Origin: Candidatus Saccharimonadota bacterium
GTDB taxonomy: Bacteria > Patescibacteriota > Gracilibacteria > UBA4473
Direction of reading: 5' to 3'
DNA length: 32,000 nt
Assembly (NCBI GenBank): GCA_963677105.1
Contig: OY781871.1
Coordinates: forward strand, 150,001-182,000
Shown: piece by piece, positions 1 to 32,000 of the stretch
Position numbering within the stretch: position 1 is the first letter of the stretch
Layout of the letters: every line of letters begins with the position of its first letter
Made by a program: the position numbers and the translations under genes
Notes under the pieces: generated by a model
What the model saw: the letters and a program-made list of their open reading frames with translations, nothing else
Told to the model about the DNA's origin: nothing
Databases searched by the model: none

Positions 1-3000
1 TCCATAAGAAAGCCATGTGTCAGTGTCTTTTTGAACAGGAGCATCAAATGTATCATCTCCATTTCCATAATAAATATATGTCCCCGAACCATACATTTGA
101 GCAATAACATCCATATTCCCATCGTCATCGAAGTCTGCTGCATCCATCCCTGAAACATAGCTTCCCGCATTTCCTGCTAAAGACAAAGCTGTGTGAGTAA
201 AACTCCAACTTCCACCATTTTCAAAATAATGTTCTCCCTCATTTTCATCAATTCCAAAAATATCGTAATCTCCATCGTTATCGAAGTCTGCTACCGCTAA
301 TCCTCGAATCTCATCTCCGGGGAAATAATCACTAGTAGTAACATATTGACTCGTAAATGTTCCAGAAGCTGATCCTGAATAAATTTGAATATCGCTATCT
401 CCTCCGGATAAAATATCGAAATATCCATCGTTATTAAAATCCGCTACTTTCCCGTCTAAAGAATCATCTGTTCCTTCAAATAAATCTCCTTGATATTCCA
501 ACACTCCTAATCCACTATCTCCATATATATTTGAATTCCAAACTTTTCCATCTCTATCAAAAATTGATACAAATATATCTTTCTGTATAAAATCTCCTGA
601 ACACGTTGATCCATCATATACTGACCAACTATCTACTCCTGATGATAATGTTTCCGTATAATTCTGCGACCAACCAGCTCCTCGAACTGTCCCATCTGGA
701 TTATTTACTGTTACCGTTTTTTTGTATGTCAAATCTTGTACTGCATCTCCTGCAGAAACTGTAATTGATTCTTGTGTGGCAGTTCCCCATGAAACAGTTG
801 CTCGTACTGCACTATCACTATATGAGCTCGAATCATAGTTATTCGCCTGATCTCTACATACCACTCTATATGCCCAATCTCCATCTCCAGCAAAATCTGG
901 ACATCCAGTACTTCCAACTCCAGCTCCCGTAACTGTACAACTACAACTACAACTTGTCCCCGTGCAAGCTTTCCAATCTGTTCCATTTCGTGTAACTCCA
1001 TTTTGAGTTCCCTGAAACTGACATTCTTTCATTCCATCATTTGTCGCATTTGTTGTGTCCATGTCATAACACGTTCCAGAAAGCGTCACTGTTTCCGTAT
1101 CATTAAATATCATAGAAGAAATACTCGCTGGTCCAGATGTTGGTTTATTATCCCATTCCGTCGTAAAATTAAGATTAAATTCACTTGATTCATTGTCTCG
1201 TACATCACGACATTTTATGTAGAAATTGTATGAACTTTCATCAATAATCTGTAATCGATGAAAGTGTGTTGTTTTATAATCATCATCCATTGGAACCATA
1301 TCGCCCCATGTATCTCCCGTCACAGGAGAATATCGACAAAGCGCTAATTCATCAGTATTAATTTTCCATACATACTCATATGTATTTTCTTCGGAAAGAA
1401 CCGGATCTGCTACAGCTGTTCCATTCGATGCTGGCGTATTAAAAGAAATGGTTGGCGCCACTGTATCAATCATGAATTCATAAGAATATTCCAGTGGTGA
1501 TCCATCTGTCGTATGAATGAGTGTTGTCCCATTATCATCTTTCATACGAACACGAACACGATAATCTCCATCCGTTTGTGTTCCTGTATTCCATCCTCCT
1601 GCCGTATCCCAAACCGCAGCAGTATCTAATTCTATCGTGCTCGCAAGTGCTGCAGAAGCATCTGACACAATTGTTGAAACCAGATTCCATGTAGAAGTTA
1701 CATATTTTTCTACGACAATGTCATAGGTGAGATCAAACGAACTTCCTCCAGTATTTTTAATATAGGATTCTGGCATCATATTTTCTGCCTTATCCCAAAT
1801 TATTTTCGGTGCGCCAACTCCATGCGCTTGAGGATCTGGACGTCCAGTAATCAACATTGAGTCTGAGTAATAATACCCCATAGTTGGGCTTCCTGTATAT
1901 GTCGCTTCTGGAACTCCATTAGTAGGACCACTCGTTGATTCATAAAAATCAATTGAATTTGAATTTGGATAAATAACTTCTATAACACCATCATCATCCG
2001 TATCTCCAAACTCTGCTATTACTCCATATGATCCCTCATCACGTCCATACCACTCTCTCTCATATGCTCCTGTTGTAGGGTTTATCTGAAATACATGTGC
2101 ACGACCATTTAGTTCTCCAACAACAAATTCATCTATTCCATCTCCATCCCAATCGGCTACTCCTCCTGTCATTTGATATCCATGTCCCACATCTACATCT
2201 GCTTGCGTACTACTCCATGTTCCCGTTTCTCCATCAAAGTCATATACTAACGGAATTCCAGCAGAAATATCCGTAATAAGTTCTGGATATCCATCCATGT
2301 CTACATCTAACATTGAAGAACCCCAATAATTATATCCCGAATTATTATAATCTTGATGTTCGTATGTACCATTTCCTCCGTATTGCCACAGGTTTCTCCG
2401 TCCAGAACTCGTATATCGTTGTCCCAACATTTCTGGAACTCCATCTCCATCAATATCTCCGACCGATCCCATCATTTGATAATACACTTGTTCTTCAAAT
2501 GACGTATAATCTGCACCTGAATTCCAATAAGAAGGATCTGTTACGTCCAATCCTGCTTCTTTTACATAAGAAGAACCATTCCATCCATAAATGGATGATC
2601 TATTGTGGGCATAACCAGGAGCAATTACTTCATTAATTCCATCCATATCTAGATCTCCTACCGTAATATTATAGGTGTAAACATCTGCATCCATTGCAGC
2701 AGTAGTTCCTCCATTTACATTTTCATATTCTCCGCTCGTAGAATTATATTCAAAAGACCATGTATATCCATTCGCATAATACGATACCAATAGATTTGGT
2801 TTTCCATTTCCATCAACATCTGCAATAGCTAATGATGGATATGATCCCATATCCCATGCTTGCCGAAATACTGATTCATACGCATCTACTCCATTCCACT
2901 TAATGATTTCAACTCCATAATCATGATCGGCTATCACAATCTCTGATTTGCCATCTCCGTCCAAATCTGTCTCGGGATAGAAAAACACTTGAGTATTGTC

Positions 3001-5259
3001 AAAAGCAACAGCTGGCGCAGCCTTTGTTCCATTTTCCGTTTTATCAAATACTAAATAAAAGTTTCGCGTCGTATTATTTGTTGTTATTCCATTAAGAACA
3101 AAATCTATTCTTCCTTGCGCATTTGTGGCTGCATTATACGTTGGATACGGATGTACAAATCGTGCTTTTTTCAAACTTGTTATTGCTCCATTCCCATCGT
3201 GCTCTGCCACCCGAAAACATGTATCACACATTGTTCCTGTCGTGCCAAGATCTGCATACAATTGAGTGAAATCTACCGGAAAAGAAATTAAATAATCCTC
3301 ACGATCATATTCTGCTGCGTCCACTGTGAATGGCATTTTATACGCCCATTCATCCTCATCCAATATTGAATCTAATTCACGAAGTTCAACATCTGTACTT
3401 CCAACGTAACTATCTTGAATTGCCCCAATAAAAACATCTGCAGAAATCCCCGTACACTGATTATTAATACAATTATCATTTCCTGTACAGTCACTTACTG
3501 TCGCACAACAATCACCTGAATCACAACAATATCCATTTTGACAATGCCCACTCGTACAATCTGTATTTTCATCACAAGCAGAACCATTTGCTAAATCCGC
3601 TTCACAAACACTTCCATTACAATAATAATCATCCCAACAATGAGTATTTGATGAACAAGTTATATAACAACTCGATGTACTAGAAGCCTTATATGGTGAA
3701 CAACTCGTACAGGATGGATTATTAAATCCCACATCATCAGTACAAGTTGCAAGTAAATCAAATCCTCCATTGGTTTCTCCATCCGGAGCACAATAATCAT
3801 TTGCTGTATCTGGTGAATTTTCTGCTGTATCCCATATACCAGTATTACATTTTTTAAGCCAACTATTTCCAGAACAAAGAATTGAACCATCCACGTATTC
3901 TGTCGATCCTGGTCCATTCACACAAGAAGAAGCTGTTGCATGACAATACGCCCATATATCATCAAAATCTATATCACAATTTCCAGAAATACATTCTGTA
4001 TCTCCCGAACACACAAATCCTTCCTCTATATCACAATTTCCGCTTCCATCACATGAACACGCGTCCGTACCACTCGCCTCACATCCGGTAGAATCTTCAC
4101 ACGCTGTTCCCGGATCAGTATATCCATTTAACGGACTTTGACTTCCAGCTGGCTCATATCCAGAACAACTCAAGTTTCCTTCGTTCGTCGCTGACGTTCC
4201 TCCACATACCGTACAAGTTGCACAATTGATATCTATTCCATTACTCGATCCAACTATCCATTCTGGATCATAATCTACACTCGAACAATATCTTCCCACA
4301 TATTCATCACAATCATCTTCTCCTGTTGCTCTACAACGAGCTCCTCCTAAATCATGTCCTTTACAAATAAATAACTCCACTCCTGAAAGCTCCTCATCCG
4401 CTGTATCATATCCTGTTTGGTTACTGCTCCCCGAACATTCCTTGTCTGCTGGAGCACAATATTTCGTACCAGTAAGATCAAGGTCAAAAATTGTCGCTAC
4501 ACAATTATCAGAAATACAATTACTATCGACTGTACAACTCTGTCCATTCTGCGCTAAACAATCTCCTTCTGCATTACATCCTTCTCCAGCTGCACAGCCA
4601 TGTTGTGCTCCATCCACATAACAAACCTCTGCATAAGAATCATAATTTGTTACATAACTATTTGCAGGACAGCTTTTATTACAGTTTGAATCTTTACAAG
4701 AAACACTTGTCGCTCCTGCTCCAGAACAAGAAGTAGCAACATTGTTACACGAAGTTCCACCAGAACAAAGTCCGTTATATGCCGTACTCGTGCTATAAGT
4801 TACACAATTACCACTACTCCAACCATAAATCCAAGCGGAACAAATAGTCGTACCACATTCTCCATCTGGATCTGTATTTTGTGGGATAGTAGTACAATAT
4901 CCTTCGTTTCCACTTTGATCACAGGACTGACACGTATCATCACACTTAGAATCACAACACACATCATCTACACAAAAATTAACTCCACATTGTGTATCCG
5001 AAGTACAAGGATCTCCAAGTGCTAAAGATGCATATGCATTTTCTATTCCCCACATATTTTGAAACACAGACGATACTAATTTTTCATTTTCTAATGAAAT
5101 TTCTAAAGACAAAAATGGTACTATTGATCCCAAAATTTGCGATAACAATGCGCAAATATTTAAAATTGCAATATGACGAATAACACGAATATTAAATCTC
5201 AAAGACTTCCTTTCATGAGAAAGTTTTTGTATCGATCGTTTTATTTTTACAAATCTCAT
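1..5259 (-). CDS. Very large protein truncated at its 3' end by the window edge (>1753 aa): N-terminal hydrophobic anchor or signal, ~600-aa cysteine-rich region, then FG-GAP/VCBS-type (integrin-alpha-like) beta-propeller repeats
   Basis: It is absent from the ORF track because no stop lies inside the window. Manual minus-strand translation from ATG 5259..5257 gives MRFVKIKRSIQKLSHERKSLRFNIRVIRHIAILNICALLSQILGSIVPFL...GDPCTSDTQCGVNFCVDDVCCDSKCDDTCQSCDQSGNEGYC. Spot translations at ~2208 (TQADVDVGHGYQMTGGVADWDGDGIDEFVVGELNGR) and at 1-180 (GMDAADFDDDGNMDVIAQMYGSGTYIYYGNGDDTFDAP) are in the same frame, since 5259-2208 and 5259-3 are both multiples of 3. The two listed minus ORFs in this span (729..1001, 3660..3917) are in a different frame. 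The start lies 1 nt after the stop of the upstream gene. Confidence 0.85.
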   Translation of the reverse strand, partial: MRFVKIKRSIQKLSHERKSLRFNIRVIRHIAILNICALLSQILGSIVPFLSLEISLENEKLVSSVFQNMWGIENAYASLALGDPCTSDTQCGVNFCVDDVCCDSKCDDTCQSCDQSGNEGYCTTIPQNTDPDGECGTTICSAWIYGWSSGNCVTYSTSTAYNGLCSGGTSCNNVATSCSGAGATSVSCKDSNCNKSCPANSYVTNYDSYAEVCYVDGAQHGCAAGEGCNAEGDCLAQNGQSCTVDSNCISDNCVATIFDLDLTGTKYCAPADKECSGSSNQTGYDTADEELSGVELFICKGHDLGGARCRATGEDDCDEYVGRYCSSVDYDPEWIVGSSNGIDINCATCTVCGGTSATNEGNLSCSGYEPAGSQSPLNGYTDPGTACEDSTGCEASGTDACSCDGSGNCDIEEGFVCSGDTECISGNCDIDFDDIWAYCHATASSCVNGPGSTEYVDGSILCSGNSWLKKCNTGIWDTAENSPDTANDYCAPDGETNGGFDLLATCTDDVGFNNPSCTSCSPYKASSTSSCYITCSSNTHCWDDYYCNGSVCEADLANGSACDENTDCTSGHCQNGYCCDSGDCCATVSDCTGNDNCINNQCTGISADVFIGAIQDSYVGSTDVELRELDSILDEDEWAYKMPFTVDAAEYDREDYLISFPVDFTQLYADLGTTGTMCDTCFRVAEHDGNGAITSLKKARFVHPYPTYNAATNAQGRIDFVLNGITTNNTTRNFYLVFDKTENGTKAAPAVAFDNTQVFFYPETDLDGDGKSEIVIADHDYGVEIIKWNGVDAYESVFRQAWDMGSYPSLAIADVDGNGKPNLLVSYYANGYTWSFEYNSTSGEYENVNGGTTAAMDADVYTYNITVGDLDMDGINEVIAPGYAHNRSSIYGWNGSSYVKEAGLDVTDPSYWNSGADYTSFEEQVYYQMMGSVGDIDGDGVPEMLGQRYTSSGRRNLWQYGGNGTYEHQDYNNSGYNYWGSSMLDVDMDGYPELITDISAGIPLVYDFDGETGTWSSTQADVDVGHGYQMTGGVADWDGDGIDEFVVGELNGRAHVFQINPTTGAYEREWYGRDEGSYGVIAEFGDTDDDGVIEVIYPNSNSIDFYESTSGPTNGVPEATYTGSPTMGYYYSDSMLITGRPDPQAHGVGAPKIIWDKAENMMPESYIKNTGGSSFDLTYDIVVEKYVTSTWNLVSTIVSDASAALASTIELDTAAVWDTAGGWNTGTQTDGDYRVRVRMKDDNGTTLIHTTDGSPLEYSYEFMIDTVAPTISFNTPASNGTAVADPVLSEENTYEYVWKINTDELALCRYSPVTGDTWGDMVPMDDDYKTTHFHRLQIIDESSYNFYIKCRDVRDNESSEFNLNFTTEWDNKPTSGPASISSMIFNDTETVTLSGTCYDMDTTNATNDGMKECQFQGTQNGVTRNGTDWKACTGTSCSCSCTVTGAGVGSTGCPDFAGDGDWAYRVVCRDQANNYDSSSYSDSAVRATVSWGTATQESITVSAGDAVQDLTYKKTVTVNNPDGTVRGAGWSQNYTETLSSGVDSWSVYDGSTCSGDFIQKDIFVSIFDRDGKVWNSNIYGDSGLGVLEYQGDLFEGTDDSLDGKVADFNNDGYFDILSGGDSDIQIYSGSASGTFTSQYVTTSDYFPGDEIRGLAVADFDNDGDYDIFGIDENEGEHYFENGGSWSFTHTALSLAGNAGSYVSGMDAADFDDDGNMDVIAQMYGSGTYIYYGNGDDTFDAPVQKDTDTWLSYG

Positions 5260-5260
5260 A

Positions 5261-6691
5261 TTAATTTACTTCAATTACAAGTTCACTATTGGCTGTATCC
5301 CAATAGATTTTTCCACTTCCAATCTGAATTGCATCGGTACTAGAAGTGTCATCAAATTTTACGGCTCCACTAACATGTAGCTTTGCCGTCGGATCTGCTA
5401 CATTGACTCCTAAATCTCCATTTGCATCCAAAATCATTTGTTGCGTTCCAGCCGTATCAAATCGAATAATATCTTCGTCAGCACTTTCTTCTACTTGAAC
5501 TAACGTATCTCCATCCGCATCTGTCATAGAGTTACTGCTCAATATTCCTGTAGCAACAGTTGTTCCATTCCATTTCAATATACCTCCAACAGCATACAGT
5601 TTGTTTGTTGTCGTCCCTGGCTCTGTCATATCTGATAAATGAATATCTCCGTTTATATCCAAAAGACTTGCCGGCGTTGCCGTTCCAATTCCTACATTTC
5701 CATTTTTTAATACAGTCATAGCATTCGCCTCTGAACCCACACCTGTTCCAATTCCTATCTCGAAGACCGAATCTAAATTATACCAATTTGTCGCTGAATT
5801 ACTTTCTGTTGCAATCCCAATATTATATCTTCCAATCGCACGACTTGCAAGTGATGCAGCATGTGTTGAATAACCTCCAGCATGGGAATAACTCCCCTCT
5901 GCATATGTATCACCACCTTCTGCATGCGAAGAACCACCCTCGGCATGCGAAGAATAACCTTCCGCATGCGCATAATCATACGATGCATATGTAATACCAC
6001 CTTCAGCGTGCGATGCATACCCTTCTGCATGTGAACCTACTCCCTCTACATGTGAATTTACCCCTTCAGCAATTGTTTGATACCCTTCTGCATGTGAATT
6101 ATCAATTACATCCCCAAATAAAAATGATAATCCCGGAGCGTAATCAAAACCATCTCCAGTAATTCCTGCCGCAGCTATACTTGCTGCCGTCATCGTAATT
6201 GTTGTTGCTGTCTTAGACTCTACTACCAATCCTTGATACCAATCTTCATCGTACCCTTCATAAGCAACCATCGTCTCTCCAACACCTACTGTTGATGTGG
6301 ATTCACCCGAACTCACTGTAAATGTACGCGTTGAATGTACGTAGCTATCTAGCAATATTTGTTTTCGTGCCATCGCAAATTTTCCTCTCTCACTTGATCC
6401 ATTTTCATAAAATCGATGACTTGCACCACTTATTCCAACTATATCTAATTTTGCATTTGGATCATCTGTTCCTATTCCAACAAATCCGGCATCAGTGTAA
6501 TGAACTACTTTATTTGTCGTTACATTGTAGGTTGGTCCAGTAGCAAACACTATTCCTGAAATCAAAAGACTCACCATTGTCATTCCGAGCTTAATTCGGA
6601 ATTCAACAGTATAACTCTTTGCTCTGAGCTGCGGATTAATCCCGCAGTTACAAAGTGCTTTTTTCACGAACGCAAGAAATAGTTTTTTCAT
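5261..6691 (-). CDS. Secreted fibre-like protein with a YadA-head/Hep_Hag-like 'SHAEG' repeat array and tail-fibre-like C-terminal modules. The start is uncertain: 6736, 6691 or 6583.
   Basis: The track ORF is 5261..6736. I prefer ATG 6691 (MKKLFLAF...) because it overlaps the TGA of the upstream small ORF as ATGA, the coupling seen elsewhere in the locus. ATG 6583 (MTMVSLLISGIVFATG) is an alternative signal-peptide-like start downstream of a hairpin. Motifs present: GFVGIGTDDPNAKLDIVG, the SHAEGY/SHAEGG array, GNVGIGTATPASLLDINGD, and DTLVQVEESADEDIIRFDTAGTQQMILDANG. Confidence 0.85.
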   Translation of the reverse strand: MKKLFLAFVKKALCNCGINPQLRAKSYTVEFRIKLGMTMVSLLISGIVFATGPTYNVTTNKVVHYTDAGFVGIGTDDPNAKLDIVGISGASHRFYENGSSERGKFAMARKQILLDSYVHSTRTFTVSSGESTSTVGVGETMVAYEGYDEDWYQGLVVESKTATTITMTAASIAAAGITGDGFDYAPGLSFLFGDVIDNSHAEGYQTIAEGVNSHVEGVGSHAEGYASHAEGGITYASYDYAHAEGYSSHAEGGSSHAEGGDTYAEGSYSHAGGYSTHAASLASRAIGRYNIGIATESNSATNWYNLDSVFEIGIGTGVGSEANAMTVLKNGNVGIGTATPASLLDINGDIHLSDMTEPGTTTNKLYAVGGILKWNGTTVATGILSSNSMTDADGDTLVQVEESADEDIIRFDTAGTQQMILDANGDLGVNVADPTAKLHVSGAVKFDDTSSTDAIQIGSGKIYWDTANSELVIEVN

Positions 6692-7023
6692 TGTGTGTAT
6701 TTGTTTACGATTTGAGTTCGAACTGTACAAGTCCAAACTCCGAATATACGCGCATTCTCGCTACCAAAAGTAATGTAGTTCAGCCCTGTCGCCACTGCCC
6801 CCAATGCCGACAGGACAGAGCTCACTACTTCTGAGAATGAAAATGAAGTGTATGTCATAAGAAAGTTAGTATTAGATGAAACATCACATTTCTGATTCTT
6901 CTCGTCTTTTCCACCAAAAGTAATGTAGTTCAGCCCTGTCGCCACTGCCCCCAATGCCGACAGGACAGAGCTCACTACTTCTGGTGATGAAAACGATGTA
7001 TATGTCATAAGAAAATTAAACAT
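6688..7023 (-). CDS. Possible small protein (111 aa from ATG 7023; track ORF starts at 7038) with an internal 50-codon duplication. It may instead be a non-coding structured repeat region.
   Basis: For coding: the ORF is open across both repeat copies; ATG 7023..7021 overlaps the upstream TAA as TAATG; its TGA overlaps the next ATG as ATGA; and the first three differences between copies are synonymous third-position changes (TAT/TAC, ACA/ACT, TCG/TCA). Against coding: the perfectly conserved core uses G-ending codons (GTG CTG TCG GGG GCG) that are atypical for neighbouring genes, and it folds into a long hairpin. Confidence 0.35.
   Translation of the reverse strand: MFNFLMTYTSFSSPEVVSSVLSALGAVATGLNYITFGGKDEKNQKCDVSSNTNFLMTYTSFSFSEVVSSVLSALGAVATGLNYITFGSENARIFGVWTCTVRTQIVNKYTQ
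6763..6868. repeat. Copy 1 of a tandem ~106-nt repeat (period 150 nt) containing a GC-rich 34-nt imperfect palindrome (6783..6816)
   Basis: 6763..6833 is identical over 71 nt to 6913..6983. Similarity continues with scattered mismatches to 6868/7018. Core palindrome: gccctgtcgccactgcccccaatgccgacaggac. Confidence 0.95.
6913..7018. repeat. Copy 2 of the tandem repeat (hairpin core 6933..6966), immediately downstream of the 850-aa gene stop
   Basis: Direct comparison with 6763..6868. The offset is exactly 150 nt. Confidence 0.95.
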
Positions 7024-9575
7024 TAAAAAGAGAACCAATTAGTACCATCTGAGTACAACCTCAAAACTCCATAATCAGCAGTTATATCGATTGAACTAGC
7101 ACCATCTATTGTTTGAGATGCCAGCGTATCAACAGTAATATTATTGGTTCCCGCACCTCCAGACTCGTCTTTAACAATGACGATCCGACCTTCTACTGTC
7201 TCTACTGTTGATAATGTAATTGTGCGCGCGACAGAAGTGTCCGTAATACCATAAATCGTTTCATTACCAATACTTCCTCCCACAGAACTTGCTGTACGAT
7301 TTACTAAAAATCTATCATTTAATGTTAACTTTGCATCTATTTCTACTTCTCCTTCAAAATGATTCAGTACCTTCTGTCCTACTTGATAAATACCATAGTT
7401 GTTATCTGCGTTGTCCCCCGTATCTATATATACTCCATAATTATTTGTTACCTTTTCCCCACTTGAACCAATATTTAATGGACTCACTCTATATCCAATA
7501 TGATTTTCCAAGGTATTCTTTGCTGTATCTTCCCAAATACGGTCATGTGCATCGTAATTGATGATGCTTGTTACTTTTGCTGCTGCTTCTGAACCAATTG
7601 CATCAGCTCTATTCGCAATATATTCACTTCCAGTACCAGATAAAATTTCTATTGATATGACATTTTTTATTCCTACACCATATGTAGAATTATCATCAAA
7701 ACGCGTAGAAGACGAAATTGTTGCATCCTCATCAAGATCTATAACACCACTTCTTTTTTCTTGAACGGATAATTTATAACTTGGTGCCGATGTTCCAATT
7801 CCCACTTTTCCACTAGCATCAATAATCATGCGTTCTGATCCCGCGGTATCAAATCTGATTTTGTCTTCGTCTGCTGATTCTTCTACTTGAATTTTTGTAT
7901 CACTGTCTGTATCTGTCACCGCATCTGATGAAATCCCCGCAAGAGCTCCTGTAACAAATGCAGTTGTTGCAATTGAAGTATCATTATCTCCTGTCGTTGG
8001 TGTTGGTGCTGTTGGATCTCCTGTAAATGTTGGACTTGCTATATCTGCTTTATCTGTAGTCAATGTATCGATATTCGTTGCATTGGTAATAATATTCGTC
8101 GTATTTGTCGCAACAGCTCCAGTTTCCAATGCTGATAATTCTGTATCAGTCGCAAGTGTTACTCCCCAAATTGTTTCTACTTCTCCTTGAGTATCCCATT
8201 CACTATCTCTCGTAATCGTACTAGCAATTCTTGCATCTGCCACAGTTCCCGTTGAAATATTTGTTCCAGAAATTCCTGATCCTACGGCTGAACCACTCAA
8301 ACTTCCATCTGCCAAATCACCTAAATATGTATTTAACTCTGTTAATGTATTATTTATCCACGCTGTTCCACTCCATTTCAATATTTCTCCTGCAGAATTA
8401 CTAGTAATTGTTGTATCTGACAAACTATCTAAACTTGAAACAAGCCCTGTCAAACCAGATCCATCTCCCACAAATTCTGTCGCTGTTACTGTTCCATAAA
8501 CATCTAATGAACTTGTTTGAGTTGTTGTTCCTATTTCTACTGTTCCTGCATCTCCATCTATATAAAATGTATTGGGAACCGTAATACCCACAGCCTGTAT
8601 TTCTCCATCTACTTCTAATTCTGTTGATGGTGCTAGTAACCCAATTCCAACTCTATGATTTATTGTATCTACATGTAATGTCATTGTGTCTACAGTAAGT
8701 CCTCCAGAATTTACCACTCCTGCCGTAGTTACATTTGCACTATTGTCTACCACGAAAGAATTTCCACTATCTTTTTCTATATTTATAAGATCTCCAGTTC
8801 CGTACTGTGTTCCCCAAAGTAATGGATCGGTTGTAGAATATCCAGACTCCGTTCCTGTTTCGAAATATGATTTATTTGGTAAACAAATTGCCGGACATGT
8901 TGTCGATTGTGTTCCAGGTAAACCTCCGCCAGTTGTACAAGAAGCACTTTTTTGCCATTCACAACCATTGTCTCCATCTGAACCAGAATCTCCTTCTCCA
9001 TTACCATCACAGTCCAAGTGAGTACTCTTACATCCAGCAGTACAATCTGCTTCCCAAATCACATTCGGTCGTCCCCACGCAGTACTACTATCTCCATTAA
9101 TATAAATCTCACAACCATCTCCATCGGTTGTGCTTCCATCACATTCCTGATAGTTCGCAATACATGTCGCAGAACAAGAGAACGTTGTCGCATTCGCATC
9201 ACAAATTGTTTGACGATGTACATTATAACAAGATGAATCACGCTGACATTTCCAACCGGTTGTTCCCATTGTCGAACAAGTCGCTCCAGAATTTGCCACA
9301 CAATCAAACACAAATCCTCCTCCTAAACCTGAACTTGGATTATATGTTGATGTTGTTCCATCAGAACTAGGAATCGCTGCTTCAATATTTGCTTCTGTGT
9401 CACAATACAATGTGCTTGATGAATAACTACATGCATATGTATTCGCTCCACAATCTTGTGATTGATATGCTGTAGGACATAAAGCAGCATCTTTCACCCA
9501 TACTGCAGCAGATGCTGTCATTGGAAGAACCAATGCCAGTACGGTCATCGAAAGCCTGTATATTTTATTCATCAT
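7023..9575 (-). CDS. Secreted fibre protein (850 aa): signal peptide, Cys-rich N-terminal domain, tail-fibre-like shaft, distinct C-terminal beta-rich domain
   Basis: Track ORF. MMNKIYRLSMTVLALVLPMTASA is a signal peptide. Cys-rich motifs include ANYQECDGSTTDGDGCE and STHLDCDGNGEG..GCE. Shaft motifs include ASPTFTGDPTAPTPTTGDNDTSIATTAFV and DTKIQVEESADEDKIRFDTAGSERMIIDASGKVGIGTSAP. It ends ...ITVDTLASQTIDGASSIDITADYGVLRLYSDGTNWFSF. There is a 4-nt ATGA overlap with the upstream gene. Confidence 0.93.
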   Translation of the reverse strand: MMNKIYRLSMTVLALVLPMTASAAVWVKDAALCPTAYQSQDCGANTYACSYSSSTLYCDTEANIEAAIPSSDGTTSTYNPSSGLGGGFVFDCVANSGATCSTMGTTGWKCQRDSSCYNVHRQTICDANATTFSCSATCIANYQECDGSTTDGDGCEIYINGDSSTAWGRPNVIWEADCTAGCKSTHLDCDGNGEGDSGSDGDNGCEWQKSASCTTGGGLPGTQSTTCPAICLPNKSYFETGTESGYSTTDPLLWGTQYGTGDLINIEKDSGNSFVVDNSANVTTAGVVNSGGLTVDTMTLHVDTINHRVGIGLLAPSTELEVDGEIQAVGITVPNTFYIDGDAGTVEIGTTTQTSSLDVYGTVTATEFVGDGSGLTGLVSSLDSLSDTTITSNSAGEILKWSGTAWINNTLTELNTYLGDLADGSLSGSAVGSGISGTNISTGTVADARIASTITRDSEWDTQGEVETIWGVTLATDTELSALETGAVATNTTNIITNATNIDTLTTDKADIASPTFTGDPTAPTPTTGDNDTSIATTAFVTGALAGISSDAVTDTDSDTKIQVEESADEDKIRFDTAGSERMIIDASGKVGIGTSAPSYKLSVQEKRSGVIDLDEDATISSSTRFDDNSTYGVGIKNVISIEILSGTGSEYIANRADAIGSEAAAKVTSIINYDAHDRIWEDTAKNTLENHIGYRVSPLNIGSSGEKVTNNYGVYIDTGDNADNNYGIYQVGQKVLNHFEGEVEIDAKLTLNDRFLVNRTASSVGGSIGNETIYGITDTSVARTITLSTVETVEGRIVIVKDESGGAGTNNITVDTLASQTIDGASSIDITADYGVLRLYSDGTNWFSF

Positions 9576-12500
9576 TTACAACAAGCAAGATTAAAGGACA
9601 CTCCACAGTTGGACACTTTTCCAGATCCTCCCGTAGTTGTATCTGTTCGCCAGAAACTTCCAAGATATGTACCTCCCACTCCATGTGTCCAACCATTACA
9701 ATCATTTACTGGTAAATCTGCTGGTGAGTATTTTGCTCCTCCAGTACTCATCCACACATCTCCACTCCATCCAGTCAACGTACTCAAATCAGCTACCGTT
9801 TCAATTGTGTACAAAATTTCTGCCTGAGAACATAAGTGACTTCCTGTGTGATCTGCCGCACACAATGCGTTTCCTGATTTATATCCATTCACTCCTAAAT
9901 TTCCTGTGTAAGTTGCAGTTGTTTTTCCAACGAAAACAGAAGCACTCTGTGCCAAAACGGTCGCATACAAATCTGAAACATCTACTCCATCAACAGTTCC
10001 TGAAACAGCAATATTTCCGACTACATCAAGTGCTTCTGTTGGTGTTGTTGTTCCAATTCCTACATTATAATTACCCTCTTCTGATAATAAAATATTCTTA
10101 CCACTCAGACTGCTATCAATTCTTAATACATTTGTGGCATCTGCCTCATCATAAATAATAAATGCATCATCGTATTCATCTGCCATGTTAAAAAATGCAG
10201 GACGATCCCCTGAAACATTTAAACTATAATTTCCTGGTGTTGTCGTACCAATTCCCACATTTCCATCTCCAGAAATTCTCATTGCTTCTCCCATTCCATT
10301 TGTTGAGTCTGAAGTAGAAAAGCTTAATCCCATCTCTCCTTCACCCGTTCCAGCATTTTCAGCAATAAGTTTTATTGCTCCAACATTTTGGTTTCCTGCC
10401 TGCACAATTGTTTTAAAATACAATGCTGACAATTCTGTTCCTGCTGTAAAACTACCGTAAGAATAACCATTAAGCGTTGCATTTACAGAACTGCTTGAAT
10501 TTGAAAGAAGGAGATTCCCAACCACATCTAATGCTTCATTTGGATCCGTTGTACCGATTCCTACATTGCTTCCCTTTGCCGTTAAAATTTCCGTCCCATC
10601 AACCCAAAGTCCCAACGAATCCATTGCATTTCCAGCATAATCTCCCACAAAAATATGATTATCTCCGGTACGATCTCCTTTTTTCAAAACAGGGATACCA
10701 CTTAATGCAATTTCTCCATATACATCCAACTCTTTTATTGGACTTGTCGTTCCAATTCCCACATTTCCACTTGTATCAACCTGCAATCCTGTGTAAGAAA
10801 TCTTGTAAGATTGAGCAGGAGAAACTGTCTGTGAAACAGAAACTGTAAGACTTGTTGATGAATTAAATGCTGTAATTGTTCCGGCACTTCTTCCATCAGC
10901 AAATACAAACTGTGAACCTACCATTGCAGAAGTAAACGTTGTTCCAACTCCTGTAATCGTTGTCGCTAACTGAGAAGCTGTTCCTGTGTCGTATTGCGTT
11001 GGAGTAACAGAAAAAATTCCAGCAGGAGCTCTCGTTCCTATTCCTACATTATAATCTCCTGCTTCTGAAAAAAGAATTGTTTTGGCATCATTATTAATTC
11101 GAAAGGCGTTTTCCCCTTCAGGATCACTATAAATAACAAATGCATCGCTCGTTTCAGATGCTATTGTAAAATACGCCGAACGATCTCCATCAACTTTTAA
11201 CCTATAATCTCCTGGCGTCGTCGTTCCAATTCCTACATTTCCACCTTCAAAAACAAAATTAGCATTCTCCCACCTTAAAAGACCAATGTCAGGATTTTCT
11301 GCATTATTAAATCTTATTCCAAGATCTCCCGCCAGATTATCTGTTTTCAACTCTAAAAAAGCATCATGATCCTCATTATTATAAATTAAAGCCGTTGTTT
11401 CTGAACTACCACTTTCAACTTCCAAGGTTGCCACAGGATCTGTTGTTCCAATTCCCACTTTCCCATTAGTCAATGTCATTACTTCTGCAGAAGTGTCGTC
11501 ATACAATGCTAATCTCGCCCCGGCACCATCAACATCTCCTAACTTTAAGGCGTCATTTACTGAATCATATTGTACAAATGGTGCTCCATTATGCGCTATG
11601 AAATCTCCTACTACATCTAACGCTGCTGCTGGACTCGATGTTCCTATTCCCACGTTTCCTCCATCTTCAATTGTTAAATCAATGCTATTATTTGTTCCTA
11701 ATGCCACAGCTCCACTTCCTAGATTTACTAAATTCATGGAACTTGCTCCTCCATAACCAGTTGCTGTAGAACCAGCCATAAAAAATCCTCCTCGTAAGGC
11801 ACTTGTATCATTTCCAAATTCTAAAACGGCATATGAACTCGGAGTCATTTCTCGAATATTCACTCGTCCATCAAGAACGCTTAATTTTTGACCAGGTGTA
11901 CTCGTCCCAATTCCTACATTTCCATTCTCATCAATAATCATTCGCTCCGTTCCCGCTGTATCAAATCGAATCTTATCTTCATCTGCAGATTCTTCTACTT
12001 GAATCTTCGTATCTTCATCTGCATCTATCACTGAATCTGATGATATACTTCCAAGTGCTCCCGTAACAAAAGCAGTTGTTGCAATCGATGTGTCATTATC
12101 TAATGCTGTTGGCGTTGGTGCTGTTGGGTCTCCCGTAAGTGCTGCATTCGTAAACATCGTTGCCTTGCTTTCATTTGTCACATTTCCCAATCCTAATGAT
12201 GTTCTTACGGTTGCCCCTGTTTCATACGCAAATGTTCCTGCCGTTCCTGTTGACACAATAAATTGACCATCTGTTGCGTCCACCACGTCTAATGTGTTCA
12301 AGTCCTCAAGTATTCCTGTTGTAGTTAATCCTCCAGTTGTAGTTGCTAATCCTCCAGCTGCTGTAACTGTTAATGTATCATCTGTTAACGTTATTCCATC
12401 TCCAACCGCTAAATTTGTTTCATCTGAAATATCTATTTCTGATCCAAGTAAAGAAACACTTGAATCAACCGAAACAAGTCCACTATCTGCTCGTAAAACT

Positions 12501-14899
12501 CCTGTTAATCCAGTTGGCAATGTTACTGTTCCCGTAAAGGTTGGTGAAGCCAATGGTGCTTTTGATAAAAGTTCTGTATTTATTTTTAAAGCACTCCAAA
12601 GATTTGTTGGTAACGTTCCACTGTCATTCAAACTTAATCCACTATCTGTAAGATTCCCATTCGTATCTAATCCAGCCAAGTTTCCATTTGTTGCTCCGGA
12701 TACTTTATCTGCCTTATCTCCTAATACAGAAGTGTTTGTTGAAATATTTGATACATTCGTAGCCACTGTTCCAGATAATGACGAAACATCTACTCCGTCC
12801 ACTAATCCTGCTGTAACAATTCCTCCAACCGTGAGAACATTTGTTGTTGTTGCACCACGATCTGTCACCAAATCTAGCGTATCTACTTCCGTAACGGTAC
12901 TATTTGCAATTTCTGTTTTAATTTTATCTACACTCCAGAAAACATCTGTTCCAGAAGTTGCTGTATCATCTAATCCAACCATCGAAGCCGTAATTCCACT
13001 TACCGTTCCGGTGAATGTTGGACTTTCAAGAAATGCAAATGTTTTTCGCGCAGCTCCCGTAGTAATCGTTCCATAAAAGGCATCATTTAAGAATTCTACA
13101 CTTCCTACTTCTGGCGTCGTCAAAAGATCTCCTGATGTAAATTTCAATGGAGCTGTGTTTGCTGCTGTTGTTCCTGCTTTTAAATGTAAAGCCGCTGTTG
13201 GTGAAGTGGTTCCAATTCCTACATTTCCTGTATGTGATGAACCAGCTGTGTCAATAAAGAAAGGATATGTTGCTACTGAACCATCCCAAGATTTTATTAC
13301 AAAGTCATAGGATGGTGTATAAAATCCATATATACCCGATTCTAAATATCCAAACTTAGAACCGCCTGGCCATTGAATATAATTTTGATTATTTGTTCCC
13401 AGTCTTATGTTTCCAACAACCTCCAAAGCCTCATTTGGCGTTGTCGTTCCAATTCCTACCTTTCCTGCATTATCTATTACCATCTTAGGAGTCACTGCTC
13501 CCCAACCAGTACCAAACGCTAATCCCGTCTCACTCGACCCAAATGTATATCCTCGAACGCTCGCAGCTTCTGTTCCGTTTGTATGAGAAAATACTATTCG
13601 TCCTCCACTTCCCACTGTTCCAGCAGAATAAGTAGATGTTAATTCTAGCGTATCTTGACCATCAGCAGACACTGATAATCCATCTGAAATATGTAATCTT
13701 GTAGATGGGGTTGCTGTTCCAATTCCAACATTTCCGGTCGCATCCACCTGCAATCCCGTATATGAAATTTTATAATCCTGAGAAGAAACAGTTTGCGATT
13801 CTGAAACAGTAAGTTCTGTCGCAGAAGTAAATGCTGTAACAGTTCCTGCACTCGTTCCATCATCAAAGACAAATTGTGATCCAACCATGTCTGACGTAAA
13901 TGTCGTTCCAACTCCAGTAATTGTTGTTCCTGACTGAGAAGCGGTTCCCGTATTGTATTGTTCTGGCGTAACCGACAAAATTCCTGTTGGTGTTGTCGTT
14001 CCAATTCCTACATTCGCATCATTATCTACTACGAAAGAATTTCCACTGTCTTTCTTAAAATTTATTAAATCTCCTGTTCCCAATTGTTTTCCCCAAAGCA
14101 ACGGATTCGATGTCGTATATTCTGCTTCTGTTCCTGTTTCAAAATTTTCTGGCTCAAATGGTACACATGTACATGTTCCTCCAGCTGTTCGATTTCCATT
14201 TGTTCCAGCTCCCGTACAACTTCCTGGCAATCCACCTGAAACCATTGTACAAAGATCACTTGTGTGCCCATTACATCCTTCTACTTCTGGAGTTTCTCCT
14301 GTAACAGTAAAGTAACCACTCGCGCAGGTTCGATCACTACAAGATGTGCTTCCATATAATGTATGTGCTGGAGAGGGTGCTGCCGTTACATTTTTACGAA
14401 TTTCACAGGTTGAATCTGGAGATGCACTACAATTTCGGTATCCGCTGATACAACCTGAATCTGACCCTGCAGCCACTGTTTTACAAGTCGCAGTACCTGC
14501 AACACTTCCCGTACATTGTGTTTCTACATGAGCACTAACACAACTCGTCTTTTGCTGACACTTCCAGTTTGCTGGTGATGGTGTACAAGCACTTGTTCCG
14601 AGACAGTGATAAATATATCCACCATTGGTAGAAAATGATGAATTATGATTTCCTCCCGTAGCAGCTGTTGTTGGCAATGTACCTGTAATCGCTGCCGGCA
14701 ATGAACATGCCGTATAACTACATTGCACTTGTTGTCCGCCCTCTGTTGGACATGGAGCTGATACATCTTCTCGTCCTTGCACACAATTTGCTGGATCTGT
14801 TGCCCAATCATCTCCTGCATAATCAGCTGCCCATACGATTCCCTTCCCCCCCAAGAGGAGAACAAAAAAGATGAGACTGAACAATTTCTTATTCATCAT
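9572..14899 (-). CDS. Giant secreted fibre protein (1775 aa): signal peptide, Cys-rich N-terminal domain, long shaft of NVGIGT repeats, conserved C-terminal Cys-containing '...ACCK' domain
   Basis: Track ORF. MMNKKLFSLIFFVLLLGGKGIVWA is a signal peptide. There are more than 15 copies of (G)NVGIGT(T/S)xP. Other motifs: ESPTFTGTVSGI, DPTAPTPTALDNDTSIATTAFV, DTKIQVEESADEDKIRFDTAG. An internal ~104-aa duplication is present. The C-terminus reads TATYTGNLGVNGYKSGNALCAADHTGSHLCSQAEI...NDCNGWTHG...SFNLACCK. Confidence 0.95.
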   Translation of the reverse strand: MMNKKLFSLIFFVLLLGGKGIVWAADYAGDDWATDPANCVQGREDVSAPCPTEGGQQVQCSYTACSLPAAITGTLPTTAATGGNHNSSFSTNGGYIYHCLGTSACTPSPANWKCQQKTSCVSAHVETQCTGSVAGTATCKTVAAGSDSGCISGYRNCSASPDSTCEIRKNVTAAPSPAHTLYGSTSCSDRTCASGYFTVTGETPEVEGCNGHTSDLCTMVSGGLPGSCTGAGTNGNRTAGGTCTCVPFEPENFETGTEAEYTTSNPLLWGKQLGTGDLINFKKDSGNSFVVDNDANVGIGTTTPTGILSVTPEQYNTGTASQSGTTITGVGTTFTSDMVGSQFVFDDGTSAGTVTAFTSATELTVSESQTVSSQDYKISYTGLQVDATGNVGIGTATPSTRLHISDGLSVSADGQDTLELTSTYSAGTVGSGGRIVFSHTNGTEAASVRGYTFGSSETGLAFGTGWGAVTPKMVIDNAGKVGIGTTTPNEALEVVGNIRLGTNNQNYIQWPGGSKFGYLESGIYGFYTPSYDFVIKSWDGSVATYPFFIDTAGSSHTGNVGIGTTSPTAALHLKAGTTAANTAPLKFTSGDLLTTPEVGSVEFLNDAFYGTITTGAARKTFAFLESPTFTGTVSGITASMVGLDDTATSGTDVFWSVDKIKTEIANSTVTEVDTLDLVTDRGATTTNVLTVGGIVTAGLVDGVDVSSLSGTVATNVSNISTNTSVLGDKADKVSGATNGNLAGLDTNGNLTDSGLSLNDSGTLPTNLWSALKINTELLSKAPLASPTFTGTVTLPTGLTGVLRADSGLVSVDSSVSLLGSEIDISDETNLAVGDGITLTDDTLTVTAAGGLATTTGGLTTTGILEDLNTLDVVDATDGQFIVSTGTAGTFAYETGATVRTSLGLGNVTNESKATMFTNAALTGDPTAPTPTALDNDTSIATTAFVTGALGSISSDSVIDADEDTKIQVEESADEDKIRFDTAGTERMIIDENGNVGIGTSTPGQKLSVLDGRVNIREMTPSSYAVLEFGNDTSALRGGFFMAGSTATGYGGASSMNLVNLGSGAVALGTNNSIDLTIEDGGNVGIGTSSPAAALDVVGDFIAHNGAPFVQYDSVNDALKLGDVDGAGARLALYDDTSAEVMTLTNGKVGIGTTDPVATLEVESGSSETTALIYNNEDHDAFLELKTDNLAGDLGIRFNNAENPDIGLLRWENANFVFEGGNVGIGTTTPGDYRLKVDGDRSAYFTIASETSDAFVIYSDPEGENAFRINNDAKTILFSEAGDYNVGIGTRAPAGIFSVTPTQYDTGTASQLATTITGVGTTFTSAMVGSQFVFADGRSAGTITAFNSSTSLTVSVSQTVSPAQSYKISYTGLQVDTSGNVGIGTTSPIKELDVYGEIALSGIPVLKKGDRTGDNHIFVGDYAGNAMDSLGLWVDGTEILTAKGSNVGIGTTDPNEALDVVGNLLLSNSSSSVNATLNGYSYGSFTAGTELSALYFKTIVQAGNQNVGAIKLIAENAGTGEGEMGLSFSTSDSTNGMGEAMRISGDGNVGIGTTTPGNYSLNVSGDRPAFFNMADEYDDAFIIYDEADATNVLRIDSSLSGKNILLSEEGNYNVGIGTTTPTEALDVVGNIAVSGTVDGVDVSDLYATVLAQSASVFVGKTTATYTGNLGVNGYKSGNALCAADHTGSHLCSQAEILYTIETVADLSTLTGWSGDVWMSTGGAKYSPADLPVNDCNGWTHGVGGTYLGSFWRTDTTTGGSGKVSNCGVSFNLACCK
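10739..11053 (-). repeat. Intragenic duplicated module (copy B, ~105 aa) in the 1775-aa gene
   Basis: YNVGIGTRAPAGIFSVTPTQYDTGTASQLATTITGVGTTFTSAMVGSQFVFADGRSAGTITAFNSSTSLTVSVSQTVSPAQSYKISYTGLQVDTSGNVGIGTTSP aligns along its length with the copy at 13706..14017. Confidence 0.9.
13706..14017 (-). repeat. Intragenic duplicated module (copy A, ~104 aa) in the 1775-aa gene
   Basis: ANVGIGTTTPTGILSVTPEQYNTGTASQSGTTITGVGTTFTSDMVGSQFVFDDGTSAGTVTAFTSATELTVSESQTVSSQDYKISYTGLQVDATGNVGIGTATP. Confidence 0.9.
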
Positions 14900-14916
14900 T
14901 TACAACAGGCTATTTT
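14866..14916. repeat. 51-nt segment spanning the gene junction, identical to 19545..19595
   Basis: The run aaaagatgagactgaacaatttcttattcatcatttacaacaggctatttt occurs at both junctions. Flanks stay similar with few mismatches for roughly 40 nt further on each side. Confidence 0.95.
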
Positions 14917-17900
14917 TAAAGACGAACTACAAAGAGCTGTTTTCCCAACTCCCCCCATAGTGTCAAATTTCCAGAAATTTCCGTAACTTCCCGTTCCTCC
15001 TGAAAAAGTCCAACCATCACAGTCATTCGTATTATCTGTACTTGGAAACTTCGCCGCTCCGGTGCTAATCCAAACTTCTTGTCCGTCTAATGAAGTAACA
15101 TCTTCACTACTTATTGTGTAAAAAATCTCATCACTTGAACACATGTGACTTCCTGTATATTCATCATCACAAATAGCATGAGCTGCTTTATATCCAGTAA
15201 GTCCTCCTGTAAATGAAAGTGAGCCATTATAATTATCAGGAGTTCTTCCTACATATTTCGCTTGCTCATTTGCTACAACACTCGCCGCCAAGTCAGAAAC
15301 ATCTACTCCATCAACAGTTCCTGAAACCGCAATATCTCCACCAATTGTTGCATCTCCTGAAAGGAACAAGTCTTGCCATTCAGATGAACCTGATCCCAAA
15401 TCATATGCATTGGTTGCATTTGGAAGGAGATTATTTGCATTAACATTTGCGTCTACATTTAAAATTCCCGATAGAGTTCCTCCTGTTAACTGTAAATAAT
15501 CAGAATCATGATTGTGCGTACCACTCACTTTTGAGGCTAAATCTGTTTCAATATCTTCTAATCGCAAATCTACTGATCCAAATATTCCACTGGCAGAAGA
15601 ATTTCGTGCTTCCAAAACTTCTGTTTCAACGGTTGTCGATCCTTGTCCCGCCCAAGTCGCTCCATCATAACCGACTAAAGTAACACCAGAAATAACTGGA
15701 GTAGAAGTACCAGATCCACTAACCATAGTAGCCTTGGCTCTTAAATCGGTACCAATATTGGTGAATTCCCACATAGATCCAGGAGTAACTGGACCTTCCC
15801 AATTAGAACCCCCATCTGCTGTCAAATACCAAGTAATAGAATCACCAGCACCTGCTCCTCCACTATAATCAAATTTAGCCATAGTAAAGTCGGCTACAGA
15901 AGTAGCTAAAGTCTCTGTTTCAAAAGTATTAGAAGCCTCAAAAATTAACTGACTCTTCGACATGTGAGTGTCAGAATAATTAGAAAAATACCAATAGCCA
16001 TTATAATAATGCGGCTGCCAATGATAAGAAGATGTTTCTTCTGCGTTACCAGTGACTTTTCCTGTGTCAGATATAATAAAATACTCCTGAGCAGTTAAAT
16101 CATAAACTAAATATCCATAGGGCATACCACTCCAAGCACCAAGCCAAATTTGATTATTGATTCGAGCTATATCCCAACGAGTAACGGCTACTGGAATCTC
16201 ATCAATAATCTTATGAAATTCTAGTGAACCAGTAGTTTTAGATAATTTTTGCCAATTATTATAACCAGACAACCAAACAATGTCGGAATCCAAAGGATCT
16301 TGAAAAGAAGAATAAACATCATCATGATAAGTATTAATTCCTGGAGTAGTATCTGTGTCATAATGTTGAATTAACGTATCAGTGTCCATATCCCAAATAT
16401 AGAAACCATTAGAAGTAGACAGATGTAATTCATTACCATACGTCTCAGAAGCATAATATGTACCAGACACTAAACCATCTACAGAACCATAATCAGTAAA
16501 AGTGTCGGCTAACACATCATAAACCTGCATATAACCAGTAGTTGGGAAGGTGTAAATCTTCCCATCATAATATTCCATAGCACTATCAAATGATGTTCCA
16601 TGATTCAATGAATTTAAATCAGAATTTGAAGTAGTGAATTGAGTAACGGTATTAGAATCAATATCAATCTTAATCATTCCATTGTCATAACTATTATTCG
16701 TAGCATAAAGATCATTCCGTACCGGATCATAAGCCAAATGCTGCCAATAATTATTTGGTAGAGATGGGGTAGAAGCAGTCCACCATTCATTTGCTATGGT
16801 TTCAGTATCTAAATTAATAATTTTAATTCCATATCCATAGGTACCTAAATACATCTTATTTCCATAAATCAAAGTACCACCCATAGATCGAGAAGATCCA
16901 TAACCATAACTCAAACTTATTGTTTCCCAAGCACTATGATCATTTTGAATCGTACCTAATTGATTATTATAATAAGCGGTAGTATTAGCTGTTTTAACTT
17001 TGGAAGAATCCATGAAATTCTCACCAACTACGGTCGCATTACTCAAAATAGAAGAATAATTCGCAATAACACCATTAAATCGATCATTTAATGAAGCATA
17101 CGTACTTCGACCAGCGACCACCTCGTCCACACGATCTCCCGAAATCATTCCCGTGTTATCAATTACTGTCGTACTTCCCACTTTAAATCCTCCTGTTGCA
17201 CTTACTGTTCCTGTTGCAGAAATATCTCCTGTTGCACTTACGTCTCCAGTCAAACCAATTCCACTTGTACTTGTTATGCTAATTGGATTCGTTCCATCTC
17301 CAATGGTAAGCATTCCATCTGATTCAATGGAAGCTGCTGAAGAAAACTTTAAATTTCCTGCAATTTCCAACTTTTCACTCGGTGTCGTTGTCCCGATTCC
17401 TACATTTCCCGTTGCTGCATCAATTCTCATTGCCTCTTGCACACTTCCGTCATAATACTGAAAATAATAATCATTTCCTCCAAAATAAACGTGATCATGA
17501 TAATATTTTGCTCCGCTATCAAAACTAAGGAAGTTACTACTATCTAATCGAATATTTCCTTCCTCTATATCTAATTTTTCAGCTGGAGTCGCTGCTCCAA
17601 TTCCCACATTTCCATCTTCATCAATTATCATTCTCTCTGTTCCAGCCGTATCAAAACGTATTTTATCTTCATCGGTTGACTCTTCTACTTGAATTTTTGT
17701 ATCACTATCTGCATCTGTCATTGAATCTGATGATATACTTCCAAGCGCTCCTGTAACGAAAGCTGTTGTCGCAATCGAAGCATCATTATCTCCTGCTGTT
17801 GGTGTTTGTGATTGAGGATCTCCGGTGAATGTTGGACTTTCAAGAAATGCAAATGTTTTTCTCGTTGTATCTGGTGTAAAGAAGAGATCTGTCCCATCAA

Positions 17901-19578
17901 ATTCCATTACTCCCGCTTCTGGTGTAGTAAGATTTATTCCTGATGTGAATTTCAATGGAGCTGTACTTGCCGTGGCTGTTCCTGCTTTCAAATGAAGTGC
18001 TGCTGTTGGACTTGTCGTCCCGATTCCCACGTTTCCACTTCCCGTAATACGCATCTTCTCAGATGTAATCTCTGCCTCTGCTGTTGAAAAATATAAGGCC
18101 ACATCATCATCTAGGACCACATCATTTGTTTTTAATGCTCCAATTTCTACTTCCCCATTCGCCACTTTAAATGTTTGTTTTATACCTGTTCCTTCTGACC
18201 CTCCACCATTATGTAACTTTATCCCCCCTGAAATAGTTGATGCCGCTCCAACATACATTGAATAAGCGTAACTCTTATCTGCCTTATAGTCATGTGTCCC
18301 ACTAAAAATGGTTCCCTCAACATTTAAATGCGATTTTGCAGAAAGGACTGAACTTGCATCATTAACATTTAACCTTACATCACCATCGTCTCTCACCACA
18401 AAAACAGGGGCATCTGCACTATTTTTTATACTTAATCCATATGTAGAAGATGTTGTCCCCGCTCCTTTAATATCTAACTTTGCACCTGGACTCACCGCTC
18501 CAATTCCTACATTCGCGTCATTATCTACGACAAATGAATTCGTTCCATTAGATAAATCTAAAAGTGAACCTGTTCCTTCTTGCACTCCCCAAACTAATGG
18601 ATCTGATGTTGTAAACATTGCTGCTGACTGAGTATATGCTCCATCTGCATCTACAAAACCTCCTGCTGCAAACTCTGGAATATCTAACTCTGAACAGGCA
18701 CATGTTTGAGGACTTGCACTCGTCACAACTCCTGTCGATCCGGCTCCAGTACATTCTCCTGGTAATCCTGATGCTGTAACGGTACAAGCTTCATCCACAA
18801 CTCCATCACATCCATCAGTAGTGATTGTGTCTCCACTCAATAAGAAATATCCATCTGCACATGTTCGAGTAGAACAAGTAGTTGCATATAATACATTATC
18901 TTCTCCGGACACAGGAGTTACATTTTTTTGAACTTCACATGCTCCATCTGATCCCGTTCCTGTTCCATTACAATCAAGATATGAACTATGACAAACAGGG
19001 TCACAATCCGATTCATATTTAACGTGAGTTCCATAATCATCTCCACTATTTCCATAGAGAATCTCACAATCTGAAGTATCAGTATCACAGTTGGTGTATC
19101 CCGTCATACAATTCGTTGTTTCGCCCTGTATCCCCTCGTCACATGAGAAATGCCCTCCTTTTCCATCAACTCCTTGTTCACATTCCGTTGTTACATGTAA
19201 AGCTACACAAGTCGAATCCTCTTGACAAAACCAGTTTGCTGGCATTGTTGCTGGTGATGGCATACAAGAATTTGTCCCTAAACAATGATATACATATCCT
19301 CCGACACTTTCCGTTCCTCCATCTTTCCATCCATAATCTGCTGAACTTAGTGCTCCTGTAGCAGGAATATTCCCTGAAATATCTGCTGCTGTTGAACAAG
19401 TCGTTGTATTACACTGATACTGATCAATTGGACATTCTGCACTCGTTTCTTCAATTCCATTCACACAATTGGCTGGATCTGTGGCCCAATTATCTCCTGT
19501 AATTGCTGCCCACACAGTTCCATTCCCCCCAAGGAGAAGAACAGAAAAGATGAGACTGAACAATTTCTTATTCATCAT
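14896..19578 (-). CDS. Giant secreted fibre protein (1560 aa): signal peptide, Cys-rich N-terminal domain, tail-fibre-like shaft, inserted beta-propeller-like region plus beta-sandwich, C-terminal '...ACCK' domain
   Basis: Track ORF. MMNKKLFSLIFSVLLLGGNGTVWA is a signal peptide. Motifs: SSYLDCNGTGTGSDGACE, NVGIGTTSPTAALHLKAGTATASTAPLKFTSG, ESPTFTGDPQSQTPTAGDNDASIATTAFV, DTKIQVEESTDEDKIRFDTAG. A W/Y/D-rich repeat region follows (GNKMYLGTYGYGIKIINLDTETI..., DGKIYTFPTTGYMQVYDVLADTF...). It ends GYKAAHAICDDEYTGSHMCSSDEI...NDCDGWTF...SLKIACCK. Confidence 0.95.
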   Translation of the reverse strand: MMNKKLFSLIFSVLLLGGNGTVWAAITGDNWATDPANCVNGIEETSAECPIDQYQCNTTTCSTAADISGNIPATGALSSADYGWKDGGTESVGGYVYHCLGTNSCMPSPATMPANWFCQEDSTCVALHVTTECEQGVDGKGGHFSCDEGIQGETTNCMTGYTNCDTDTSDCEILYGNSGDDYGTHVKYESDCDPVCHSSYLDCNGTGTGSDGACEVQKNVTPVSGEDNVLYATTCSTRTCADGYFLLSGDTITTDGCDGVVDEACTVTASGLPGECTGAGSTGVVTSASPQTCACSELDIPEFAAGGFVDADGAYTQSAAMFTTSDPLVWGVQEGTGSLLDLSNGTNSFVVDNDANVGIGAVSPGAKLDIKGAGTTSSTYGLSIKNSADAPVFVVRDDGDVRLNVNDASSVLSAKSHLNVEGTIFSGTHDYKADKSYAYSMYVGAASTISGGIKLHNGGGSEGTGIKQTFKVANGEVEIGALKTNDVVLDDDVALYFSTAEAEITSEKMRITGSGNVGIGTTSPTAALHLKAGTATASTAPLKFTSGINLTTPEAGVMEFDGTDLFFTPDTTRKTFAFLESPTFTGDPQSQTPTAGDNDASIATTAFVTGALGSISSDSMTDADSDTKIQVEESTDEDKIRFDTAGTERMIIDEDGNVGIGAATPAEKLDIEEGNIRLDSSNFLSFDSGAKYYHDHVYFGGNDYYFQYYDGSVQEAMRIDAATGNVGIGTTTPSEKLEIAGNLKFSSAASIESDGMLTIGDGTNPISITSTSGIGLTGDVSATGDISATGTVSATGGFKVGSTTVIDNTGMISGDRVDEVVAGRSTYASLNDRFNGVIANYSSILSNATVVGENFMDSSKVKTANTTAYYNNQLGTIQNDHSAWETISLSYGYGSSRSMGGTLIYGNKMYLGTYGYGIKIINLDTETIANEWWTASTPSLPNNYWQHLAYDPVRNDLYATNNSYDNGMIKIDIDSNTVTQFTTSNSDLNSLNHGTSFDSAMEYYDGKIYTFPTTGYMQVYDVLADTFTDYGSVDGLVSGTYYASETYGNELHLSTSNGFYIWDMDTDTLIQHYDTDTTPGINTYHDDVYSSFQDPLDSDIVWLSGYNNWQKLSKTTGSLEFHKIIDEIPVAVTRWDIARINNQIWLGAWSGMPYGYLVYDLTAQEYFIISDTGKVTGNAEETSSYHWQPHYYNGYWYFSNYSDTHMSKSQLIFEASNTFETETLATSVADFTMAKFDYSGGAGAGDSITWYLTADGGSNWEGPVTPGSMWEFTNIGTDLRAKATMVSGSGTSTPVISGVTLVGYDGATWAGQGSTTVETEVLEARNSSASGIFGSVDLRLEDIETDLASKVSGTHNHDSDYLQLTGGTLSGILNVDANVNANNLLPNATNAYDLGSGSSEWQDLFLSGDATIGGDIAVSGTVDGVDVSDLAASVVANEQAKYVGRTPDNYNGSLSFTGGLTGYKAAHAICDDEYTGSHMCSSDEIFYTISSEDVTSLDGQEVWISTGAAKFPSTDNTNDCDGWTFSGGTGSYGNFWKFDTMGGVGKTALCSSSLKIACCK

Positions 19579-19595
19579 TTACAACAGGCTATTTT
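19545..19595. repeat. 51-nt junction segment identical to 14866..14916
   Basis: Direct comparison. It covers the signal-peptide codons of the downstream gene, the ATGATGA start/stop overlap, and the ...ACCK codons of the upstream gene. Confidence 0.95.
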
Positions 19596-22500
19596 GAAAC
19601 TCGAACTACAAAGAGCTGTTTTACCAACTCCTCCCATAGCTGAAAACTCCCAGAAGTTTCCATAATAACTACTTCCACCATCATGTAACCATCCGTTACA
19701 GTCGTTTGTATTATTCGCACTTGGATATTTGGCTGCTCCTGTACTTACCCATGCTTGTGTTCCATTCGTCCATGTGTAAGAAGACAAATTATTTATCGTA
19801 AAAAATATTTCATCTACTGAACACATATGACTATCCGCAAACGCTCCTCCTTCTGCATTACAAATCTCATTCGCTGCTTTATATCCCGTAAATCCTCCCG
19901 TATACGTAAATGCTCCATTGTATGTCCCCGCTGTTAATCCCACATACATTGGCATTACATTTACTCCATCAACAGTAAATGTTCCATCTGTCACATCTAC
20001 ATTTCCATCTGAATCAATTATCATCGCTGTACTTCCTTCTGTCGTAAGTGTAATTGTTCCATCTGATCCAGAATCTGTTACCACCACTGACGTATCTCCT
20101 TCGATAATAGAACTCGCTGATAAACCACTAATTACATTTTGCACAAAAGCTGTTGTTGCAATTTGTGTTGTATTTGTACTCGATCCTGCCGTTGGAGCAG
20201 TTGGAGTTCCCGTGAAATCCGGACTCTCAATAAACGCCAGTGTTTTTCTCGTTGTGTCTGGTGTAAAGAATAAGTCAGTTCCATCATATTCCATTACTCC
20301 CGCTTCTGGTGTAGTAAGATTTGTTCCCGCTGTAAATTTCAGCGGAGCCGTGTTTGCTGCTGTCGTTCCCGCTTTTAAGTGTAATGTTGCTGTTGGTGAA
20401 GTAGTTCCAATTCCTACTCTCCCCTCTGATTGGTCGACAAACAAATCATCTGTATAAACAGAAAAATCTCCCGATCCAGCAACTCTTGTCCCTCCACTGG
20501 CATTTGTAGGCGATAGATCAACACTATATCCTTTTAAAATATATCTTGACGATGAATCTGCTCCCATTTGCCAGTTTCCTCCAGAACTTCCTGTAAACTC
20601 AATGGTAAAGTCTCTGTCCGCCCCCCCATTATTTGCTGTTGCTTTAAATACGGGCGATGGATAGGCTAATTGTTCGCCAGCATCAATATGCAAAAAAGTT
20701 TCTGGTGTTGAAGTCCCAATCCCCACGTTTCCTTCGTCGGTTATTCTCATTCCCTCGGAAACTGTACCAAATGCCAGCGATCCAATTCCACTTCCTGAAG
20801 GTTTTCGAATTGCAGAAATGTATGCTGTAGTTATTCCTGAGGGATTTCCTGTAACATCAAAATTAATTCTCGCTTCAGCATTATCGGCTGTACTGTTTCG
20901 CTGAATTGTTAAAATATCTTGAGAACTCGTCGATGAAACATGTAAAGGATTCACCGGACTTGTCGTCCCGATTCCCACGTTTCCTTCTGGTTGCAACGCA
21001 ATATCTCCTACTCCACTTGCGATCTTGAAATATCCATCTCCTGCCCCAGTTCCTTCAAAGGACAAACTTCCCCACTCTGTATTATCTACATCTGGATCTG
21101 TAGCAGATTGAATAAAAAATGTCGGATTTGTTTTATTTCCGTGATCCGCATTTCTGTGACGATTTACATTTGTGGTTAAAACCAAAGAATTCCAAGGACT
21201 ATCCAATGCTAGGGAATTTGCTGATGTGCTTTCCATGTACCCAAGTGGAGTCTCTAAATAATTTCCAGTAATGTATGTAGCTCCATTGAAATGTGTAGAT
21301 CCATCAAAACTCACTTTCCCGTCAAATTCAGCATCTTCAGCAATATACAATTGTCTTTCTACTGCAACAGATTGATTTGGCGTTCCTGTTCCTATTTGCA
21401 ATTTTGCTGCTGGCGTTGTTGTCCCAATTCCTACATTTCCATCAACTACACGCAATGTATCTTGCAAGTTAACTTCTCCTACTTTCTTCACGCTCACATT
21501 ATCAATAGAAAATGTTCCTGTTCCATCCATATAAAAACTTATAAAACCTTCATAACCACCTGTCCCCACAGTACGATAAAAAACATTATGTCCGTCAGAA
21601 ATAGCACCGTATGTCGCAGCACCAACATCAAAATTCGCAGTTGCTCCTGTAATATTAGAGGCATCAAATTCTATCACCACATAATCTCCTGCATCTAATC
21701 CCAAATCTTGCCGTAAAGCACTGTATGCATCTCCACTAAAATTCGCTGTCGTCCCTCCTGGAATAGTCCAACCAGCACCCTTTGTCCAATCACTATCGGC
21801 AGCAAATGTTCCATTTGTAACAGTATCATTCCCAACTCCCAACGTAGCACTTCCCGCTACTTGCAGTTTTGATTCTGGTGCTGTCGTTCCTATTCCCACA
21901 TTTCCCGACAATCGATAAACATTTCCACTTCCTTCTGTCCAATCCGTATCAGCTCCCGCTGTCACTGCTTCTGTTACAAATGCCGTTGTTGCAATTTGTG
22001 TTGTATTCGTCGCCGGTGCTGCTGTTGGAGCCGTTGGAATTCCTGTCAAAGCAGCATTTGTAAACATCGTTGCCTTGCTCTCATTTGTCACATTTCCAAG
22101 ACCTACCATTGCCGAAGTAATTCCTGAAACCGTTCCAGTAAAAGTTGGAGAATTCGATGGCGCTTTCAAACTCAAAACAGTATCTAAATCGTCCAAAATA
22201 TCTTGCACATTAGTGCTATCTGAATTATCAAATTCATCCGTTGCCGTTACTTCTGATGCTGTTTGATCATCTGTTCCTGTATTTGAAAGTTCCGTTATTG
22301 TTTTACAGTTCAATCCATCTTCATCACAAAATCCTGTTGCATGAACACTTCCCGAAACCTGAACCGATTTATTTTGAATTCCTCCACTTCCATCTGATTC
22401 AGCATAAATTTTAAAAATATTTTCACTGTCCAACTGAACCGAAGCACTCATTTCTGTTCCAACTCCAGCAGAACTACTCACTGGCATATTGAAAATGGAC

Positions 22501-23090
22501 ACAGCACCTGAGTCTGTATCCGCTGTCAACGCACCAAGCAAAAGCGATGCTCCAAGCTCAATCGCTCCGTCTGCCGTCGCCCGAAACATATTCACCACTC
22601 CTGTCCCCGCACTATCTCGAGCCGAAATCCAAGAGTTATTATCCAATCGAATCTCTCCCGCTACATCCAATTTTGTTGTAGGAGTTATCGTTCCAATTCC
22701 CAATTTCCCGTCTACTATTGCCGCCCCTTGAAAACACTCTCCGGCCTCCACGGTGGTGTTGTCGTTGAAATCAACATGTGATGTTCCTGTCGGACATGTC
22801 CCCGTATCCGCAGTATAAGTCCCCAAACCAACAAGATCGTCTGTTAATCCTGCTGTTTTTTCATCTACAAAAATCTTTCTTGCTACATCAAGAATTGCAT
22901 TAAAGTCTGTTATGCTCAACGAATCACCGACACTTTTTGTCGGAATTTCAGAAGCATATGGTCCTGACAAATCTGCCGCACTTACTGGCGAACAAACAAG
23001 TAAAAGTCCCCCGATCCCAATTATTAGTTTTTTAAACTTTTTTTTGGGACCCACAGACAAAGTTGGGGGCGTGATTAACGTTTTTTTCAT
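19575..23090 (-). CDS. First gene of the locus. Secreted fibre protein (1171 aa) with no Cys-rich N-terminal domain, a CBM/galactose-binding-like segment, and the C-terminal '...ACCK' domain
   Basis: Track ORF. The N-terminus MKKTLITPPTLSVGPKKKFKKLIIGIGGLLLVCSPVSA is signal-like. AAAGGA lies 7 nt upstream of the ATG. Motifs: NSPTFTGTVSGI, IPTAPTAAPATNTTQIATTAFV, NGTFAADSDWTKGAGWTIPGG...FSIDNVSVKK, RVGIGTTSPTATLHLKAGTTAANTAPLKFTAG. It ends GYKAANEICNAEGGAFADSHMCSVDEI...NDCNGWLHD...SFKIACCK. Confidence 0.95.
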   Translation of the reverse strand: MKKTLITPPTLSVGPKKKFKKLIIGIGGLLLVCSPVSAADLSGPYASEIPTKSVGDSLSITDFNAILDVARKIFVDEKTAGLTDDLVGLGTYTADTGTCPTGTSHVDFNDNTTVEAGECFQGAAIVDGKLGIGTITPTTKLDVAGEIRLDNNSWISARDSAGTGVVNMFRATADGAIELGASLLLGALTADTDSGAVSIFNMPVSSSAGVGTEMSASVQLDSENIFKIYAESDGSGGIQNKSVQVSGSVHATGFCDEDGLNCKTITELSNTGTDDQTASEVTATDEFDNSDSTNVQDILDDLDTVLSLKAPSNSPTFTGTVSGITSAMVGLGNVTNESKATMFTNAALTGIPTAPTAAPATNTTQIATTAFVTEAVTAGADTDWTEGSGNVYRLSGNVGIGTTAPESKLQVAGSATLGVGNDTVTNGTFAADSDWTKGAGWTIPGGTTANFSGDAYSALRQDLGLDAGDYVVIEFDASNITGATANFDVGAATYGAISDGHNVFYRTVGTGGYEGFISFYMDGTGTFSIDNVSVKKVGEVNLQDTLRVVDGNVGIGTTTPAAKLQIGTGTPNQSVAVERQLYIAEDAEFDGKVSFDGSTHFNGATYITGNYLETPLGYMESTSANSLALDSPWNSLVLTTNVNRHRNADHGNKTNPTFFIQSATDPDVDNTEWGSLSFEGTGAGDGYFKIASGVGDIALQPEGNVGIGTTSPVNPLHVSSTSSQDILTIQRNSTADNAEARINFDVTGNPSGITTAYISAIRKPSGSGIGSLAFGTVSEGMRITDEGNVGIGTSTPETFLHIDAGEQLAYPSPVFKATANNGGADRDFTIEFTGSSGGNWQMGADSSSRYILKGYSVDLSPTNASGGTRVAGSGDFSVYTDDLFVDQSEGRVGIGTTSPTATLHLKAGTTAANTAPLKFTAGTNLTTPEAGVMEYDGTDLFFTPDTTRKTLAFIESPDFTGTPTAPTAGSSTNTTQIATTAFVQNVISGLSASSIIEGDTSVVVTDSGSDGTITLTTEGSTAMIIDSDGNVDVTDGTFTVDGVNVMPMYVGLTAGTYNGAFTYTGGFTGYKAANEICNAEGGAFADSHMCSVDEIFFTINNLSSYTWTNGTQAWVSTGAAKYPSANNTNDCNGWLHDGGSSYYGNFWEFSAMGGVGKTALCSSSFKIACCK

Positions 23091-23157
23091 TCGAAGATCC
23101 TTTCTTTAGAGGGGCAAAAAAACCTTCCCCGAGATTATCTCATGCAACTATAGAGTC

Positions 23158-23178
23158 GCGCAAACGATATATTCGCGC
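23158..23178 (-). promoter_or_regulatory. GC-rich hairpin in the putative 5' leader of the fibre operon
   Basis: The minus-strand RNA GCGCGAA-UAUAUCG-UUUGCGC forms a 7-bp stem with one G.U pair. On the plus strand that position is an A/C mismatch, so the fold favours the operon transcript. It is an isolated GC island in a very AT-rich region, ~70-90 nt upstream of ATG 23090. Confidence 0.3.
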
Positions 23179-23197
23179 ACACACACCTGTTCCTTAT

Positions 23198-23226
23198 ATA
23201 TATAAGTGAACACTTTTTGTATACAA
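23198..23226 (-). promoter_or_regulatory. Candidate sigma70-like promoter for the fibre operon (-35 TTGTAT, 17-nt spacer, -10 ATATAT/TATATA)
   Basis: Read on the minus strand: TTGTAT (23226..23221), ACAAAAAGTGTTCACTT, ATATAT (23203..23198). It lies ~110-135 nt upstream of ATG 23090. AT-rich context makes chance matches likely. Confidence 0.25.
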
Positions 23227-23229
23227 AAA
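23214..23229. promoter_or_regulatory. Perfect 16-bp palindrome TTTTTGTATACAAAAA (operator-like), overlapping the candidate -35
   Basis: The sequence is self-complementary. A second copy of the TTTTGTATACAAAA core lies exactly 50 bp away, centre to centre. Confidence 0.4.
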
Positions 23230-23263
23230 TAAACATATGCACACAAAATAAATCCTCGAATAA

Positions 23264-23278
23264 TTTTTGTATACAAAA
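23264..23278. promoter_or_regulatory. Second copy of the palindromic motif (perfect palindrome TTTTGTATACAAAA at 23265..23278)
   Basis: Same TTGTATACAA core as 23214..23229. A degenerate third site, tctgtacaaa, lies at ~23304..23313. Confidence 0.4.
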
Positions 23279-23838
23279 TAATGAAAATTTCCTGAATATT
23301 TTTTCTGTACAAACTTATTTTTTGATGAAATATTTTGATCAAATAATAGAAGTCTATTAAATAGAATTATTAAAATAAAAAAGTTTTAAAAAGTTTTTCA
23401 CTTTTTATATAAATTTTTAATGATATTTATATTAAAATTTCTAAAAAAACTCTCTATTTGTCAAAAATACAAAAAAATATTTTTATATACTTTTAAAAAA
23501 TAAGCACAAATAATTAAAAAATATATATATTAAAAAATATCGATAAAAACATTTATAACAATTAATCTTTGAACAAAAAAAATGAACGAGAATATAATTA
23601 ATATTCGAACTTAAGTACATTAAAACAAACTACAAACTTTTTCAACTAAAAACCAATTCTATAACATTTTTAGAAAAAATTTATGATTTTTTTTAAAACA
23701 AAAAATAAATATACAAATTAATTCATATATTTTAATATATATTTTATGAAAAATTTCATATCTAAATATTTAAAATAAATTTCGAAATTCTAAAAAAACA
23801 GCTAGATAAAAATCCTAAATACAACTGAATTTAAAAAC

Positions 23839-23866
23839 TTGAATTAAAAAAAAAGATATGTACACT
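23839..23866 (+). promoter_or_regulatory. Candidate promoter for the tRNA (-35 TTGAAT, 16-nt spacer, -10 TACACT)
   Basis: TTGAAT at 23839..23844 and TACACT at 23861..23866, 15 nt before the mature tRNA 5' end. The match is weak. Confidence 0.25.
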
Positions 23867-23880
23867 TCCGTCAGTTCTTC

Positions 23881-23957
23881 GCACGTGTAGCTCAGCTGGA
23901 TAGAGCACCGGTCTTCGGAACCGGGTGTCGGGGGTTCGAATCCCTCCACGTGTACCA
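23881..23957 (+). tRNA. tRNA-Arg (anticodon UCG), 77 nt, CCA encoded
   Basis: Manual cloverleaf. Acceptor stem GCACGTG/CACGTGT with a G1.U72 pair. D arm GCTC-AGCTGGATA-GAGC, typical of tRNA-Arg. Anticodon arm CCGGT-CTTCGGA-ACCGG, giving anticodon TCG with G37. Variable loop GTGTC. T arm GGGGG-TTCGAAT-CCCTC. Discriminator A, then CCA. Confidence 0.9.
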
Positions 23958-23967
23958 CATAAAAATT

Positions 23968-23996
23968 AAAACATCCCAATTAAGGGATGTTTTTTA
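23968..23996. terminator. Bidirectional rho-independent terminator between the tRNA (+) and the convergent adhesin gene (-)
   Basis: The stem aaaacatccc / gggatgtttt (10 bp) has a 6-nt loop, aattaa. It is followed by a T-run on the plus strand and by tttaattttt on the minus strand. Confidence 0.7.
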
Positions 23997-24019
23997 TTTG
24001 TGTTCCAATGCTCACGTTC

Positions 24020-26350
24020 CTAATGTAACACCTTAAAGAGGGATGTTTCGAGAAAGTCAACAATAGAAAAGAGAGAATTTTGAAGGTGTCGCAGAACTCT
24101 TTTGAGTGCTGGTCGTTTTACACGAAGCTGACTTTCTTCCAATCGTTCTTTCTGATTTAGGGAAATGTTAGAAAGTGGCTCTTCTATTTTTTCAACACGA
24201 GGGAAGTAGTTATTGAAAGAAGTTTTTTGAAGTGGTGTAACATTTTCTTTTTTTGTCCCAAATATATGTTTGATTTGTTCGAACTTCTCTTGAAGAGAAG
24301 TTTTCTTAGGAGCAGAAGATAGGAGAACATTTTTGTTTCGTTGTTGCATAACAAGCTGTATATCAGATTGTTTATTTGATACACGATATCTTGCCTGTTG
24401 AGGCTCGCTAGAACGCAGATCATCAACAGATACCCGTCCTGACATATATCGTAAAAATTTACTATTGTTCCAGGTGGTGATAATAAATTCTGCAATTCCA
24501 GACTTTCCCTGATTAAACGTTCCCACCTCTGTAAGAGATTTTTCATACTCATCAGCAAATGTATTTTTATCAGTTCCATATCCTGACTGCCTTATTTCCG
24601 ATCTCTCCATCCCTTTATGAAACAGTGCTCCTTTTCCACTTCCATTATTTTCAAGAAGTCCACCAAAATCAGTTAAGTGGAATGTATAAATACGTGTCAT
24701 TTCAAGAGATTCGTCTGAAATCCAACAAGCATTCGGAAAAGAAGGCATTGTTGGTGAAGCAAAATCCCCCGCACACTGAGAAACATTTTCCCAAGCAGAA
24801 GCTCCTGTATAGCGCATAACAATACCGTTATAGAAATTATTGAAAACAACCACAACTGGTGTATCAAAAACATATGTTTCAGTCGTACTTCCCACAGAGA
24901 TTGCTTGTTTTACGGTAAAGTTAGTAGGAACACTTGTAACATCAGTGGTATCAATATTGACTGGTGGAATAATAGAAAAATCGGCATCACTTTCACCAAA
25001 AACAACGGTTTGATTTGGAATTTGGAGTTCTACATCGGAAGTTTCCGTGTGTGTAAGAACAAGATTCTCTTGAGAGGTATTAATTCGTGTTGCCTTTCCA
25101 ATATTTATTCTAGAATTCTTTTTTACATTTACTTTATTAAGAGCCCCAGCTGTATAGGTTTCTAAATCAAAAGTAGTTCCTCCAACGCTAATATCTCTCT
25201 CCTCTCTCGACACAGTGGCCGTCGCGTCAGAAAAATCGACTGTTTTTTCTTCATCAAGAATGATTTTGGAAACATTCGGCAATGCTGATTCTCCCCTTAC
25301 AGAAGAAACAACCTTAACGGTTGCCGGAACCGGCACAAGTACTCTAAAATTTTCTCGGTATGTTGCACCATCTTGATCTACTACTTGGATACAAGCTGTA
25401 TATGAATTCTTCTTATAAAAATTTGTTACTTCTGCTATCTTGAGACTTGTTCCAGCAATGGTAAATTTTTCATTATCTGTTGCGGTACATCCCGATCCTG
25501 TAGAAAGAGTAAAAGTAAACGTATCGCTTGTATTGACATCGGTTGCAGAGAGTGTTCCCACTGTTGTTCCGCTTGGACTATTAGAAGCGATTGATCCTGA
25601 ACTTAACGTAATATCAGTCGGCGTTGAGTTTAAGATAGTTGTTCCACTACTTTTTACCACTGTTCCAGAAGTTGTTCCCGTAGCTGCTACTGGTGTTACT
25701 TCGAATTTAAGGATTGTTCCTACGTCTGCTTGGACCGTAGTATAAGTCTGTGATGTGGCTCCACTTATAGCTACATCATCTCTCAACCATCTAAAAGTTG
25801 AAGTTCCTTCTGCGTCACCATCAAAATCAGTATATGTATAACTTCCTGTTTGAGTCTGACCAACACTAGCTGTCCCTGAAAATGCAACAGAGGAAGCTAC
25901 TGGTGCTAGGTTTAAGATAACTGTCCCACTACTTTTTACTGGTGTTCCTGGAGTTTCTGCTGCAGTTGATACTGGAGTTACTTCGAATGTAAGGGTTGTT
26001 CCTCCATCTGCTTGGACGGTAGTATAAGTTTTTGATGTGGCCCCACTTATAGCTACATCATTTCTCAACCATCTGAAGGTTGAGGTTCCTTCCTGGTCAC
26101 CATCAAGATCAGCATATGTATAGCTTCCTGTTTGGAGCTGACCAACTCTCGCTGTCCCAGAAATTTTGACAGAGTTTGCTATTGGTGGTGTACTACCGTC
26201 ACCATAAGGCGCAGCAGGTTTATGATCATCAAATGGATTAGCATGTGATGGTTCTGATGGTACTTTTATAGCAGAAACATGTTGAAAACAGAACATTCCC
26301 AATAATAAACACGATGAAACCAATATGCGCTTGTTTTTCATTTTAAACAT
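24020..26350 (-). CDS. Secreted adhesin-like protein (776 aa): signal peptide, two tandem 94-aa beta-sandwich repeats, cadherin-like domain, uncharacterised C-terminal half
   Basis: Track ORF. MFKMKNKRILVSSCLLLGMFCFQHVSA is a signal peptide. Repeats follow the pattern SGTA.VGQ.QTGSYTY.D.DGD.EGTSTFRWLR.DVAISGATS.TYTTVQAD.GT.L.FEVTPV. A cadherin-like segment reads TPTDITLSSGSIASNSPSGTTVGTLSATDVNTSDTFTFTLSTGSG..DNEKFTIAGTSLKI...YTACIQVVDQDG. Confidence 0.9.
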   Translation of the reverse strand: MFKMKNKRILVSSCLLLGMFCFQHVSAIKVPSEPSHANPFDDHKPAAPYGDGSTPPIANSVKISGTARVGQLQTGSYTYADLDGDQEGTSTFRWLRNDVAISGATSKTYTTVQADGGTTLTFEVTPVSTAAETPGTPVKSSGTVILNLAPVASSVAFSGTASVGQTQTGSYTYTDFDGDAEGTSTFRWLRDDVAISGATSQTYTTVQADVGTILKFEVTPVAATGTTSGTVVKSSGTTILNSTPTDITLSSGSIASNSPSGTTVGTLSATDVNTSDTFTFTLSTGSGCTATDNEKFTIAGTSLKIAEVTNFYKKNSYTACIQVVDQDGATYRENFRVLVPVPATVKVVSSVRGESALPNVSKIILDEEKTVDFSDATATVSREERDISVGGTTFDLETYTAGALNKVNVKKNSRINIGKATRINTSQENLVLTHTETSDVELQIPNQTVVFGESDADFSIIPPVNIDTTDVTSVPTNFTVKQAISVGSTTETYVFDTPVVVVFNNFYNGIVMRYTGASAWENVSQCAGDFASPTMPSFPNACWISDESLEMTRIYTFHLTDFGGLLENNGSGKGALFHKGMERSEIRQSGYGTDKNTFADEYEKSLTEVGTFNQGKSGIAEFIITTWNNSKFLRYMSGRVSVDDLRSSEPQQARYRVSNKQSDIQLVMQQRNKNVLLSSAPKKTSLQEKFEQIKHIFGTKKENVTPLQKTSFNNYFPRVEKIEEPLSNISLNQKERLEESQLRVKRPALKRVLRHLQNSLFSIVDFLETSLFKVLH
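25616..26179 (-). repeat. Tandem duplication (2 x 282 nt, 2 x 94 aa) inside the adhesin gene
   Basis: Unit 1 is 25898..26179 and unit 2 is 25616..25897. They align along their full length at protein level and share long identical nucleotide runs, for example ccacttatagctacatcat and gtagtataagt. Confidence 0.9.
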
Positions 26351-26541
26351 TAAGCAATTTTAAACTAATTATAGAAAGAAACTATAAGCATTAATATTGT
26401 AAGAGTCATTACTATTGATGTCTAATAAATAATATTAATACTATGACGGTTCAGGCGAATATTTAAGGACGATTCTAATCTATTCCAACTGCGCCTATCA
26501 TATGAAAATAAAAACGAAGTTATTTTATTATATCAAGGATA

Positions 26542-26570
26542 TTGACTGTTTCATAAAAATAGCGTAAAGT
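26542..26570 (+). promoter_or_regulatory. Candidate promoter (-35 TTGACT, 17-nt spacer, -10 TAAAGT) ending 7 nt before ATG 26578. This would imply a leaderless or very short-leader mRNA.
   Basis: TTGACT at 26542..26547 and TAAAGT at 26565..26570. No properly spaced Shine-Dalgarno sequence is present. Confidence 0.35.
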
Positions 26571-26577
26571 ACATAGG

Positions 26578-26841
26578 ATGGAAGAAAAAAAAACATATGA
26601 CGAAAGAAGACGCTTGGAAGATCATAAAGCGAATTACGCAGCATTAAAACCTGAAGAAAAAGAAAAGAGAGGAAATTGTAAATTGTGTGCAGATGTTACC
26701 TGTTTATGCAATGTAACAGAAAAAGCCGTTCTTGCAGCACTTGAAAAAGATGGTCCAGATGGTAAAAACGTAGAACAATTTACCTGTCCGAAATCAAAAG
26801 AAGACACATTAATAAGAGATAGCTTAAAAAGTCTTGAATAA
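26578..26841 (+). CDS. Small hypothetical protein (87 aa), charged N-terminus, CxxC-x5-CxC cysteine cluster
   Basis: Track ORF. MEEKKTYDERRRLEDHKANYAALKPEEKEKRGNCKLCADVTCLCNV... I recognise no family. Confidence 0.6.
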   Translation: MEEKKTYDERRRLEDHKANYAALKPEEKEKRGNCKLCADVTCLCNVTEKAVLAALEKDGPDGKNVEQFTCPKSKEDTLIRDSLKSLE

Positions 26842-26878
26842 AAATTATTTTAAAACACTTTAAAACTTAATTCTTTAG

Positions 26879-28489
26879 TTACTCCATTTCCCTAAATATT
26901 TCCTGAAATATTTCTTGTTCTTGTAATCGTTGTTTTCCAAGTTTTTTAGGGCGAACACGATTCATCATGAATTTCTGAAATGCGAGCACAAAACGCTCTA
27001 ACTGAGAAAACAACAAAGAGAAATGAACCTCTCTTTTCCCCTGAGACCCATCACTTTCTCTGGTAAACCAATTTCTATAAAATCTTTTAGCAGGATAACG
27101 ACTTTCTGGGGTAACAAGTGATTCTATATAATTTTTAATTTTTTCTACCAACGGAAGAAGTGCTGGATTTTCATTTGCATCAAGAATCATTCCTAATTCC
27201 TGAAAACAAGACTGTCCTTCTGGTGAACCATCATGCGTTTCTGAAAAGTTTCCTGATCCAATGACGGCACACGTTTTATTTAAAACCATCGCCTTCAAAT
27301 GAATCATTCTTCTGGCAAATTTAACACCTATATTGGGCGGCACTTCCTTTTGAGATTCAAGAATAAAATCCATCCAATAAGAAATTATTTCATTATTCTC
27401 TGATGCTCCGTTTAATCCTCCTTTAAATCCTTTATTTATTCTTCTTGATAATTCCCAAAGAAAATGTCTCGTCCTGTCTTTTGACCAATTTGAAACTTCT
27501 GGAATAACTACCTCTACATTTCCTGCTTTTTCCAGTGCTTCTATTATCTCAATATCTCCTAAATATGGACAAGTCATTAAAATCTCTTCATGATATTTTT
27601 TCATTGTTTGGGTTACTGCATCACTGTAGGATTCTCCTTCTTTCGTGGAGGAATTTGATAAAACTTTTATACCCAATGATGTATCACTCGCCACCTTATC
27701 ATTCGCACACAAAGAATTTTTTAACAATTCTAATATTTTCTCATCCTGAATATTCAGCATTCCATCTGCCCAATTATCAGGCGTATATCCTTCTGGCGAA
27801 TCTTCTTTAAATTCCTGTCCCAAAACCACTCCTCCCACAAATGCTTGTAATGGTTCACCATTTTCGTCCACTTTTAAAATAAGCTTAGAATGATCATATC
27901 TTTTTTCTTTTGTAACTTGGCACTGCCCTGTTTTAATAAAACTCTCTAATTTCAGCCAAAGATCTCTCGATTCTTCTAAAAAACAATCATTTGGACGAGG
28001 TTTTTCATAAAAATTACGCATGGCTTCTGCCGCCATTTTTTGCGTTTGTCGAGATAAAATCTTACGCACATTCTTAGTCGGCGTTTCTGGAAAAAATGAA
28101 TATCCTGTCGAATCCCCTAACTCAAAAGGAATTCCCATATCATCTTTGAAAATTATTACTTTTGCTCCATTTTCTAACGCCTGCAAACAAGCCTTCGCCA
28201 TTTGATTTCCTACTTCATCCGCTCTCCAGGTTTGCATTTTTATTACCACAGTTTGACCTTCTTCTGCAGTTTTGATGGACTGTTCCATCGCATCTAAAGC
28301 AGAATTACTTTCCAAGAAATCAATCTCCATTTCCCCCTCTTTACTCATTGTGCCTTTTATATCATAAAATACAGAAAAAACAATACTTTGAATAAAAATC
28401 AATATTAATTTCATAAATATTGAATGTTTCTCGTTTTGACTATTGATTAAATCCTCTTTTTGAGGTATAATTTCTAGATTTTTTGACAT
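26879..28489 (-). CDS. Phospholipase D superfamily protein with two HKD-like motifs and an N-terminal TM segment
   Basis: Track ORF. Motif 1 is YDHSKLILKVD...FVGGVVLG. Motif 2 is IHLKAMVLNKTCAVIGSGNF, matching HxK(x)4[D->N](x)6GSxN. The hydrophobic segment is MKLILIFIQSIVFSVFY. An alternative start lies at M26 (28414). Confidence 0.7.
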   Translation of the reverse strand: MSKNLEIIPQKEDLINSQNEKHSIFMKLILIFIQSIVFSVFYDIKGTMSKEGEMEIDFLESNSALDAMEQSIKTAEEGQTVVIKMQTWRADEVGNQMAKACLQALENGAKVIIFKDDMGIPFELGDSTGYSFFPETPTKNVRKILSRQTQKMAAEAMRNFYEKPRPNDCFLEESRDLWLKLESFIKTGQCQVTKEKRYDHSKLILKVDENGEPLQAFVGGVVLGQEFKEDSPEGYTPDNWADGMLNIQDEKILELLKNSLCANDKVASDTSLGIKVLSNSSTKEGESYSDAVTQTMKKYHEEILMTCPYLGDIEIIEALEKAGNVEVVIPEVSNWSKDRTRHFLWELSRRINKGFKGGLNGASENNEIISYWMDFILESQKEVPPNIGVKFARRMIHLKAMVLNKTCAVIGSGNFSETHDGSPEGQSCFQELGMILDANENPALLPLVEKIKNYIESLVTPESRYPAKRFYRNWFTRESDGSQGKREVHFSLLFSQLERFVLAFQKFMMNRVRPKKLGKQRLQEQEIFQEIFREME

Positions 28490-28493
28490 TCAA

Positions 28494-30536
28494 ATGAAAA
28501 AATTCTTCTGGTTTCTCGTTGGACTAACGGCTACAGAGCTCGTTATGAAAAAACTAAAAAAACATTCTCGATCAAATCGAGGATATGGAATGATTATACG
28601 CACATCCAAAGAAAGTACGCCTCAGAAAAATTTATTTTTTACATCAAAACAAATTTCACCAAAAAACGTACATCATTCTTGGAAACGGTTTTTTAGAACC
28701 GAACCAACTGCAATTGCTTTAATTGGATTGGCACTCGTTATGATTTTGTTTCAGGGACGAATGCAGAAGTTCTCAAATTATTTTCAAGCAAGCCTTATTG
28801 AATGGGAACAAAACGCAGAACCCTTTAATGGGACTGTAAATCCAATTGAAAAAGTTCCGAATTGGGTCGCACTATCTGATACAGAACGTGTTATGGATTT
28901 TGATCAACTTTCGGAAAGTAAAAAAATATTTCTTCCAGAATACAATCTGGCAGCAATGAAAATTGGAATGACATGGCGACGTGACAATGAATTGGAACGA
29001 AATACTTATATCACATATCCCGTACCAAATCTTGGAAACTATCAGCTTGATGCAACAGAAAACTCTGGATCTCACACCGGACTTGATATCAAAACTCTTG
29101 TCGGAACTCCCGTACATTCTATTTCTCGTGGAGTAGTTATTAAGTCAGAAAACCAACCTACTGGATTTGGACAATTTATTGTTGTTATGCATGTAGATGT
29201 ACCAGATCCTGAAAATCCGGGACAAAAAACAAAACTCTTTTCTGTCTACGCACATCTTTCATCTCGAAATGTACAACCCGGTGACAAGGTAGAAAAGGGT
29301 GAAGTAATTGGAAAAACTGGAATGTCAGGAATGGCAACAGCACCACATCTTCATTTTCAAATTGATCGCGAAGATGCTCCATTTCATCCATATTGGCCGT
29401 TTACTTGGAAAGACCTTCGTTCCACAAATATTAACTCTTATTTTGATGCCGTAAAATACGGAGTAAATGCTGATCGTGCAGCAATATATACTGTACATCC
29501 AATGCAACTCGTTGCTCAAAATCAAAATTATGATATTCAAAATATGATTGTATCTGCTGATCCTACATTTATTCCTGAACCAACAGAAACTGTTGACACA
29601 AATACGAACGAAAATGAAGTTGAACAAACGCACGCATCATCTCCTCTTCATATAGATGATTCAACTCGAACAACTACATACTCTGAATTTACTACATCAG
29701 ACGGACGTCGTACACGACTACAAAATGGAGAAACAATAAAAATTGAAACTGATCGAACATTCCGTCCCGGAACGGACGAGATTTTTGATGTAATTATTGA
29801 TGAAGATTCTCTCGTCGCAAATGCTGGAATTGAAATTGGAACAACACTTCAAGACTTTGTTGAAGTTGAACCTCAAGTCCTCACAAAAAATGACTTCAAA
29901 AATGGTGTCGCTCAAGTTTCTGTAAAAACTAAATCAAACAATGCATTTAAACTTATTGCAAAAGGAACATTTGGGGAAATACGATCCCAAAGTCTTCGTG
30001 CTCAAATTTTCAGCGATGTACCTGCTTCACATAAAAACCAAGAAGCAATCGCTTTTGTACAGGAGAAAAAAATTATGAATGGATATGGAGATGAATCATT
30101 TAAACCTGACGGCGAGTTAAATCGAGCGGAAGCCGTAAAAATTCTCATCACAGCAAATGAACTTTCTCTTCTTCCTGCTGAAGTCATATTCTCAGATGTT
30201 GATCCAAGTGCTTGGTTTTCACCATATGTCGCAACTGCCCACGCTCGAGGACTTGTAAAAGGATATGGAAATGGACAATTCAAACCAGGAAATACTATTT
30301 CTCGTGCTGAATTCTTAAAAATTGCTCTTGTAGCAGCTTCTATTGAATTGCCAGTAACATTTAATAAACCTTATCCTGACATAAATACTGAAGAATGGTT
30401 TGCGCCATATTTCTCTATCTCTGCAAAACACAATCTTCTTCCTACTCTTCGTGGAGGAAAAATAGCTCCACATCAAGCAATTACTCGTAGCGAAGCAGCA
30501 AATATTATTTGGAAGATTCTTCAAATGAAAAAATAA
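28494..30536 (+). CDS. M23 family metallopeptidase with three C-terminal SLH (S-layer homology) domains
   Basis: Track ORF. M23 motifs: GSHTGLDIKTLVGTPVHSISRGVV and GMSGMATAPHLHFQI. SLH-like repeats: FSDVPASHKNQEAIAFVQEKKIMNGYGDESFKPDGELNRAEAVKIL, FSDVDPSAWFSPYVATAHARGLVKGYGNGQFKPGNTISRAEFLKIAL, and YPDINTEEWFAPYFSISAKHNLL...ITRSEAANIIWKIL. Confidence 0.88.
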   Translation: MKKFFWFLVGLTATELVMKKLKKHSRSNRGYGMIIRTSKESTPQKNLFFTSKQISPKNVHHSWKRFFRTEPTAIALIGLALVMILFQGRMQKFSNYFQASLIEWEQNAEPFNGTVNPIEKVPNWVALSDTERVMDFDQLSESKKIFLPEYNLAAMKIGMTWRRDNELERNTYITYPVPNLGNYQLDATENSGSHTGLDIKTLVGTPVHSISRGVVIKSENQPTGFGQFIVVMHVDVPDPENPGQKTKLFSVYAHLSSRNVQPGDKVEKGEVIGKTGMSGMATAPHLHFQIDREDAPFHPYWPFTWKDLRSTNINSYFDAVKYGVNADRAAIYTVHPMQLVAQNQNYDIQNMIVSADPTFIPEPTETVDTNTNENEVEQTHASSPLHIDDSTRTTTYSEFTTSDGRRTRLQNGETIKIETDRTFRPGTDEIFDVIIDEDSLVANAGIEIGTTLQDFVEVEPQVLTKNDFKNGVAQVSVKTKSNNAFKLIAKGTFGEIRSQSLRAQIFSDVPASHKNQEAIAFVQEKKIMNGYGDESFKPDGELNRAEAVKILITANELSLLPAEVIFSDVDPSAWFSPYVATAHARGLVKGYGNGQFKPGNTISRAEFLKIALVAASIELPVTFNKPYPDINTEEWFAPYFSISAKHNLLPTLRGGKIAPHQAITRSEAANIIWKILQMKK

Positions 30537-30607
30537 ATACGACAGGAATATGTTGTTTTTAGTCACAATTTGACCCAAGCAACATTTTCTTGTAAAAAGG
30601 CAGAGTA

Positions 30608-31471
30608 ATGAAAATATTATTGTTAGGTCTGACTCTGTTATTTCCAATATTGTGTGGAGCAACAAATAATTCTCTTGAATTTGAACTGATCAGAACTCCT
30701 GAGACACCAGGGTTTTTTGCTGTTACAATTTTTCCAACAAAAGATGCTCAACCAATTCAAAAAAATATTACATTTGTAAAAAATTTCACAAAAAAAGAAT
30801 CCCCTATCTACAATCCCGTTATTAATTTTCTCACTGAACTGGGAGCAAATGTACTCGATGACTTTCCTGAAACAAGTAGAACAACTCAAGTTGTGACTCT
30901 TGGAGAGCCACTTCCAAATAGTAAAAATTTTTCTACTCACGACAAAAAAAATTCTCTTGAACAATTCGAAAAATTTTCCTTACAGAATCTAAAACCCGTA
31001 TTTTTCAAAAATTTACGAGCAGAATTTGGAGGAAATATATTTGATGTATCACAATCCCAAAAAAACATAACAGATGACCAAGGAGTAACCTTCATTGGAA
31101 AATTTAAAGAAGATATACGCACCAGAATGGCACTTTTCGCAGATGATAAAAATAGCTTATTACACTTTGAAACTCCCTTAAATTTATCAAATAAAGAACT
31201 TTCTCATTCTCCGCTAGCAAAAGAATTACCACAACTTTGGGAACAACTACATCAACCAGAATTGCTTCCCAAGGAAGCAGATCTTTCATTATTTCCTTGG
31301 ATTCTTGGTGGATTAGGACTGCTTCTTTTTGTGATTATATTTATTCGTAACGCACAAAAAAAATATAATACATTTATGGAAGAGCAAAATATGACACAAG
31401 AAGAATTTCCTTGGAAAACTATTTCTAAAAAAGAAGAAAGTGTTTCGAGCAACCCATTTGAAGTTGAATAA
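30608..31471 (+). CDS. Hypothetical exported protein (287 aa) with signal peptide and C-terminal TM anchor
   Basis: Track ORF. MKILLLGLTLLFPILCGA is a signal peptide. The TM segment is LFPWILGGLGLLLFVIIFI, followed by RNAQKK. I recognise no family. Confidence 0.75.
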   Translation: MKILLLGLTLLFPILCGATNNSLEFELIRTPETPGFFAVTIFPTKDAQPIQKNITFVKNFTKKESPIYNPVINFLTELGANVLDDFPETSRTTQVVTLGEPLPNSKNFSTHDKKNSLEQFEKFSLQNLKPVFFKNLRAEFGGNIFDVSQSQKNITDDQGVTFIGKFKEDIRTRMALFADDKNSLLHFETPLNLSNKELSHSPLAKELPQLWEQLHQPELLPKEADLSLFPWILGGLGLLLFVIIFIRNAQKKYNTFMEEQNMTQEEFPWKTISKKEESVSSNPFEVE

Positions 31472-31516
31472 AAAAAACATTCCATGTTTGATATTTGTGG
31501 TTTTTAATTTGAACTT

Positions 31517-32000
31517 TTAAGCAGCGCGCCTGCACTCCGGATTCTCCTCTTTTTTCGACCACACACCTTTTTTCAAACTTTTTGCCATATTGTGATACAA
31601 CCGAAACTCCTCTTTTCGTGAAAATGGAAAATAAAAATATCCACGCGCAAGTCCTGATTTCAAAAGTTCGGCCGTCGTATCAATTCCTTCTTCTGTAAAT
31701 GGATAAGCTAATCTCCGTCCATATTTATCTTTTTTATCACTCAACGGATCAAATATAAGACAAACTTTTTTACCACCTTTGAACACTTTTTTTGTCCATT
31801 CGCTTGCTTCAGGACCACAGAATTGAACTGGTTTTTTCGGATGAACCGTTTCTGGCGTATCAATTCCCACAAACCGAACTCTTGTGTCGTCGCCTAAAAT
31901 AATTGTATCTCCATCAGAAACACTTTTTATCTCAAACCATTTACATTTTTTGGGGAAATTTTTGGCGGCAAAATCTTCTACAATAATGTCATCAAATGTT
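31517..32000 (-). CDS. Thermonuclease (staphylococcal nuclease-like, SNase fold), truncated at its 5' end by the window edge
   Basis: The track ORF 31517..31870 starts at an internal Met. Manual upstream translation stays open to position 32000: TFDDIIVEDFAAKNFPKKCKWFEIKSVSDGDTIILGDDTRVRFVGIDTPETVHP... Downstream motifs include DKYGRRLAY and ELLKSGLARGY, which are SNase hallmarks. Confidence 0.85.
   Translation of the reverse strand, partial: TFDDIIVEDFAAKNFPKKCKWFEIKSVSDGDTIILGDDTRVRFVGIDTPETVHPKKPVQFCGPEASEWTKKVFKGGKKVCLIFDPLSDKKDKYGRRLAYPFTEEGIDTTAELLKSGLARGYFYFPFSRKEEFRLYHNMAKSLKKGVWSKKEENPECRRAA

Follow-up and report, generated by a model that had tools for sequence, protein, structure and literature searches.

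A translationally coupled operon of exported, tail-fibre-like proteins and a gene-order rule that points to their co-assembly

The window analysed here, a stretch of 32,000 nucleotides whose host is most likely an ultra-small-genome bacterium of the Candidate Phyla Radiation (CPR, Patescibacteria), contains six consecutive genes that all run on the minus strand: g1171 (1171 aa; 19575-23090), g1560 (1560 aa; 14896-19578), g1775 (1775 aa; 9572-14899), g850 (850 aa; 7023-9575), g491 (5261-6736) and g1753 (more than 1753 aa; 1-5259), the last of which is open at the window edge. ORF listing and translation bore out the number, direction and coordinates given in a preliminary description of this DNA, as well as the 4-nt overlaps at the g1171/g1560, g1560/g1775 and g1775/g850 junctions, each reading ATGA. 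The sequence at these three junctions is ...TGT TGT AAA TGA, with the ATG of the next gene inside. The ATG of g1171 is preceded by a Shine-Dalgarno-like AAAGGA. The g491 product would have 491 aa from a TTG start or 476 aa from Met16, at position 6691, which is the probable start, and the gap between g491 and g1753 is 1 nt. Each product is a singleton, for which ~15 billion proteins offer no relative at 90% identity.

Two non-coding regions frame the first four genes. The one upstream of g1171 (23091-23880, minus strand) spans 790 nt and is AT-rich (~24% GC), as seen in the composition profile and the sequence; it is presumed to be the promoter or leader of the fibre operon, and a promoter consensus scan of this region scored no better than shuffled sequence. 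The other is the spacer of 286 nt between g850 and g491 (6737-7022, minus strand), which contains two copies of a long, stable hairpin 150 nt apart (RNA fold z=-8.3). The copies constitute a direct repeat (D10) of 93% identity with an exact 36-nt core present twice, and no Rfam family matched them. They may represent a terminator, an attenuator or a processing site between the four-gene chain unit and g491/g1753. Within that unit, the most similar DNA between the g1171/g1560 and g1560/g1775 pairs is the stretch across the stop and start codons (84-94%, versus ~50-60% elsewhere), and the junction block was duplicated as one unit. Mosaic modules are also common to the fibre genes, at 72-87% DNA identity.

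All six products begin with a basic and then a hydrophobic stretch, in agreement with the earlier proposal of a Sec-type signal or anchor on each of them. This heuristic reading of the N-termini also gave cleavable-looking sites in g1171 (VSA/A), g1560 and g1775 (both VWA/A) and g850 (ASA/A), whereas the N-terminus of g1753 resembles a signal anchor and that of g491 is ambiguous. The first five products carry shaft motifs of phage tail fibres, which g1753 lacks. The GNVGIGT repeat had been counted in "dozens", a generous but fair estimate, since the strict pattern occurs 20 times, plus one degenerate match, and looser variants found in the translations (ANVGIGT, YNVGIGT, GFVGIGT and HRVGIGL) add a handful; SPTFTG/SPDFTG is present in six copies and IATTAFV in five. 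The assignment of these motifs to phage tail fibres is supported by matches to PHROG tail-fibre families (E down to 4e-23) and by tblastn matches, in 211 phage records, to genes for tail fibres and for a "chaperone of endosialidase". A Pfam search of the window proteins found no S74 chaperone domain. The best PDB sequence match of the shafts is the mosaic adhesive trimer (MAT) fibre Bd2133 of Bdellovibrio (structure 8OND; phmmer), chain 8OND_A aligning with residues 692-938 of g1171 at E=1.6e-5 and with g850 at E=4e-6.

The four coupled genes differ in their terminal domains, a cysteine-rich N-terminal domain (CysN) and a C-terminal domain, ACCK, and the HMMs built here recovered the combinations that had been read by eye: ACCK only in g1171, both domains in g1560 and g1775, and CysN only in g850. 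The g1171 protein consists of a signal peptide, an N-module (aa 46-130), a tail-fibre-like shaft and ACCK (aa 1039-1171; 19578-19976, minus strand; HMM E=1e-40), the fold of which is assigned by homology to the modelled g1560 domain. Its N-module is common to other ACCK-only proteins and matches that of P0196 at 40% identity (E=1e-15). In g1560 the signal peptide is followed by CysN (aa 25-360; 18499-19506, minus strand), which was delimited by alignment (HMM E=2e-155), contains 24 cysteines and matches neither Pfam nor any PDB sequence; then come the shaft and ACCK (aa 1421-1560; 14899-15318, minus strand). The middle region of this shaft (aa ~790-1260) is unassigned and gave no match in a Pfam search. 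The g1775 protein has CysN at aa 28-301, a long shaft with an internal duplication and ACCK at aa 1635-1775, and g850 has CysN at aa 25-285 followed by a short shaft. Instead of ACCK, g850 ends in a tip (aa 753-848; 7032-7319, minus strand) for which tblastn found homologous C-termini in "baseplate proteins" of haloarchaeal tailed viruses and in a jumbo phage protein (40-50% identity, E=3e-7 to 5e-7), and which matches the baseplate protein family phrog_20556 (E=4e-9). Neither a membrane segment of their own nor an LPXTG motif was found in the CysN fibres of the window.

The two genes beyond the spacer are built otherwise. The g491 protein is a short fibre of SHAEG-type repeats with one shared shaft module, a shaft-like module at its C-terminal end and neither CysN nor ACCK. 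The YadA-like head noted in it is supported indirectly, as residues 212-345 share 40% identity (E=2e-11) with part of P0112 in which Pfam detects YadA_head (E=2e-25); g491 itself gave no Pfam match to the YadA head, and no YadA-type C-terminal outer-membrane β-barrel anchor was found in it by Pfam. The g1753 protein comprises an N-terminal signal anchor, a Cys-rich region, FG-GAP propeller repeats, as had been proposed and as Pfam detects (E=2e-33), and further β-rich domains. The Cys-rich region reported for it is present, with 69 cysteines within the first ~680 aa, but the domain differs from the CysN of g1560, g1775 and g850 (hhalign probability 0.2%).

ACCK belongs to an unannotated family of 1386 protein clusters and is no more than 5 residues away from the C-terminus in 145 of the 147 top representatives. 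Many of these proteins are short (median 358 aa), containing just a hydrophobic N-terminal segment, a linker and ACCK. In P0118 (PF01391) and in a protein of locus L005, collagen-like Gly-X-Y repeats directly precede the domain, which implies trimeric stalks. Searches with 13 members against Pfam (E<=10) gave no match except one to DUF1554 at E=0.2, the Lectin_C (PF00059) and DUF1566 models did not match ACCK, and neither did any PDB sequence. The AlphaFold2 model of the g1560 domain (pLDDT 83.6, pTM 0.80) nevertheless displays a C-type-lectin-like fold: all 50 matches listed by Foldseek against the PDB are C-type-lectin-like domains, with modest TM-scores of 0.37-0.52. Snake-venom C-type-lectin-like proteins head the list (E=2.4e-4, probability 1.0), which also contains the tip of the MAT fibre Bd2740 (8oks). 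The long-loop region is the usual ligand site of this fold. The EPN/QPD and WND motifs for calcium and sugar binding are absent from the ACCK alignments, and the loop carries a conserved GPPGYT...NDC.GW instead. This region is conserved across phyla rather than hypervariable, which fits a conserved partner. The domain has six conserved cysteines and ends in an invariant Cys-Cys pair, its C-terminus being the most conserved part.

A gene-order grammar that the preliminary description had overlooked connects the two terminal domains. In 17 of 19 informative loci, one archaeal contig included, a gene ending in ACCK lies immediately upstream of a gene starting with CysN. When loci were selected only by CysN, the ACCK-ending gene was immediately upstream in all nine informative cases; when they were selected only by ACCK, the CysN gene was immediately downstream in eight of ten, the other two (L022 and L024) having no downstream CysN gene. 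The window fits a series of one starter (g1171), two extenders (g1560 and g1775) and one terminator (g850). L003 has the same array: one gene encodes ACCK alone, the next two a Cys-rich N-terminus together with ACCK, and the last a Cys-rich N-terminus without ACCK. Homology of the L003 Cys-rich N-domain to the window CysN is not demonstrable (hhalign probability 4%). L028 encodes a membrane-anchored starter of 227 aa, an extender of 653 aa and a Cys-rich terminator of 1350 aa, and L027 an extender followed by a CysN gene. There are also minimal pairs, in which the gene before the CysN gene encodes no more than an anchor, a linker and ACCK. Upstream ACCK proteins of other loci have an "LNYQGKL"-type N-terminus similar to that of P0069, a Bdellovibrio protein with an S74-type tail-fibre domain that is presumably a MAT. 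The nearest relatives of the window CysN are in Peribacteria genome bins. No protein in which ACCK is fused to a following CysN was found. The set had been described as alternative or co-assembled fibres, which is the correct pair of options, and the gene order points to co-assembly.

The reading that we consider best, at a likelihood a little short of even, is that these proteins dock head to tail into one composite fibre for host attachment. The shafts of these Sec-exported surface fibres would go back to phage tail fibres, like those of the MAT adhesins of Bdellovibrio. The four products would be exported separately, and each ACCK head would dock onto the CysN of the next gene's product, so that the fibres join in gene order, with g1171 as the cell-proximal starter, g1560 and g1775 as extenders and g850 as the terminator. 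The tip of g850, which resembles phage receptor-binding tips, would be the distal, target-binding end that contacts the host cell. An anchoring role of the ACCK proteins is supported by the short anchor-linker-ACCK proteins and by the CysN fibres having neither membrane segment nor LPXTG. The analysis shows the gene anatomy, the homologies, the ACCK fold and the gene-order rule across loci; that the proteins trimerise, are displayed on the surface, dock and attach to a host is inferred. With the ~0.4-0.6 Å per residue of solved or modelled MAT fibres (PMC10769870), the chain would measure ~200-300 nm, which is taken as comparable to the cell itself.

The main rival, a serious one although it falls clearly below an even chance, is that each protein would form a trimeric fibre of its own in the manner of MAT adhesins, CysN fixing it to an element of the cell envelope and the C-terminal domain, either the ACCK head or the g850 tip, binding the host. 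The neighbours would then be co-regulated paralogues that arose by duplication and shaft recombination, with which the signal peptide on every protein, the mosaic modules common to the genes and the duplication of the junction block as a unit all agree. MAT, the closest characterised system, combines a conserved N-terminal retention domain with variable tips, one of them with a C-type lectin fold (PMC10769870). This is the tip of Bd2740, listed among the fold matches of ACCK, and there the fold forms the distal, prey-facing end, which favours ACCK as an adhesin and speaks against docking. Also against docking are the two ACCK-selected loci with no CysN gene downstream, the failure to find an ACCK-CysN fusion and the L003 N-domain with no demonstrable homology to CysN. 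Moreover, the succession of starter, extenders and terminator would result automatically if the repetitive shafts of two ancestral neighbouring genes underwent unequal crossing-over, so the pattern alone is no proof of a chain, and since the three ACCK domains of the window are 48-62% identical, specificity for a fixed order is not evident. However, independent fibres leave unexplained why an ACCK-ending gene precedes a CysN gene in every informative case, minimal pairs included, and an adhesin head fits poorly with a ligand loop that is conserved across phyla, not diversified, and devoid of the calcium/sugar-binding motifs.

Two further explanations are much less probable. Of these, the least likely, to which we give very little credence, is that the genes encode particles of viral descent, namely the tail fibres of a prophage, a tailocin or a contractile injection system. 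Homology to phage tail-fibre and baseplate proteins in the shaft motifs and the g850 tip speaks for this, as does a tRNA-Arg gene that adjoins the locus. Integrated elements, however, are usually found at the 3' end of tRNA genes, and the locus is on the 5' side of this one. Ten ORFs of the window were treated as genes, and none of them encodes a capsid, portal, terminase, sheath, tube, baseplate-hub, baseplate or integrase protein, which bears out the absence of virion genes noted before; the products carry export signals (by the heuristic reading) and no S74 domain; the third-codon-position GC content (GC3) of the locus equals that of the flanking genes; and a search of 2.9 million viral contigs found neither ACCK nor CysN. 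Embedding of homologous loci in prophages had been named as evidence to the contrary, and these loci have housekeeping genes as neighbours. The locus reads as a chromosomal operon native to the cell and its products, as had been argued, as cell-surface fibres and not as virion parts. Such fibres might also be structural, forming an S-layer-associated fibrous coat or spacing fibres that recognise no partner, which we regard as improbable. In favour are the export of the proteins, their repetitive sequence with much Gly, Thr and Ser, a gene for an SLH-domain protein in the vicinity, and the heavy investment of Peribacteria in their envelope (PMC4736985). Against this, phage fibres and MAT adhesins, the known members of the families to which the shafts and tips belong, bind target cells, and the singleton status of the products fits fast-evolving recognition proteins better than a conserved coat.

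The composite fibre would be one instance of a previously undescribed "plug-and-socket" system common to several CPR lineages of ultra-small episymbionts and at least one archaeon, a generalisation that we put forward tentatively and hold to be somewhat less likely than even. The C-terminal lectin-like domain of a secreted or membrane-anchored protein would capture the CysN of the next-encoded protein, and fibres would be assembled extracellularly from segments that are each exported separately. If so, the length and the tip of a fibre would be set by the order and number of genes, with a starter, any number of extenders and a terminator; duplication of a junction would lengthen the fibre, and exchange of the last gene would retarget it.

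The preliminary description knew of no system with this organisation, but there is prior art in the MAT fibres (PMC10769870) and in the Cys-rich clusters of Peribacter (PMC4736985). The MAT fibres of Bdellovibrio bacteriovorus, e.g., Bd2133, Bd3182 and Bd2740, combine a signal peptide with a trimeric shaft of phage type and with tips that can be swapped (Caulton et al. 2024, PMC10769870). They share with the window proteins the succession of signal peptide and tail-fibre-like shaft with GNVGIGT-type repeats, C-terminal domains other than S74, including the Ca-independent C-type lectin fold of Bd2740, and the presence of several paralogues with swapped ends in a host that must attach to other cells. 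They differ in the conserved β-rich N-terminal domain of ~130 aa after the signal peptide, in place of which the window uses the starter module or the Cys-rich domain of ~300 aa; a BLAST comparison of the P0069 N-terminus with the window proteins gave no significant match (best E=0.49). Furthermore, the MAT host is a Gram-negative predator and that of the window a probable CPR bacterium, MAT are treated as single-protein fibres, and no operon or gene-order rule is reported for them (PMC10769870), whereas the window genes form one translationally coupled operon with ACCK-to-CysN order. Bd2740 has also been likened to the receptor-binding protein Mtd of Bordetella phage, a trimeric tip with a Ca-independent C-type lectin fold and a protein ligand (PMC10769870). 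The ACCK loop differs in being conserved and not hypervariable. Of the hallmarks of lectin-fold targets of diversity-generating retroelements, a reverse transcriptase is absent from the ten ORFs taken as genes in the window, and a template/variable repeat pair was not found over 1-23100, where the direct repeats found are shaft modules and gene junctions.

In Candidatus Peribacter riflensis, genes for large Cys-rich proteins with signal peptides (mean 1655 aa), including two of the FG-GAP integrin-like type, form clusters, and the proteins were proposed to serve attachment to other cells (Anantharaman et al. 2016, PMC4736985). The likeness consists in the clustering of genes for large exported Cys-rich proteins, FG-GAP included, whereas that study did not dissect the domains, connect the proteins with tail fibres or lectin folds, or describe a rule of gene order (PMC4736985). 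The Peribacter genomes have 58.5% GC and 1.25 Mb, and the window 25-43% GC.

Some ACCK proteins share the anchor-stalk-head plan, with Gly-X-Y repeats before a lectin-like head, with collectins and the Legionella collagen-like adhesin Lcl, which have a trimeric stalk and a C-terminal globular head. ACCK differs from these in its lack of a Lectin_C or DUF1566 match and of a Ca/sugar motif, and in its six conserved cysteines and Cys-Cys end. In the long tail fibre of phage T4, gp34, gp35, gp36 and gp37 are encoded by consecutive genes and joined end to end in gene order, yielding one receptor-binding fibre. The T4 proteins are virion parts that are not exported, with other junction domains and chaperones, and their fibre is a functional analogue of the proposed chain, an inferred resemblance rather than a tested homology.

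In agreement with the preliminary description, ORF listing and translation yield six co-oriented minus-strand genes, named here by the length of their products: g1171 (window 19575–23090, 1171 aa), g1560 (14896–19578, 1560 aa), g1775 (9572–14899, 1775 aa), g850 (7023–9575, 850 aa), g491 (5261–6736, 491 aa, or 476 aa from Met16) and g1753 (1–5259, more than 1753 aa, continuing past the window edge). The first three junctions share one design, in which the upstream frame ends ...TGT TGT AAA TGA and the downstream ATG overlaps the upstream stop codon by 4 nt, alike in all three; g850 is followed by a 286-nt spacer and then by g491, which lies 1 nt from g1753. The DNA spanning stop and start is the best-conserved stretch when the g1171/g1560 and g1560/g1775 junctions are compared (84–94% versus ~50–60% elsewhere). 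A recoded single giant gene was rejected, given that the junction frames differ and the g1171 frame reads TGATGA, two consecutive stop codons; the separate signal peptide on each downstream product also contradicts it. In a heuristic reading of the translations, a basic and then a hydrophobic N-terminal stretch is found in all six products and Ala-X-Ala-type cleavage sites in four of them, and in g1753 these stretches span 28 and ~23 residues, respectively, and resemble a signal anchor.

The strict GNVGIGT-type pattern occurs 20 times in the locus translations, plus one degenerate match, with looser variants adding a handful; SPTFTG/SPDFTG is found at six sites and IATTAFV at five. HMMs built in this analysis reproduced the previously described combinations of terminal domains: g1171 ends in the C-terminal lectin-like domain, termed ACCK, g1560 and g1775 combine it with a Cys-rich N-terminal domain (CysN), and g850 has CysN only. 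Both g491 and g1753 are devoid of ACCK and CysN. The FG-GAP repeats attributed to g1753 are present, but its Cys-rich region is unrelated to the CysN of g1560, g1775 and g850 (hhalign probability 0.2%), and this kinship was rejected. Within g1775 there is an internal duplication (window 10817–11050 and 13781–14014, 77% DNA identity), the protein-level module '...TPxQYxTGTASQ...TITGVGTTFTS.MVGSQFVF.DG.SAGT.TAF...YKISYTGLQVD' being present twice. The Tyr/Trp/Asn-rich middle of g1560 (aa ~790–1260, window 15796–17238) contains neither shaft motifs nor a Pfam match. The character of its sequence points to a β-propeller followed by a jelly-roll-like module, possibly a binding domain mounted at the side.

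The repeats of g491 appear YadA-head-like by transitive homology, and g491 and g1753 may belong to the same regulon as additional surface proteins. The g850–g491 spacer (window 6737–7022, minus strand) holds two copies of a very stable hairpin, 150 nt apart and 93% identical, each ~75 nt long with a GGGG loop and a 36-nt core that is exact in both (fold z=-8.3). A known RNA family was rejected, as no Rfam family matches, and there is no third copy within the window. These hairpins may set g491 and g1753 apart from the four-gene unit, and could act as terminator, attenuator, processing or mRNA-stability elements. Between the AT-rich region upstream of the fibre operon and g776 stand, within 23881–23993, a plus-strand tRNA-Arg(TCG) gene and, directly after it, a bidirectional terminator-like hairpin with a 10-bp stem (23968–23993). 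The minus-strand g776 (24020–26350) adjoins the fibre operon. Its exported product contains two AIR9/ZirU-like Ig domains, ends in a lysine/glutamine-rich tail and may likewise be a surface protein. On the plus strand, window 28494–30536 encodes a membrane-anchored M23 peptidoglycan endopeptidase fused to two S-layer-homology (SLH) domains, a fusion that indicates an S-layer-type envelope; the enzyme could act on the cell's own wall or on that of a host. The window proteins that could be looked up are singletons in protein clusters, their nearest relatives lie in genome bins of Peribacteria, Shapirobacteria, Parcubacteria and Saccharibacteria, and the three ACCK-ending genes all stop at TGA. 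From these points we infer a CPR (Patescibacteria) bacterium with the standard genetic code.

The shafts are phage-like: in PHROGs they fall in tail-fibre families (lowest E-value 4e-23). Pfam and NCBIfam gave no match in the first five proteins of the locus, and in the sixth, g1753, the FG-GAP repeats were the sole match. In a tblastn search against ~50,700 phage records, the SPxFTG...IATTAFV module was found in roughly 200 phages and a longer β-helical stretch matched cyanophage 'chaperone of endosialidase' and tail-fibre genes; query coverage never exceeded 45%, and none of these records matched the terminal domains. In g850 the final 95 residues have matches at the C-termini of haloarchaeal tailed-virus 'baseplate proteins' and of a jumbo phage protein. 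A prophage or tailocin origin was rejected: GC3 is equal in the fibre genes and their flanks (0.19–0.26 in both), neither ACCK nor CysN was found among 2.9 million viral contigs, and related loci, for which a setting within prophages had been considered, sit among housekeeping genes instead (DXP synthase, penicillin-binding protein, RelA/SpoT, Obg and pilus genes). The equal GC3 also led to rejection of a recent horizontal transfer; the higher overall GC of the locus is owed to its amino-acid composition. The rest of the window encodes an Ig-repeat exported protein, a PLD-like protein, the M23 peptidase with SLH domains and one protein without assigned identity, and the PHROG matches of these non-fibre genes are generic domain matches. 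The earlier view that the products are cell-surface fibres and not virion parts is thus upheld by export-type N-termini, native GC3, non-viral neighbours and the search of 2.9 million viral contigs in which the terminal domains were not found, and the locus very probably encodes cell-surface attachment fibres of some kind.

ACCK is a new lectin-like family, undetected by any Pfam or PDB sequence model. An alignment of the three window copies with relatives contains six invariant cysteines and a conserved G-P-P-G-Y-T...N-D-C-x-G-W loop. As a single-domain query in a word-index search it returned no match, and an alignment query returned nine; an exhaustive HMMER search retrieved 1386 cluster representatives, 820 of them at E<=1e-10, with a median protein length of 358 aa. 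The domain lies at most five residues from the C-terminus in 145 of the best 147 of these 1386 representatives. Modelling with AlphaFold2 from a 4-sequence alignment was unusable (pLDDT 37.5), and a 13-sequence alignment was used instead (pLDDT 83.6, pTM 0.80). All 50 PDB matches listed by Foldseek for this model are C-type-lectin-like domains, with modest TM-scores (0.37–0.52); heading the list (E=2.4e-4, probability 1.0) are snake-venom protein-binding lectin-like chains, and the tip of the Bdellovibrio fibre protein Bd2740 also appears in it. Lectin matches among predicted viral structures were weak. Calcium- and sugar-binding motifs are absent from ACCK. The long-loop region, the usual ligand site of the C-type lectin fold, is conserved above the domain average (2.60 versus 2.36 bits). 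In some members collagen-like Gly-X-Y repeats directly precede the domain, which implies a head on a trimeric stalk. For pattern scanning a four-sequence subset was used, the 12-sequence alignment being too diverse; a diversity-generating retroelement target was rejected from the ACCK conservation profile and a repeat search.

In the genomes and metagenomes scanned, an ACCK-ending gene typically lies directly upstream of a CysN gene. A scan of 185,579 species genomes with CysN as the only query gave 11 loci, and in all nine with a visible upstream region a co-oriented ACCK-ending gene directly precedes the CysN gene. The reciprocal metagenome scan with ACCK only gave 12 loci, two of which end at a contig end and were set aside; a CysN gene lies directly downstream in 8 of the 10 informative ones. 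CysN itself has no Pfam match and no PDB sequence match, and both this domain and the neighbour rule, which is strict and spans CPR lineages as well as one archaeal contig, are new. The window's succession of ACCK only, both domains and CysN only recurs in chained multi-gene loci: L003 has an ACCK-only gene, two genes with a Cys-rich N-terminus and ACCK, and one with the Cys-rich N-terminus only; L028 runs from a membrane-anchored ACCK protein (227 aa) through a protein with both domains (653 aa) to a Cys-rich-start protein (1350 aa); and in L027 a protein with both domains is followed by a CysN gene. Profile comparison rejected the L003 N-domain as a demonstrable homologue of the window CysN, and the ACCK domains of L003 are a divergent subtype, a combination that hints at co-variation of the partner types. 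In L003 (1–9973) the array is located directly 3' of type IV pilus genes (PilC-like T2SSF, N_methyl pilin) and five small unannotated genes, so that fibres and pilus may be functionally linked. On the archaeal contig JANQNF010000001.1 (120 kb), a gene pair (L006, 6886–14602) comprises an ACCK-ending gene of 896 aa and, after it, a CysN-starting gene of 1673 aa; PCNA, HMG-CoA reductase and a triosephosphate isomerase are encoded beside the pair, which suggests that the cassette has moved between lineages of bacteria and archaea. Many upstream ACCK proteins have just two parts besides ACCK, a hydrophobic segment (anchor or signal) and a linker that is either Ser/Thr-rich or collagen-like, and the N-module of g1171 is common to other ACCK-only proteins (P0196, E=1e-15); in the downstream fibres both a membrane segment and an LPXTG motif are absent.

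From this anatomy and the comparative genomics, a head-to-tail assembly in gene order can be proposed, with g1171 as starter, g1560 and g1775 as extenders and g850 as terminator. Each product would be exported separately and, by homology to Bd2133 of Bdellovibrio bacteriovorus and phage fibres, fold as a trimeric shaft, with each ACCK head then capturing the CysN of the next product. The composite fibre would comprise ~5,250 residues per strand and be tipped by the phage-like domain of g850; at the ~0.4–0.6 Å per residue of structures and models of mosaic adhesive trimer (MAT) fibres (PMC10769870), it would reach ~200–300 nm. Alternatively, each protein may form its own MAT-like fibre: unequal crossing-over within repetitive shafts, starting from an ancestral gene pair, would give the same gene pattern, and the lectin fold of Bd2740 is a distal adhesin. 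For these reasons docking into one fibre is proposed tentatively, at somewhat less than an even chance, and independent fibres are a serious and only slightly less probable alternative.

The docking model is directly testable, since the ACCK family, CysN and the neighbour rule have been identified; they offer as handles an unannotated lectin-like domain family of ~1400 protein clusters and the strict pairing of ACCK with CysN. To our knowledge, little is known beyond type IV pili of how CPR bacteria recognise and hold their hosts. If the rule reflects docking, the missing cell-side anchor of such fibres has been found, that of Bdellovibrio MAT fibres being likewise missing, and the building of extracellular fibres would be genetically programmable and common to bacterial and archaeal episymbionts.

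The closest CHARACTERISED system is Bd2133 of B. bacteriovorus (8OND), the best match among solved structures (E=1.6e-5 for g1171, 4e-6 for g850) and a member of the MAT family (PMC10769870). MAT fibres are signal-peptide-bearing, phage-like trimers displayed on the predator, with swappable tips (S74 domain, TNF-like domains, β-sandwiches and, in Bd2740, a C-type lectin fold) and a conserved common domain at the N-terminus by which they bind some element of the surface; the supplement lists MAT-like proteins in other predators and none in CPR (PMC10769870). An N-domain of the type 'LNYQGKL / MLNFSGKI...F.IY...GG..LW.E', present on many upstream ACCK proteins (L008, L017–L020, L022, L024–L026), is similar to the start of P0069, a Bdellovibrio protein with an S74 tail-fibre domain; these upstream proteins therefore have the appearance of whole MAT-type fibres that end in a lectin tip, and a CysN fibre comes after each of them. 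In Ca. Peribacter riflensis, clusters of large exported Cys-rich proteins, FG-GAP proteins included, have been reported and an attachment role proposed (Anantharaman et al., PMC4736985). The interpretation in the preliminary description was therefore largely right, and its statement that no comparable system had been described was too strong. With MAT fibres the locus has in common the shaft homology of g1171 and g850 through Bd2133, and the tip fold of Bd2740 is among the matches of the ACCK model; it ties the long-noted giant Cys-rich exported proteins of CPR bacteria to a characterised class of adhesins, the phage-derived MAT fibres.

What the first reader, a model, noticed from the sequence alone, without database searches (positions are those of the whole stretch)
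6688..7038. Tandem 150-nt-period repeat with a GC-rich 34-nt hairpin between two fibre genes: small duplicated protein or structured RNA?
Two copies (6763..6868 and 6913..7018) share a 71-nt perfectly identical core. On the operon (minus) strand this core folds as a long hairpin. It has GUCCUGUCG/CGACAGGGC (9 bp), then CAUUG/CAGUG (5 bp) closing a GGGG loop, with outer helices GUAGU/ACUAC and (C/U)CAGAA/UUUUGG. It is the most GC-rich patch in an AT-rich locus. One ORF also reads through both copies, with a period of exactly 50 codons. It gives a duplicated peptide, MTYTSFS(S/F)(P/S)EVVSSVLSALGAVATGLNYITFG, whose hydrophobic Gly/Ala/Ser-rich stretch is TM-like. This ORF is coupled to both neighbours (TAATG upstream, ATGA downstream). 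The first three differences between the copies are synonymous. The two readings conflict. G-ending codons and perfect core identity favour an RNA or DNA element, such as an mRNA processing or stability hairpin that sets the stoichiometry of upstream versus downstream fibres. The frame-preserving period and the coupling favour a small membrane protein. I do not recognise either one.
Basis: seen in the sequence. Interest (0 to 1): 0.65.

Follow-up and report, generated by a model that had tools for sequence, protein, structure and literature searches.

The report
Conserved RNA hairpin inside bridging mini-ORF
Between two giant fibre genes of an uncultured bacterium lies a very stable RNA hairpin, present twice, that has stayed almost unchanged in related bacteria. 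It sits inside a tiny reading frame that is kept open, so the selected feature looks like a new mRNA element and not a small membrane protein.

Summary
A 106-nt unit occurs twice, 150 nt apart, with a 71-nt identical core. Each copy folds on the operon (minus) strand into a 34-bp hairpin of -48 to -56 kcal/mol, the strongest structures in the 32 kb.

Two syntenic loci from other metagenomes (L002, L003) carry one copy each. Their flanking fibre proteins are only 49-65% identical to the window's. The hairpin core (about 57 nt) is 100% identical, and the outer stem differs by three compensatory pair swaps.

In the upstream gene only 25 of 63 conserved residues keep the same codon. In the element 22 of 23 do, and all seven hairpin substitutions change the amino acid, six of them radically. 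So the constraint is on sense-strand RNA, not on the peptide.

The frame is nevertheless open in all three loci from a conserved AUG to the AUGA junction, despite net in-frame length differences of 111-132 nt. It is probably translated.

Best reading: a new cis-acting mRNA hairpin module inside a translated bridging mini-ORF. It probably controls processing, stability or ribosome flow between the fibre cistrons; that function is inferred. No Rfam, Pfam or other family matches. Interest is moderate.

The parts
6688..7008 (-). Bridging mini-ORF, 106 codons, from the conserved AUG in the motif CUUAUGACA to the UGA that overlaps the downstream AUG. An alternative start is the ATG at 7022-7020 within TAATG.
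   Evidence: The ORF is listed. This frame has 0 stops in the window, L002 and L003, while the other frames have 4-10. The probability that a given frame is open by chance is 0.005, 0.14 and 0.028 for the three loci.
6902..6996 (-). Hairpin A, copy 1. The conserved 34-bp stem is 6911-6987 with a GGGG loop. A copy-specific 7-bp extension (UCGUUUU/AAGACGA) lengthens it.
   Evidence: Fold -55.9 kcal/mol, z -9.4. Covariance model score 117.6 bits.
6753..6845 (-). Hairpin A, copy 2. The conserved stem is 6761-6837. A different 7-bp extension (CAUUUUC/GAGAAUG) lengthens it.
   Evidence: Fold -48.3 kcal/mol, z -5.9. Covariance model score 110.4 bits. The extension pairs through different sequence from copy 1.
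6988..7014 (-). Conserved G-poor 5' motif UUUCUUAUGACA(U/C)A(U/C)AC(A/U)UC(G/A)UUUUCAU, containing the mini-ORF start codon. This is copy 1; copy 2 lies at 6838-6864.
   Evidence: It is conserved in all four copies. CTTATGACA occurs only here in the window. Genes in this window start in G-poor stretches without a Shine-Dalgarno sequence.
6714..6740 (-). Accessory hairpin 3, GAGUUUGGACU-UGUAC-AGUUCGAACUC, 11 bp. It lies inside the mini-ORF tail.
   Evidence: It is conserved in L002, with G-U changed to G-C and to A-U. It is absent from L003, where other hairpins take its place.
6688..6691 (-). The ATGA junction: the stop codon of the mini-ORF overlaps the start codon of the 476-aa fibre gene. 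It is preceded by a conserved A/C-rich stretch, AAACA.A.ACACACA.
   Evidence: All three loci have the same junction.
6583..6647 (-). Two small in-frame GC-rich palindromes in the 5' part of the downstream gene: CUGCGGGAUUAAUCCGCAG (6629-6647) and UUCCGAAUUAAGCUCGGAA (6583-6601). They lie between the signal-peptide n-region and the hydrophobic segment.
   Evidence: They appear in the fold. L002 and L003 carry analogous but non-homologous palindromes at the same place. The relative L006 has none.
7023..9575 (-). Upstream fibre-like gene, 850 aa, ending ...YGVLRLYSDGTNWFSF.
   Evidence: It has weak PHROG tail-fibre and baseplate hits.
5261..6691 (-). Downstream fibre-like gene, 476 aa.
   Evidence: It has weak PHROG tail-fibre hits.

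Best explanation
The repeat is a conserved sense-strand mRNA structure. It is a hairpin of about 77 nt with 34 base pairs, a GGGG loop and a core of about 57 nt that does not vary. Lineage-specific accessory hairpins accompany it.

The structure is embedded in a short ORF that bridges two fibre cistrons of a tightly coupled operon. Selection acts on two layers:
- The RNA fold and its primary sequence are constrained. This is shown.
- The reading frame is kept open from a conserved AUG to the AUGA junction, so that ribosomes transit the spacer. Openness is shown; translation is inferred from it.
- The peptide itself does not appear to be the selected product.

Inferred mechanism: the long, nearly perfect duplex acts in cis on the polycistronic mRNA. 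It could be an RNase III-type processing site, a barrier to exonucleases, or a brake on ribosomes moving between cistrons. Any of these would set the amount of the last fibre relative to the upstream giant fibres.

Keeping the spacer translated would preserve translational coupling. It would also avoid Rho-type polarity across a structured insert of 330-560 nt.

The window lineage has duplicated the module in tandem. The duplication is old: the spacer between the copies has diverged, while the 71-nt core has not.
For: Structure:
- The four copies fold to between -48 and -56 kcal/mol on the sense strand, z -5.2 to -9.4. The antisense strand gives -29 to -37, so G-U pairs mark the mRNA strand.
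- Of 34 pairs, 93.4% of cells are paired, against 36-55% for slid controls. Three pairs show compensatory double changes and 23 never vary. RNAalifold agrees.
- The two window copies extend the stem with different sequences that each still pair.
- The accessory hairpins also vary in ways that keep pairing: double changes in two pairs and G-U to G-C or A-U changes in others.

Nucleotide-level constraint:
- The loci are orthologous. The upstream proteins are 48% identical over the N-terminal region and 65% over the C-terminal domain; the downstream C-terminus is about 49%.
- In the adjacent 99 codons, nucleotide identity is 64%, third-position identity is 39%, and 25 of 63 conserved residues keep the same codon.
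- In the element, nucleotide identity is 87.5%, third-position identity is 91%, and 22 of 23 conserved residues keep the same codon.
- All seven substitutions in the hairpin change the amino acid: E>K, V>G, S>I, N>R (two changes), Y>G, T>P.

Open frame:
- The frame has 0 stops in all three loci, against 4-10 in the other frames. Net length differences between the loci are multiples of three: 111 nt between the window and L002, and 132 nt between L003 and L002. These include the window's 150-nt tandem duplication and a 39-nt hairpin present only in L002 and L003. All three loci share the same AUGA end.

Placement:
- The element is found only at this syntenic junction. The covariance model found no other copy in about 470 kb of held sequence.
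- Strong hairpins in L002 and L003 cluster mainly at this junction and the 5' end of the downstream gene.
Against: - Only three loci are available, in effect two lineages, so covariation rests on few independent events.
- The specific function (processing, stability or ribosome throttling) is not tested by any data here.
- No RNase III gene or RNA-end data were available.
- A 100% identical core could also result from dual RNA and peptide constraint, or from recent exchange between lineages.
- Ribosomes that translate through the hairpin would keep melting it. How a translated hairpin acts is therefore unclear.
- The rest of the 962-kb source contig could not be searched for further copies.
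Confidence: 0.6

Rival explanations
1. The ORF encodes a functional small protein with a hydrophobic helix, acting as a membrane protein or a signal-peptide-like leader. It would have two helices in the window and one in L002 and L003. On this view the hairpin is only a regulatory feature of its mRNA, or a by-product.
For: - The frame is open in all three loci, with indels in multiples of three and coupling at both ends.
- The AUG and the N-terminal MT.TSFSS are conserved. Between the window copies, 4 of 7 differences are synonymous and 5 of 7 fall at third codon positions.
- The invariant core encodes the hydrophobic stretch SVLSALGAVATGL. The best 19-residue Kyte-Doolittle mean is 1.55-1.58, which is borderline for a membrane helix.
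Against: - There are no synonymous changes in the 19 core codons, although neighbouring genes are saturated at synonymous sites. That is not the signature of protein-level selection.
- All seven substitutions in the hairpin change the amino acid, mostly with changes of charge or helix-breaking residues, and several of them are compensated in the RNA stem.
- The rest of the peptide is unrelated between loci and varies from 69 to 113 residues.
- Searches of 5.8 billion and 1.84 billion proteins found no homologue other than P0122.
- There is no Pfam, PHROG or NCBIfam family.
- In L002 and L003 the uncharged stretch is only about 16 residues long.
Confidence: 0.12
2. The element is a selfish palindromic element that inserted in frame, comparable to Rickettsia palindromic elements, MITEs or REPINs. 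It is merely tolerated. The frame is kept open only to avoid polar effects, and the hairpin has no function for the host.
For: - Unit size is 106-150 nt with a long imperfect palindrome. It is duplicated in tandem in the window.
- The same junction and the signal-peptide region of the downstream gene have acquired other, lineage-specific in-frame GC-rich palindromes.
- Rickettsia palindromic elements of about 150 bp are known to insert in frame into ORFs (PMC10969869).
Against: - There is no second site. The element lies at one syntenic position in three loci whose flanking proteins are 49-65% identical.
- No copies were found elsewhere in the 32-kb window, in 30 kb of L002 and L003, in 79 other loci, or in the viral, genome, metagenome, phage and plasmid collections.
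- The invariant core and compensatory changes indicate long-term purifying selection.
- No terminal inverted repeats or target-site duplications were identified, though they were not specifically searched for.
Confidence: 0.15
3. The hairpin is cut out of the operon transcript and acts in trans as a small RNA of about 75-100 nt, or it is a specific protein-binding RNA. Its primary sequence is conserved because it base-pairs with, or is recognised by, a conserved partner.
For: - A core of about 57 nt, including the loop and the mismatches, is 100% identical across lineages that are saturated at synonymous sites. Helix maintenance alone does not need that much conservation.
- The tandem duplication would raise dosage.
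- A duplex of this length should be a substrate for double-strand-specific RNases. This rests on general knowledge.
Against: - No promoter-like or terminator-like signals flank the unit.
- No conserved complementary target was found within 1-1.5 kb on either side.
- The element lies inside an ORF that is kept open.
- No expression data are available.
Confidence: 0.1
4. The element acts at the DNA level, as a cruciform, a recombination site or a protein-binding palindrome. It might, for example, mark a boundary for exchanging fibre gene modules.
For: - The sequence is palindromic and sits at the boundary between mosaic fibre genes.
- The downstream genes of the close relatives L002 and L003 differ in length, 847 against 697 aa.
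Against: - The stem contains about five G-U pairs, which become C-A mismatches on the other strand. The antisense folds are about 20 kcal/mol weaker, and for L003 the antisense fold is no better than shuffles (z -0.7).
- The variable pairs include G-U types that are meaningful only in RNA.
- No recombinase or transposase gene was found among the window ORFs scanned.
Confidence: 0.03

Closest known systems
Intercistronic stabiliser and processing hairpins in polycistronic mRNAs, such as REP/BIME elements in E. coli operons, RNase III sites between phage T7 genes, and the puf operon hairpins (from established knowledge; one search lists reviews)
   Same: It is a stable sense-strand hairpin placed between cistrons of one operon. 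Its length is suited to double-strand-specific RNases. It is present in tandem, and the plausible effect is differential expression of the upstream and downstream genes.
   Different: - It lies inside an ORF that is kept open and is coupled at both ends, not in untranslated spacer.
- It is single-locus, not dispersed.
- Its invariant core of about 57 nt goes far beyond what those elements show.
- No cleavage or stability data exist for it.
Rickettsia palindromic elements (RPEs) and other coding MITEs
   Same: It is a palindromic unit of about 100-150 nt that is read in frame and contributes a peptide segment without obvious function (PMC10969869). Further in-frame palindromes have accumulated next to it.
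   Different: RPEs are multi-copy, are scattered in unrelated genes and form families. This element has one syntenic site plus a local tandem copy, makes up nearly a whole mini-ORF, and shows compensatory evolution and frozen synonymous sites.
Translational coupling devices and leader-peptide attenuators, in which ribosome transit remodels mRNA hairpins (from established knowledge)
   Same: It is a short ORF whose translation seems to matter more than its product. The ORF overlaps strong RNA structure and ends at an AUGA restart junction.
   Different: The downstream start lies in a G-poor, apparently unstructured stretch and is not sequestered by the hairpin. No alternative terminator or antiterminator folds were found.
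Type I toxin-antitoxin loci, such as the Ldr, Ibs and Hok long direct repeats
   Same: They share tandemly repeated units that encode a short hydrophobic peptide within a highly structured mRNA.
   Different: There is no own promoter or antisense RNA signal. The unit is embedded in an operon and coupled to it. The peptide is only weakly hydrophobic and is not conserved beyond the hairpin. There is no PADLOC or family evidence; PADLOC was not run.

Membership tests
Any Rfam RNA family | A covariance-model match at or near the family's gathering score | tested here: not met
   The only hit in the window at gathering score is a tRNA. A permissive scan of 6400-7300 gave only miRNA and snoRNA models 80-120 bits below their cut-offs. 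L002 and L003 gave nothing at E <= 0.1.
REP/BIME, REPIN or MITE-type dispersed palindromic repeats | Many copies dispersed in extragenic sites of the same genome, often in both orientations | tested here: inconclusive
   No extra copy was found in the 32-kb window, in L002 or L003, or in 79 other loci. None was found in the public collections. The rest of the 962-kb source contig could not be read.
Rickettsia palindromic elements (coding palindromes) | In-frame insertion of a palindromic unit into unrelated host ORFs at multiple sites | tested here: not met
   The in-frame palindrome part is met. Only one syntenic site is known, and the element forms its own mini-ORF instead of interrupting a host protein.
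Small membrane protein or type I toxin | Peptide sequence conserved under purifying selection, with a clearly hydrophobic transmembrane segment | tested here: not met
   Codons are identical in 22 of 23 conserved residues. All hairpin substitutions change the amino acid. The tail is unrelated between loci, and the best Kyte-Doolittle 19-residue mean is 1.55-1.58. Only one homologue was found.
Intrinsic (Rho-independent) terminator | A GC-rich stem immediately followed by a U tract | tested here: not met
   The terminator scan found none at 6688-7040 on the minus strand. The U run (CUUUUGG) is itself the 3' arm of the lower stem.
RNase III processing site or exonuclease-barrier hairpin | Cleavage or a stable 3' end at the hairpin in vivo, and a duplex of about 20 bp or more | not testable with these tools
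   The duplex length criterion is met, with 34 nearly continuous pairs. No transcript-end or enzyme data are available.
Diversity-generating retroelement TR/VR pair | Repeat differences confined to adenines of one copy, with a reverse transcriptase gene nearby | tested here: not met
   The differences between the copies are T/C, A/T, G/A, C/T and A/C. No RT domain was found in the ORFs scanned.
Integron attC site or other single-stranded-DNA recombination hairpin | A DNA-strand hairpin with conserved R''/R' boxes (RYYYAAC ... GTTRRRY) | tested here: not met
   By inspection of the sequence there are no such boxes. Folding strongly favours the sense RNA strand through G-U pairs.

The most novel reading that the evidence does not exclude
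This is a previously undescribed class of bacterial RNA element: an ultraconserved hairpin of about 77 nt that must also be translated. It would be a 'coding hairpin' bridging ORF that meters ribosome or RNase access between giant surface-fibre cistrons. Alternatively, it could be excised as a trans-acting small RNA in an uncultivated small-genome lineage.
Probability: 0.35. Interest if true: 0.65.

Novelty: new variant of a known kind. Interest (0 to 1): 0.52.

Why it matters
The element is a clean natural case of two overlapping layers of selection on one short sequence. One layer is an RNA fold with frozen synonymous sites and compensatory changes. The other is a reading frame that is kept open although its peptide is free to vary.

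If the hairpin meters expression between cistrons of an operon of 850-1,775-aa surface fibres, it would show how small-genome uncultured bacteria tune the stoichiometry of giant proteins after transcription.

There is also a practical lesson. Gene callers annotate this as a hypothetical protein in one locus (P0122) and skip it in another (L003). Both outcomes hide a structured RNA.

Tried and rejected
- **Third copy in the downstream gene.** I tested whether the N-terminus of the downstream protein is a third, degenerate copy of the unit, or whether the unit is a duplicated signal peptide. tblastn found nothing and shuffle p-values were 0.03-0.9. Not supported.
- **DGR template/variable repeat.** The differences are not adenine-specific.
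- **Frameshift or readthrough fusion to the upstream gene.** The mini-ORF is offset by -1 in the window but by +1 in L002 and L003. The zero frame has stops within 20 nt.
- **Alternative long-range pairing partners for the arms or the loop.** Only self-pairing was found. The 20-nt complementarity to 6501-6520 is not conserved.
- **Promoter for an independent small RNA gene.** No sigma-70-like site lies at 6700-7040 on the minus strand. The ATGACA motif has no matching -10 hexamer.
- **Genetic code 25 (UGA read as Gly).** Giant ORFs of up to 1,775 codons are free of UGA under table 11.
- **Collection scans.** Exact and gapped core patterns found nothing in the viral or genome collections. The metagenome scan gave one chance hit on a high-GC contig (L001). 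blastn against phages and plasmids gave no match.
- **Search for more orthologous loci through the upstream C-terminal domain.** This gave 13 GTDB loci and 66 IMG/VR loci. None has the element. The domain turned out to be a widespread phage-type fibre tip.
- **Length limit of the protein search.** The 150-aa query returned only proteins of 257 aa or fewer, so giant orthologues could not be listed.

Full report
**1. The observation**

- The repeat finder reports a 106-nt direct repeat, 6763-6868 and 6913-7018, 93% identical, spaced 150 nt apart.
- The 43-nt core occurs exactly twice in the window, with none expected in shuffles. The identical run is 71 nt.
- On the minus strand, which is the strand of the surrounding operon, the unit folds to -41.8 kcal/mol with z -5.7.
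- With their flanks, the two copies reach -55.9 (z -9.4) and -48.3 kcal/mol (z -5.9).
- In a 100-nt sliding fold of all 32 kb, windows over the two copies take the four lowest scores on the minus strand (z -8.0 to -4.1; next best -3.5).
- The 521-nt junction region as a whole has z -7.6.
- The ORF 6688..7038 (-) runs through both copies. It is bracketed by TAATG at the upstream stop and ATGA at the downstream start.

**2. Context**

The window is bacterial, not viral. It encodes an SLH and M23 peptidase protein, a staphylococcal-nuclease-like protein, a PLD-like protein and a giant FG-GAP protein.

The region 1-23105 on the minus strand is one tightly packed operon of secreted giant paralogues of 476-1,775 aa. 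They have weak similarity to phage tail-fibre families. Three of the other junctions are ATGA overlaps, and the last (5261-5265) leaves only one base between stop and start. Genes here lack Shine-Dalgarno sequences and start in G-poor stretches.

The only real gap in the operon is the 330 nt that the repeat occupies. The source contig is 962,416 bp long and the window has about 38% GC. The taxon could not be established.

**3. Relatives**

The mini-ORF has no homologue among 5.8 billion clustered proteins. A full phmmer search of 1.84 billion representatives found one: P0122, 90 aa, E 2.7e-5. P0122 lies on an ENA metagenome contig (L002) between a 2,599-aa gene and an 847-aa gene.

A third locus, L003 from a JGI metagenome, was reached through the C-terminal domain of the upstream protein. 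No gene had been called on the element there.

The loci are syntenic and orthologous.
- The upstream proteins share the N-terminal Cys-rich region (48% identity) and the C-terminal 99 residues (65%).
- The downstream proteins share the N-terminal MKKLFLAFVKK / MRKILLGFVRK and the C-terminal ...KIYWDT.NSELVI.VN, at about 49% identity.
- L002 and L003 are close to each other, with 92% amino-acid identity in the C-terminal domain. There are therefore effectively two lineages.

L002 and L003 carry one copy of the hairpin, so the tandem duplication is specific to the window lineage.

**4. RNA or peptide?**

Between the window and L002, the last 99 codons of the upstream gene are 64% identical at the nucleotide level. 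Third positions are 39% identical, and only 25 of 63 conserved degenerate residues use the same codon. Synonymous sites there are saturated.

In the adjacent 96 nt of the element, nucleotide identity is 87.5%. Identity at codon positions 1, 2 and 3 is 84%, 88% and 91%. Twenty-two of 23 conserved residues use the identical codon.

A run of about 57 nt, CTCTGTCC...GGGCTGA, is invariant in all four copies. The substitutions that do occur lie in the outer stem. All of them change the amino acid: E>K, V>G, S>I, N>R, Y>G, T>P.

Three pairs change on both sides and stay paired: CG/UA, UA/GC and GC/UA. Others switch between G-U and A-U or G-C, and one mismatch becomes a pair. Overall 93.4% of cells are paired, against 36-55% when the partners are slid by 1-3 columns. 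Twenty-three of the 34 pairs never vary. RNAalifold returns the same helix.

The two window copies extend the helix beyond the identical core with different sequences that each still pair. Copy 1 uses UCGUUUU/AAGACGA with UCACC/GGUGG. Copy 2 uses CAUUUUC/GAGAAUG with UUCUC/GGUAG.

The sense strand folds about 20 kcal/mol better than the antisense strand in all four copies. The antisense fold of L003 is no better than shuffles. The structure is therefore an RNA on the mRNA strand and not a DNA cruciform.

The accessory hairpins behave in the same way.
- Hairpin 3 (window 6714-6740) is shared with L002, with G-U changed to G-C and to A-U.
- A 39-nt GC-rich hairpin is present in L002 and L003 only. 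It shows one U-A to C-G swap.

**5. The frame is nevertheless maintained**

From the upstream stop to the ATGA junction, the mini-ORF frame has no stop in any of the three loci. The other two frames have 10 and 5 stops in the window, 4 and 6 in L002, and 6 and 6 in L003.

Measured from the conserved AUG, the ORFs are 321, 210 and 342 nt long. The net length differences between loci are all multiples of three: 111 nt between the window and L002, and 132 nt between L003 and L002. They include the window's 150-nt tandem duplication and the 39-nt hairpin that only L002 and L003 carry.

A first-order Markov model gives the chance that a given frame is open as 0.005, 0.14 and 0.028. I estimate the independent stretches at about 144 codons with about 0.05 stops per off-frame codon. 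Together with three or so in-frame indels, that puts chance at or below 1e-4. This last figure is my own inference.

The start lies in a conserved G-poor motif, UUUCUUAUGACA..., which matches how genes start in this genome. The ORF is therefore very probably translated.

Its product, however, is not conserved beyond the roughly 26 residues encoded by the constrained RNA. The tails are unrelated and total length ranges from 69 to 113 aa. The hydrophobic stretch is borderline: the best Kyte-Doolittle 19-residue mean is 1.55-1.58, and only about 16 uncharged residues are present in L002 and L003.

In the invariant core, a peptide constraint can be neither shown nor excluded. An RNA constraint is shown throughout.

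**6. Distribution**

The element matches no Rfam family. Its peptide matches no Pfam, PHROG or NCBIfam family.

Covariance model R1 finds only the four known copies in the window, L002, L003 and 79 further loci, about 470 kb in total. Core patterns are absent from the viral and genome collections. The single metagenome hit is a chance match. Phage and plasmid collections give nothing.

Relatives that have the same C-terminal domain followed by a homologous downstream fibre (L006-L008) go straight from stop to start, with a normal signal peptide and no insert.

In L002, L003 and the window, the 5' part of the downstream gene has additionally acquired lineage-specific in-frame GC-rich palindromes. 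They lie between the signal-peptide n-region and the hydrophobic segment.

**7. Interpretation**

Shown:
- a conserved sense-strand RNA hairpin module under nucleotide-level purifying selection;
- a single syntenic location;
- an open frame carried across it.

Inferred:
- Ribosomes leaving the upstream gene restart at the mini-ORF AUG, cross the hairpins, and terminate on the AUGA where the downstream fibre gene starts.
- The long duplex acts in cis as an RNase III-type site, an exonuclease barrier or a ribosome brake, setting the output of the last fibre relative to the upstream ones.
- Keeping the spacer translated preserves coupling and avoids polarity.

I give the general statement a confidence of 0.6. 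Within it, any single sub-mechanism is well below one half.

Rivals:
- selfish in-frame palindrome like the Rickettsia palindromic elements (PMC10969869): 0.15;
- functional small hydrophobic protein: 0.12;
- excised trans-acting small RNA or specific protein-binding RNA: 0.10;
- DNA-level site: 0.03.

**8. Novelty and verdict**

Intercistronic hairpins, coding palindromes and coupling ORFs are each known. The combination seen here was not found described, and it matches no curated family. That combination is an invariant core of about 57 nt, compensatory evolution, an obligatorily open bridging ORF and a single syntenic site.

I rate it a new variant of a known kind, with interest 0.52. The main limits are the small number of loci, the unknown host and the complete lack of expression data.

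Noticed in passing
window 7026-7325 (-); L004 10001-10360; L019-L084: The C-terminal domain of about 85 aa in the 850-aa protein (...KDESGGAGTNNITVDT...YGVLRLYSDGTNWFSF) has no Pfam family, yet it is widespread. It occurs as stand-alone small proteins in phage structural modules, in at least 66 IMG/VR contigs, and in 13 GTDB genomes labelled as Planctomycetales, Peribacteria, Saccharibacteria, Chloroflexota, Streptomyces and others.
   Followed up: partly
window 6583-6647 (-); L002 10300-10450; L003 880-1000: Lineage-specific GC-rich palindromes are inserted in frame in the 5' part of the downstream fibre gene. They split the signal-peptide n-region (MKKLFLAFVKK / MRKILLGFVRK) from the hydrophobic segment. 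The relative L006 has an uninterrupted signal peptide. In L002 and L003 one palindrome carries CTTATGACA, the mini-ORF start motif, in its loop.
   Followed up: partly
window 9572-23105 (-): Three giant paralogues of 1,775, 1,560 and 1,171 aa begin with near-identical signal peptides. They end in a conserved Cys-rich domain (...GW..G....G.FW......GG.GK...C..S...ACCK). Each stop overlaps the next start as TGTTGTAAATGATG. The C-terminal domain has no Pfam hit.
   Followed up: no
window 23881-23957 (+): A tRNA-Arg(TCG) gene sits alone in a gap of about 24.5% GC between the fibre operon and the next gene, on the strand opposite to the operon.
   Followed up: no
window 25628-26163: A 282-nt tandem repeat (1.9 copies, 85% matches) lies inside the 776-aa protein that carries AIR9-type Ig domains.
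   Followed up: no
window 5880-5975 (-): A 21-nt period repeat encodes HAEG(Y/G)xS heptads in the 476-aa fibre. These drive thousands of partial hits to proteins that contain YadA-head (Hep_Hag) repeats or a peptidase G2 domain.
   Followed up: no
tool behaviour: the search for homologous proteins with a 150-aa query listed only proteins of 257 aa or fewer. L002's 2,599-aa orthologue, 65% identical over the domain, was not returned. More orthologous junctions probably exist in the database than could be reached here.
   Followed up: no

Follow-up and report, generated by a model that had tools for sequence, protein, structure and literature searches.

Fibre genes and their genomic setting

The window (the whole 32-kb stretch of DNA that was analysed) carries four fibre genes in one operon on the minus strand. 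Three of them encode secreted fibre proteins of 1775 aa (9572..14899), 1560 aa (14896..19578) and 1171 aa (19575..23090), and the fourth encodes a fibre of 850 aa (7023..9575). At both of its ends the 1560-aa gene shares 4 bp with a neighbour: its start with the stop of the 1171-aa gene, which lies upstream, and its stop with the start of the 1775-aa gene, which lies downstream.

The 1775-aa protein begins with a signal peptide and a Cys-rich region, which are followed by a long shaft with repeated GNVGIGTTxP motifs and by a tip domain. A repeat search of the window retrieved 17 repeats of the GNVGIGT type. Pfam hmmscan of the whole proteins gave no match; the 1775-aa protein does match the PHROG tail-fibre families phrog_9942 (3.8e-23) and phrog_18345 (1.3e-14). 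The 1560-aa protein has the same signal peptide and Cys-rich N-terminus, followed by a shaft, an aromatic-rich middle and a tip. The 1171-aa protein also combines a shaft with a tip domain, but its N-terminus differs, having a signal peptide of 38 aa and lacking the Cys-rich region; its PHROG tail-fibre matches are phrog_2631 (1.9e-16), phrog_454 and phrog_7032. The 850-aa fibre has a signal peptide, a Cys-rich N-terminus and shaft modules in common with the others, while its C-terminal domain differs from that of the other three. Neither tblastn nor a six-frame hmmsearch of the window found an ACCK tip or a tip-domain match in this protein. Besides PHROG tail-fibre matches, it has one to the 'baseplate protein' phrog_20556 at residues 628-848. 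The sequence-only reading had described the C-terminal module of the fibre proteins as conserved and Cys-containing, and the PHROG tail-fibre matches of the shafts, with E-values down to that of phrog_9942, support this description.

Signal peptides are present on all four fibres. The Sec-type signal peptide at 14828..14899 (minus strand), read from the translation as MMNKKLFSLIFFVLLLGGKGIVWA, has a near-identical copy at 19507-19578 (DNA repeat D14, 87% identity). Because of these Sec signal peptides and the location on a 962-kb (962,416-bp) cellular contig, the proteins are regarded as cell-surface rather than virion fibres. A prophage or tailocin was rejected for the window: none of the ORFs scanned in the window encodes a capsid, terminase or tail protein, and the fibres carry signal peptides. 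A neighbouring gene encodes an M23+SLH peptidase whose best homologues with a named source come from Candidatus Gracilibacteria and Peregrinibacteria.

The N-terminal Cys-rich region covers about aa 25-260 of the 1775-aa protein (14120..14827, minus strand). It is common to the 1775-, 1560- and 850-aa proteins as well as to P0040 and P0020, two members of the tip-domain family described below, and a Pfam search with it returned no match. This region may be the proximal or anchoring end of the fibre; it could equally be the distal end.

A tip domain shared by three fibres

The C-terminal pattern that had been noticed on the 1775-, 1560- and 1171-aa ORFs is real. The minus-strand translations of 9575..9994, 14899..15315 and 19578..19973 are the C-termini of these proteins, and all three start with VDGV.V and end with ACCK. 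Compared over these segments by BLASTP, the 1775-aa protein is 47% identical to the 1560-aa protein (E 2e-40) and 40% identical to the 1171-aa protein (E 2e-29). A MAFFT alignment of the three tips has 44 invariant columns out of 120, among them six Cys residues (C25, C35, C79, C110, C118 and C119). The number of tips in the window is exactly three, both by tblastn and by hmmsearch in six frames.

The globular domain starts at (F/Y)VG.T and measures about 120 aa, which refines its spans to 9575-9934, 14899-15255 and 19578-19946. The 'TVDGVDVSDL...' ahead of it is part of the shaft; a near-copy of it is found inside the 1775-aa protein (DNA repeat D18). The three tips fall into two subtypes, all encoded on the minus strand. 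Subtype 1 is the tip of the 1775-aa fibre (9575..9934; 120 aa, six Cys, ending in ...ACCK), with a loop, 'SPADLPVNDCNGW', that is typical of most family members. Subtype 2 comprises the tips of the 1560-aa fibre (14899..15255; 119 aa, with the loop 'PSTDNTNDCDGW') and the 1171-aa fibre (19578..19946; 123 aa). These two are 64% identical to each other, versus 48-49% to the 1775 tip. The latter is 85% identical to P0021, a fibre fragment from another metagenome, and 66% identical to P0001.

A widespread family at the C-terminus

Searches with the tip domain gave no match in Pfam (hmmscan at E<=10, three tips and divergent members), in NCBIfam or in a sequence-profile search of the PDB (E<=10). 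Relatives of the domain are numerous all the same, as an exhaustive HMMER search retrieved 1,292 clusters at 50% identity with E<=1e-3, of which 777 reach E <=1e-10. A word-index homology search had found only 12 relatives, and the exhaustive search shows that this reflects a limit of sensitivity, not rarity.

In 148 of 149 members, no more than 5 aa separate the end of the domain from the C-terminus, exactly six Cys are present in 125 of the 149, and the terminal motif of the family is ACC[KSR]. An N-terminal hydrophobic segment was observed in 118 of the 136 members that start with M, and a typical member has a signal or TM segment at the N-terminus, then a stalk, then the domain. The partner modules of the longest members are LamG and cadherin, which are of the adhesion type and not enzymes. 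Genomic matches were obtained in six DPANN MAGs, one Patescibacteria MAG and three viral contigs. In the DPANN members the domain is mostly found on short membrane-anchored stalks. On the viral contig L010, a 371-aa domain protein lies between genes for an SU10-like major capsid protein and a head-tail adaptor on one side and a 1123-aa tail fibre on the other.

The almost invariant position at the extreme C-terminus and the conserved ACC[KSR] end are what would be expected of a sorting or secretion tag for export or covalent attachment, like the T9SS CTD or PEP-CTERM/PGF-CTERM. We consider such a role very unlikely. Known sorting domains (T9SS CTD, PEP-CTERM, PGF-CTERM, LPXTG) gave no NCBIfam or Pfam match, and a domain of 120 aa with three likely disulfides and a predicted lectin-like fold is unlike known tags. 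Moreover, the cargoes are stalks and adhesion modules rather than diverse enzymes, the terminus ...LACCK lacks a hydrophobic tail, and the domain also occurs in a virus tail module.

The strictly C-terminal position also bears on the possibility that the tip is a structural cap or a folding and oligomerisation nucleus of the fibre rather than a ligand-binding site, comparable to the region that trimerises collagens XV/XVIII at their C-terminus or to the intramolecular chaperones at the C-terminus of phage fibres. In phage fibres and collagens, folding usually begins at a C-terminal nucleus, and a core and long loop that are highly conserved over more than 1,000 clusters suggest a constant role. 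However, the family consists mostly of short proteins (150-400 aa) in which there is hardly any repetitive shaft, or none, that could be nucleated, and Pfam matched neither Peptidase_S74 nor a chaperone. Collagen XVIII has its trimerisation region outside endostatin. The two divergent tip subtypes in one operon are also easier to explain by differences in binding. In our view, a purely structural cap is rather unlikely.

Another possibility is that the C-terminal domain is the proximal anchor on the cell's own wall, S-layer or glycans, with the N-terminal Cys-rich domain as the distal, host-facing part. Conservation of the loop implies that the ligand is conserved too, possibly as a polymer of the own surface, and the N-terminal Cys-rich region is itself a candidate binding module. 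Once the signal peptide is cleaved, Pfam and NCBIfam moreover indicate no other anchor-like part in the fibres. Nevertheless, bacteria (with peptidoglycan), DPANN archaea (with none) and viruses share no envelope polymer. The hydrophobic segment is N-terminal in most small members, leaving the C-terminal domain as the free end, and by analogy with tail fibres the C-terminus would be distal. An anchoring function of the domain is therefore considered unlikely.

Predicted fold of the tip domain

The AlphaFold (AF2) model of the 1775 tip has a pLDDT of 95.5 and a pTM of 0.88. DSSP on this model assigns E3-9, H18-28, H37-46, E58-61, a loop with H78-82, E91-97, E104-109 and E114-119. The predicted element order, β1-α1-α2-β2-long loop-β3-β4-β5, is a C-type-lectin-like topology. 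In Foldseek, all top 50 PDB matches of both models are C-type-lectin-like domains, and so are the best viral matches (BFVD); this is the sole fold class that the structure searches returned, with Foldseek probabilities up to 0.99. The best E-value is 3.6e-3 for the first model and 1.7e-2 for the better one, at identities of 9-19%, so no match passes E 1e-3, and all TM-scores are <=0.48. The fold call that was made from the sequence, an endostatin/DUF1554-like C-type-lectin fold, thus stands in part: all top structural matches are of this class and the predicted topology fits, although none is significant and TM-scores stay below 0.5. The Pfam search did not bear it out, as hmmscan against PF07588, PF06482 and Lectin_C gave no match even at E<=10. 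Considering the models, the tip domain is predicted to adopt a C-type-lectin-like fold of the endostatin/DUF1554 type.

The best, and sole, structural matches are canonical C-type-lectin-like domains, such as those of snake-venom snaclecs, Mincle, CRD-4 of the mannose receptor and the C-type-lectin-like proteins of poxviruses and herpesviruses. These have the same element order, an α1 Cys paired with β5, and a Cys pair around β3/β4. By analogy with endostatin, C25 would pair with C118 or C119, C79 with C110, and C35 with the remaining Cys of the CC pair. The tip differs from the canonical domains in its C2-C3 spacing (31 residues versus roughly 14) and in the extra disulfide. The Ca2+/sugar motifs EPN/QPD and WND are absent from the family alignment, and there is no Pfam match to Lectin_C (PF00059). 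Carbohydrate binding is only a guess because these motifs are absent.

The differences between the three paralogues had been taken as a sign of diversified ligand specificity. The segment that matches the canonical C-type-lectin-like binding loop (PKYxPAxxPVNDCNGWT; conserved loop at residues 62-83) is the most conserved part of the family, not the most variable; the variable segments are 47-57, 84-90 and 104-109. This conservation is easier to reconcile with a structural role, or with one ligand common to all, than with diversified specificity.

Rods or fibres capped by a C-terminal C-type-lectin-like receptor-binding head (putative here) are also known from prokaryotes and phages, e.g., Bordetella phage Mtd, Treponema TvpA, DUF1566/Lcl and the C-terminal domains of intimin/invasin, and the BFVD matches include phage DUF1566 proteins. 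Compared to these tips, the domain described here shows no sequence similarity, is predicted to be disulfide-rich and has a conserved loop, no diversity-generating retroelement (DGR) was found in the window, and the proteins are Sec-exported and cellular. In CPR and DPANN, the domains targeted by DGRs typically have a C-type-lectin fold and lie at the C-terminus (PMC7443923), which raises the question whether the tip is such a variable region, hypermutated by a DGR. This was ruled out, and we give it hardly any credence, since the repeat search of the whole 32-kb window revealed no template-repeat/variable-region pair. The sole DNA repeats that touch the tips are ordinary paralogous matches of 72-87% identity (D14, D17), and the window ORFs that were scanned include no reverse transcriptase. 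A Cys-rich domain with a highly conserved loop is, furthermore, unlike the FGE-type variable regions of DGRs, and Pfam hmmscan gave no sequence match to PF03781 or DUF1566.

Comparison with DUF1554 and endostatin

The DUF1554 motif given in the sequence-only reading is correct: sequences of this family read IFVT...YNGNLGG..GAD..C and end in C.....L.CVEQ. The gathering score of the Pfam DUF1554 HMM (PF07588, 27.5 bits) was not reached by the tip family, while a DUF1554-like sequence used as positive control scores 174 bits by the same hmmscan. Profiles of 149 family members and 76 real DUF1554 sequences were also aligned with hhalign, giving a probability of 42-58% in local mode (P 2.6e-4 to 1e-4) and 55-70% in global mode (P 1.8e-5 to 5e-6). 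With a reversed profile the probability drops to 0.3%, and none of 150 column shuffles reached the score (maximum 28.5 versus 29.3-31.6). The known pair DUF1554-endostatin reaches 77% with the same set-up. Taken as profile-profile evidence, this suggests a real but modest signal to DUF1554.

The motifs shared with DUF1554 and endostatin are collinear, the family having G-Y-x-A-(G/A)-(N/D)-x-I-C followed by C-N-G-(W/F)-T. Counted from the CxxW(T) motif, the later Cys residues are at +31/+39(+40) in the family, at +32/+40 in DUF1554 and at +30/+38 in endostatin. The tips and DUF1554 have in common the N-terminal FV(T/N)...Y.GNLGG..G(A)(D/N)..C and the C-terminal C..W(T)...G...C.....L.C(C/V). Both are secreted and have no assigned function, DUF1554 occurring in Leptospira and other bacteria, both in secreted proteins and in lipoproteins. 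On the other hand, the middle of DUF1554 is about 40 aa longer with its own Cys pair (RRACTTANC), and DUF1554 has neither the H-x-C Cys that precedes helix 2 nor the PKYxPAxxPVND loop. Its sequence closes with CVEQ, without the CC pair of the tips, and it is not known from fibre shafts.

The endostatin of collagens XV/XVIII (PF06482; PDB 1BNL, 1KOE, 1DY2) forms the endostatin family within the C-type lectin-like superfamily of SCOP. The endostatin sequence given in the sequence-only reading matches PDB 1BNL. As predicted for the tips, a globular C-type-lectin-like domain sits at the extreme C-terminus of a long fibre, in endostatin a trimeric one. Its G..GAD..C start and CxxW(R/T) motif, followed by the two later Cys, are further similarities, and the endostatin element order β-loop-α1-β-α2 is also present in the tip model. 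Endostatin differs in its length (about 180 aa), in having two disulfides instead of three and in being metazoan. Further features of endostatin are a Zn site near the N-terminus and an Arg patch that binds heparin; the N-terminal Zn-binding His/Asp site and the basic heparin-binding patch are absent from the tips, which have no N-terminal His cluster and are not Arg-rich. Endostatin is absent among the top 50 Foldseek PDB matches listed. The family aligned to a three-sequence endostatin profile with an hhalign probability of 0.1%, a weak negative given such a thin profile.

Proposed role of the tip domain

Overall, we regard it as somewhat probable that the tip is a disulfide-locked C-type-lectin-like adhesin head on Sec-exported, tail-fibre-like surface fibres, binding a host or prey cell. 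The module of about 120 aa would be an extracellular globular head, most likely with three disulfides. It would cap long fibres resembling phage tail fibres that are Sec-exported and displayed on the surface of a Gracilibacteria/Peregrinibacteria-like CPR bacterium with a genome of about 1 Mb. We infer trimerisation, a distal orientation and ligand binding of the tip, the head being the putative distal, ligand-binding (adhesin) end. Its ligand would be exposed on the surface of the host or prey cell on which the episymbiont depends, and would probably be a glycan or glycoprotein. The operon provides two or more subtypes of the head, carried by different shafts. This head also occurs in DPANN archaea and in tailed viruses, in the latter as part of a tail-gene module, and because of this use it would behave as a portable receptor-binding module. 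For Vampirococcus, a related CPR predator, a role in host attachment has been proposed for giant surface proteins that form a fibrous coat (PMC8080830). Lectin-like surface proteins have also been proposed to act in the host attachment of DPANN (PMC7443923).

It is also conceivable, though doubtful, that the domain belongs to the endostatin/DUF1554 lineage of C-type-lectin-like domains as a prokaryotic and viral branch that had escaped annotation, an interchangeable host-recognition head moving among CPR, DPANN and their viruses, whose subtype sets the host range. If true, both great radiations of ultra-small episymbionts would have an attachment toolkit in common.

Host recognition and attachment in CPR bacteria and DPANN archaea are largely unexplained, and in the literature examined, type IV pili are the sole experimentally tested factor of CPR attachment. 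The analysis delineates a compact and very widespread domain, with at least 1,292 clusters at 50% identity, that is missing from Pfam, NCBIfam and the PDB. It offers an expressible candidate for host binding, a marker for annotating adhesin genes in CPR and DPANN genomes, and a case of one surface module across the divide between bacteria and archaea. If the link to DUF1554 and endostatin holds, the fold of the collagen XV/XVIII endostatin would have a wider prokaryotic reach.

Fibre gene cluster

Four fibre genes on the minus strand are translationally coupled, each start/stop codon overlap being 4 bp, and encode proteins of 1171 aa (19575-23090), 1560 aa (14896-19578), 1775 aa (9572-14899) and 850 aa (7023-9575). 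As claimed in the sequence-only reading, the first three end in a common C-terminal module closing on ACCK, the tip. Its homology is borne out by BLASTP over exactly the segments then proposed (47% identity, E 2e-40, and 40% identity, E 2e-29) and by a MAFFT alignment of the 120-aa core of the three tips, where 44 columns are invariant, six Cys among them. According to both tblastn and six-frame hmmsearch, the window contains exactly three copies. The proposed extent held for the tip itself but not for the leading 'TVDGVDVSDL', which is shaft; the globular domain starts at (F/Y)VG.T (positions 9934, 15255 and 19946), and a near-copy of the leading stretch lies inside the 1775-aa protein (DNA repeat family D18).

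The window ORFs are intact under the standard code, and all four fibre proteins open with a Sec-type signal peptide, e.g. MMNKKLFSLIFFVLLLGGKGIVWA. In the 1775-, 1560- and 850-aa fibres, but not in the 1171-aa fibre, this is followed by a Cys-rich region of ~240 aa (minus strand, 14120-14827, 18800-19506 and 8790-9506) with patterns like C..GY..C and CE(I/V) and no Pfam match, which may be an anchoring end or a second binding end. The region also occurs in two distant members of the tip family (P0040 and P0020). The long shafts carry a GNVGIGTTxP-type repeat, with 17 copies over the gene cluster (DNA repeat families D1 and D2), and match PHROG tail-fibre families (phrog_9942, 3.8e-23; phrog_2631, 1.9e-16; and others). 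At the DNA level, shaft stretches are repeated at 76-79% identity (10817-11050 and 13781-14014; 7770-8048, 11882-12160 and 17572-17850). A unit 'TP.QY.TGTASQ...ISYTGLQVD' is duplicated within the 1775-aa gene, and a module 'DTKIQVEES.DEDKIRFDTAG' is common to four genes. Judged from these sequences, the shaft repeats point to assembly via module duplication and shuffling.

The 850-aa fibre, fourth of the operon, shares its N-terminus and shaft modules with the cluster and has another C-terminal domain, residues 628-848 matching phrog_20556 'baseplate protein'. As a tip-less paralogue it can serve as a natural control, and its make-up suggests a natural head swap. The window was found to contain no genes for capsid, terminase or tail tube, and each window protein was found once in a collection of 15 billion proteins, all on one 962,416-bp contig. 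The window fibres are cellular exported surface fibres which resemble phage tail fibres, and not virion parts.

Directly downstream of the fibre genes, a giant minus-strand ORF of at least 1753 aa (1-5259) runs off the window; its N-terminal third is Cys-rich and it carries at least six FG-GAP/VCBS-type repeats (PF13517, E 2e-33). It is probably another surface/adhesion protein. A 491-aa fibre-like ORF (5261-6736, minus strand) has GNVGIGT motifs and a His-rich stretch of (S/Y)HAEG(G/Y) heptads encoded by a 21-nt tandem repeat (5860-6098). Between this gene and that of the 850-aa fibre lie two 106-nt direct repeats (6763-7018; 93% identical, 150 nt apart), inside a doubtful 116-aa ORF (6688-7038). 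On the other side of the operon, a tRNA-Arg(TCG) (23881-23957) separates it from the gene of a 776-aa secreted Ig-repeat protein (24020-26350, minus strand), whose two AIR9-type Ig domains (PF23197, E 2e-17) are encoded by a 278-nt tandem duplication (25628-26187; 83% identity). Other neighbours in the window are a PLD-like protein, an SNase-family nuclease and an M23 peptidase with SLH domains, whose best named homologues come from Candidatus Gracilibacteria and Candidatus Peregrinibacteria (45-49% identity, full length). This places the window in the ~1-Mb genome of a CPR bacterium from this lineage.

Family size and distribution

The tip domain had no match in sequence searches of Pfam, NCBIfam or the PDB, and a word-indexed search returned only 12 relatives. 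An exhaustive HMMER search of 1.84 billion representatives recovered 1,292 clusters at E<=1e-3, of which 777 at <=1e-10 and 160 at <=1e-30. Conservation was assessed on 149 sequences, namely the best 146 family matches and the three window tips. The domain ends within 5 residues of the protein C-terminus in 148 of the 149, and the number of Cys is exactly six in 125. Three of these Cys (C25, C35, C110) never vary, and the other three (C79, C118, C119) are conserved at 97% or more. A length of 150-450 aa is found for most members, giant fibres like those of the window being a minority, and 118 of the 136 members starting with Met have an N-terminal hydrophobic segment. The usual layout is a signal/TM segment, a short stalk often rich in N-glycosylation sequons, and the head; the longest members have LamG or cadherin-like modules and no enzyme modules. 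In the most divergent match (P0013, a metagenomic protein), a P-loop N-terminus of ParA/MinD type (residues 1-50) runs straight into a tip-like domain; this is probably a frameshift or assembly chimera and not a real fusion.

Among species-representative genomes, a pattern-limited scan found the tip in one Patescibacteria MAG and six DPANN archaea (Nanohalarchaeota, two Nanoarchaeia, Woesearchaeota, Pacearchaeota and one uncultured archaeon); contigs of 156 kb and 509 kb are among those with these loci. The tip is further present on three IMG/VR contigs. In three DPANN/viral loci a tip protein of 164-371 aa is directly followed by a fibre-like protein of ~1,113-1,127 aa (L001, 7355-11229; L007, 5593-9653; L010, 5245-9733). 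L010 encodes, in this order, an SU10-like major capsid protein, a head-tail adaptor, a protein of 371 aa with the tip at its end and a 1123-aa protein identified as a tail fibre by PHROG. An 810-aa neighbour in L007 matches phrog_12710 (E 1e-177), so this locus may be a provirus. What stands out about the family is how large it is and how it is spread over CPR bacteria, DPANN archaea and their viruses.

Predicted fold and probable relation to DUF1554 and endostatin

AlphaFold2 modelled the tip with a pLDDT of 81 from 15 sequences, and with a pLDDT of 95.5 and a pTM of 0.88 from 149. DSSP assigns to the model β(3-9), α1(18-28), a short β(33-36), α2(37-46), β2(58-61), a 29-residue loop with a short helix D78-W82, β3(91-97), β4(104-109) and β5(114-119). 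This predicted order is that of a C-type-lectin-like domain. Such domains have Cys in α1, before β3, after β4 and in β5, positions also used by the tip, which differs by one extra Cys before α2 and another in β5. With both models, all of the best 50 Foldseek matches in the PDB are C-type-lectin-like domains, including snaclecs, mannose-receptor CRD-4, Mincle, BDCA-2, Endo180 and EBV gp42 (best E 3.6e-3, probability 0.98-0.99, for the first model and 1.7e-2, probability 0.93, for the second; TM 0.31-0.47). In BFVD, poxvirus and herpesvirus C-type-lectin-like proteins and phage DUF1566 proteins rank at the top (best E 3.5e-2; TM <=0.48). A lectin-like tip on the fibres is very likely.

The sequence-only reading, which is supported in part, had suggested that the fold is possibly like that of DUF1554 (PF07588) and endostatin (PF06482). 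Pfam hmmscan assigned the tips to neither family. The affinity to the two is plausible and has modest quantitative support. The endostatin sequence given in that reading matches 1BNL and, over the G..GAD..C region, has a weak match to PF07588 (E 9e-4). A DUF1554-like query sequence (174 bits on PF07588) retrieved 182 real DUF1554 proteins, and a profile of 76 real domains was compared with the 149-member tip profile by hhalign. Probabilities were 42-58% in local mode (P 2.6e-4 to 1e-4) and 55-70% in global mode (P 1.8e-5 to 5e-6), versus 0.3% for the reversed DUF1554 profile; none of 150 column-shuffled profiles (mean 12.5, sd 2.7, maximum 28.5) reached the observed score of 29.3-31.6. Against a three-sequence endostatin profile, the tip family gave 0.1% and DUF1554, as a control, 77% (P 2e-5).

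The confident local alignment covers V76-C119 and matches C79, C110 and C118 to the last three Cys of DUF1554. In the greedy and global alignments, FV.xT..Y.GNL..GY.A.N.IC is likewise placed opposite IFVT...YNGNLGG..GAD..C, and reciprocal hmmsearch with filters off yields, either way round, many weak two-segment matches (8-19 bits). From the CxxW(T) Cys, the later Cys follow at +31/+39(/+40) in 72 of the 149 members and at +30/+38 in another 30, compared with about +32/+40 in DUF1554 and +30/+38 in endostatin; in canonical C-type-lectin-like domains the C2-C3 interval is much shorter. Judging by these profiles and spacings, remote homology to the DUF1554/endostatin branch is probable, if well short of assured. 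The description that suits the tip best is that of a new family, as yet unannotated, which forms a variant among C-type-lectin-like domains.

Sequence variation and proposed role

Family-wide, conservation is highest in W61..G65.PKY.PA..PVNDCNG(W/F)T (61-83), β3 and β5. The α2-β2 loop (47-57), positions 84-90 and β4 vary most, and insertions cluster after position 13. Among the three window paralogues, none of the 11 positions of loop 47-57 is identical. Since 61-83 is the most conserved stretch, the long loop topologically equivalent to the ligand-binding loop of C-type-lectin-like domains is conserved, which speaks for one shared class of ligand or for a structural role, and against free diversification. 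The tip might also be read as the target of a diversity-generating retroelement; this was rejected for the window, as no template-repeat/variable-region pair was found there.

Two subtypes of head are encoded in the operon. One comprises the 1560 and 1171 heads, which share 64% identity and a shortened loop, P-S-x-(D/N)-N-T-NDC; the 1775 head (9575-9934) has the majority-type SPADLPVNDC loop. With P0021, a fragment of a fibre found in a different metagenome, the 1775 head shares 85% identity. With its two neighbours in the operon it shares only 48-49%, and these rank only about 50th among its 148 relatives. This pattern suggests a modular exchange of heads, from shaft to shaft or from genome to genome.

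Once exported through Sec, the head would form three disulfides by oxidation. If these follow C1-C4 and C2-C3 of endostatin, C25 would pair with C118 or C119 and C79 with C110, leaving C35 for whichever Cys of the CC pair is still free. Oligomers of the shaft would form as in tail fibres, and the distally placed head would attach to a surface molecule on the partner cell. The signal peptides, the six conserved Cys, the strictly C-terminal head and the tail-fibre-like shafts are tool results, and the same head is present on membrane-anchored DPANN stalks and in a viral tail module. Other possibilities might be that the tip is a structural or oligomerisation cap, an anchor to the cell's own wall, or a sorting tag.

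The proposed attachment mechanism agrees with proposals for related organisms. Giant surface proteins that make up a fibrous coat have been suggested to serve host recognition in Vampirococcus, a CPR predator (PMC8080830), and attachment of nanohaloarchaea has been suggested to run via lectin-like surface proteins (PMC7443923). The architecture is familiar, yet the tip is a concrete handle on host attachment by episymbionts.
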